Assembly (NCBI GenBank): GCA_964586355.1
Contig: CAZPGO010000005.1
Span: 1-32,000, forward strand
Length of the DNA: 32,000 nucleotides
DNA from: an uncultured archaeon
GTDB lineage: Archaea; Iainarchaeota; Iainarchaeia; Iainarchaeales; CSSED10-239
Direction: 5' to 3'
The notes below the pieces were generated by a model, which did no database searches, was not told the origin of the DNA, and saw only the letters and a list, made by a program, of their open reading frames with translations. The position numbers were made by a program, and so were the translations under genes. How positions within the stretch are numbered: position 1 is the first letter of the stretch; each line of letters opens with the position of its first letter. Below, piece after piece: positions 1-32,000 of the stretch.

Positions 1-255
1 GTAGATTGTATGATTGGTTACATGTGGGATGCTGAAAACAATAAATGTGTTGATATTATCCAAGATCCAGAATCAGAAGACCAAACATTTTGTGAATCAG
101 AAGGATATGTAACAGCAGATGGTTATCCTTATGCTTATAAATGTGTGTCAAATAATCAAAACTATATGGTTTGTTATGAAGACTCACAAACACTTGGGAA
201 TACAGAATATACATTTGTTTCAAATAGCTCTCTTAAAGATCAAATTTGCCCATAA
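1..255 (+). CDS. C-terminal fragment (84 codons) of a Cys-rich, probably extracellular protein whose start lies upstream of the window
   Basis: Frame +1 is open from base 1 (V-D-C precede the first Met at 10) and ends at TAA 253-255. There are six Cys in 84 aa, with an EGF-like spacing (CMIGYMWDAENNKC). It lies 39 nt upstream of, and on the same strand as, the next secreted-protein gene. Confidence 0.5.
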   Translation, partial: VDCMIGYMWDAENNKCVDIIQDPESEDQTFCESEGYVTADGYPYAYKCVSNNQNYMVCYEDSQTLGNTEYTFVSNSSLKDQICP

Positions 256-294
256 TCTATTTAAAATAGTTATTAATTAAAAATGTGAAAAAAA

Positions 295-3237
295 ATGAAA
301 TCAAATAAAAAATTTATCTTAGGAATAATTTTAATAATGATGGTTGTGTTTAATATTACAAACCTTTATGCAGATGATGGAATCTCAAAAGCAAAAGAGA
401 CCATGTCAATGCTAGAAAGTGGAGTAAGCTTTCTTGGTGGCACAATAGGAAAACTAGTTGGTGCTAATCCGGTTTTACATGGTGTTATTGGTGGTGTTCT
501 TTCTGGGTTTAATACCTACTCCAAACTTAATGAAACCATAAAAATGGAACTACCAGCAGATAGAGTAAATATATCTGGAGATACTGATGATTTTTATGGT
601 GGTTCAGATGTTTTAATGATTGACATTGGTGAAAATGTTGTTCTTACAGATCAAAATGTTTTAGATGTTGATTTTATAGTTCCTAGAGCAATATCTACAT
701 TTGCAGATAATACTAAAAATCCAATTATGAGACTTGGAGAAAGAACAGAAAAAGTAAATGTTTTAGATACTAATAGAGAGAGAGTAGTTGGTCAAAAAAG
801 ATCACTATTATTTGAAGATCCAAATAATACTATTGAAAATGCTTATGAATATAGAACACTATTAATTGAATACAAGGAAGCAAAATTTAACAAACAACCA
901 GTAGATGTAAAAATAAAATTTAAAGATATAAGTAGCAGTAAATGGACTGCATTTTTTACTTCTGGAGTAGACTATTTAAAAGATGCTATAGTAAATGAAA
1001 TAGATTCTCTTAAAAAAGAATTATTTGATCATAGAGAACCAAAAGAATCTCCAAAAAATGTTCAAAAATTTAATTTAATATTTAATTCTAGAGTTCCAGA
1101 TGGTAATGATACTATAAATCCTGAGATCTTTGATTGTGCTTCTGAAGATGGAACAATCTTAGGAACTACAGGTAACCCTGCTTTGCCAAAAGTTGCACTT
1201 GATTGGCAATTTTCTGATCAAAAAGAAATAACTGCTATTAATGGTACGAAATTAAATAAACTAAATTGGTGTGATGTAAAAGATATAGATACAATAAACA
1301 CACCAACAAATGATGGCATTTATTGTGATTCTACTCAGTTTGCTATAGAAGCATTATATAAGATAAACGAAATAAATACTTTTGTTGCAAATAATTCTGA
1401 TGGCTTTATCTGTCCACAAACCTTTGAAACTCAACAACTTGTTTCTAAAACAAATAATGTTGGTCTAACTTATTTAGATGCAAAGATAGATGGTAGGAAA
1501 TTAATTGTAACTTACACATTAGAAGGACAATATAATAAACCAGACTCAATGTTAAATACTGAATCTTTACTAGATGCTGTTTTAACAGTTTCAGAAATAG
1601 ATGAGATAACAGAACTTGGAACAGAGATCTCACAAACTACAGAAAATGTTTCTGTTTCACATTTGGTAAATAGTAAAACAACAATAACTAAAGAGATTAT
1701 GTTAACAGGAACTTTAGAAAGTTCAAGATTAAAGGTTAATGTTATTTTAGATAATTTCAATGATACTTTTGTAGATTATGAAACAGGGGATAACGTCTTA
1801 GATAATGAAATAGAAATATTAGTTAGTCAAGACACCAGTGCATGTACCTTAGAAAAAACATCCATTAATCTTGATGGATATGCTTATGGTCTTTCTAGCT
1901 ATGTTTCTGAAATAAAAGATAGAGAGTTAGTACAGTTTAGATCATACTTAATGCAGGATGGGTATACTCAAGACTTTAGAGAAGATTTTGATAAAATATA
2001 TAGAAAAGAGTTTTTAGTTGCTCCTAAATTTTATAGTGATGTTGTCTTAGAATATATGACTCCTTTATACAAATATTTTTTAGACTCAGAAAAATTCATT
2101 TTTAAAACAAAGGTAGGAGATGTAGAAAGAGATGGTCTTCCAGGACCTGGTAAATATGCTGTTGATATAGTAATACATTATGATAATTCTTGGAAATTGT
2201 TTGACGAATCTGGAAACATAACTGGAAAAATAGAAATAATATTTGATAAAATTTCAGCACCAGAAATTGATATGCCAGTTTATTATATGCCAATTAATGG
2301 TGTTGTTGGAATAAATACTCCTAACTCTAGACAGGGGTATGGTGTTGATTATCTAGGTGATAAAATAAAAATAGATACCACTCAAATTGGTAGTTATTTT
2401 TTAGAGACAGAAGGATTTATTGGATCTACTCCAATTACTACAGTTAACATAAAAGAATTTGGTCCAAATGATTTTAAGATCATGAATACTGGAGAGAGTA
2501 GAGGAAAGATCTTAGATATTGAGAGAACAAAAAGCGGTATTTCTTTAAAATATATACCATCAAGACCAACACCAGTTGCTCTAAGAGTAACAAATGCTAA
2601 TAACGATGCCTTTGCTTTCTATAAATTATCTTTAGGAGCACCAGCTGAACAAGGAGGAATAATTGCAAACACAGGAGATGTTTTAACATACTGGACAGGT
2701 TTTGCAAACTGTAGAGATTTTGAAGGTGTGCCTCAGCTTGAAAGATATTTAGGAACTAGAGATATAGTCTCAACAGATTCAAGACTAGCACCAACCACAC
2801 AAAGTCAAGGCTTTAGTTATGGTGTTGAGTGGCCAAAGGAAGAGATTAATAGATATGGAAATATTTGGTTATATAGTATATTCTACACACCAACAAATTA
2901 TAAAACAGGTCAAGCAATGGATGGGATTAGTAGATTAGTAATAGACTCTAAGGATGATCAAGCATACTTTTACACATTAGCAGAAAGATCTTCAACTAAT
3001 CAATCAGCAACTCTTGATGGACCATCTGAATCTATTGAACTTAGAAATGCTTTAATAAATGATATAGAGTCTTTAAAAGATATCTATAACTTAGTTTCAG
3101 AAAAAAAAGCATGTGTTTCACCAAGTGCAAGTAGATTATCTGTTTATTATAATCCTAAATCTATTTCTGATGACTTAACAAATATAATTATTGAAAATAA
3201 ACTAGATAGTGATACAGAAGCCTGTATTAAAAACTAG
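295..3237 (+). CDS. Large secreted protein (980 aa): N-terminal signal peptide plus the conserved ~720-aa C-terminal module shared with the two giant proteins
   Basis: ATG at 295 and an uninterrupted 2.9-kb ORF in an AT-rich background. The N-terminus MKSNKKFILGIILIMMVVFNITNLYA looks like a signal peptide. Motifs ALPKVALDW (1180-1206), YCDSTQ (1321-1338), FRSYLMQDGY (from 1936), YYMPINGVVG, LTYWTGF and SIFYTP match equivalents in the 2484- and 2218-aa proteins. Confidence 0.85.
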   Translation: MKSNKKFILGIILIMMVVFNITNLYADDGISKAKETMSMLESGVSFLGGTIGKLVGANPVLHGVIGGVLSGFNTYSKLNETIKMELPADRVNISGDTDDFYGGSDVLMIDIGENVVLTDQNVLDVDFIVPRAISTFADNTKNPIMRLGERTEKVNVLDTNRERVVGQKRSLLFEDPNNTIENAYEYRTLLIEYKEAKFNKQPVDVKIKFKDISSSKWTAFFTSGVDYLKDAIVNEIDSLKKELFDHREPKESPKNVQKFNLIFNSRVPDGNDTINPEIFDCASEDGTILGTTGNPALPKVALDWQFSDQKEITAINGTKLNKLNWCDVKDIDTINTPTNDGIYCDSTQFAIEALYKINEINTFVANNSDGFICPQTFETQQLVSKTNNVGLTYLDAKIDGRKLIVTYTLEGQYNKPDSMLNTESLLDAVLTVSEIDEITELGTEISQTTENVSVSHLVNSKTTITKEIMLTGTLESSRLKVNVILDNFNDTFVDYETGDNVLDNEIEILVSQDTSACTLEKTSINLDGYAYGLSSYVSEIKDRELVQFRSYLMQDGYTQDFREDFDKIYRKEFLVAPKFYSDVVLEYMTPLYKYFLDSEKFIFKTKVGDVERDGLPGPGKYAVDIVIHYDNSWKLFDESGNITGKIEIIFDKISAPEIDMPVYYMPINGVVGINTPNSRQGYGVDYLGDKIKIDTTQIGSYFLETEGFIGSTPITTVNIKEFGPNDFKIMNTGESRGKILDIERTKSGISLKYIPSRPTPVALRVTNANNDAFAFYKLSLGAPAEQGGIIANTGDVLTYWTGFANCRDFEGVPQLERYLGTRDIVSTDSRLAPTTQSQGFSYGVEWPKEEINRYGNIWLYSIFYTPTNYKTGQAMDGISRLVIDSKDDQAYFYTLAERSSTNQSATLDGPSESIELRNALINDIESLKDIYNLVSEKKACVSPSASRLSVYYNPKSISDDLTNIIIENKLDSDTEACIKN

Positions 3238-3270
3238 TTTTTCTTTTTAATTTTTTAACTTTTTTTAATT
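3238..3270 (+). terminator. T-rich tract after the 980-aa ORF (oligo-T terminator candidate)
   Basis: tttttctttttaattttttaacttttttt follows the TAG stop directly. Confidence 0.35.
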
Positions 3271-3310
3271 AGTTACCTTTAAATATGTTTTTATAATTAG
3301 TAATTATATC

Positions 3311-3318
3311 TATATATA
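3311..3318 (+). promoter_or_regulatory. TATA-like box upstream of the 2484-aa gene
   Basis: tatatata lies 24-31 nt upstream of the ATG at 3342. The same type of element recurs at a similar distance from other first-in-unit genes. Confidence 0.3.
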
Positions 3319-3341
3319 CATATTTAAGGATGTAATTAATT

Positions 3342-6300
3342 ATGGCAGGCTTAACTTTTTCAGAAAAATATCAAAATTTTTTAGATAAAATAAATAACAG
3401 AATACCAATAAAATCTATTACAAAACCATTAGATAAAAAAAATCCACTAACTTCTTTGTTTTTATTTTTTTTACTAGTTGTAATTATTTTATTTTTAATA
3501 TTTAATCCTTTTTCATTTAAAGAAAAAGCAGACTATAATGAAGTAGTAATAAAGCTTGCTGATGATACTGGAAATATTCTAGAGGATTTTTCTTTTGTAA
3601 TTAAAGATGTTTTAGAAAATAGAGATCTAGAATTACAAACAGATTCTACTGGAAAAACAATAGTTACATTAGATACAAAAAAAGCATATGATTTCTTTTT
3701 AGAAAAAGTAGGATATAAAAGAAAAGTGTTGTCAATTGATCCTAACCAATTAGAACACAAAATAACACTTGAAGTTTATGAACTTCCTAGTACCAGTTCC
3801 AAAACTTTAATGCTTTTAGATAGTCAAACAAAAGAGCTTATTAAAGAAAATATGTCTCTTACCATTACTTGTGAAAATACAAATGAAGTAATAAATCCTA
3901 CAGCTTCACAAGCAGAGAATGGGCAAATAACTGTTGAAGTTCCAGCAAATTGTGGAAGAATTGTTGCAACTGCAGCATCAAGCACATACTTTGCACAAAA
4001 TATTTTAGTTTCAGAAAACCAAAATCAATTATTACTTAATAAAATTAATGATCAAATAACTGTTGGTAGTGGAGAAGCAAAGATCTTTGTTAAAAGTGGA
4101 ACAAATATTTTAGATGGAATAGAGGTAAGAATATTTAAAGAAGAAGATCCCATAAACCCAGTATCCACAAAAGAAACTCCTTTTGGTGCTGTTTATTTTA
4201 AAGATCTTGAAGTTGGAGAATATATAGTCTCAATTAATGATATAAGAGGAAATTATCAATCAACAGATCAGAGAATAACTATAGAAAAAGATAAATTAAC
4301 AGAAGCTGTTGTACAAGTTTTAGCAACAGGTAATAATGATAATCCAAATCTTGGAGATGAAATTGATAGTAACATAGTTACAAAAGAAATAATAGTAATT
4401 GTAAAAGATCTTTTAACCTCTTCAGAAATTATAGATCTAGAAGAAGAAGTTATTGTAAAGATCTTAGAAGATGGTAATCTTACAAAAGATGTTAGAGCAT
4501 ATGCTCCTGGTGGAGTGAGTTTTAATATTGAGGAAAATAAAAGTTACACTATTGTTGTTACTGCTAAAAAATATATTAATACTTCTAGAGTTATTTCTCC
4601 TAATGTTAATGAATATAATATTTTTTTAGAACCAATAACAGAAAGTAATGTCTCAAATATAAATATTGTTGCAAGAGATGAAGATGATCTTTTTGTCTCA
4701 AGAGCAACACTTTTAGTTTATGATGCTAATACAGGATTTATTGATGCTAGATTTGACCCAATCTTAACAGATCTTAATGGCTCTGCAACATTTAGAGATG
4801 TTCCAAAAGGAAACTATTTTATAAAACTAAGAAAATCTGTTGTGGATGGATCTTCAGAAAACTTTAATCACTTGCCACCAACAGACACAAATAGATCTGT
4901 AAATGTTGTTATTGGTAATGGTACTATAAATATTAATATAAAAAACAACTACACAGATCCTGTGGCAGATGCACAAATAACAATCTATAACTCTGATGGC
5001 ACCATAATTGGTTCTGATACTGCTAGTGCTACTGGAACTTATTCAAGAGAGTTAAAAGCAGATAAAATTGTTTATCTAAAAATAAGTAAAGAAGGATATT
5101 TAGATTATTATACTAATTTATTACCAATAATAAAAAACCAAACAACATCCAAAGAAATCATGCTTTATAGATCACAAGAAAACACTTTACCAATAATTGA
5201 TTATCTAGGTGTTTATGATCTTGCAAGCGATAGTTTAGTAGACTCACTTACACAAAACAAACAATATAATTTTAAATTTAGGGTGGTTTCTCCAAATAAC
5301 GCAAGTAATGTTAATTTTGGATTAAATTTTATTGTTGGTGGTGCGGAAAATGTTAATGATGATTTTGTGTTTATTAGATCAGTTACACAAAATCTTGGAC
5401 AAGTAACTTACTACGAATCCGAAAATGGATCCCCACTTCCACAAGGCTCTCCTGCAAAGTATGTTAAGGTTAATTATCAATCTATGCCTAATGGTGTTTA
5501 TGAAGTAACTATTCCTATGCAAGTATCTTCTGCTAATAGAGGAGATGCTGTTCCAATGTTTTACTTTGGATATTCTTTAGAGGACACTACTTTTAGAGAG
5601 CAGGAGATTTATTATATTGATGCAGAGCAACTTTGTGATGATAGTTTTTGTATCTCTGGACAGATACTTGATCTTTCTGAAAATATATCTGAAGATCTAA
5701 CTTCTTCTTTAAATGTTTCTACTATGGTTAATAATAACTATAGATTAGAGTACACCATAACAAATGCAGAAAACAACACCTATTCTCAAGCAAGATTTAG
5801 TATAAAAAATACAGAAAGTAGTTCTGATGATCTTGAGATAATGGCTCAAGCAATTGACATAAAAAGATATTCTTTATCAGGATTGATTAATCAAACAAGA
5901 GGAGAACAATCCTCTCCAAGACATAAGATTCCAGATGATGCTGATTATTTATCTATCCCTCAAATAAATGTTTATGATTCTCAGAATATAGATCTTAATA
6001 TTACTCCAATATCAATAGGTACAACAAAATTAAATCATAGAATATTAGCTGATCAAGCAATTGTTTATGATAAGCCAATAACTTTTGGGGTAAGTAATCA
6101 ATATCAATTTAATATTTCTTATGAGCCTTTAAATATTGTTCCAAACACCCCCTTTGTTCTAACTGTTTCTACAAGAGATACAGAAGGAAATCCTGTTGTT
6201 GATGGTATTGTTAATATTTATCAAAAAATAGGAAATAACACTAACACCATAACATCTGGAACCTATAGAACAAACCAAGAAGGAATGGTTCAAATAAATA

Positions 6301-9300
6301 TGCCTTCATTATATGTTAATGAAAAAATAATAATAGAAGTTCAAAAAGCTATGTATTATGCAACACCTGTAGAGATTGTTGTTTCTGAAGATGTTGTTGA
6401 AGCCAGAAAAAATAATACCTTAATAACTTTAGAAAACCCTTTAGAGATTAATATTCATAAAACAGAACTTGAAGGAGAGATTGAAAAAATAACTTTAAAA
6501 AACAAAACAGAATTTGATCTTGTTTTAAAATCTTTTTTAGATACAGATCTTTCTTTTAGTAATTCTTCATTTGTTAATCTTTCTCAAACTCTAAAACATC
6601 TTAATTCACAAGTAACAAATAATTCTTTTGTAATACCAGCAAATGGAGAAAAAGAATTAAATATAAGAGCAAGTCCATTTTCAAATGCCATTATAGATCT
6701 TTTTGAACCTGTTGAGGTTGTTGGTTCAATCTCTGCAAGAGTATCAAAAGTTGGTTCAAGTTCTAATTATAATTTTGAAATACCAATAAATGTTAAATTA
6801 TCTGTTGGAGAAGGTGTTGATGTTGATGATTGTTTAATAATTCAGGGAGCTCCTGAAACTTGGGAGAGTATAATTACTGGAAATGGTCAACAAGAAATTA
6901 CTTTTACACTCCTTAACAACTGTGTTGCTAAAGGAAATGATGAACAACACATCTCCTTAAAGAACATTAGAGCAAAGATGTCTCAGGAAGGAGATAGGTA
7001 TGGTGCTTATACTTTAAGGATAGAAGATAAAAGCATAACTTTGTCTGAAGGATCTTATCAAACAATAATAACTGGTGTTGAACCAAGAAAAGAATATAGT
7101 GTGACTTTAAGATATAATTCTTATGGTGCTAATTTTGCAGACATAAAATCAAACATTTATATTAATGCTCAAGTAGAAACAAACAACGGCTTAAGTTATG
7201 TAAATAAAGCTAAAGAACTTGCATTAAAAACAGATATTTCTGTTTTAAATATTGCTGATTGTATTGAGTTTTTTGATGATGGTAAAAAAATAAATAATCA
7301 ATTAATTATTCCTTCAGAAAAAATAATAGACGATATGGGTGATCCAAAAACACTAATCATAAAAAACAATTGTTCTGATAAGGCGAGATTTGAGGTTTTC
7401 TTTTGTGGAGAAAATAAAGAGTATGCGGGGTGTCAAGGTTTAAATTATACAAATATGAGTGGATCTTATCAAAACAAAGTTTCATTTAATATTGGTGAAA
7501 CCTCTCAAGAAGTTGGAATTGTCAAACCTTCTGTTCCTGGTGGTTATGTTATTTTAGCAAAAATAAAACCATTAAGTGTTCAAGGTCTTCCAATATCTGG
7601 TGCTACTGTTGAAAAGAAATTAAAGATTAATGTTCAGCATTTTTTATATATGCAAGATCCGTTTATTGAAGTTTCTAGATATGATGATCAAGTTTATAGA
7701 AGCCCAACTGTTAATTTACTAAATAAAGATATAGATGATAGTGCTTGGGATTATGCCACCACATTAGCAGATGATGGTTTTAGTAATTATATGTCTAATC
7801 TTTTTCCGTATTTTAATTCAAAATATGATAATATTAAATTTGTTACTTATGATAGAACAACTTTTACTAATGATGCCTATAAAAGATTTACAAATGATTG
7901 GGTTTTTATAGTTTCTCCTGCAACTGCTGCTATTGATAGATTATTATCTACTTTTAGTAATAATTTTACTGAAAAATTAACAAATCAAACACCATTTATA
8001 TATACAGATCTTTTAAATATTTCAGAAAACCAAGAGAAAACAAAAACAATTTCTCTTGATTCAAGTGATGCTGAAATAGCTTTTATTTCTATATGGGATA
8101 TTCAAGCAATGAGATATAAAAAGATATATAATATTTCAAAAGAAATTAAAGGCAAATTAATAAAAGACAGAGTGTTTTCAGAAGTTTTAGATTTGTGTAC
8201 TGGTTCTAATTTAGTTTTAGGAAATGCTGATGTTTCATATGTTTCTGATCCTAGAAATTGTAGTAATTTAAGATTAGAAGGAAATTTAGTAGATGGTTAT
8301 ATTTCAAAAATTAATTGTGATGGTGGTTGGAATTTTGGTAGAAAACAAATAAAAGTTACATATAATAATTATGTTGAATGTAGATATAATGAAACCATTT
8401 GGCCAGAACAAGCAGGTAAAAAACCAATACAGTTTACAGTTCCAGAAGAGAGTGAAATCTATGAAAGATTAGAAAATGGAGATCAAATATATAAAGAAAT
8501 AGAATTCTATCCAACCTTAGATGATTCATTAGAAGAAATAGATCCTGCTTTTGTTGGTGCAGAGGACATTGGTAAATTTAGATTTGCTATTTATGCTTAT
8601 GAAAAAGAACCAAAAATAACAACAGATCAAGAAATAGTTAAATGTATGACCGATACTGGAAAATTAGGAGACACCGGTCCAGGAATGGTGCCAAAGATAG
8701 CACTGGATTGGGCTTGGAGTTTTGATGATTTAAATAAATGTGCAAACACTTATTGTGATGCAACACAATTGTCTCAAGAGATATTAAATAGAATAAAAAA
8801 AGCAGAAGATGTTTTAAATAATAATAGAGCAAATATTTCCTGTCCTAAATCTACTCAACAATTATCAGATGAGTTGCTAGATGGCACCTATAGTGTTAAT
8901 GCTACACCTCAAGCTTATGAGGTAGAGCTACCAGTAAACAAGATTGGTATTAATGAAGTAAATATAGGTCAAAGAGATGGTCTTTTAGCAATAAGAGCAT
9001 CTGTTCAAAATAGAACTGCTTTATCTTTATCCGGTAATCTTTCAATAAATTTAGGCGATCAAACACTTTCAAAAATTGAGCTGCTTGGTTGTTTTTCTGG
9101 AACTAATTTGATTTCATGTCAAGGTGTAGAACCAGAATGGCATGTGTTTGATATTGATCAACCAGGAACAAATATTGTTCCTGTAACAATAACGCCTGTT
9201 GGGGATGATGATACTACTGAAGTTATATTTATTTATGGAACAGAAGATGCTGTGTTAGAAGGAAGCCATCCTCTTAATATTTCTTTTGAAGTCTCTCCAA

Positions 9301-10796
9301 GAGAAGGAGTTAATGTTTTAGAGTTTGTTAATGGAGTGCAAAACACTTTTAATAGCAATTTAGATTTATCCATTCAAGAATATGTTCCAAATAACGTTTG
9401 TCAAATACCAGCAACATCAGCAAATATAGCTGGAATTGATTTTATAGATTATTGGTTTAATGAATCAGTTTATGGTTCTATTGTACAATCTAATTGGAAT
9501 CAAGAGGATGTTCAATTACTTAAAAACACATTAACTTTTGATGCTTATTTAATGACAGACAATTATAATCAAAGTTTTAAAGATGCATTTGATAGAGCAT
9601 ATGGAGGAAAAGCATCAAAGGATCAAGGAATTGGTGTTAGTGAGTTTGCATTTTTAGCAAATCCTGGTTCTCTATATACTGATGATTATTTGTCTCCTTT
9701 GTTTAAAGATAATTTAGAGTTTATATTAAGATATTCTACAGACACCTCAGGAGTTAATATTTCTACTCCAGGATTATATAGAGTAAGAATAGATTTGTTC
9801 TTTAACAACTCTGAATGGAAAATGAAAAATGTTACTGGGGCTGTAGATCTTAATGCAACAGTAAGCTTTGAATATCTAAGAGGGCCTGATCATCAAAGTG
9901 TGTTTTATAGATTGCCATTTAATGGATTTACTGGTCTTAATTCATCAGGGTATGATAGACAGAACTATGGTCTTTCTTATGTTGGTGATGAGATACTTAT
10001 TACTGATGTGGCTGGTTTAAATATTTTAACAAAACAAGATAATGGCTCTAATCCTTTAAGATATATTTTTGTTACAAGAGAAACAGATTTTTATAAAACA
10101 AATAGTGATGTTGAGAGTAGAGGTAATGTTCTAGCAATCTATAGAGATCAAATAAACTCTAATAACTTTAATATGGTGTTTTCACCTAGTGTTGCTACAC
10201 CTGTATTAATGAATGTTAGAAAAGACATTGTTAGACCATTTAGTGCTTATTATCAATTAATTGATAAAACAGATAACTATGATCAACCAGTATATGGTCA
10301 AAACAATTTATTGTTTTGGACAGGGTTTGGAGATCACACAGATTTTTCAGGAGATACTACTCAAGCAAGATTTGTTGCTTTTTCAGATAGAATGTCTAGA
10401 TTAGATGAACCTGCAAGTAGTAGTTATGCTGTTGATTGGGATAATGTTTCTAGAAGAGGACAAGTAAATCTAAGAACAATAATTTACACACCATATACTA
10501 GAAACAATCAACCAAAAAATTACACATTAATTAGCAAATCTACTCAAGATCCTTCTGTTAAGTTTATTAAAAATCTAGAAGATTTTTCAACAAGTGTTTC
10601 TTTACCTGATACTCAAGAAACTACCATTAATAGCATAAGATCTGTATTTGAAAATATAGAAAATGGAAATATCTGTGTAACCAATTCTGAGGATGGTCTA
10701 AGATCTGAGTATTATTGGAACCCTCAAAAAATATATCCAGAAGATAGTATTTATACTGGTAACTTTGATGGTTTTGATTTAGGGTTTATTAATTAA
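3342..10796 (+). CDS. Giant membrane-anchored surface protein (2484 aa): short N-terminal tail, one TM helix, multiple beta-sandwich (carboxypeptidase-regulatory-like/Ig-like) repeats, conserved C-terminal module
   Basis: A 7.4-kb uninterrupted ORF. The hydrophobic helix LTSLFLFFLLVVIILFLIFNPF is at ~3447-3512. There are repeated units of the type 'V.V.D..G..I..A.V.......TD..G...F..L..G.Y.L.....GY'. The C-terminal module starts at ~8574 (MVPKIALDW 8685-8711, YCDATQ 8751-8768, FDAYLMTDNY from 9537, LLFWTGF, TIIYTP). A TATA-like box is at 3311-3318 and a T-rich tract follows the stop. Confidence 0.9.
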   Translation: MAGLTFSEKYQNFLDKINNRIPIKSITKPLDKKNPLTSLFLFFLLVVIILFLIFNPFSFKEKADYNEVVIKLADDTGNILEDFSFVIKDVLENRDLELQTDSTGKTIVTLDTKKAYDFFLEKVGYKRKVLSIDPNQLEHKITLEVYELPSTSSKTLMLLDSQTKELIKENMSLTITCENTNEVINPTASQAENGQITVEVPANCGRIVATAASSTYFAQNILVSENQNQLLLNKINDQITVGSGEAKIFVKSGTNILDGIEVRIFKEEDPINPVSTKETPFGAVYFKDLEVGEYIVSINDIRGNYQSTDQRITIEKDKLTEAVVQVLATGNNDNPNLGDEIDSNIVTKEIIVIVKDLLTSSEIIDLEEEVIVKILEDGNLTKDVRAYAPGGVSFNIEENKSYTIVVTAKKYINTSRVISPNVNEYNIFLEPITESNVSNINIVARDEDDLFVSRATLLVYDANTGFIDARFDPILTDLNGSATFRDVPKGNYFIKLRKSVVDGSSENFNHLPPTDTNRSVNVVIGNGTININIKNNYTDPVADAQITIYNSDGTIIGSDTASATGTYSRELKADKIVYLKISKEGYLDYYTNLLPIIKNQTTSKEIMLYRSQENTLPIIDYLGVYDLASDSLVDSLTQNKQYNFKFRVVSPNNASNVNFGLNFIVGGAENVNDDFVFIRSVTQNLGQVTYYESENGSPLPQGSPAKYVKVNYQSMPNGVYEVTIPMQVSSANRGDAVPMFYFGYSLEDTTFREQEIYYIDAEQLCDDSFCISGQILDLSENISEDLTSSLNVSTMVNNNYRLEYTITNAENNTYSQARFSIKNTESSSDDLEIMAQAIDIKRYSLSGLINQTRGEQSSPRHKIPDDADYLSIPQINVYDSQNIDLNITPISIGTTKLNHRILADQAIVYDKPITFGVSNQYQFNISYEPLNIVPNTPFVLTVSTRDTEGNPVVDGIVNIYQKIGNNTNTITSGTYRTNQEGMVQINMPSLYVNEKIIIEVQKAMYYATPVEIVVSEDVVEARKNNTLITLENPLEINIHKTELEGEIEKITLKNKTEFDLVLKSFLDTDLSFSNSSFVNLSQTLKHLNSQVTNNSFVIPANGEKELNIRASPFSNAIIDLFEPVEVVGSISARVSKVGSSSNYNFEIPINVKLSVGEGVDVDDCLIIQGAPETWESIITGNGQQEITFTLLNNCVAKGNDEQHISLKNIRAKMSQEGDRYGAYTLRIEDKSITLSEGSYQTIITGVEPRKEYSVTLRYNSYGANFADIKSNIYINAQVETNNGLSYVNKAKELALKTDISVLNIADCIEFFDDGKKINNQLIIPSEKIIDDMGDPKTLIIKNNCSDKARFEVFFCGENKEYAGCQGLNYTNMSGSYQNKVSFNIGETSQEVGIVKPSVPGGYVILAKIKPLSVQGLPISGATVEKKLKINVQHFLYMQDPFIEVSRYDDQVYRSPTVNLLNKDIDDSAWDYATTLADDGFSNYMSNLFPYFNSKYDNIKFVTYDRTTFTNDAYKRFTNDWVFIVSPATAAIDRLLSTFSNNFTEKLTNQTPFIYTDLLNISENQEKTKTISLDSSDAEIAFISIWDIQAMRYKKIYNISKEIKGKLIKDRVFSEVLDLCTGSNLVLGNADVSYVSDPRNCSNLRLEGNLVDGYISKINCDGGWNFGRKQIKVTYNNYVECRYNETIWPEQAGKKPIQFTVPEESEIYERLENGDQIYKEIEFYPTLDDSLEEIDPAFVGAEDIGKFRFAIYAYEKEPKITTDQEIVKCMTDTGKLGDTGPGMVPKIALDWAWSFDDLNKCANTYCDATQLSQEILNRIKKAEDVLNNNRANISCPKSTQQLSDELLDGTYSVNATPQAYEVELPVNKIGINEVNIGQRDGLLAIRASVQNRTALSLSGNLSINLGDQTLSKIELLGCFSGTNLISCQGVEPEWHVFDIDQPGTNIVPVTITPVGDDDTTEVIFIYGTEDAVLEGSHPLNISFEVSPREGVNVLEFVNGVQNTFNSNLDLSIQEYVPNNVCQIPATSANIAGIDFIDYWFNESVYGSIVQSNWNQEDVQLLKNTLTFDAYLMTDNYNQSFKDAFDRAYGGKASKDQGIGVSEFAFLANPGSLYTDDYLSPLFKDNLEFILRYSTDTSGVNISTPGLYRVRIDLFFNNSEWKMKNVTGAVDLNATVSFEYLRGPDHQSVFYRLPFNGFTGLNSSGYDRQNYGLSYVGDEILITDVAGLNILTKQDNGSNPLRYIFVTRETDFYKTNSDVESRGNVLAIYRDQINSNNFNMVFSPSVATPVLMNVRKDIVRPFSAYYQLIDKTDNYDQPVYGQNNLLFWTGFGDHTDFSGDTTQARFVAFSDRMSRLDEPASSSYAVDWDNVSRRGQVNLRTIIYTPYTRNNQPKNYTLISKSTQDPSVKFIKNLEDFSTSVSLPDTQETTINSIRSVFENIENGNICVTNSEDGLRSEYYWNPQKIYPEDSIYTGNFDGFDLGFIN

Positions 10797-10817
10797 TTTT
10801 CCCCTCTTTTTTTCTTA
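10797..10817 (+). terminator. T-rich tract after the 2484-aa ORF (oligo-T terminator candidate)
   Basis: ttttcccctctttttttctt follows the TAA stop directly. Confidence 0.35.
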
Positions 10818-10848
10818 AAAAGTAATCTTTTTAAAACATATCTAAAAC

Positions 10849-10858
10849 TATATATATA
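10849..10858 (+). promoter_or_regulatory. TATA-like box upstream of the 603-aa gene (possible promoter of a five-gene unit, 10885-22233)
   Basis: tatatatata lies 27-36 nt upstream of the ATG at 10885. Confidence 0.3.
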
Positions 10859-10884
10859 GATAAATATATTTTTGGAGATCTTAT

Positions 10885-12696
10885 ATGTTAAACTTAAAAA
10901 ATCTGATGATCATCAGTATTTTATATCTTTTAATTGGCTTTTCTTTTGCAAATGGTGTGGATGATGTTCTTACTATTAATGGATTAAATTTAAATGTTAA
11001 TTCAAATAATTTAAATGAGATATATGCTTTAGATAACTCTCCAGCAACCTGTACAATTACAGAAGTTTTAGAGTCTGGTATGGTTGTTTGTGATCTTAAT
11101 TCTAGTGTTGATTATTTTGTTGTTACTTCTTCAAATATAAATATTATTAATAATCAAGGATCTCCAGTAAATAATATTAAACTAAAAATAGTTAACGACA
11201 CTACTTTCTTATTTTTAGAAAATAGATTTTTATCTAAAGAGGGTCTAAAAATTAATATTAAAGAATTAGAAGTTGCAAGTAATAAAAAACTAACATTTAA
11301 AAGATCTGTTTCTAAAGTTGCAACAACAGTTTTAACAGAGAATATTTCTGTTATAAAAGTAATTAGCAATATTGAAAAAATAAAATTAAATTATAATTCC
11401 AAATTTGTTATAGATTTTTCTAATAGATATCAAAAAAGTTTGTTTTCAGTAATTAGAAATCATTTTTATTTAACCTCACAAAATCAAGTAGGATATTTTT
11501 TTGACGAGCTTAATGCTGCTAGAGAAAATAAATTCTATTTAGGTTCTGACTCTTTAGATTTTTCTAAGACACATATAGAGATTTCTAATGATGCTAATTT
11601 TTTTATAACTTTAAACAATTCTTCTTCTGTTGAGCAATTAGATTCTTCATTTTTGTTATATTCTTTAAATAATAATAATGATGTTACTCCTTGGCAATAC
11701 CCTACACATAATGACTGCCCAAAAACTCTGGTTACTATGATTTTGGAAGACGAGGAAGATGAGGGGCCTGAAGAGTATCCAGATTATTGTTCTAATGAGC
11801 AACAAGATGAGGATGAAGAAGGAATAGATTGTGGGGGTTCTTGTGAACCTTGTGATTTAGAATCAAGTTTATCTGAATCAGATTTTGAAGTTGAATTCCA
11901 GAGTTGTTGTGGGGAGGATGTTTTTTCTTGTTGTGATGATTCAGAAACGGAAAAAAAATATTTGTCACTAGAATATTCTTTGATTGGCACTATCCTATTC
12001 AAGTCTGTAGAAAATAATGGTGTTTTAGAAATATTTGCTTATCCTCAAATTCTATCAGAAGGTTATAAAGAGGGTGATTCTACTTATAATTTAGAAAACT
12101 CAGAAAAAACAAGCACCATTTTTTATTTTGAAGATTATTTAGGATCTAACTATCCATTAACACTAAACAATTTTTCTAGTAATATTGTTTATTTTTCTAC
12201 TTGTGATGATCAATTGACTAAATTAGAAAATACTGATTATAATGTTTGTTTATTTTATAATTATTCAAATAATAATAATTTGCCATTAACTGTTGACGAG
12301 ATATCTACTCTTGTTCCATCAAAAATTAGAAACTTTTCAAGAAACACTTGTAATGCTGTTAATGAATCTAATAGCAATTATAGCACATACTTAAATATGT
12401 CAAATGAAAAAAAAGCAAATCCTGTTTTATTTGGAAATATTAGTAAGATCTTTCCAAAGGAGCTTATAACTCCAAATATTAGTAATCAAAAGTTACTTGT
12501 TTATGATAATATTCAAAATAATTTTTTATTTAATTCAAATCTTTTAAAAAAAATAAATAATACTCAATTTTATTTATATAATAATTTGATTGATAGTAAT
12601 TATATTGGAAACAAAAGTCTTTATGCATTTGATTCTAATCTAAGTTATGAAAACAATTTGATTAGATTAGTCTATCCTTATAAACTTTATAAATAA
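10885..12696 (+). CDS. Secreted Asn-rich protein (603 aa) with a central acidic, Cys-rich segment
   Basis: ATG at 10885 is preceded by GGAG about 10 nt upstream. The N-terminus is signal-peptide-like (MLNLKNLMIISILYLLIGFSFANG). The acidic/Cys cluster DCPK...EDEEDEGPEEYPDYC...DEDEEGIDCGGSCEPCD...SCCGEDVFSCCDD is at 11713-11940. There are many N-x-S/T sequons. No family could be assigned. Confidence 0.8.
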   Translation: MLNLKNLMIISILYLLIGFSFANGVDDVLTINGLNLNVNSNNLNEIYALDNSPATCTITEVLESGMVVCDLNSSVDYFVVTSSNINIINNQGSPVNNIKLKIVNDTTFLFLENRFLSKEGLKINIKELEVASNKKLTFKRSVSKVATTVLTENISVIKVISNIEKIKLNYNSKFVIDFSNRYQKSLFSVIRNHFYLTSQNQVGYFFDELNAARENKFYLGSDSLDFSKTHIEISNDANFFITLNNSSSVEQLDSSFLLYSLNNNNDVTPWQYPTHNDCPKTLVTMILEDEEDEGPEEYPDYCSNEQQDEDEEGIDCGGSCEPCDLESSLSESDFEVEFQSCCGEDVFSCCDDSETEKKYLSLEYSLIGTILFKSVENNGVLEIFAYPQILSEGYKEGDSTYNLENSEKTSTIFYFEDYLGSNYPLTLNNFSSNIVYFSTCDDQLTKLENTDYNVCLFYNYSNNNNLPLTVDEISTLVPSKIRNFSRNTCNAVNESNSNYSTYLNMSNEKKANPVLFGNISKIFPKELITPNISNQKLLVYDNIQNNFLFNSNLLKKINNTQFYLYNNLIDSNYIGNKSLYAFDSNLSYENNLIRLVYPYKLYK

Positions 12697-12706
12697 CTGA
12701 AAATTT

Positions 12707-14845
12707 ATGAACTATAAAAAAATAAAAATAGCGACAATAATTTTTTTAATACTCTTTAGTGCAAATATATTTGCATGTACTCTGACTATGACCTCTGGAT
12801 TGTCACCCTATTTTATTTCCCGAGAAGATCATAATGATTCTAGTAGACATTTAGCAGAAATTACTTTACCTAGCTGGACCAATCATGATATTGTTTTAAC
12901 CAGAACTCCAGATTGTCAAGGAAAAACTATTGTTTTAGTTATTGATGATAATAAAACCATAAACATTACTGGAAATAAAGATAATTATAAAATAACAGGA
13001 ATGGATGTAGTGGAATTTCAAAATAATTCTGGAATTGTTTTTAATATTAATAATAATGATGATGAAGTAGAATTAACAACAATAGATATTAATGCAGATA
13101 TACAAACAAAACCAAATACAATAGCAAAACTAGAAGTTAATGAAGGGGAAAGAGAATTTGATCGTGATGATAGTTATAGAAAAGCACATGGAATAAAAGT
13201 TATTTCTAAAAATTTATTTGTAGAACAAGACTCAAATTTAGCAATAAATATTTCTTGTGATGATCCAGAAGAAGGTCCTTCAAGTACAAGTAATCCAGTT
13301 TCTGGTGTTGCTGGTGGTCCTGCTTTATTAGATTTTAATTCTATAATTAATTATGGTTCTTTAGGTGTGACTCTAAAAGCAGGTTCTGGAGGAAAAGGAA
13401 CCACAGGAAAAACAAAGCATCCAAGAAAATCAGGAGGAGATGGTGGTCTTGGTGGAGATGTTAATTTTTCTGTATTTTTTATAAACACAAAAGATTCTGC
13501 AAAATTTGATCTTAATTTAAAATCAGGAAATGGTGGTGCTGGTGGTTCAGGTGCTAGTGAAGGTGGGGGCCCGAGATGTGCAGGTACTCCTAAAAATGGT
13601 GGTGCTGGTGTTGATGCTGGTTTAGTTAATTTAAATGTTTCTAATCTAGCTTTTGATCAGAGCTCTCAAGTTTTTATTTCCCTAGAATCAGGTAATGGAG
13701 GTAAAGGAGGAAACTCTGGTCACAATCATTGTAGTGGTGATAATGCTAATGGGGGTAATGGTGGAAATGCAGGTAATATAATAGTAAATAATTTTGATGA
13801 TTTAAAAACCAGTGGGGATTTTACACTCTCTCTAATTTCGGGATCTGGGGGTAATGGAGGATCTAAAACCAGAGATGGTATTTATGGTTTTGGGGGTAAT
13901 GGAGGAAATATTTATGATCTAAATATTTCTAATTTTATAAATAATAGTGAAAATACAAAAATTACTTTTTTATCAGGTAAAAAAGGAAAAAATCCTAATT
14001 CGATGTCTCTGGCTTTTGATGGTCTTGCAGGTGGTATAGGGGATGTTAAAATTAATTATTTAGAAAATAGCAAAAGAGGGCTAGAGATCATAAAACAAGT
14101 AGATCAAACAACCTTAGATATTATTTCTGAGTTTTCTTGTGATCCTGAGAACCCCACAAATTTTGTAGAAACAGGAGATATTTATATAAATTATATTTCT
14201 AGTGGTAGTTATTTGCCAAGGTCTTTAAAGACCATAACTGCATATCCAATAGATAACACAAAAATAGAAATAGATGCTTGTTATCTTAAATCATCAGGAT
14301 TAAAAAAACTAGAATACCAAACAGGACAATTGATTTTAAACTCTGCAAATAAAGAGCATATTTTAAATGATTTTGATTATGAAAAATCAAGAATATTAAT
14401 ATTTACTAAAGAAGATAATGATTGCCCAATTTGTGATGCCCTAGAGTTAACAAATCTTAATAGGGTTGATGAAACCTATAAGATCTATTCTAATAATGCT
14501 GGAACAATACAGGCAGGAGATCTTAAAATATATTATCTTAAAGAAGATCAAGAGATATTTAAGCCAAATTATTTAGGTGATCAAGAAGAGTATATAGTTT
14601 ACACAAATAAAGCAGATATTCCGTCTCAAAACAGCTCTCAATTCTCTGAAGCTGGTCTTTTTGAATATGTTTTATCTAAAGAGAATTTATTTTCTCCGAG
14701 ATATAATAATGTATTAAGTGAAATTACTGACTCAAAGGCATATTGCCCGGGTCAACAATACAAGATTAAATTCACTATTGCCTTAGATGATGGTACTTCA
14801 AAAACAATTAATATGCCCTTTATTCCAATATATGGTTTTGAATAA
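12707..14845 (+). CDS. Putative lipoprotein/secreted protein (712 aa) with a periodic glycine-rich (GNGG/GGxGG) repeat region, probably a solenoid or beta-helix
   Basis: ATG lies 10 nt after the upstream stop. The N-terminus MNYKKIKIATIIFLILFSANIFAC has a lipobox-like Cys. The central ~260 aa have about 5-6 units of ~45-52 aa, each alternating a Gly-rich turn (SGNGGAGGSG, SGNGGKGGNSG, GGNGGNAGN, SGSGGNGGSK, GGNGGN) with a beta-strand-like pattern (V.L.V.N...). Confidence 0.85.
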   Translation: MNYKKIKIATIIFLILFSANIFACTLTMTSGLSPYFISREDHNDSSRHLAEITLPSWTNHDIVLTRTPDCQGKTIVLVIDDNKTINITGNKDNYKITGMDVVEFQNNSGIVFNINNNDDEVELTTIDINADIQTKPNTIAKLEVNEGEREFDRDDSYRKAHGIKVISKNLFVEQDSNLAINISCDDPEEGPSSTSNPVSGVAGGPALLDFNSIINYGSLGVTLKAGSGGKGTTGKTKHPRKSGGDGGLGGDVNFSVFFINTKDSAKFDLNLKSGNGGAGGSGASEGGGPRCAGTPKNGGAGVDAGLVNLNVSNLAFDQSSQVFISLESGNGGKGGNSGHNHCSGDNANGGNGGNAGNIIVNNFDDLKTSGDFTLSLISGSGGNGGSKTRDGIYGFGGNGGNIYDLNISNFINNSENTKITFLSGKKGKNPNSMSLAFDGLAGGIGDVKINYLENSKRGLEIIKQVDQTTLDIISEFSCDPENPTNFVETGDIYINYISSGSYLPRSLKTITAYPIDNTKIEIDACYLKSSGLKKLEYQTGQLILNSANKEHILNDFDYEKSRILIFTKEDNDCPICDALELTNLNRVDETYKIYSNNAGTIQAGDLKIYYLKEDQEIFKPNYLGDQEEYIVYTNKADIPSQNSSQFSEAGLFEYVLSKENLFSPRYNNVLSEITDSKAYCPGQQYKIKFTIALDDGTSKTINMPFIPIYGFE
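13290..14070 (+). repeat. In-frame coding repeat region (glycine-rich ~45-52-aa periodic units) inside the 712-aa ORF
   Basis: The recurrent pattern 'GG.GG.G.[VI].[FL].[VI]..[FL]......[FI].[LI].L.SG.GG.GG' is read directly from the translation (aa ~195-455). The units are degenerate at the nucleotide level. Confidence 0.7.
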
Positions 14846-14865
14846 AAATAAAATTTAGATTTATT

Positions 14866-17800
14866 ATGAATAATCAAGAACTAGACAAAATATATAATGT
14901 TTTAAAAACAAAAACTAAATCTTTTACTGAAAAAGATCTAAGAGAAGTAATTTTAGATGATGGTTATTCTTTAGAAGATGCTAATCTTTTAATAAACAAA
15001 CTAAAACAAAATAATTTTGTTTTTAAAGATGATCTAGACAAAAATCAGACAAAAGGAACAGATAAAAAAAAAGAAGCAGAAAAGCTATTAAAAGAAATAG
15101 GTAAAGATCTAAAAAAAGAAGAAAAAACAGATTCAAATAAAGGAAAGTCAAAAGATCTAAAAGACTCACAAAAAGATTCAAAAGAAAAACCTAAAAAACC
15201 AAAAGTAAATCTCTTTAAAAAATTAGTAGTATTCTTAAAAAGCATTTATTTCTTTTTTGAAGACAAGTATTATGATCTAATGGATGCTATAAACAAAGTA
15301 ATACCAGTAAATAAATTAATAGATAAGATAGATAAAAAATTCCCTAGTTTTATATTATTTATTCTTTTTTTAGTGGGTTTGATTTTTTTAATTTGGTATC
15401 TTGTAACTACTGGGAGTATAAGTGCAATATTTTCAGGAGCAAGTCAAGGAACAATAACAGTATCTGTTGTAGATATTACTGGCTCTGCAATTACTGGTGC
15501 TAATGTTTTACTAACAGCAAATGATGAAAATATAGATGCTCTTAATACAGATGCTTGGGGAGAAGTTATTTTTAAAGATCTGAAAATAAATAAAAGGCAT
15601 ACAATCAAATTAACAGTAAGCAAAGAAGCATATGACACAAAAACAAAAGAAATAACTTTTGATAAGAAACAGATGTTTGAAAAAATAACATTAGATATAG
15701 ACACTTCTGAAATTACAAACATTGTATCCCCTGAGCAAGAAAGAGAAATTTCCTTCTTTTCTGATAATGTTGCAGTTATTGGTAAAAACTTAGATGTTAG
15801 ATTATTTTGTTCTGCACAAAATAAAGAGCCCTCACCGAAACAACAAATAGTTATTACTGGAAAAATAACTGTGGAGCAACCAGCAAATTGTGGAGATCTA
15901 AGAATAGAGGTTTATTCTCAAGATTATGAAACCATAACTAATATGATTGTGCCAGAAAGTAATAGAATAAGTCTATCTAAGAAAAACCAAAATTATGGAA
16001 CCCTAGAAGTAACAGTAAAAGGCTCATCAGGATCTGCAATTCCTGATGCTGTGGTAAAAATATTTAAAGCAAATGATCCTACAACAATTCTTGATGAATC
16101 AGCTATTGCTGTTTCAACTCTTGCAACAGATTTTTATGGCAAAGCCATTTTCAGATTATCTCCGGGAAATTATAAATTATCTGTTGATAAATCAGGGTAT
16201 ATTACAATACCAAAATCCAGAGTATATTCTGTAACATTAAACAACACCACTACAGCTAGTTATAATTTATTTAGTGTTAATGAGCTAAATGATATTGATT
16301 GTAGCAATCCAATATATGCGGAGTTTTGTACAGTTTCTGGAGATCTTAACTGCGAATATGATCTTTTAACCCCATATCTAATAATGAATCCTGATGGTAG
16401 TTGTTTAATTGGCACCTTAGGTTATATTGATGTTACTCTAAAAGATCAAAATACTTTAGAATCAATTAATGGAGATATTTCTTTATGGAAAAAAGATCTA
16501 GATACCAATACCTTTTCATTAGTTGCTACTAGATCTGATGTTAATAAAACCCTGTTTAATGTTCTTACAGACAACACTTATCAATTAAGAGTTTCTAATA
16601 CTGAGCAATATGGGTATTTACCACCAAATCCAGAAATTATAACTACACTAGATACTAATAAAATTATTTATCTAGAATATCAATCATGGGTAAATAGTGG
16701 AGATGTTAATGTTAATGTTAAGTATAGTGGAATAAATGTTGATGGTGCTTCTGTTTATTTATTTTATGGCTCAGGAGAAAATGAAGACACCCCCTACCCA
16801 ACAGATCCCAAAGTAACAAACTCTAGAGGAGATGTTTCTTTTAGAGGAATAAGATCTGGACAGAAATATTATGCAATGTCTATCTTGTCTTATGAAAATA
16901 TTCAAGGAGAATCTCAAAGAAGAACATTAGATGCTAATGAAACCATAAATCTAAATATTAATTTACAAAACCAATCAAGAATTTTGAATCTAAAAGTAAA
17001 CACCCCAGATTATGGAATTTCTTTTTATGATTTTTCTGGAGAAAAGCTTACAGAATATATTACTAATGAAGTAAATGGTAGTGATCTAAATAAAGAATAT
17101 ATTTTTAATTCAAACGACCAAGAGATCTATGCTGTTATTTCTGCATTGGGGTATTCAACTTACCAAACAGAGCAAATAATCTTAGTTCCTGGAGATACTG
17201 TTTATAAAAATGTAGTTTTAACTCCCCCAGAGTCAACACCATATTCAGAAATAGAATATTTAGGGTTGTTTGATCAAACAGGTACTAGAGAAATAAGTTA
17301 TATTGATTTTGTAGGAAATAATAATTTAGAAAAAGAATATCAACTAAAATACAAAATAAACTTGTCTCCAAAACAAGAAAGGGATTTTTCTTATGCTTTT
17401 GTGAGATTGGGTAATAATTTATTAGTAAATGATGATTATCTATATATACAATCAGTATTTGCTCCAGACTCAGAAAAACAGTTTGGTTGTAGATTTTCTG
17501 GAGAGTTAGAAGATTGGAATATGACTCATTATATAAATAATTATGAAACAGATCAAAGCCTTAATAATTGTCCAAGCGGTAAATCTAAATGGGTGAAGAT
17601 TGATTTTACTGAGTCTTTGGCTGATACTATTGTGTTTACTGTTAATTTTAAGTTTCAAAATGGTATAACAAATATTAGTAATTATAAACAATATTACAGA
17701 GCACTTACAAACAACGATAGAGAATATGATTTTTCCCCAGATCTAACAAACTGGCAAACATGGTCAGTAAAACCTGAGGGTTTCTTCTATGCTGAATCTG

Positions 17801-20800
17801 ACTATAGTTTACTTCCTTTTGAATCAGGAGAGTATAGTTTTGTAAGTGAGATCTTGGATTCTGATTTGAGTGAAGTAGAAAAAGAGGGTTCTAGTTATAT
17901 TCTATATATTGATGAAGAATATAGTTACAATACTAAATTCTTATATTTAAACCAAAACACAGTATCAGGAGATGTTGTTGTTTCTTCTCAAAACACTAAT
18001 GATAGTTTAGTTTATTTAAATTATTTGTTTTTAGAAAAAGGTAATAATTTAGAAACAGATAGCATAAATAACACAGAATTTACAATTCCAGAAAAAACAT
18101 TTACAATAGGACATTGGTTTGATCTAAATAGTTCTTTTGTTGCTAATAATTTTTTTAGCACAAATGATACTCCTGTTATAACAAGTAATATATTAGAGAT
18201 AACTGAGCCAAGTCCATTATTAGAAAATGTTAGAGCATATAGTCAAAGTGATTTTTTTATAGATGTTATTACAAAAGATTCTGAAAATAAGATCTATTTT
18301 GGAGAAAATGATGTTAATTTTAGTGTTAAAAGTAAATTAGGTAGTCCATTACCAAATATCAACATAAAATATTGTTTAAGAGATCTAGATTCTGAGTGTG
18401 TGGACCTAGGAGTTACAAATTCTCAAGGGCAGTTATTAAATAAAGAAGTCATTATACCTATTAATTTTATAGATCAAAACATCACTTTTAGATTTTTATT
18501 TGATAGTAGTTATGGTCTTCCAAACAATTTACATAAAATTAAGAAAAAAGTGTTTTCTGGTTATGGTGTTTATAATAAATGGGGAGAAGATTCCTTAGGT
18601 TCCCAGATAACTAATGAAAATAAACTTTTGTTTAATAATGCTATATTTATAGTAAATAACATAAAAGAAACTAGTAAAAAAGAAAAAGAATACTTTATAA
18701 AAAAAGACTCCAAAAACAGCGCAAATCTTGAGTCTGTTGAGTTTTTGCCGGATTCTGGTTATGGGAGTAATGATCTTAATCTTCTAAAAATAAATCAAGA
18801 TATTAATTCTGATAATTCTCCAACACCAATATCTCTTACCAAAAACCTAACTTTAATAGAGGCAAATGTTCTTTTAAATAAAAACATTTCTGAAGATAGA
18901 GAAGAAATTTTTGGGGCTTTTGAGAATCAAATACACTTAGGCAATTATTTAAATGACCCAATTATTTTTGCACTAAACACCCCAACAAAAATAAATGTGC
19001 AAAGAGTTGCTTTAGAGACAGAGTTAAATACTCAAGATGGATCTAATGGTTTTAATAAAAATACAAAAACCTTAGAACTAATTTCAGAAAAAGCAGAAGA
19101 AAAATCATTTGTTTATTCTATAAAAAATACATCTGCTGAAGAAATAAATATTTCTGATGTTGTTATGGATATATCTAATGATATTGAGGATAAAATAGAT
19201 TTAGAATATACTCTGTCAGTTTCAGATGGTGGTCAACAAGTAGACTTTAAAGAAAATAAAAAAGAATTTGTTCTTTATTTTGCTGATGATGATTATTCTG
19301 GGCAAACAACACCTTCTAATAATATTTGTTCAATACCTGTAGGTGAAACTGCCTATTTTACTTTTACTGCAGAGTTAGTGGAAGATGTTAGCTCTAAGAT
19401 AGAAGGAGAAATAAACATTTTATTTGAGATTTCTTCTTTCCAAGATATTTCTATAGGAACACATGAAATAGAAATAAATACAAATCTTTATAATAATCAA
19501 GAGGTTTTAGAAATTTCCTCAGTATCTTCTATGGTCCCTTTAGTTTGTAAAAGTAATGAAGAGTTTTGTAGTTCTAGTAAGTTATATGTTGTTGAAAATA
19601 AAACAAAAACATATGTCTTTACTTTAGAAGATATTAATTTAGTTAAAAATAGTGATAGTTACGATTATCTACAAACAGAAACAAATTTTAATATAGATCT
19701 TGAAATAAAAAATAGCTCTTCAACAATAAATCCAAATACTTCTAATGATTTGCTCTTAGAATTTAGTGCAAACTATTCAGAAATATCTAGTGTCTTTGAT
19801 ACTGATTTTGTGGGTGTTGTTGTTTTAGATGTTAATAGAGCTTTGGAGTTTAGTTATAAAGTAAGTAATACATTATTAGATAAGATCTCTAAAGAAATTA
19901 ATCTACATCTAAATATTTATGCAAAAACAATAGAAGATACTCTAAATGATTATGGGCTTACAAGTAATCTTTGTTTAGGTTCTGGTAATAGTATTTCTGA
20001 AAATGATATTTTTATTATAGCAAATTGTCAACAAGCAAGTGATTGTAGATCTGGAGAAGAAAATGTCCCAAGAATTAACTATTATTGGGGACAATCAAGT
20101 TTACAAGCACCAATTCAGAATTGGGAAACTGAATGTGTTGATTCTGAGTTTGATTATAATTTATCAAAGACACATTGTGATTCTACTCAGATGTTTATAA
20201 GTTTATTGCATTTAATTAAAAATGATCAAATATTATCAGAAATAAAAAATGAAACAAATAATTACTATGTTTATTTAATGGCTGATGGTTTATCTTCAGA
20301 CTTTTTAAAAGATTTTTTAAGATTTGATGCAGTATATACAACAAACTTTATAGATGGTGTCGTTTCTAGTGAAGTTACTTTCTTTACCGATCAAAATATT
20401 GATACTGGTCAATTAACAATTATCAAAAAAAATGCTAATGGGGAATCAACAAATAAACCTGGAAAATATAAGATTTCAATTAATTCTGATTTTAGTAGAG
20501 AGTATAATTCTCCATTACATATAACCTTAACACAGGTTCAAGAACTACCATATGTCTTAAATAATTTTTTGTATTATTTACCAATAAATGGAAATATGGG
20601 TCTTATTGAAAATACTCAAAAAGTGCATAGAGAGGATTATGGAGTAACTATTGATTATTTAAATAATACTGATCATTTAATTCCAGTAACTGGAGCTGGG
20701 CAAGATATTATCTATCTATATGATAGAAATGATTCCCAAACAGAAGGGTTTATGTCTTTATATGCAAGTAATTATTCTGATATTGAGAGTAAAAGAGATG

Positions 20801-21522
20801 TTGAGTATGCTTTGAAATCAAATAAAAAACTATTAGAAATTAATCTTTTAGAAATTGATGATGAGGGTAAGTTTACTGCTGAGATAAAATATAGTCCAAC
20901 ATATCCAATTCCTTTGTTTGCTTTAGTGTCTAATCCTTTATCTTCGGATTTTTCATACTATGTTACAGAATCAATAAGCAATCCTATTCCAAAAGATCTT
21001 AAAGCAAATCCGTTTATTACTTGGATAGATTATTTAGACGATTCTAAGGTTTTAGAAGATAACAGAATTATTGGACAAACAGGAAATTATTTAAACTCAG
21101 TTGTTTTAAGTAATGATTTTTCTGAAATTTATAATACTGATAGATATAAATTATTAAAAACCATATTATATTTGCCACAACCACAAGCAAACAGCACACC
21201 ATATACAGTTACAAATTATCATTTAATTACAGAAAGCAATTCTTTAATTAACTCAATGAACACAAAGATTGCAACAATTGGTGATGATAGTTATATTTTA
21301 TCAAAAAGCCCAGGGCTAGTTCCTGCAAATAATATTGATATAAAAAAGATTTCTGATCTCTTCTTTGCAGTAAAAAATAATACTGTCTGTATTTATAGTG
21401 ATCCTGTAACCACACAAATTAGATGGAAAGAAAATAATGTTATGTTCCCTTCAGATCAAGAAGCTGATCTGATTAACTATTATAGTAGTTTATTAGAAAA
21501 TACTAATGAGAGCGTTCAGTGA
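14866..21522 (+). CDS. Giant bitopic surface protein (2218 aa): ~158-aa N-terminal cytoplasmic region with a Lys/Glu/Ser-rich tract, one TM helix, beta-sandwich repeats, shortened version of the conserved C-terminal module
   Basis: A 6.6-kb uninterrupted ORF whose ATG lies 20 nt after the upstream stop. The TM helix FPSFILFILFLVGLIFLIWYLV is at ~15340-15405. It is collinear with the 2484-aa protein (ITVEQPANCG vs ITVEVPANCG; IEYLGLFD vs IDYLGVYD; NDDYLYIQSV vs NDDFVFIRSV). Module motifs are VPRINYYW 20065-20088, HCDSTQ 20173-20190, YYVYLMADG from 20263, and YYLPINGNMG. The stop is TGA at 21520-21522. Confidence 0.9.
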   Translation: MNNQELDKIYNVLKTKTKSFTEKDLREVILDDGYSLEDANLLINKLKQNNFVFKDDLDKNQTKGTDKKKEAEKLLKEIGKDLKKEEKTDSNKGKSKDLKDSQKDSKEKPKKPKVNLFKKLVVFLKSIYFFFEDKYYDLMDAINKVIPVNKLIDKIDKKFPSFILFILFLVGLIFLIWYLVTTGSISAIFSGASQGTITVSVVDITGSAITGANVLLTANDENIDALNTDAWGEVIFKDLKINKRHTIKLTVSKEAYDTKTKEITFDKKQMFEKITLDIDTSEITNIVSPEQEREISFFSDNVAVIGKNLDVRLFCSAQNKEPSPKQQIVITGKITVEQPANCGDLRIEVYSQDYETITNMIVPESNRISLSKKNQNYGTLEVTVKGSSGSAIPDAVVKIFKANDPTTILDESAIAVSTLATDFYGKAIFRLSPGNYKLSVDKSGYITIPKSRVYSVTLNNTTTASYNLFSVNELNDIDCSNPIYAEFCTVSGDLNCEYDLLTPYLIMNPDGSCLIGTLGYIDVTLKDQNTLESINGDISLWKKDLDTNTFSLVATRSDVNKTLFNVLTDNTYQLRVSNTEQYGYLPPNPEIITTLDTNKIIYLEYQSWVNSGDVNVNVKYSGINVDGASVYLFYGSGENEDTPYPTDPKVTNSRGDVSFRGIRSGQKYYAMSILSYENIQGESQRRTLDANETINLNINLQNQSRILNLKVNTPDYGISFYDFSGEKLTEYITNEVNGSDLNKEYIFNSNDQEIYAVISALGYSTYQTEQIILVPGDTVYKNVVLTPPESTPYSEIEYLGLFDQTGTREISYIDFVGNNNLEKEYQLKYKINLSPKQERDFSYAFVRLGNNLLVNDDYLYIQSVFAPDSEKQFGCRFSGELEDWNMTHYINNYETDQSLNNCPSGKSKWVKIDFTESLADTIVFTVNFKFQNGITNISNYKQYYRALTNNDREYDFSPDLTNWQTWSVKPEGFFYAESDYSLLPFESGEYSFVSEILDSDLSEVEKEGSSYILYIDEEYSYNTKFLYLNQNTVSGDVVVSSQNTNDSLVYLNYLFLEKGNNLETDSINNTEFTIPEKTFTIGHWFDLNSSFVANNFFSTNDTPVITSNILEITEPSPLLENVRAYSQSDFFIDVITKDSENKIYFGENDVNFSVKSKLGSPLPNINIKYCLRDLDSECVDLGVTNSQGQLLNKEVIIPINFIDQNITFRFLFDSSYGLPNNLHKIKKKVFSGYGVYNKWGEDSLGSQITNENKLLFNNAIFIVNNIKETSKKEKEYFIKKDSKNSANLESVEFLPDSGYGSNDLNLLKINQDINSDNSPTPISLTKNLTLIEANVLLNKNISEDREEIFGAFENQIHLGNYLNDPIIFALNTPTKINVQRVALETELNTQDGSNGFNKNTKTLELISEKAEEKSFVYSIKNTSAEEINISDVVMDISNDIEDKIDLEYTLSVSDGGQQVDFKENKKEFVLYFADDDYSGQTTPSNNICSIPVGETAYFTFTAELVEDVSSKIEGEINILFEISSFQDISIGTHEIEINTNLYNNQEVLEISSVSSMVPLVCKSNEEFCSSSKLYVVENKTKTYVFTLEDINLVKNSDSYDYLQTETNFNIDLEIKNSSSTINPNTSNDLLLEFSANYSEISSVFDTDFVGVVVLDVNRALEFSYKVSNTLLDKISKEINLHLNIYAKTIEDTLNDYGLTSNLCLGSGNSISENDIFIIANCQQASDCRSGEENVPRINYYWGQSSLQAPIQNWETECVDSEFDYNLSKTHCDSTQMFISLLHLIKNDQILSEIKNETNNYYVYLMADGLSSDFLKDFLRFDAVYTTNFIDGVVSSEVTFFTDQNIDTGQLTIIKKNANGESTNKPGKYKISINSDFSREYNSPLHITLTQVQELPYVLNNFLYYLPINGNMGLIENTQKVHREDYGVTIDYLNNTDHLIPVTGAGQDIIYLYDRNDSQTEGFMSLYASNYSDIESKRDVEYALKSNKKLLEINLLEIDDEGKFTAEIKYSPTYPIPLFALVSNPLSSDFSYYVTESISNPIPKDLKANPFITWIDYLDDSKVLEDNRIIGQTGNYLNSVVLSNDFSEIYNTDRYKLLKTILYLPQPQANSTPYTVTNYHLITESNSLINSMNTKIATIGDDSYILSKSPGLVPANNIDIKKISDLFFAVKNNTVCIYSDPVTTQIRWKENNVMFPSDQEADLINYYSSLLENTNESVQ

Positions 21523-21528
21523 ATTATT

Positions 21529-21888
21529 ATGGATTTAATTATTTTAAATTTTTTTACAGATTTTAGTTTTATTTTAAAAATTTTCTTTTTATTATTTATA
21601 ATTACATTTGTAAGAACAAGAATCACTCATAATTTTTTAGCACTTTCAATAATAACTATTTTAGCAATATTTTTGATATTTTTCTATTGGCCAGTCTTTG
21701 GAACAGCATATTTGTTTTATATATTATTAACAATTGGTGTCTCTGGTGTTTTAGTAGATATCTTCTTTGTAACTATGAATCATGGTCCCAAAGATATGTT
21801 AGATAAGATGCCTGGAAAAAAACAAGCAGAGATGCAACAACAAAAAATGCAACAACAACAAAAACAACAACAAATGAGAAATAGATAA
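21529..21888 (+). CDS. Small polytopic membrane protein (119 aa, ~3 TM) with a Gln/Lys-rich C-terminal tail
   Basis: ATG lies 6 nt after the giant ORF's stop. There are three long hydrophobic stretches. The tail KKQAEMQQQKMQQQQKQQQMRNR is encoded by CAA-rich sequence (~21817-21885). No family could be assigned. Confidence 0.65.
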   Translation: MDLIILNFFTDFSFILKIFFLLFIITFVRTRITHNFLALSIITILAIFLIFFYWPVFGTAYLFYILLTIGVSGVLVDIFFVTMNHGPKDMLDKMPGKKQAEMQQQKMQQQQKQQQMRNR

Positions 21889-21891
21889 TTT

Positions 21892-22233
21892 ATGATTTCA
21901 AATAAAGGTTTTTTAGGTAATTTTGGTTTAATTGCAAAAATTTTATTTGTATTTGTAGTTGTAATTTTGATTGTTCCTGTAGTTATATATTATTTTCCTA
22001 TTGCAAAATATATAATAATGATAATAATTGCTTTCTTTATTTTTGAAATTGTTGCAAGAGCTCTTGGAAATAATATTTTAACCTATATTGTTACTGGAGT
22101 CTTATTATTTTTCTTAATTTATAAATATTTTTATCTAACTACAAGTGTATTTTTATTATATTTATTATTAAGTGTGGGATTTACTTCAGTTGTTATTTGG
22201 GGGACTACAAATCTTTGGAAAGGAAAAAAATAA
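21892..22233 (+). CDS. Small polytopic membrane protein (113 aa, ~4 TM)
   Basis: ATG lies 3 nt after the upstream stop, so the two are tightly coupled. The protein is almost entirely hydrophobic helices and ends in WKGKK. No family could be assigned. Confidence 0.65.
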   Translation: MISNKGFLGNFGLIAKILFVFVVVILIVPVVIYYFPIAKYIIMIIIAFFIFEIVARALGNNILTYIVTGVLLFFLIYKYFYLTTSVFLLYLLLSVGFTSVVIWGTTNLWKGKK

Positions 22234-22237
22234 CTCA

Positions 22238-22311
22238 GGATCTATGGTGTAGCCTGGATAGCATACAAGCTTGCGGAGCTTGCGACTTGGGTTCAAATCC
22301 CAATGGATCCA
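22238..22311 (+). tRNA. tRNA-Arg, anticodon GCG, no intron, CCA not encoded
   Basis: Hand-folded cloverleaf. Acceptor GGATCTA/TGGATCC with one G-U pair and discriminator A. D-loop AGCCTGGATA. Anticodon stem CAAGC/GCTTG with loop TT-GCG-GA. T-arm TTGGG-TTCAAAT-CCCAA. Confidence 0.85.
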
Positions 22312-22332
22312 AATATTAAAATTTAGATAAAC

Positions 22333-22566
22333 ATGCATTGGAAAAAAAAAACATTTGTTTTAATTATAGCATTTTTAATTTTTTTCGTGGTAAGAGAATG
22401 GACCTATTGCCAAGGAATGTGTTGGTCTAGTCAAAGATTTAATTCAAATGTGATATTTTGGTTAATAGTTATCTTTACAGCCATATTTTTATATTATTCC
22501 CTTACTTTGTGGACTGGTTATAAGCAAAAATATATTGAGAAAAAAAAGGAATCTGAGAAAAAATAA
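22333..22566 (+). CDS. Small hypothetical membrane protein (77 aa, 2 predicted TM)
   Basis: It has an ATG start, two hydrophobic helices and a Lys/Glu-rich tail. Support comes only from ORF length in an AT-rich context and plausible membrane topology. Confidence 0.45.
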   Translation: MHWKKKTFVLIIAFLIFFVVREWTYCQGMCWSSQRFNSNVIFWLIVIFTAIFLYYSLTLWTGYKQKYIEKKKESEKK

Positions 22567-22580
22567 TTTCTAGATTTTTC

Positions 22581-22622
22581 CTAAAAAACCCTTATTTTAT
22601 GGTCATTTAGGGGGTGTTTTAG
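22581..22622. repeat. Imperfect inverted repeat/hairpin (11-nt arms, 10/11 paired, 20-nt loop) downstream of the 77-aa ORF
   Basis: CTAAAAAACCC (22581-22591) pairs with GGGTGTTTTAG (22612-22622) with one mismatch. It could be a terminator or RNA element, or a chance match. Confidence 0.3.
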
Positions 22623-22707
22623 AGATACATTTAAAAACATTTATCTTTACTAATTTAATATTTTCCTAGTGTGAAATAATTTAAAAAAATAACGGGGGTT
22701 AAAAAAT

Positions 22708-22977
22708 ATGAATAAACAAACACTATTAGAAGAAATGGCTAAAAAGTCAGACCTATCAAAATCAAAACTAGAAGAAACATTGAACTTAACACTTGCTTCA
22801 ATGAAATCAGTTATTAAAAAGCATAAAGCATTACAATTAGTTGGTTTTGGTACCTTTAAAGTAAAAACAAGAGCTGCTAGAATGGGTGTAAATCCACAAA
22901 CTGGTGCTAAGTTAAAAATAAAAGCTAGTAAGACTTGTACATTCAAAGTTGGTAAAGCTTTTAAAGATACATTATAG
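22708..22977 (+). CDS. hup: HU/IHF-family (bacterial-type, DNABII) DNA-binding protein, 89 aa
   Basis: MNKQTLLEEMAKKSDLSKSKLEETLN...LQLVGFGTFKVKTRAARMGVNPQTGAKLKIKASKTCTFKVGKAFKD shows the canonical HU signature (GFG.F.V..R.AR.GRNP.TGE.I.I......F..GK.LK). GGGGG lies about 9 nt upstream of the ATG. Confidence 0.9.
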   Translation: MNKQTLLEEMAKKSDLSKSKLEETLNLTLASMKSVIKKHKALQLVGFGTFKVKTRAARMGVNPQTGAKLKIKASKTCTFKVGKAFKDTL

Positions 22978-22980
22978 ATG

Positions 22981-23009
22981 TTTTCTTTTTTTTTATTTTT
23001 TTTTATTTT
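22981..23009 (+). terminator. T-rich tract (oligo-T terminator candidate) after the HU gene
   Basis: ttttcttttttttta ttttttttta tttt begins 4 nt after the TAG stop. Oligo-T runs are the usual archaeal termination signal, but the genome is AT-rich. Confidence 0.4.
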
Positions 23010-23046
23010 AAAACCTATTTTTAATTATTTCTATTACTTAAATAAT

Positions 23047-23166
23047 ATATTGTTGTTACTTAAACAGCATATTGTTATTACTTAAACAGCATATTGTTGT
23101 TACTTAAACAGCATATTGTTGTTACTTAAACAGCATATTGTTGTTACTTAAACAGCATATTGTTAT
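23047..23166. repeat. Intergenic tandem repeat: 22-bp unit TACTTAAACAGCATATTGTTGT, 5 full copies plus a leading partial copy
   Basis: Full copies are at 23057-23078, 23079-23100, 23101-23122, 23123-23144 and 23145-23166. Copies 1 and 5 end in TTAT instead of TTGT. A partial ATATTGTTGT is at 23047-23056. The array ends 17 nt before the hisS ATG. Confidence 0.95.
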
Positions 23167-23182
23167 TAGGAGAATAATAGAA

Positions 23183-24478
23183 ATGTCAAAAATAATATTA
23201 GAAGTTCCAAAAGGAACAAGAGATATTTTACCAAAAGAAAAAATATCTAGAGATAATTGTATATCAAAAATTAAAAAAGTTTTTGAAGTATATGGTTTTT
23301 CTCCTATAGAGACTCCAACTTTTGAAAAACTAGAAATTCTGGAAAACAAGTCTGGTGCTGGAGAAAATTCTGATGCTATTTCTGAGATCTATAGATTTAA
23401 AGATCAAGGAAATAGAGCACTTGGACTTAGATTTGAATTCACATTTGCACTTGCACGAATTGTTGGACAGAATCCTCAACTTAAAATGCCATTTAAAAGA
23501 TACCAAATAGGCCCTGTTTTTAGAGATGGGCCTATAAAGGCAGGAAGATATAGAGAATTTTATCAATGTGATGTTGATATTGTTGGTGTTTCTTCAGTTA
23601 TTGCTGATGCTGAGTTATTATCTTTAGCTAAATCTGTTTTTAAGTCTCTGAATTTAGAGGTAGTAATTGAGTTAAATTCTAGAAAACTATTAACAGATAT
23701 TCTTAATTATTGTAATATTGATAAAGATCAAGCAAAGCAAGTAATAATTTCAATAGATAAGTTAAAAAAGATTGGAATTAATGAAGTAAAAAAAGAACTA
23801 TTAGGCAAAGAGATTTCAAAAGAAGCAATTGATAAGTTAATGTTTTTATTAAAAGATCTAGAAAAAGGAAGTAATAAAGAGAAGATAAAATATTTAGAGG
23901 AAAGGATAGGTAATAGTGAAGGCTTACAAGAGATAAAAGAATTGTTTAAATATTTATCTTTATTTAAGGTAGAGTTTATCTTTTCTCCAACACTTGCAAG
24001 AGGGTTAGGATATTATACAGGTCCTATTTTTGAAATATTTTTAAAAGACCCCTCAATAATCTCAGGATCTATTGCTGGTGGCGGTAGATGGGATAACCTG
24101 ATTGGTAAGTATATTGGTAATGAAAATTTAAAACAATCTGCAACAGGAATATCTTTTGGTATTGAACCAATTATGGATATTATTTTAAAAAAAGAAAATA
24201 TAACTAGACAAAGTGTTTGTGATCTATTAATAATTCCAATTAATACCTTAGAAAAATCTATAGAAATTACTCAATATTTAAGAGATAAAGGAATAAAGAC
24301 CATAGTGGATCTACAATCAAAATCAATTTCCAAAAATCTAGAGTATGCTAGTAAGTTAGGTATACCTTTTGTTGGTTTTATTGGAGAAGATGAGTTAAAG
24401 CAAAAAAAAATAAAAATAAGAGATCTACAAACTGGTAAAGAAGAATTAATTAATATAGATGAAATTAATCTTTTATAA
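23183..24478 (+). CDS. hisS: Histidyl-tRNA synthetase (class II)
   Basis: MSKIILEVPKGTRDILPKE is a typical HisRS N-terminus, with FRDGPIKAGRYREFYQCD and GGGRWDNL motifs and a C-terminal anticodon-binding domain. I place the start at ATG 23183, with AGGAG at 23168-23172. The ORF-track start at 23138 is a TTG inside the tandem repeat. Confidence 0.9.
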   Translation: MSKIILEVPKGTRDILPKEKISRDNCISKIKKVFEVYGFSPIETPTFEKLEILENKSGAGENSDAISEIYRFKDQGNRALGLRFEFTFALARIVGQNPQLKMPFKRYQIGPVFRDGPIKAGRYREFYQCDVDIVGVSSVIADAELLSLAKSVFKSLNLEVVIELNSRKLLTDILNYCNIDKDQAKQVIISIDKLKKIGINEVKKELLGKEISKEAIDKLMFLLKDLEKGSNKEKIKYLEERIGNSEGLQEIKELFKYLSLFKVEFIFSPTLARGLGYYTGPIFEIFLKDPSIISGSIAGGGRWDNLIGKYIGNENLKQSATGISFGIEPIMDIILKKENITRQSVCDLLIIPINTLEKSIEITQYLRDKGIKTIVDLQSKSISKNLEYASKLGIPFVGFIGEDELKQKKIKIRDLQTGKEELINIDEINLL

Positions 24479-24544
24479 TAAATCAATTTGTTAATAAGTA
24501 CTTTTTATCACAAAACATGTGTAGAAGACATAAAAGGGGAATTT

Positions 24545-24703
24545 ATGATAAATGCAAGAGTGCAATTAGATCATGAAGCAAACAGAATTATTAATATGTT
24601 TAAAGCAAAATATGATTTAAAAGATTAAAGTGAAGCTATAAACAAATTTGTATTAGTACATAGTAAATTTGATGATGCGTATTATGAAATTTATAAAAAA
24701 TAG
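24545..24703 (+). pseudogene. Small (52-codon) ORF interrupted by an in-frame TAA at codon 28 (24626-24628); resembles small archaeal ribbon-helix-helix/antitoxin-like proteins
   Basis: GGGG lies about 8 nt upstream of the ATG. The translation is MINARVQLDHEANRIINMFKAKYDLKD*SEAINKFVLVHSKFDDAYYEIYKK*. From memory, the pattern '...NR.LN..KAKY.LKDKSEAI..' matches small archaeal DUF2683/RHH-like proteins, which have Lys (AAA) where this ORF has TAA. Confidence 0.5.
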
Positions 24704-24736
24704 ATCAAACCATCTTTTTTTAAATTTGTTTCTAAT

Positions 24737-24750
24737 TTATATATATTATA
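24737..24750 (+). promoter_or_regulatory. TATA-like box upstream of alaS
   Basis: ttatatatattata lies 21-34 nt upstream of the ATG at 24771. Confidence 0.3.
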
Positions 24751-24770
24751 AATGTTAAATTAGACCAATT

Positions 24771-26522
24771 ATGATAACAACAATAGAACTAAAAAAAAAA
24801 TATTTAGATTTTTTTAAAAGTAAAGAACATAAGGTAATAGATCAAGCCTCATTAATACCAGAAAATGATAATACCGTTCTTTTCACAACAGCAGGAATGC
24901 ATCCATTAGTGCCTTTCTTGTTAGGGCAACCTCATCCCTTAGGTAAAAGATTAACAAATTATCAACTCTGCTTAAGAACAACAGATATAGACTCTGTTGG
25001 AGATTCTACACATTTTTCTCTTTTTGAAATGCTTGGTAACTGGTCTCTTGGGGATTATTTTAAAAAAGAATCAATCTCTTTTTCTTCTGAATTTTTAACT
25101 AGTAAAGAATGGTTAGGTCTTGATAAGAATAGAATAGCAGTAACAGTTTTTTCAGGAAATAAAGATCTCCCAAAAGATCAAGAAGCTATTGATTGTTGGT
25201 TGAGAGAAGGTGTGCCAATAGAAAGAATAGTGGCAATAGAAGATAATTGGTGGGGTCCTGCAGGATCTAGTGGACCATGTGGACCTGATACAGAAATATT
25301 TTATTGGAAAGAGAATACTAAAGAACCACCAAAAGTTTTTGATCCAGATAATGAAAATTGGGTAGAGATCTGGAATAATGTTTTTATGGAGTATGATAAA
25401 ACAAAAGAAGGAGATTTTAAAACATTATCACAAAAAAATATAGATACTGGTCTTGGTACAGAAAGAGTGGTAATGGTCTTAAATGGATTAGAAGATGCTT
25501 TTTCTGTTGGAAAAATTAAAGAGATCTATGATTTTGTGTTTTTTATTTCTAAAGATAAAGAAAATATAAAAGCTATAAAAATAATAACAGATCATCTAAG
25601 AACCGCAACTTTTATTTTAGGCGATTCTAGATCTGTAATCCCAAGCAATACAGATCAAGGATATGTTTTAAGAAGATTTATTAGAAGGGCTATAAGATAT
25701 GGTAAACTAATTGGTATAGATACTTTCTTTTGTAAAAGTGTTGGAAATAAAATAATCAATCTTTATAAAGATGAATATCCTAATCTAGAAGAAAAAAAAG
25801 AAAACATTCTAAGAGAACTAGAAAACGAAGAAAACAAGTTTTTAAAAACTTTAGAAAATGGTCTAAAAGAGTTTAATAAGTTTGTAGAAAAACAAAACAA
25901 GCTTTCTGGAAAAGAAGCATTCTTGTTATACCAAAGTTATGGTTTTCCTATAGAGATGATTGAAGAACTAGCAAAAGAAAAGAACCTCTCTATAGATTTT
26001 AACAGCTTTAGAGAAGAAGAAAAAAAACATCAAGAACTTTCAAGAATAGGTGCTGAAAAAAAGTTTAAGGGAGGTCTTGCTGAGCACACAGATGTTACTA
26101 AAAAATATCACACAGCAACTCATCTTCTAAACGAAGCACTAAGAAGAGTACTTTCAAAAGATATTAAACAAAAAGGAAGTAACATAACCTCAGAAAGACT
26201 AAGATTTGATTTTAATTTTGATAGAAAATTAACTGATGAGGAGATCTCTTTGTTAGAAAATGAAGTAAACAATGTAATTTCTAAAGAATTACCTATAAAA
26301 AAAGAATCAATGACCTTAGAAGAAGCAATAAGCTTGGGAGCACAAGCAGAATTTGGAACCAAATATCCAGATGTTGTATTTGTTTATTTCGTAGGAGATT
26401 ATTCTAAAGAGATCTGTATGGGACCACATGTTGAGAACACAAAAGAACTGGGGTATTTTAAAATTATAAAAGAACAATCTATTTCAGCAGGGGTTAGAAG
26501 AATTAAAGCTATTTTAGAGTAA
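24771..26522 (+). CDS. alaS: Alanyl-tRNA synthetase, short bacterial-type form (583 aa) lacking the C-terminal C-Ala domain
   Basis: The N-terminus is LKKKYLDFFKSKEHKVIDQASLIPENDNTVLFTTAGM. GLGTERV and DHLRTATFILGD are present. The editing/SAD-type zinc motifs HTATH and CMGPH are also present. The protein ends shortly after the second motif. Confidence 0.9.
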   Translation: MITTIELKKKYLDFFKSKEHKVIDQASLIPENDNTVLFTTAGMHPLVPFLLGQPHPLGKRLTNYQLCLRTTDIDSVGDSTHFSLFEMLGNWSLGDYFKKESISFSSEFLTSKEWLGLDKNRIAVTVFSGNKDLPKDQEAIDCWLREGVPIERIVAIEDNWWGPAGSSGPCGPDTEIFYWKENTKEPPKVFDPDNENWVEIWNNVFMEYDKTKEGDFKTLSQKNIDTGLGTERVVMVLNGLEDAFSVGKIKEIYDFVFFISKDKENIKAIKIITDHLRTATFILGDSRSVIPSNTDQGYVLRRFIRRAIRYGKLIGIDTFFCKSVGNKIINLYKDEYPNLEEKKENILRELENEENKFLKTLENGLKEFNKFVEKQNKLSGKEAFLLYQSYGFPIEMIEELAKEKNLSIDFNSFREEEKKHQELSRIGAEKKFKGGLAEHTDVTKKYHTATHLLNEALRRVLSKDIKQKGSNITSERLRFDFNFDRKLTDEEISLLENEVNNVISKELPIKKESMTLEEAISLGAQAEFGTKYPDVVFVYFVGDYSKEICMGPHVENTKELGYFKIIKEQSISAGVRRIKAILE

Positions 26523-26526
26523 TTAT

Positions 26527-27609
26527 ATGAGCACAAAAATAACAATCCTATTTTTATTTTTTTTATTAATTTTAGGGGTCTTTTGTTTAAATTTTGATTA
26601 TTTTACAAAAATAAATAATACCGATTCTTCAAATCTTAATACCAGTAACTTTTATAGTGCAGATCTTAATAACCAGAATTTTGAAAAAGTAAATTTGTCT
26701 GTGTTTTTTTGTCCGGAGGATAATTGTAAAGAAAAGATCATATCTTTAATAGATGATTCTAAAAACTCTATAGAATGTGCGCTCTATTCTATTACAGATG
26801 ACGATGTTGCTCAAGCATTTATTTTAAAATCAAAAGATATAGATATAAAACTAGTAACAGATCTAACAAACACAAACAGATCAACCTCAAAAGTTGGTCT
26901 CTTAAAAGCTAATGGTGTTTTAGTTATTACAAATTCTGAGAAAGACAAATATATGCATAACAAATATTGTGTGTTTGATAAAAATATTTTATTAATTGGC
27001 TCTGCAAATTTTACTTTTAATTCTTTAGAAGAAAGTAACAATGATATTTTGGTTATACCTGATACTAATTTAGCAAAAGAATACTCAAAAAAAATAAACT
27101 CCTATTTTACAGATAATTTTTCTAAAAATTATTTTTTAAAAAAAAAGATTATAAAAAACACAGAGATCAATTTTTGTCCAAATGATAACTGTTTTGAGAG
27201 TGTTGTTAAGTATCTAAGGGCTAGTAAAGAATCTATTTATTGTATGCTATATAGTTACACATTAAATGATTTTACTTATGAGCTAAAAAGATTAAAAGCA
27301 CTACACCCAAATTTAGATATAAAAATAATTATTGAAGAAGATATATGTAATTATCCTTATTGTGAGTATACTTCTTTATTAAAAGATGATATAGAAATAA
27401 TATTTGATAAAAATAAAAAAAACATGCATCATAAATTTTGTGTTTTTGATAATTCTGTGGTTATGACTGGTTCTATGAACATGTCTTTAAATGGCATTTC
27501 CAATAACGAAGAGTCTTTAATTTTTATATCAGACGAGAATTTAGCAAGCAAATATTTAAATTATTTTAATAAATATTGGGCTTACTGGAATAATGAAAAT
27601 ACTAGTTAA
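26527..27609 (+). CDS. Membrane-anchored phospholipase D-family protein with two HKD motifs (Nuc-like tandem domains)
   Basis: The N-terminal hydrophobic helix is ITILFLFFLLILGVFCLNF. HKD motif 1 is HNKYCVFDKNILLIGSANF (26956-27009) and HKD motif 2 is HHKFCVFDNSVVMTGSMNM (27427-27480). Both fit H.K....D......GS.N exactly. The ATG lies 4 nt after the alaS stop. Confidence 0.85.
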   Translation: MSTKITILFLFFLLILGVFCLNFDYFTKINNTDSSNLNTSNFYSADLNNQNFEKVNLSVFFCPEDNCKEKIISLIDDSKNSIECALYSITDDDVAQAFILKSKDIDIKLVTDLTNTNRSTSKVGLLKANGVLVITNSEKDKYMHNKYCVFDKNILLIGSANFTFNSLEESNNDILVIPDTNLAKEYSKKINSYFTDNFSKNYFLKKKIIKNTEINFCPNDNCFESVVKYLRASKESIYCMLYSYTLNDFTYELKRLKALHPNLDIKIIIEEDICNYPYCEYTSLLKDDIEIIFDKNKKNMHHKFCVFDNSVVMTGSMNMSLNGISNNEESLIFISDENLASKYLNYFNKYWAYWNNENTS

Positions 27610-27638
27610 AAAAATATCATTTATAAATATTATGTATT

Positions 27639-27656
27639 CTATATATTATATATATT
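27639..27656 (+). promoter_or_regulatory. TATA-like box upstream of tRNA-Pro
   Basis: ctatatattatatatatt lies 13-30 nt upstream of the mature tRNA 5' end at 27669. Confidence 0.3.
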
Positions 27657-27668
27657 AAAATAATTTAA

Positions 27669-27742
27669 GGGGCTGTAGTGTAGTCTGGTCATCACGAGAG
27701 CTTTGGGAGCTTTTAACCCCAGTTCAAATCTGGGCAGCCTCA
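27669..27742 (+). tRNA. tRNA-Pro, anticodon UGG, no intron, CCA not encoded
   Basis: Hand-folded cloverleaf. Acceptor GGGGCTG/CAGCCTC (G1-C72, one G-U pair) with discriminator A. D-loop AGTCTGGTCA. Anticodon stem AGAGC/GCTTT with loop TT-TGG-GA. T-arm CCCAG-TTCAAAT-CTGGG. Confidence 0.85.
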
Positions 27743-27769
27743 CTTTTTGTATATGGGTGATTTTTTGCA

Positions 27770-28378
27770 ATGTTTAGAAAAGTATCAAAAATAACGGGAT
27801 TAAAATCAAAACAAAGAATTCCAAAAAAAAAAGTGGGTTTTTTTGAGAAAAAAGATGAACAGTTAGAAATTGATTTTGATGATGCTTTTAAAAAGATAAA
27901 ACCAAAACCTAGACCAAAACTAATTATAAAAAAATTAAGTCCACAAGAAAACCTTTCTAAAACCATTTCTAATTTTTTAAGAGCTAATAACATAGAGATT
28001 TTAAGTGAATTTTTAAAATCCGAAATAAGTTCAGCAACCAAAGAAAGAAAATTTGGTAAAAGATCTAATCTTGAAAAAATTTTAGCACATATCGAAGTTA
28101 TTAAAAAAAAAGAAGAAGAAATTGATTGGGCTCAAAAACAGCAAAAAAGACATTATCAAGATAGAGATCTAAATAGAGAGCTTAATGACGATATTTTCAG
28201 ATATAAAAGTGATATTGGCATTTTAGAAAAACAAATTATAAATTCAATGTCATCTTTATTTAGAGCAAGTTATCCTAAAAACTTTGCTGCTAATAATGTT
28301 GAATCCGTAATACTAAGAGAATATTTCTTATCTAAAAATAAGATGGGCTATCAAAAATATACTGTCCTTAAAGAATAG
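27770..28378 (+). CDS. Hypothetical basic, Lys-rich protein (202 aa)
   Basis: ATG start and a 609-nt ORF. The sequence is charged and probably coiled-coil, with no recognisable motif. It is preferred over the overlapping antisense 105-aa ORF, whose Phe-rich sequence is the mirror image of Lys codons. Confidence 0.55.
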   Translation: MFRKVSKITGLKSKQRIPKKKVGFFEKKDEQLEIDFDDAFKKIKPKPRPKLIIKKLSPQENLSKTISNFLRANNIEILSEFLKSEISSATKERKFGKRSNLEKILAHIEVIKKKEEEIDWAQKQQKRHYQDRDLNRELNDDIFRYKSDIGILEKQIINSMSSLFRASYPKNFAANNVESVILREYFLSKNKMGYQKYTVLKE

Positions 28379-28448
28379 ATTTATTCTAAAAAGATAACCT
28401 CTCCTTAATGTTTTTCTTAAATTAAAAGAGTTTATAAAGTATTTCAAT

Positions 28449-28462
28449 AATATATATTTATA
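28449..28462 (+). promoter_or_regulatory. TATA-like box upstream of proS
   Basis: aatatatatttata lies 22-35 nt upstream of the ATG at 28484. Confidence 0.3.
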
Positions 28463-28483
28463 CAAAATAAAAAGGAAAAAAAT

Positions 28484-29947
28484 ATGGTATCAAGTCAAGA
28501 ACTAAAAATAGAAGAATTTAATGAATGGTTTAATGATATTATATCTAGAGCAGAACTTGCAGACTTAAGATATAATATCAAAGGAATGGTTGTTTATAGA
28601 CCTTGGTCAACATACACTATAAACAAAATATTTAGATTATATGAAGATATTTTTGATGATACTGGTCATCAACAAGTAATTATGCCGTTATTGATACCAG
28701 AAGAAAACTTTTTTAAAGAAAAAGAGCATGTAGAAGGATTTACTCCAGAAGTGTTTTGGGTAACAGAGCATGGAGAAGAAAAATTTGAAACAAAATATGC
28801 TTTAAGACCAACAAGTGAGACAGCTTTTTATTATATGTATAGTTTATGGGTTGATAGTCATAGAGATTTGCCATACAAAAACTATCAAAGAGCAAATATC
28901 TTTAGATATGATACCAAGGCAACAAAACCTTTTTTTAGAGGAAGAGAATTTTATTTTTTTGAAAGTCATAATCTTTTTGAAAGTTATGAAGAATCTTATC
29001 AACAGGTATTAGAAGATATGCAAATTACTGAAGATATTATACATGTAGATCTTGCAATACCATTTATTTTCTTTAACAGACCACAATGGGATAAATTTCC
29101 TGGAGCAATTAATACTTATGGTGCTGATGCTTTAATGCCAAATGGTAAAACCACCCAAATAGTTACCACCCACACACTAGGTCAAAATTTTACAAAGCCT
29201 TTTGATGTTAAAATAAAAAATATTGATGAAGAAGTAGTGTATCCATATGGTACTTGTCATGGACCAGGAATAACTAGAATATATGGTGCATTAATTAGTA
29301 TTCATGGAGATAAGATTGGTCTAAGACTTCCTTTTAATCTAGCACCAACACAAATAATAATCACCCCATTATATTTTACTGGTTGTAATCTAGAAAAAAT
29401 AGAAAAAGTTTGTTTAGATTTTGCAACAGATTTAGATAAGCTTGGATATAAAGTAAAAATAGATGATTCAAAAGAAAAAAGACCAAAAGAAAGATTTGAG
29501 TACTATGAGATGAAAGGAGTACCTATAAGAATAGAAGTTGGTCCAAAAGATATAGATGATGGATCTGTTTTAATATTTAGAAGAGACACAAATGAAAAAA
29601 CAAGAGTCTGCTTTGCAGATGTTTTTGAAGAAATTAAAAATATTTCTGAAAGTTTTACAAATAATTTAAGAGATCAAGCAGATCAAGAGTTTGATGAAAG
29701 ATTAGTAAGTGTGGATTCTTATAAAGATCTTAAAGAAGAACTAGAAAAAGGAAAATTAATTAGAATACCTTTCTGTTCTATAGATTTTGATGGAAAAACC
29801 TGTGCCGATAAACTAAAAGCAGAAACAAATGGTGGAGAGATTAGAGGAACAAGAATGGATATTACTGAAGTTCCTGAGGACTCCCAAAAATGTTTGATCT
29901 GTAATAAAAAAGCAAATGTTTTTGTTTATGTTGCAAAAAGTTATTAA
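28484..29947 (+). CDS. proS: Prolyl-tRNA synthetase, archaeal/eukaryotic-type (no insertion editing domain, C-terminal Zn-binding domain ending in Tyr)
   Basis: At 487 aa it has the class II core (YALRPTSET, FRGREFYFFESH, TTHTLGQNF, anticodon-binding LAPTQIIITP). The C-terminus is CLICNKKANVFVYVAKSY, typical of this ProRS type. Confidence 0.9.
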   Translation: MVSSQELKIEEFNEWFNDIISRAELADLRYNIKGMVVYRPWSTYTINKIFRLYEDIFDDTGHQQVIMPLLIPEENFFKEKEHVEGFTPEVFWVTEHGEEKFETKYALRPTSETAFYYMYSLWVDSHRDLPYKNYQRANIFRYDTKATKPFFRGREFYFFESHNLFESYEESYQQVLEDMQITEDIIHVDLAIPFIFFNRPQWDKFPGAINTYGADALMPNGKTTQIVTTHTLGQNFTKPFDVKIKNIDEEVVYPYGTCHGPGITRIYGALISIHGDKIGLRLPFNLAPTQIIITPLYFTGCNLEKIEKVCLDFATDLDKLGYKVKIDDSKEKRPKERFEYYEMKGVPIRIEVGPKDIDDGSVLIFRRDTNEKTRVCFADVFEEIKNISESFTNNLRDQADQEFDERLVSVDSYKDLKEELEKGKLIRIPFCSIDFDGKTCADKLKAETNGGEIRGTRMDITEVPEDSQKCLICNKKANVFVYVAKSY

Positions 29948-29959
29948 TGTGAAATAAAT

Positions 29960-31681
29960 TTGGTAAAGTTTAGTGTTTTATCTAAATACTTTGAAAAAAT
30001 AGATAATACTTCAAGCAGACTAGAAATAACAAATATTTTGTTTGACTTATTTTCTATAACTGATAAAACAGAAATACAGTCCTTAATCTATTTTTGTCAA
30101 GGAAATATTGGCCCAAATTATTTATCAAAAGATATTAGTATAGGTCAATCTACTTTAATATCTCTTATTTCTCAATACACAGCAATTCCAGAAAAAGAGA
30201 TAAAAGAAGATTTTTTAGATAAAGGTGATTTAGGTCTAGTTATTGAAAAATCAGAATTAAAAAAAAAACAATCTACTTTATTTACCAGAGATCTTGATTT
30301 TTTAGAAGTTTTTGATATTTTTAAAAAAATAAGTGAAATAGAGGGTAAAGGGGCTATTGATGAAAAACAGAAACTACTAAAATCAGTTTTATTTAATCTA
30401 GATTCTACTTCTGCAAAATATATTATAAGATTTCCTATAGGTTTTAGATTAGGTTTTTCTGATTCCACAATAATTGATGCTCTTGCTTGTTTTGGTAAAG
30501 AAAATATTAAAGAATATAAACAATTAATTACAGAAAAATATCAATTAGTCTCAGATCTAGGATTACTTGCAAAAATAATTTTTGAAAAAGGAATAGAGAA
30601 AATAAAAAATTTAAAGATCACTCCCTTTATTCCAATAAAATCACAACTCTGTGAAAGATCTAAAAGTCTAGACGAAATTAAAGAAAGATTAGGAACTTTT
30701 GCAATTGATACTAAAGTTGATGGTTTTAGGCAACAGATTCATAAGGTAAAAAATAAAATAAAAATTTATTCTAGACAAGAAGAAGATATTACAGACATGT
30801 TTCCTGATGTTGTAGAAAATGTTAAAAAAATAGATCATGATTTTATTATTGATTGTGAAGCTATTGCATATGATTCTGAAAACCAAAAATATCATTCTTT
30901 TCAAATAACTATTACTAGAAAAAGAAAATATGATATCTTAGAAAAATCTAAAGAACTACCACTTCATCTAAAGGTCTTTGATTGTCTTTATTTAGATGAA
31001 AAAGAGATCTATAGCCTACCATTTATTGAAAGAAGAAGAATAGTTGAAGAATATTTTAATATTAATGATTTTGTAAAAGCAACAGAGATAAAAATAACAG
31101 ACGATGTTAATATCTTAGAAGATATATTTTTAGATAGATTAGCTTTAGGGTTTGAAGGAGTTATTTGTAAAGATCTTAATCAACCCTATAAGGCAGGATC
31201 TAGAGGGTATTCGTGGATAAAGTTTAAAAAATCATATAAAGGTAATTTAGACACTATAGACGCCGTGATTTTAGGGTATGACTCTGGGCAAGGTAAAAGA
31301 ACAGAGCTAGGCATAGGCGCTTTGCTTGTTGGAATCTATGATGGCGATACTGACAAATATTATACCATAGCAAAAGTAGGAACTGGCCTATCAGATGATG
31401 TCATAAGAGAGCTTTATGAAAGATTAGAAAAGAAAAAACTAATTAAAAAACCAGAATATATAGTTTCAAATATAGTTGTGGATAATTTTGTGGTTCCAGA
31501 AATTGTTGTTGAGATTAATTTTGATGAAATTACAAAAAGTCCAATACATACTCTAAAACTAGAATCTGATTCTTTGCAAGGTATTGCTTTAAGGTTTCCA
31601 AGGTTAGTAAAAATAAGAATGGACCGATCTAATAAGGAAACAACAAATAAAAAAGAAATAGAAAAAATTAGTACTGTTTAA
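29960..31681 (+). CDS. lig: ATP-dependent DNA ligase (Lig1/archaeal type with N-terminal DNA-binding domain), apparent TTG start
   Basis: The N-terminus F..LSKYFEKIDNTSSRLEITNIL is typical. Motif I is KVDGFR (30713-30730, Lys252). EGVICK and WIKFK motifs are present, followed by an OB-fold C-terminus. The only usable start between the in-frame proS stop (29945-29947) and the conserved N-terminus is TTG at 29960. Confidence 0.9.
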   Translation: MVKFSVLSKYFEKIDNTSSRLEITNILFDLFSITDKTEIQSLIYFCQGNIGPNYLSKDISIGQSTLISLISQYTAIPEKEIKEDFLDKGDLGLVIEKSELKKKQSTLFTRDLDFLEVFDIFKKISEIEGKGAIDEKQKLLKSVLFNLDSTSAKYIIRFPIGFRLGFSDSTIIDALACFGKENIKEYKQLITEKYQLVSDLGLLAKIIFEKGIEKIKNLKITPFIPIKSQLCERSKSLDEIKERLGTFAIDTKVDGFRQQIHKVKNKIKIYSRQEEDITDMFPDVVENVKKIDHDFIIDCEAIAYDSENQKYHSFQITITRKRKYDILEKSKELPLHLKVFDCLYLDEKEIYSLPFIERRRIVEEYFNINDFVKATEIKITDDVNILEDIFLDRLALGFEGVICKDLNQPYKAGSRGYSWIKFKKSYKGNLDTIDAVILGYDSGQGKRTELGIGALLVGIYDGDTDKYYTIAKVGTGLSDDVIRELYERLEKKKLIKKPEYIVSNIVVDNFVVPEIVVEINFDEITKSPIHTLKLESDSLQGIALRFPRLVKIRMDRSNKETTNKKEIEKISTV

Positions 31682-32000
31682 TTGCACTCCACATAACCTC
31701 ATCCTTAGGATTAACAACTAAACCATTTGGAGTAATTTCACAAGGGTGTGCTGCTTGAGAGTGTTTTGTACCTCTTAATTTTCTTATAAATATTGATCTG
31801 TGTGGAGGAATAAAGTACATAGCAAAAATACCATCAACAACAAACTCTTCAACACCATAAGCAGAAAAGTCTCTAGGTCCTCCAGCAGTCTCAGAGGTCA
31901 TCATTGTTGTACAATTAAGGTCTTTTAGATAATCTCCAAATCTAAACAAAAGATTTCTTAATTTCCCAGGATCAGTAATCCATCCACCAAAAGCAGTTGT
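31668..32000 (-). CDS. C-terminal part of a KaiC-like/RecA-superfamily ATPase; the gene continues beyond the right edge of the window
   Basis: The minus-strand frame is open to base 32000 (…TTAFGGWITDPGKLRNLLFRFGDYLKDLNCTTMMTSE…DGIFAMYFIPPHRSIFIRKLRGTKHSQAAHPCEITPNGLVV…). The '..R.I.I.K.RGT.H.......I...G' ending is typical of archaeal KaiC/RadA-like proteins. The 'M' in the ORF track is a TTG inside the ORF. It overlaps the ligase 3' end by 14 nt in convergent orientation. Confidence 0.7.
   Translation of the reverse strand, partial: TTAFGGWITDPGKLRNLLFRFGDYLKDLNCTTMMTSETAGGPRDFSAYGVEEFVVDGIFAMYFIPPHRSIFIRKLRGTKHSQAAHPCEITPNGLVVNPKDEVMWSAIKQY

Follow-up and report, generated by a model that had tools for sequence, protein, structure and literature searches.

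A conserved gene cluster of Iainarchaeota encodes related giant proteins, predicted to be membrane-anchored surface proteins

A gene cluster conserved across the Iainarchaeota, a phylum of very small DPANN archaea, encodes related giant proteins predicted to be anchored in the membrane and displayed at the surface. The window analyzed here, a 32,000-nt stretch of DNA, holds the downstream two thirds of this DPANN cell-envelope locus, whose core consists of giant type-II membrane proteins that arose by ancient duplication. We interpret the locus, with slightly less than even confidence, as encoding a putative hetero-oligomeric envelope or spike array that would serve as a coat.

Results

Locus and Extent of the Cluster

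The seven open reading frames P1–P7 (Table 1) agree in coordinates, strand, and length with the earlier note, as do the gaps between them (104, 88, 10, 20, 6, and 3 nt); coding density across 295-22233 is 98.9%. The note's argument that these frames are not chance holds quantitatively: With 28% GC, a codon is a stop with probability 0.091, P(no stop) ranges from 1e-25 to 1e-103 (P2, 1e-103; P5, 1e-92), and 20 shuffles yielded open frames of at most 164 codons. Each of the five large proteins P1–P5 has an N-terminal hydrophobic segment, none of the proteins has a C-terminal one, and P6 and P7 are predicted to be polytopic, as the note had it; every product is predicted to be exported or membrane-embedded.

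Table 1. Features of the window, with positions in nucleotides and residue ranges under remarks
Feature	Positions	Strand	Length	Remarks
Upstream giant, 3′ end	1-255	+	1945 aa (whole protein)	N-terminal motif, TM anchor, β-sandwich array; no head module
P1	295-3237	+	980 aa	Signal peptide, aa 1-27; Gly-zipper amphipathic segment, aa ~43-72
P1 head module	1042-3234	+		aa 250-980
Intergenic spacer	3238-3341	+	104 nt	T-run then TTTAAATA; candidate terminator and archaeal promoter
P2	3342-10796	+	2484 aa	SpaA/prealbumin, aa 253-319; CarboxypepD_reg, aa 531-606
P2 TM anchor	3438-3524	+		aa 33-61
P2 head module	8553-10793	+		aa 1738-2484
Intergenic spacer	10797-10884	+	88 nt	T-runs plus TATATATA stretch; candidate promoter of P3–P7 transcription unit
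P3	10885-12696	+	603 aa	Asn-rich; signal-like N terminus
P4	12707-14845	+	712 aa	Gly-rich repeat region, aa ~195-445
P5	14866-21522	+	2218 aa	Two CarboxypepD_reg domains, best match aa 196-269; divergent head module, aa ~1707-2217
P5 TM anchor	15334-15435	+		aa 157-190
P6	21529-21888	+	119 aa	Family S1
P7	21892-22233	+	113 aa	Family S2
tRNA-Arg(GCG)	22238-22311	+		Downstream edge of cluster

Pfam and NCBIfam searches of the cluster proteins returned no enzymatic domain, in line with the earlier reading. Above cut-off were only CarboxypepD_reg (PF13620; copies in P2 and P5 at 36.5 and 61.7 bits against a gathering threshold of 32.3) and a SpaA/prealbumin-like domain in P2 (PF17802; 27.9 against 23.1). 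Less than 10% of each giant falls in these domains, and nothing matches the head, the N-terminal motif, or the greater part of the array. Across the cluster proteins, no well-characterized S-layer, adhesin, phage, or defense family was matched. The claimed richness in sequons largely disappears once composition is considered, with observed densities per 100 aa mostly near expectation (P1, 1.12 vs. 1.05; P4, 1.40 vs. 1.48; P5, 1.44 vs. 1.58) and above it in P2 (1.93 vs. 1.34) and, to a lesser degree, P3 (2.65 vs. 2.17), by raw comparison. The claimed conservation of Cys is borne out: Each of the eight P1 Cys is conserved in 90% or more of the head family, if not invariant.

The seven genes are not the whole unit. 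Window position 295 corresponds to position 10001 of the longer locus L004, whose ORF 4124-9961 ends at window position 255 and is the 1945-aa giant. This places the start of the cluster outside the window, 13 kb or more upstream, where a 2466-aa giant precedes the 1945-aa giant. Within the cluster, the two longer spacers may carry the control elements listed in Table 1, and the gaps downstream of P3 are too short for a promoter; terminator- and promoter-like motifs carry little information in 28% GC DNA. Beyond tRNA-Arg(GCG) follow HU and then HisRS, likewise in the relative L157. A secreted PLD-like protein is encoded near the cluster. No DNA tandem repeats were found.

The Giants Are Paralogs Sharing a C-Terminal Head

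P1, P2, and P5 have in common a C-terminal head of ~700 aa with eight conserved Cys, and in P2 and P5 the resemblance extends to a cytoplasmic motif at the N terminus, a TM anchor, and β-sandwich domains of the CarboxypepD_reg type. Residues 273-957 of P1 align with residues 1760-2464 of P2 at E 4e-40, P1 with P5 at E 1e-8, and the N termini of P2 and P5 at E 4e-21. The earlier note did not mention this paralogy.

The general layout of a giant is a cytoplasmic motif (consensus MGLkd.Y..lEDKYY..lDKi...iP.YK.iDPiDKv.PSF), one TM anchor, ~1,400-1,700 aa of transthyretin-like/Ig-like β-sandwich domains, and the ~700-aa head; from this topology, array and head would lie outside the cell. The TM segment falls inside the first ~54 aa in 56 of 59 full-length giants, most with the conserved motif preceding it. 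P5 is an exception, with its TM at 158 behind a conserved ~125-aa cytoplasmic extension that comes before the motif. P2 has orthologs in L159 and L001 (39-42% identity) and P5 in L157 (32%) and L160 (42%).

P1 departs from this layout: All its orthologs have signal peptides, and it is predicted to be a secreted "head-only" paralog. In the module tree its head is sister to the lower-clade giants, and the 1945-aa protein upstream matches lower-clade giants best, over residues 1-1500. The pair thus looks like a split giant, P1 being the head half and the 1945-aa protein the anchored stalk.

An AlphaFold model of the P1 head (aa 250-980) reached pLDDT 88.1 and pTM 0.83. Foldseek comparison with PDB and BFVD gave no whole-fold match (best query-normalized TM-score 0.13, to an Ig-like sub-domain only), and the apparent novelty of the fold is relative to these two libraries. 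At the sequence level the head had no Pfam, NCBIfam, PHROG, PADLOC, or PDB match, not even a weak one to PDB sequences or Pfam. Its eight conserved Cys are consistent with disulfide bonding, and invariant residues are D96, D306, R430, Y414, Y433, and W551 (module numbering). The head family comprises 679 cluster representatives, 408 of them at E below 1e-30; its members are typically 2,300-2,600 aa long with the head at the extreme C terminus. Orthologs are 34-40% identical, roughly evenly over their length, with no hypervariable tip.

Phyletic Spread and Gene Order

The suggestion that the organism is DPANN-like is upheld by the head relatives—nearly all 679 representatives lie in Iainarchaeota MAGs, and nearly all 70 genome loci with the module are labeled Candidatus Iainarchaeum or "archaeon"—and by the flanking ProRS and ATP-dependent DNA ligase, both archaeal-type. 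Giant lengths are narrowly distributed, mostly 2,290-2,700 aa. The module tree has two large clades, and gene order runs from lower-clade giant to upper-clade giant to P6. Order is also conserved locally: The P3 position, P4, P5, P6, P7, HU, and HisRS recur in a relative at ~32-62% identity. In typical Iainarchaeota, synteny around the locus extends to housekeeping genes such as PolB, and adjacency alone is therefore weak functional evidence. Other Iainarchaeota units contain three further small membrane proteins (S3–S5) that the window lacks; its lineage has lost the downstream S3–S5/PolB synteny and kept the linkage of giant to P6/P7.

That linkage was seen from both sides. Among 35 loci collected independently, starting from P7, 34 have a head-bearing giant directly upstream of the P6/P7 pair (median gap 61 nt), and 29 loci show the same arrangement starting from the giant. 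P6 and P7, at 30-60% identity, occur only behind the last giant of a locus. P6 has about three TM segments and a Gln/Lys-rich C-terminal tail; P7 has about three to four, with invariant residues that include V54, G59, K78, and W103-G104. Profile comparison with hhalign shows the two to be homologous (probability 97.5%, E 7.7e-12).

Lineage-Specific Putative Accessory Proteins

P3 and P4 are predicted to be secreted and, judging by their sequences, are lineage-specific: Neither had a detectable homolog in any of the 70 genome loci that the head module retrieved. P3 contains an acidic Cys-rich segment (…IDCGGSCEPCD…), and its position in relatives is taken by a signal-peptide ORF of 467-499 aa with no BLAST match to it. 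The 12 homologs found for P4, all unannotated, come only from closer relatives. Its repeat region alternates "SGNGGxGG" turns with short β-like stretches and may form a β-solenoid; GC and GC skew peak at 13-14 kb, in the P4 region. The Cys earlier taken for a lipobox is not conserved in position among P4 orthologs, which favors an ordinary signal peptide. In L157/L159 a P4-like gene stands before a P5-like giant twice, which shows a joint duplication of the two genes.

Discussion

Two findings fit the multi-subunit surface assembly proposed in the earlier note, the fixed order of ancient paralog clades and the joint duplication of the P4-like/P5-like pair; the note's seven-gene boundary does not stand. 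Under our tentative model, the conserved heads would link the paralogous giants (P2, P5, and, upstream, the 2466-aa and 1945-aa proteins) to one another, giving the cell a spike array or an outer protein layer. P1, as the secreted head of a split giant, would join this array noncovalently; P3 and P4 would be lineage-specific secreted accessory subunits, P4 pairing with P5-type giants; and P6 plus P7 would be a membrane-embedded partner of the last giant, either a base or an assembly factor. The absence of an arms-race signature—even ortholog identity and no DNA tandem repeats—favors such an array. Several points weigh against it. Known archaeal S-layers consist of one or two proteins of 40-200 kDa, unlike the three to five proteins of about 270 kDa here; a β-sandwich array of 1,500 aa would be more usual in a fibrillar adhesin; head–head contact is pure inference; and the partner of the head could instead be a conserved ligand from outside.

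The main competing explanation, which we consider rather unlikely but a serious contender, is that each giant works alone as an anchor–extender–tip adhesin whose head binds a host cell, another microbe, or a mineral or organic surface, the tandem paralogs having different ligand specificities and P6/P7 being unrelated or generic helpers. An N-terminal anchor, a long β-sandwich extender, and a distal C-terminal globule do match giant bacterial adhesins, and Foldseek sub-domain matches include adhesin repeat domains such as CPE0147. Accessory genes that differ among lineages also suit adhesion, as does the ectosymbiosis of most cultured DPANN, whose attachment-organelle proteins are unknown (PMC11420986); Ca. 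Iainarchaeum andersonii, on the other hand, may be able to live independently, according to a published proposal (PMC6349945). Lone adhesins sit poorly with a tip that is the best-conserved part between paralogs and not hypervariable between orthologs, with ancient paralog clades in fixed order and no recent repeats, with P1 as a head lacking its own anchor, and with the linkage of P6/P7 to giants in nearly all loci examined.

Two further readings seem less probable. The head could be a new kind of enzyme, or a domain for capturing substrates, that works outside the cell (a hydrolase or binder of polymers, say), scavenging on a long tether with paralogs for different substrates. DPANN need building blocks from outside, the globular head is compact, conserved, and large (~700 aa) and has invariant D, R, Y, and W residues, and the PLD-like gene is nearby; we nevertheless judge this improbable, as even permissive thresholds brought out no catalytic family in Pfam, NCBIfam, or PDB, no invariant set of the His/Ser/Glu type was seen in the head, and Foldseek gave no hydrolase-like whole-fold match. 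A system for conflict or self-recognition akin to polymorphic toxins or VARTIG, in which the giant delivers a C-terminal effector and P6/P7 act as immunity proteins, has a superficially similar layout of a large exported Ig-like protein followed by small downstream ORFs (PMC8416519). It is very hard to reconcile with a C-terminal module conserved phylum-wide rather than polymorphic, with the conservation and confinement of P6/P7 described above, and with a stable core position adjoining housekeeping genes; PADLOC gave no match, and two short peptide patterns did not find the head module in IMG/VR viral contigs.

Among known systems, RTX adhesins such as LapA, SiiE, and MpIBP have their anchor at the cell-proximal N terminus and their functional modules at the C terminus, with a long Ig-like extender in between, the same anchor–extender–tip logic as in the Iainarchaeota giants. 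Unlike them, the Iainarchaeota locus has no RTX repeats, T1SS genes, near-identical tandem repeats, or outer membrane, and its giants use a Sec-type signal-anchor helix and have a distal region that is conserved, not modular. In the reduced genome of Mycoplasma mobile, the tandem genes for Gli123, Gli349, and Gli521 encode huge TM-anchored surface proteins that form one joint machine. The resemblance lies in gene arrangement, protein size, anchoring, and genome reduction; no sequence or fold relationship was detected, and the window contains no motor or ATPase. SlaA/SlaB of Sulfolobales and tetrabrachion of Staphylothermus build a Cys- or glycan-stabilized acidic outer layer, kept at a distance from the membrane, from a membrane-anchored stalk and a non-anchored partner, and P1 with the 1945-aa stalk is comparable to SlaA with SlaB. 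No S-layer model matched, however, the giants' anchors are N-terminal rather than C-terminal, and many giant paralogs replace one or two medium-sized proteins.

The VARTIG module of Thermococcales (PMC8416519) and the SPEARE proteins of Nanohaloarchaeota (PMC6642349), the latter likewise from a DPANN lineage, also comprise large exported proteins of archaea, encoded in dedicated loci and carrying domains of Ig-like or adhesion type. The Iainarchaeota locus has neither a hypervariable C-terminal Ig domain nor a variable downstream cassette, and its cluster proteins contain no protease or restriction-endonuclease domains. Giant1-5 of Apilactobacillus kunkeei offer a bacterial parallel: consecutive genes for very large extracellular proteins that occupy several percent of a small genome and have positional homologs conserved across species (PMC12863079). 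Those proteins carry N-terminal β-solenoid binding domains and recombine frequently (PMC12863079), whereas in Iainarchaeota the conserved domain is C-terminal and unmatched, sequence and gene order are stable, and the giants come with small membrane proteins of their own.

Extent of the Locus and Its Genomic Flanks

The locus is real, and it is larger and more structured than an earlier note on this DNA had described. The seven forward-strand ORFs that the note reported, P1–P7, lie exactly at the coordinates and on the strand it gave (see table), and its argument that the giant frames are no product of chance is borne out quantitatively. At the window's GC content of 28%, one in ~11 codons is expected to be a stop; the probability of a stop-free run is 1e-103 for 2484 codons and 1e-92 for 2218 codons, against a longest open frame of 164 codons in shuffled sequence (n = 20). 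The proposed seven-gene cluster stands as a locus but not as a boundary: The true cluster extends upstream, where two further giants—long, predicted surface proteins, typically with an N-terminal anchor—of 2466 and 1945 aa directly precede P1 (positions 1–9961 of L004, the source-contig portion reaching upstream of the window). With these two genes the locus encodes at least 11,640 aa and occupies ~35 kb of its source, a 108-kb JGI contig. The 1945-aa protein has the N-terminal motif, transmembrane (TM) anchor, and β-sandwich array of the other giants. At its C-terminal end, a ~118-aa unit with Cys (…FVCTGETIEGDESSTELFCS…NNKCVD…) is repeated exactly in tandem, and the second copy extends into about the first 50 nt of the window.

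Downstream of the cluster lie genes for HU, HisRS, a short AlaRS, a PLD-like protein, an archaeal/eukaryotic-type ProRS, and an ATP-dependent DNA ligase, a set that identifies the host as an archaeon. The order P7–HU–HisRS recurs in the relative L157. Typical archaeal AlaRS is far longer than the 583 aa encoded here. The PLD-like protein is possibly a nuclease or phospholipase that is secreted or membrane-anchored. Beyond it, two overlapping ORFs are alternative candidates for a gene, and the Lys-rich one has no Pfam match.

Features of the locus and its flanks (window coordinates unless another locus or protein is named)
Feature	Position	Strand	Remarks
1945-aa giant, 3' end	1-255
P1	295-3237	+	ORF, 980 aa
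P2	3342-10796	+	ORF, 2484 aa
P3	10885-12696	+	ORF, 603 aa
P4	12707-14845	+	ORF, 712 aa
P5	14866-21522	+	ORF, 2218 aa
P5 cytoplasmic N-terminal extension	14866-15333		~125 aa; Lys/Glu-rich; starts with a small helical domain
P6	21529-21888	+	ORF, 119 aa
P7	21892-22233	+	ORF, 113 aa
tRNA-Arg	from 22238		directly after P7
HU DNA-binding protein, bacterial-type	22708-22977		PF00216, E 4e-26; archaeal context
AlaRS	24771-26522		583 aa only; catalytic core + tRNA_SAD
PLD protein	26527-27609		360 aa; N-terminal hydrophobic segment; two PLD-like domains (PLDc_2, E 5e-39)
105-aa ORF	27724-28041	-	antisense to the Lys-rich ORF
Lys-rich ORF	27770-28378	+	202 aa; just past tRNA-Pro; overlapped by the antisense ORF
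Block following P6/P7 in other loci	L036 12186-18951; L051 5835-12658; L040 15337-18262		also in ~30 other loci
Hydrophobic double helix, examples	aa ~1450-1550		giants of L034, L017, L018, L057, L067

A C-Terminal Head Module Common to P1, P2, and P5

Sequence alignment indicates that P1, P2, and P5 are paralogs, a relationship overlooked in the earlier note. P1 aa 273–957 aligns with P2 aa 1760–2464 at E 4e-40, the corresponding region of P5 aligns with P1 at E 1e-8, and P2 and P5 are also alignable over their first 300 aa (E 4e-21). The C-terminal similarity defines a head module of ~700 aa with the motifs PK(V/I)…W, YCD(A/S)TQ, LM.DGY..F..DF, and YY.P(F/I)(D/N)G.VG…R.GYGV and eight conserved Cys. 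P1 and P2 match these motifs fully, and P5 is a divergent member (HMM E 2.6e-99). Across 58 modules the motifs and the eight Cys are invariant or nearly so; these Cys comprise every Cys of P1, in keeping with the conserved Cys noted before. The richness in N-glycosylation sequons noted alongside them did not hold up: Densities approximate the composition-based expectation and exceed it only in P2 and, less so, P3.

A head profile built from P1 orthologs and the P2 and P5 heads retrieved 679 cluster representatives, including 408 with E-values below 1e-30. Family members are mostly 2,300–2,600 aa long and carry the module at their very C-terminal end, in most cases stopping 0–3 aa from the last residue. 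Scanning one genome per GTDB species yielded 70 head loci, nearly all labeled Candidatus Iainarchaeum or "archaeon" and including the complete AR10 genome and Ca. I. andersonii. Two MAG contigs that bear other phylum labels, L052 (JAFCCG010000009, "Chloroflexi bacterium") and L055 (JAFCCH010000027, "Thaumarchaeota archaeon"), carry the full giant–P6–P7 locus and are probably mis-binned. A viral or mobile origin was rejected on the core genomic context and on a pattern-based scan of IMG/VR contigs, which returned no head relative.

An AlphaFold2 model of P1 aa 250–980, computed from the 58-sequence alignment, reached pLDDT 88.1 and pTM 0.83; a whole-P1 model from 12 sequences was poor (pLDDT 47.5) and was left out. 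Foldseek searches of PDB and BFVD matched the model solely over an inserted Ig-like sandwich of ~130 aa (query-normalised TM-score ≤ 0.13), and the head profile found no match, even a weak one, among PDB sequences or in Pfam. As modeled, the head fold would be novel relative to PDB and BFVD only.

Elsewhere in the seven proteins, the only Pfam domains are CarboxypepD_reg (PF13620; 61.7 bits in P5 and 36.5 bits in P2, gathering cut-off 32.3) and SpaA/prealbumin (P2), so that Pfam recognizes just one or two β-sandwich domains per giant. P2 and P5 are thus CarboxypepD_reg surface proteins at the domain level only. NCBIfam, PHROGs, PADLOC, and PDB sequences gave nothing significant for the window proteins, the sole PHROG match being weak, spurious, and to P2. 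Searches of these libraries gave no significant match to a known S-layer, RTX adhesin, phage, or defence family. A near-identical tandem Ig-like extender was likewise not encountered, TRF reporting no long-period repeats in 1–22400.

Membrane Topology and a Hydrophobic Double Helix

Hydropathy scanning supports most of the topology proposed before: Each of the five large proteins has one N-terminal hydrophobic segment, none has such a segment at its C-terminus, and P6 and P7 are polytopic. The lipobox proposed for P4 was rejected; the position of its Cys shifts among orthologs. Across the family, the TM segment falls within the first ~54 aa in 56 of 59 full-length giants and is preceded in most by a conserved cytoplasmic motif (MGLkd.Y..lEDKYY..lDKi...iP.YK.iDPiDKv.PSF). 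In P5 it lies at 158, after an extension that is conserved in the P5 orthologs of relatives L157 and L160 and missing from other giants. A possible resemblance of this N-terminus to the coiled-coil protein encoded on the reverse strand at other loci was dismissed (hhalign probability 0.3%).

An internal, strongly hydrophobic, Gly/Ala-rich double helix occurs in 22 of the 59 giants, mostly in the clade placed last before P6. It sits 120–170 aa ahead of the head between acidic Cys-bearing motifs, C(A/D)W(D/E)E … (E/D)DPC, and we read it as a putative membrane hairpin that keeps the head outside the cell. Its composition resembles that of viral fusion peptides. P2 and P5 of the window lack it; in the other clade and in P1 (aa 43–72) it is decayed to a Gly-zipper amphipathic segment.

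Conserved Partner Genes

P6 is a homolog of P7 (hhalign probability 97.5%, E 7.7e-12), and the pair directly follows the last giant of the window, at gaps of 6 and 3 nt. The same placement is found in 29 loci reached via giants. A P7-seeded metagenome scan recovered 80 loci; among the 35 with upstream sequence, 34 have a head-bearing ORF upstream of P6/P7, the median distance being 61 nt. Behind P6/P7, typical Iainarchaeota carry three further small membrane ORFs (S3–S5), a coiled-coil protein on the reverse strand, a ~500-aa protein, another coiled-coil protein, and a family-B DNA polymerase; the window has none of this block. S1–S5 (S1 and S2 being the P6 and P7 families), the ~500-aa protein, and the coiled-coil proteins had no significant match in Pfam, NCBIfam, or PDB; a coiled-coil hit was sub-threshold. 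The window's lineage lacks S3–S5 and has tRNA-Arg, HU, and HisRS in their place, with P6/P7 still joined to the giant.

P3 and P4 have no homologs in the 70 genome loci; 12 P4 homologs were found, all unannotated. An acidic stretch of P3 that is rich in Cys (…YCSNEQQDEDEEGIDCGGSCEPCD…CCGEDVFSCCDD…; window 11750–11870, P3 aa ~290–330) has no family match. In a relative, the genes run 2490 (P2 ortholog) – 145 – 690 (P4-like) – 1980 (P5-like) – 152 – 467/484 – 747 (P4 ortholog) – 2178 (P5 ortholog) – P6 – P7 – 84 – HU – HisRS. The window order is therefore conserved, and a P4-like/P5-like pair has been duplicated as a unit. This order, together with the retention of P6/P7 beside the last giant in 34/35 loci, answers favorably the synteny comparison proposed in the earlier note.

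Ancient Paralogs in Fixed Order and a Gene Fission

A neighbor-joining tree of 100 heads resolves two large ancient clades, lower and upper, and the locus order is fixed as lower-clade giant, upper-clade giant, P6. Full-length giants fall within a narrow range of lengths. P2 and P5 share 34–40% identity with their orthologs, evenly along their length; the comparison revealed neither a hypervariable tip nor DNA tandem repeats.

P1 belongs to a head-only clade that groups as sister to the lower clade and occurs solely in the window's lineage, and the 1945-aa protein best matches residues 1–1500 of lower-clade giants. These two relationships indicate a gene fission that would have produced the 1945-aa anchored array and P1, a secreted head. 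A signal peptide, acquired by the split head, is present in P1 orthologs with complete N-termini. Apparent split giants in four other loci (L021, L022, L067, and L025) proved to be N-run artefacts, and the P1-producing split is the only one supported.

Candidate Functions of the Locus

The cluster quite possibly encodes a hetero-oligomeric array on the cell surface that would form a coat or a layer of spikes, and we hold this reading tentatively. It is favored because the paralogs are old, nonredundant, and fixed in order; because a head can occur on its own as a secreted polypeptide, P1; because an accessory protein was duplicated along with its giant; because two dedicated small membrane proteins, P6/P7, stay with the set; and because all cluster products are predicted to be exported or membrane-embedded. 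The giants might instead be independent adhesins, the main rival reading, which we consider less likely: The head is the conserved part common to the paralogs, which fits an array better than independent, fast-evolving adhesins. It is improbable that the head is a displayed enzyme or binder; its profile matched no Pfam family. Least probable, to the point of being scarcely credible, is a conflict system; PADLOC anti-phage defence models gave no match.

A more specific version of the surface array, which is speculative and rather doubtful, would be an Iainarchaeota-specific multi-subunit envelope machine in which giants locked through heads of a new fold stand on a dedicated P6/P7 complex (with S3–S5 elsewhere), replacing a classical S-layer and mediating cell–cell contact. 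The disulfide-flanked Gly/Ala-rich putative hairpin of some paralogs could insert into a partner cell's membrane. For Ca. Iainarchaeum andersonii, an independent life has been proposed as possible (PMC6349945).

Significance for DPANN Envelope Biology

DPANN genomes are very small, and how these archaea build their envelopes and contact other cells is largely unknown. In another DPANN phylum, attachment organelles have been seen by cryo-ET, their proteins being explicitly unidentified (PMC11420986). The present locus recurs across sampled Iainarchaeota-labeled genomes, and its products are all uncharacterized, predicted exported or membrane proteins. Our analysis supplies a definable domain family (the 679 representatives), conserved partner genes, and a confident head model without counterpart in PDB or BFVD, while natural "experiments"—gene fission and pair duplication—predict specific protein–protein contacts. 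Together these open the question of the Iainarchaeota envelope to direct tests through proteomics, cryo-ET, and prediction of complexes.

Comparison with Known Systems

The locus is best classed with known giant-surface-protein clusters. Its head and membrane partners had no match in any library searched, and the literature searched yielded no description of the locus. All seven proteins left the S-layer models of Pfam-A and NCBIfam unmatched at E up to 1, and whereas archaeal S-layer families carry a C-terminal TM/PGF-CTERM anchor, the hydrophobic segments of the large proteins here are N-terminal only. Unlike RTX/T1SS adhesins, the proteins lack RTX nonapeptides (no HemolysinCabind/RTX match), and their gene neighbors are aaRS, HU, PLD, and ligase rather than a T1SS. 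Pfam and NCBIfam scans found neither the serine protease nor the restriction-endonuclease domain of the SPEARE proteins of Nanohaloarchaeota. VARTIG and polymorphic toxins have a hypervariable C-terminus and variable downstream cassettes or immunity genes, whereas here the head is conserved across 58–100 members, identity is even lengthwise, and the downstream P6/P7 are conserved. The closest analogies, all functional only, are N-anchored giant adhesins, the Gli proteins of Mycoplasma mobile, S-layers of the SlaA/SlaB type, and the Giant1–5 cluster of A. kunkeei (PMC12863079).

Follow-up and report, generated by a model that had tools for sequence, protein, structure and literature searches.

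Three proteins encoded in a 32,000-nucleotide stretch of DNA from an uncultured archaeon (GCA_964586355.1, CAZPGO010000005.1:1-32000; hereafter the window) share a C-terminal module, a bona fide homologous domain of ~520–740 residues. It is carried by a family of giant surface proteins restricted to the DPANN phylum Candidatus Iainarchaeota. The most likely assignment, which we hold with about as much doubt as confidence, is that of the C-terminal globular domain of these giants, serving as a non-enzymatic terminal interaction domain of a fibre or envelope system.

Architecture of the locus

The relevant features are given below with their nucleotide coordinates in the window and their strand.

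295..3237, +: ORF1 (980 aa; ORF list), head-only, with a Sec-type signal peptide, a lineage-specific N-terminal domain and the module
295..375, +: N-terminal hydrophobic signal or anchor of ORF1, aa 1–27, with ...NLYA followed by DD (hydropathy)
1066..1419, +: N-lobe of module copy 1, aa 258–375 (conservation, dN/dS, AF2)
1420..1839, +: variable Ig-like β-sandwich insert of copy 1, aa ~376–515, flanked by C373 and C517 (AF2, Foldseek)
1840..3237, +: module core of copy 1, aa 516–980 (near-invariant columns, AF2, dN/dS)
3342..10796, +: ORF2, a giant of 2484 aa with an N-terminal transmembrane (TM) segment, an Ig-like/CarboxypepD_reg/SpaA stalk and the C-terminal module
3435..3530, +: TM segment of ORF2, aa 32–63
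8574..10796, +: module copy 2, ORF2 aa 1745–2484
10885..14845, +: ORF3 (603 aa, acidic, Cys-rich) and ORF4 (712 aa, GGNGG-type Gly-rich repeats)
14866..21522, +: ORF5, a giant of 2218 aa with a Lys-rich N-terminal tail, a TM segment, an Ig-like stalk and a short module
15328..15438, +: TM segment of ORF5, aa 155–191
19960..21522, +: module copy 3, ORF5 aa ~1699–2218, divergent and without the insert
21529..21888, +: ORF6 (119 aa), a small polytopic membrane protein directly after the last giant

ORF1 has at least 18 orthologues (39–100% identity), every one annotated as hypothetical, and a dN/dS of 0.113 against its L044 counterpart. Its signal would be cleaved after ...NLYA; a VYAD-type end of this segment is conserved in the A3 consensus. 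The N-terminal regions of ORF5 and ORF2 are homologous (1e-20), and the Lys-rich tail of ORF5, ~150 residues long, is presumed to be cytoplasmic.

Among the other genes of the cluster, ORF6 is a conserved companion of the arrays: tblastn and alignment place its relatives directly after the giants in L021, L027, L029, L034 (Ca. I. andersonii), L035 and L037. ORF3 (dN/dS 0.30) and ORF4 have signal-like N-termini, no matches in Pfam, NCBIfam or PHROGs, and orthologues only in L044, and they are probably secreted cluster genes limited to the close lineage. ORF3, ORF4 and ORF7 were also considered as conserved partners and set aside, none of the three having been found beyond the closest relative, which leaves ORF6 as the only conserved one.

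The module is a homologous domain

An initial annotation made from the sequence had proposed that the three C-terminal regions align motif by motif. Its nine motif and coordinate claims match the translations exactly, and the other motifs occur in the order described in ORF1 (295–3237), ORF2 (3342–10796) and ORF5 (14866–21522). Formal alignment by BLASTP with composition adjustment confirms the homology, with E=2e-41 and ~700 collinear residues for copies 1 and 2, E=7e-10 for copies 1 and 3, and E=3e-3 for copies 2 and 3. The ORF5 copy is the weakest; against a family profile made without ORF5 it scores a database-scaled E=1.2e-9.

The size range of 520–740 residues is likewise correct, copy 3 having ~520 residues as against 723–740 in copies 1 and 2. 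Copy 3 is shorter because it lacks a β-sandwich insert of ~140–170 residues, together with the two cysteines that bracket it. The start of the module near residue 258 of ORF1 also stands. A longer module would require similarity between the first 257 residues of ORF1 and the pre-module region of the giants, and none was found by BLASTP, while hhalign gave a probability of 1.6%.

Collinear motifs define the family. They run in the first half as C..G.TG..P...W / C / YCDxTQ / CP / [insert] / C / YLxxDGYSxDFxxDF / PGxYxV, and in the second as FYYxPxxGxxG..RxGYG / RG..L / SPSxxTPV / W.G / YxxxW / TIFYTP / CV / WNPK. Copies 1 and 2 carry the full set at their extreme C-terminus; in copy 3, which is without the insert, the distal motifs are degenerate. 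The Cys and Trp positions described as fixed are indeed so: across 115 family members eight Cys columns are 87–100% conserved and W800 (ORF1 numbering, as for all residues here) is invariant. Invariant polar residues are D345, Q348, D555, D564, R679, N731, R736, D808, D823 and N953.

Copy 1 divides into three segments. The N-lobe, whose motifs are 90–100% conserved in 115 sequences, is the most constrained (dN/dS 0.062) and contains C281, G..TG, PxxxLxW304, C326 and Y-C344-D-x-T-Q348, the last of which opens a long helix (module residues 89–113 in the AF2 model), followed by C373-P. The insert, with strands at module residues 119–254 of the model, is the least conserved part. The core (pLDDT mostly >90, dN/dS 0.09–0.10) carries YLMxDGYSxDFxxDFD, PGxYxV, FYYxPxxGxxG...RxGYG, RGxxL, SPSxxTPV, WxGxxxCxDF, YxxxW, TIFYTP, CV, WNPK and the terminal C977. 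Copy 2 (dN/dS 0.11–0.23) is missing the C806/C977 pair and has an additional Cys pair within the insert.

A phylum-specific family of ancient paralogues

The module is widespread rather than an oddity of one locus. An exhaustive profile search found it in 724 representative clusters, 465 of them at E<=1e-30. Most of these representatives are giants of 2300–2600 residues with the module at the extreme C-terminus, followed by a tail of 9 residues (median). The usual architecture is an N-terminal TM anchor, ~1450–1700 residues of Ig-like/CarboxypepD_reg/SpaA/MG-like repeats, and then the module. Of the 40 loci recovered, nearly all bear the label 'archaeon' or Candidatus Iainarchaeum, with Ca. 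I. andersonii among them. A viral or mobile origin was discarded, as no relative was found in IMG/VR and PHROGs v4 gives no match.

Metagenome-assembled genomes of Candidatus Iainarchaeota carry the giants in tandem arrays, with two or three module-bearing members per locus. In the tree, the paralogue clades are older than the species divergence and follow array position, and the two or three differentiated paralogues are ancient, with their gene order kept. The ORF1 module is sister to the clade-A modules, and copy 3 clusters with the divergent copy L015_1of3.

The depiction of the module as an ancient and selectively maintained domain agrees with the 724 clusters, the pre-speciation paralogue clades and a dN/dS of 0.06–0.23 across the modules, indicating purifying selection; these values are regional Nei–Gojobori estimates against one relative. 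Mean pairwise identity between orthologues is 0.39–0.42 for the module, 0.34–0.38 for the stalk, and lowest, 0.23–0.28, for the insert, so that module variability does not exceed that of the stalk. Neither the regional Nei–Gojobori estimates against one relative nor the orthologue identity profiles show positive selection or a hypervariable head.

Searches for sequence and fold relatives

The module had been described as not assignable to a known family, and this holds in Pfam-A, NCBIfam, PHROGs, the PDB sequences, and Foldseek against the PDB and BFVD. The curated collections (Pfam-A 2025, NCBIfam r20, PHROGs v4) return nothing for the three copies, and no curated family recurs among 47 members or four other giants. 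Phmmer and profile searches of the PDB sequences give nothing at E<=10.

For the structural comparison, a module-only AF2 model (pLDDT 89, pTM 0.83) superseded a first full-length model with a pLDDT of 63. Used as a whole-chain query against the PDB and BFVD, it yields only Ig-sandwich matches of 100–170 columns with a query-normalised TM of at most 0.13, and no fold relative of the module core. All of these matches fall in the insert, to the Sec63 Ig domain of Brr2, the CPE0147 repeat and the FXIII barrels. With the exception of this inserted Ig-like sandwich, the module has no detectable sequence relative in these collections and no fold relative in the PDB or BFVD, and it is a candidate new fold. 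No description of the family was found in the searchable literature, and its members are annotated only as 'hypothetical'.

Cysteine pairing and localization

The number of cysteines is even in 159 of 165 complete modules, and Cys pairs disappear jointly across the family. The even counts therefore point to disulfides, with no free or thioester Cys. The module is probably extracellular and held together by three to eight disulfides, with all cysteines apparently paired; likely pairs are C373–C517, around the insert, and C806–C977. The Lys-rich tails that precede the TM segment of the giants and the signal peptide of ORF1 also count in favour of an extracellular module, whose composition is acidic, Asn-rich and sequon-rich relative to the cytoplasmic aminoacyl-tRNA synthetase and ligase genes. 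Against the disulfide assignment, the hydrophobic segment of clade C is short (19–28 aa) and, if it is a single pass, would put the module on the cytoplasmic side.

The invariant Y-C-D-x-T-Q motif was also considered as the site of a thioester or catalytic Cys. We rejected this possibility in view of the even Cys counts (159/165), the lack of any conserved His, and the absence of a thioester-domain or protease fold.

Membrane topology and head-only genes

The initial annotation placed the module at the membrane-distal end of the protein as a functional head. This fits both giants of the window: ORF2 and ORF5 have a single N-terminal TM segment, an Ig-like stalk and, ~1700 residues downstream, the module. 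It does not extend to the whole family, where 58 of 97 giants (60%) have a second hydrophobic segment, head-only genes exist, and the module does not vary more than the stalk does.

This second segment is a Gly/Ala-rich hydrophobic hairpin whose spacing resembles GxxxG and which has a conserved turn (GPVG, GPWG or PGWGW) at its centre. It lies outside the module, its end a median of 141 residues upstream, suggesting that the module may adjoin a membrane rather than occupy a fibre tip. Its occurrence follows the paralogue: clade A has none, clade B has it, and clade C has the short segment. Most clade-B heads are tethered beside it. ORF1, ORF2 and ORF5 all lack the hairpin. A close relative of ORF2, P0019, has one; a frameshift hiding it in ORF2 was excluded by tblastn, which is collinear in one frame while the other frames are filled with stops.

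The head-only genes are ORF1, P0022 and P0039, the latter two starting with the hairpin. The ORF2 stalk (aa 4–1444) is 37% identical to a separate gene of 1448 residues in L001, and the next gene there, P0022, is a head. Stalk-only genes also lie upstream of the ORF1 orthologues, and their best matches are clade-A stalks (the top eight are all clade A). On these grounds, and given the sister position of its module to the clade-A modules, we infer that ORF1 is what remains of the head of a giant at the first array position, whose stalk and head came to be encoded by separate genes; in that case the head would need no covalent connection to the stalk in order to function.

Possible roles of the module

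According to the reading that we favour, the module would most likely end a cell-surface fibre or envelope system as a non-enzymatic interaction domain. A fast-changing ligand seems a less likely partner for it than a conserved one, such as an envelope component, a conserved glycan, or another head or paralogue, and the variable Ig insert may tune specificity.

It is possible, if on balance unlikely, that the module is the head of a host or prey adhesin, in line with the ligand or host binding put forward by the initial annotation. The module or its Ig insert would then bind a ligand on the host cell, and the stalk would project it away from the small DPANN cell for episymbiotic contact. The succession of anchor, long Ig stalk and terminal disulfide-bonded globule parallels that of invasin, intimin and other giant adhesins, the stalks give weak Big_1, Invasin_D3 and SpaA matches, and the insert is the most variable element. 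Giant surface proteins thought to mediate attachment are also used by other DPANN lineages (PMC6642349, PMC8204110). However, conservation of the head equals or exceeds that of the stalk, dN/dS comes close to 1 in none of its segments, and the paralogues are ancient and fixed in order, unlike the lineage-specific expansions typical of host-range arms races. The membrane hairpin beside most clade-B heads also argues against a projected adhesin, and an independent lifestyle has been proposed as possible for Ca. I. andersonii (PMC6349945).

A role in membrane insertion or cell–cell bridging seems doubtful. Here a Gly-zipper hairpin and the module would together insert into the partner's or the cell's own membrane (as a pore, in fusion or in docking), with the three paralogues and ORF6 forming one machine. 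The Gly/Ala-rich hairpin with its conserved turn ~140 residues before the module in 58 of 97 giants, its position at the start of the head genes P0022 and P0039, its variation between paralogue clades, and the conserved partner ORF6, a small membrane protein, are consistent with such a role; one family member also matches the Gly-zipper family C19orf12 (E=1e-3). Yet the giants of the window and the whole of clade A have no hairpin while their module remains under purifying selection, the comparison with the PDB and BFVD shows no resemblance in fold to fusogens or pore formers, and the hairpin may do no more than anchor the protein a second time in the membrane of its own cell. In its broadest form, equally doubtful, the new fold would be the working part of a surface machine, built from several paralogues and present throughout the phylum, for docking onto, or inserting into, the envelope of another cell. 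Clade A would supply a stalk-borne free head, clade B a hairpin-tethered head, clade C a third variant, and ORF6 a further part. If true, this would constitute a previously unrecognised archaeal apparatus for cell–cell contact or membrane insertion.

Slightly more doubtful still is an extracellular enzyme of new fold displayed on the stalk and degrading, for example, glycans or proteins on envelopes or polymers. The invariant Asp, Arg, Asn and Gln residues and many conserved aromatics recall carbohydrate-active proteins, and the polar residues might make up a novel type of active site; conservation is strong and uniform across the phylum, and large extracellular lytic enzymes occur in other DPANN lineages (PMC8204110). 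Nevertheless, a conserved set of His, Glu, Lys or Ser-His-Asp is lacking, the even counts leave no Cys free, the module matches no hydrolase or lyase in sequence or fold, and three differentiated paralogues per genome would be unusual for a single activity.

Finally, we consider it very improbable that the module is an export or assembly domain for secretion, folding or anchoring of the giant: its strictly C-terminal position (median tail 9 aa) and its conservation above that of the passenger-like stalk would suit such a role, but ORF1 and P0022-type proteins carry the module with no stalk to export, 520–740 residues with disulfides far exceed known sorting signals, and neither a PGF-CTERM-type or archaeosortase-type match in NCBIfam nor a β-barrel fold match was found.

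The Iainarchaeota (formerly Diapherotrites) are uncultured DPANN archaea for which both a free-living and a host-dependent lifestyle are considered (PMC6349945). In organisms whose genomes are known to be reduced, a locus of two to three tandem giants of more than 7 kb each is large. These giants keep the same order throughout the phylum, and the domain at their end has no relative in Pfam, NCBIfam, the PDB or BFVD. The definition of the family provides a phylum marker and a testable link between envelope architecture and lifestyle, and studies of structure and binding gain a concrete, soluble target in the 980-residue head-only ORF1. Should the module prove to do no more than cap an envelope fibre structurally, the family definition would still be useful and its general interest modest.

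Comparison with known systems

The giants resemble invasin, intimin and the giant Ig-repeat bacterial adhesins in having an N-terminal anchor, an Ig-like rod and a disulfide-containing C-terminal globule. Their stalks give weak matches to Big_1, Invasin_D3, SpaA and SdrD_B, mostly below the Pfam thresholds. Where those adhesins have an outer-membrane β-barrel, the giants are anchored by one archaeal TM helix preceded by a Lys-rich tail; their N-terminus gives no family match to an invasin-type barrel with a LysM or periplasmic domain. The head, at ~520–740 residues, also differs from invasin D5 and shows no similarity in sequence or fold to C-type-lectin-like or other heads.

A superficial resemblance links the Y-C-D-x-T-Q motif to the CGEQ of thioester proteins (A2M/complement and Gram-positive TIE adhesins). 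Faint matches to the macroglobulin domains MG3 and MG4, below the curated cut-offs, also occur in the stalks. The Cys/Gln spacing here is i/i+4 and not i/i+3, and Foldseek against the PDB and BFVD gives no thioester-domain (TED) match.

Like the SPEARE proteins of Nanohaloarchaeota (PMC6642349), these are membrane-anchored DPANN proteins of very large size, to which a small genome devotes a sizeable part and for which a role at the cell surface is presumed. SPEARE proteins contain serine protease, laminin-G adhesion, toxin-like and type III restriction-endonuclease domains and have a C-terminal TM segment and a conserved cytoplasmic part (PMC6642349), whereas the conserved part here is the C-terminal module, which is probably extracellular. 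None of the SPEARE domains occurs in Pfam scans of ORF1, ORF2, ORF5 and four other giants.

The Gly/Ala-rich stretch of the clade-B giants, P0022 and P0039 is similar to glycine-zipper two-helix hairpins (C19orf12-like, PF20721). The match to PF20721 is a single weak one (E=1e-3), and the stretch lies outside the module and is absent from the three proteins of the window.

Archaeal S-layer and stalked envelope proteins, such as SlaA/SlaB and tetrabrachion, are membrane-anchored, extended, probably glycosylated, lineage-conserved and encoded by adjacent genes. The giants are much longer than S-layer proteins and have an N-terminal anchor rather than a C-terminal TM segment or PGF-CTERM; Pfam and NCBIfam give no match to S-layer families or to a PGF-CTERM/archaeosortase signal, the C-terminus being the module. 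What the giants have in common with these envelope proteins is that they are extended, anchored, probably glycosylated surface proteins, lineage-conserved and from adjacent genes, here with an acidic, sequon-rich composition.

Homology of the three module copies

The surface-protein cluster lies in DNA of 26–31% G+C in which every large ORF is on the + strand.

Genes of the cluster
295–3237 (+): ORF1, 980 aa, module copy 1
3342–10796 (+): ORF2, 2484 aa, module copy 2
10885–12696 (+): ORF3, 603 aa
12707–14845 (+): ORF4, 712 aa
14866–21522 (+): ORF5, 2218 aa, module copy 3
21529–21888: ORF6

The motifs quoted for the three C-terminal modules in the initial annotation all translate exactly at their positions, and the similarity proposed there is significant in formal alignment. 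BLASTP with composition adjustment aligns copies 1 and 2 collinearly over ~700 aa (E = 2e-41), copies 1 and 3 at E = 7e-10, and copies 2 and 3 at E = 3e-3. As copy 3 is the weakest link, a family profile was built from which ORF5 and sequences close to it were left out. Against this independent profile ORF5 scores 53.7 bits (E = 1.2e-9, scaled to a database size of 1.84e9); the highest score among 200 shuffled controls is 3 bits. The match consists of three collinear segments and skips the insert, an Ig-like β-sandwich of copy 1 (nt 1420–1839, ORF1 residues ~376–515) that is missing from copy 3. The module limit set near ORF1 residue 258 holds up: in the region preceding the module, the giants (proteins with an N-terminal transmembrane segment, an Ig-like stalk and the module) contain nothing that matches ORF1 residues 1–257 by BLASTP or hhalign (probability 1.6%).

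Family, distribution and selection

Word-seeded searches returned close relatives only, none of them named. The profile search for homologues advised in the initial annotation was productive: among 1.84 billion representatives, exhaustive HMMER recovered 724 proteins with E ≤ 1e-3, of which 465 reach E ≤ 1e-30. Giants of at least 2000 aa make up 97 of the 170 sequences collected; in the family sequences the module starts at median residue 1711, and the C-terminus lies a median of 9 residues beyond its end. A scan of species-representative genomes gave 40 loci, nearly all from Iainarchaeota or unclassified archaeal MAGs; Ca. I. andersonii is represented among them by its single-cell genome. The nearest genomic relatives of the window are MAGs named 'archaeon' or Candidatus Iainarchaeum, which is placed in the phylum Candidatus Iainarchaeota, kingdom Nanobdellati (DPANN). 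With the module HMM run over the 40 loci, the usual arrangement is two or three tandem giants, each with a terminal module (2477, 2399 and 2481 aa in Ca. I. andersonii). Typical Iainarchaeota giant arrays also occur in JAFCCG010000009.1 ('Chloroflexi bacterium') and JAFCCH010000027.1 ('Thaumarchaeota archaeon'), from MAGs that share a source study with several Iainarchaeum bins; these labels probably reflect mis-binning or mislabelling rather than real presence outside the phylum.

Neighbour joining of 57 modules gives clades that track array position: clade A comprises first-in-array modules, clade B second-in-array modules, and clade C a shorter third type. This correspondence places the duplications before the diversification of the sampled lineages, which supports the earlier view of an ancient, selectively maintained domain. 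The modules form a genuine and ancient family of C-terminal domains that is confined to the phylum, evolves under purifying selection and belongs to a conserved surface-protein locus of several genes.

Nei–Gojobori dN/dS against L044, the closest relative's locus, is 0.113 for ORF1 (Cys/CDxTQ lobe 0.062, core 0.09–0.10, insert 0.159) and 0.178 for ORF2 (module 0.11–0.23, pre-module linker 0.34). The insert is the least constrained part of the ORF1 module and the most variable segment among orthologues. Across distant orthologues the module is slightly better conserved than the stalk (clade A, 0.42 vs 0.38; clade B, 0.39 vs 0.34). Neither the dN/dS comparison proposed in the initial annotation nor the orthologue identities give any sign of a hypervariable, arms-race head. 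We consider an adhesin reading of the head unlikely.

Absence of a known family or fold

Pfam-A, NCBIfam and PHROGs gave no match on the module for copies 1–3, for 47 family members searched singly or for four other giants; the stalks alone match CarboxypepD_reg, SpaA, Big_1 and MG-like models. PDB sequences gave no match to the module, even by profile at E ≤ 10. In these libraries the module is, as first claimed, not assignable to a known family. A first full-length structure model was poor (pLDDT 63); a model of the module only, based on 47 aligned sequences, has high confidence (mean pLDDT 89.0, pTM 0.83). The suggested Foldseek search with this model gave no match in the PDB at E ≤ 1e-3 and two in BFVD at that threshold, a 173-column sandwich and an alignment that is long but of low probability. 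Overall, the top matches are Ig-like sandwiches of 100–170 columns with query-normalised TM ≤ 0.13. Since the insert (module residues ~119–254) is a contiguous all-β segment of matching size in the model, the sandwich matches are tentatively assigned to it by size and all-β content. For the remaining ~500-residue core, no relative was detected in the PDB, BFVD or the sequence libraries. The module as a whole has no known relatives in them.

A second hydrophobic stretch and separate stalk and head genes

The N-terminal transmembrane segment is present in 94 of the 97 giants. A second, Gly/Ala-rich hydrophobic stretch occurs in 58 (60%). Its median length is 47.5 aa, the turn at its centre reads GPVG, GPWG or PGWGW, and the median distance from its end to the module is 141 aa. 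It looks like a glycine-zipper hairpin, and one family member weakly matches the C19orf12-like family.

Positions of the hairpin in family proteins
aa ~1450–1620: P0033–P0038, P0042, P0048, P0052, P0058, P0060, P0072, P0073
aa 21–71: P0022
aa 7–80: P0039
aa ~157–205: P0019

The hairpin is missing from clade A and present in 8 of 10 clade-B proteins; in clade C, 5 of 6 proteins carry instead one shorter segment, which, if a single pass, would conflict with a simple model of the module outside. ORF2 and ORF5 are without the hairpin; a frameshift was rejected as the cause in ORF2, where the absence is real. The fragment P0019 (86% identical) does carry it. The initial placement of the head at the membrane-distal end stands for ORF2, ORF5 and clade A, and fails for the hairpin-bearing majority of giants. 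A hairpin-linked membrane machine, which that majority might suggest and clade A would not, is improbable.

In locus L001, ORF2 residues 4–1444 align at 37% identity with the product of a 1448-aa gene, and the next gene, P0022, encodes the hairpin at its start and then the module. ORF1 orthologues are preceded by a stalk-only gene of 1541–1863 aa (L044, 5274–9899; L002, 4384–9975; L001, 5110–9960) that best matches residues ~5–1470 of clade-A giants, its top eight matches all being clade A. As the ORF1 module is also sister to clade A in the 57-module tree, ORF1 is best read as the head of a clade-A giant that became separated from its stalk and acquired a signal peptide of its own. The C-terminal tails of the stalk-only genes differ among relatives; window positions 1–252 (frame 1) encode the Cys-rich C-terminus of an ORF that begins upstream of the window.

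Conserved residues and probable disulfide pairing

Eight Cys columns are conserved at 87–100%. Trp800 (ORF1 numbering) is invariant in 115 family members, and D345, Q348, D555, R679, G683, D823 and C940 are among the residues conserved at 93% or more. Cys number is even (6, 8, 10, 12, 14 or 16) in 159 of 165 complete modules, the pattern expected from full disulfide pairing, which would leave no Cys free. Co-loss suggests the pairs C373–C517, bracketing the insert (both gone in copy 3), and C806–C977 (both gone in ORF2 and ORF5). The invariant Y-C-D-x-T-Q motif was considered as a thioester or catalytic site and rejected on the even Cys counts, and that the module is a new enzyme is improbable.

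The module is acidic, Asn-rich and sequon-rich. From this composition, the Cys pattern, the ORF1 signal peptide and the Lys-rich tails preceding the transmembrane segments of ORF2 and ORF5, we infer that it is extracellular and disulfide-bonded. The Lys/Glu-rich ORF5 tail is unusually long (~150 aa; aa 1–154, nt 14866–15327; only ~30 aa in ORF2) and may be a small cytoplasmic domain that only this paralogue has.

Other genes of the locus

ORF6 is a small polytopic membrane protein encoded immediately 3' of the last giant, both here and at six distant loci, one of them from Ca. I. andersonii.

ORF6 and downstream-gene counterparts
Window: 21529–21888
L021: 15529–16038
L027: 15407–15877
L029: 2728–3231
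L034: 15058–15444
L035: 17647–18123
L037: 8061–8429

These proteins (119–169 aa) share the motifs F.D.N..LKIF and W..FG..YLLY.LL..G.S..I.DFFFV; ORF6 matches nothing in Pfam or PHROGs and probably functions together with the giants. ORF4 starts with a signal-like sequence and has Gly-rich repeats at regular intervals (..SGNGG.GG..), suggesting a β-helix-like secreted protein. In ORF3 the central part is acidic and dense in Cys (CGGSCEPC, CC..CC). ORF3 and ORF4 match no family, and both are conserved in L044 only.

The genes 3' of the cluster encode HisRS, AlaRS, a secreted PLD-like protein, ProRS with a ProRS-C_1 domain and an ATP-dependent DNA ligase, together with two tRNAs.

Features 3' of the cluster
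22238–22311: tRNA-Arg(GCG), directly after the cluster
24771–26522: AlaRS, 583 aa
26527–27609: PLD-like protein
27669–27743: tRNA-Pro(UGG), before ORF 27770–28378
27724–28041 (−): 105-aa ORF

The AlaRS has the tRNA-synt_2c core and tRNA_SAD and, as the C-terminal C-Ala region is absent, is a compact form of the enzyme. In the PLD-like protein, two PLDc_2 (HKD) domains accompany a hydrophobic N-terminal signal; Cys makes up 3% of its residues, and sequons are dense. It is probably a phospholipase or nuclease that is secreted or located at the cell surface. The 105-aa ORF overlaps tRNA-Pro and the + strand ORF 27770–28378 and is probably spurious.

Interpretation

The finding is well supported and should be of use to DPANN and structural biologists; as to role, we infer only that the module is non-enzymatic and an interaction domain, for binding or assembly. 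The head would more probably have a conserved partner than a variable host ligand, since it is not more variable than the stalk, its paralogues are old and ordered, and it would also work as a separate polypeptide. We found no description of the head domain, the A/B/C array or the hairpin variant in the searchable literature. Giant Ig-rich surface proteins are themselves a known kind, published DPANN examples being the SPEARE proteins (PMC6642349) and large lytic-transglycosylase proteins (PMC8204110).
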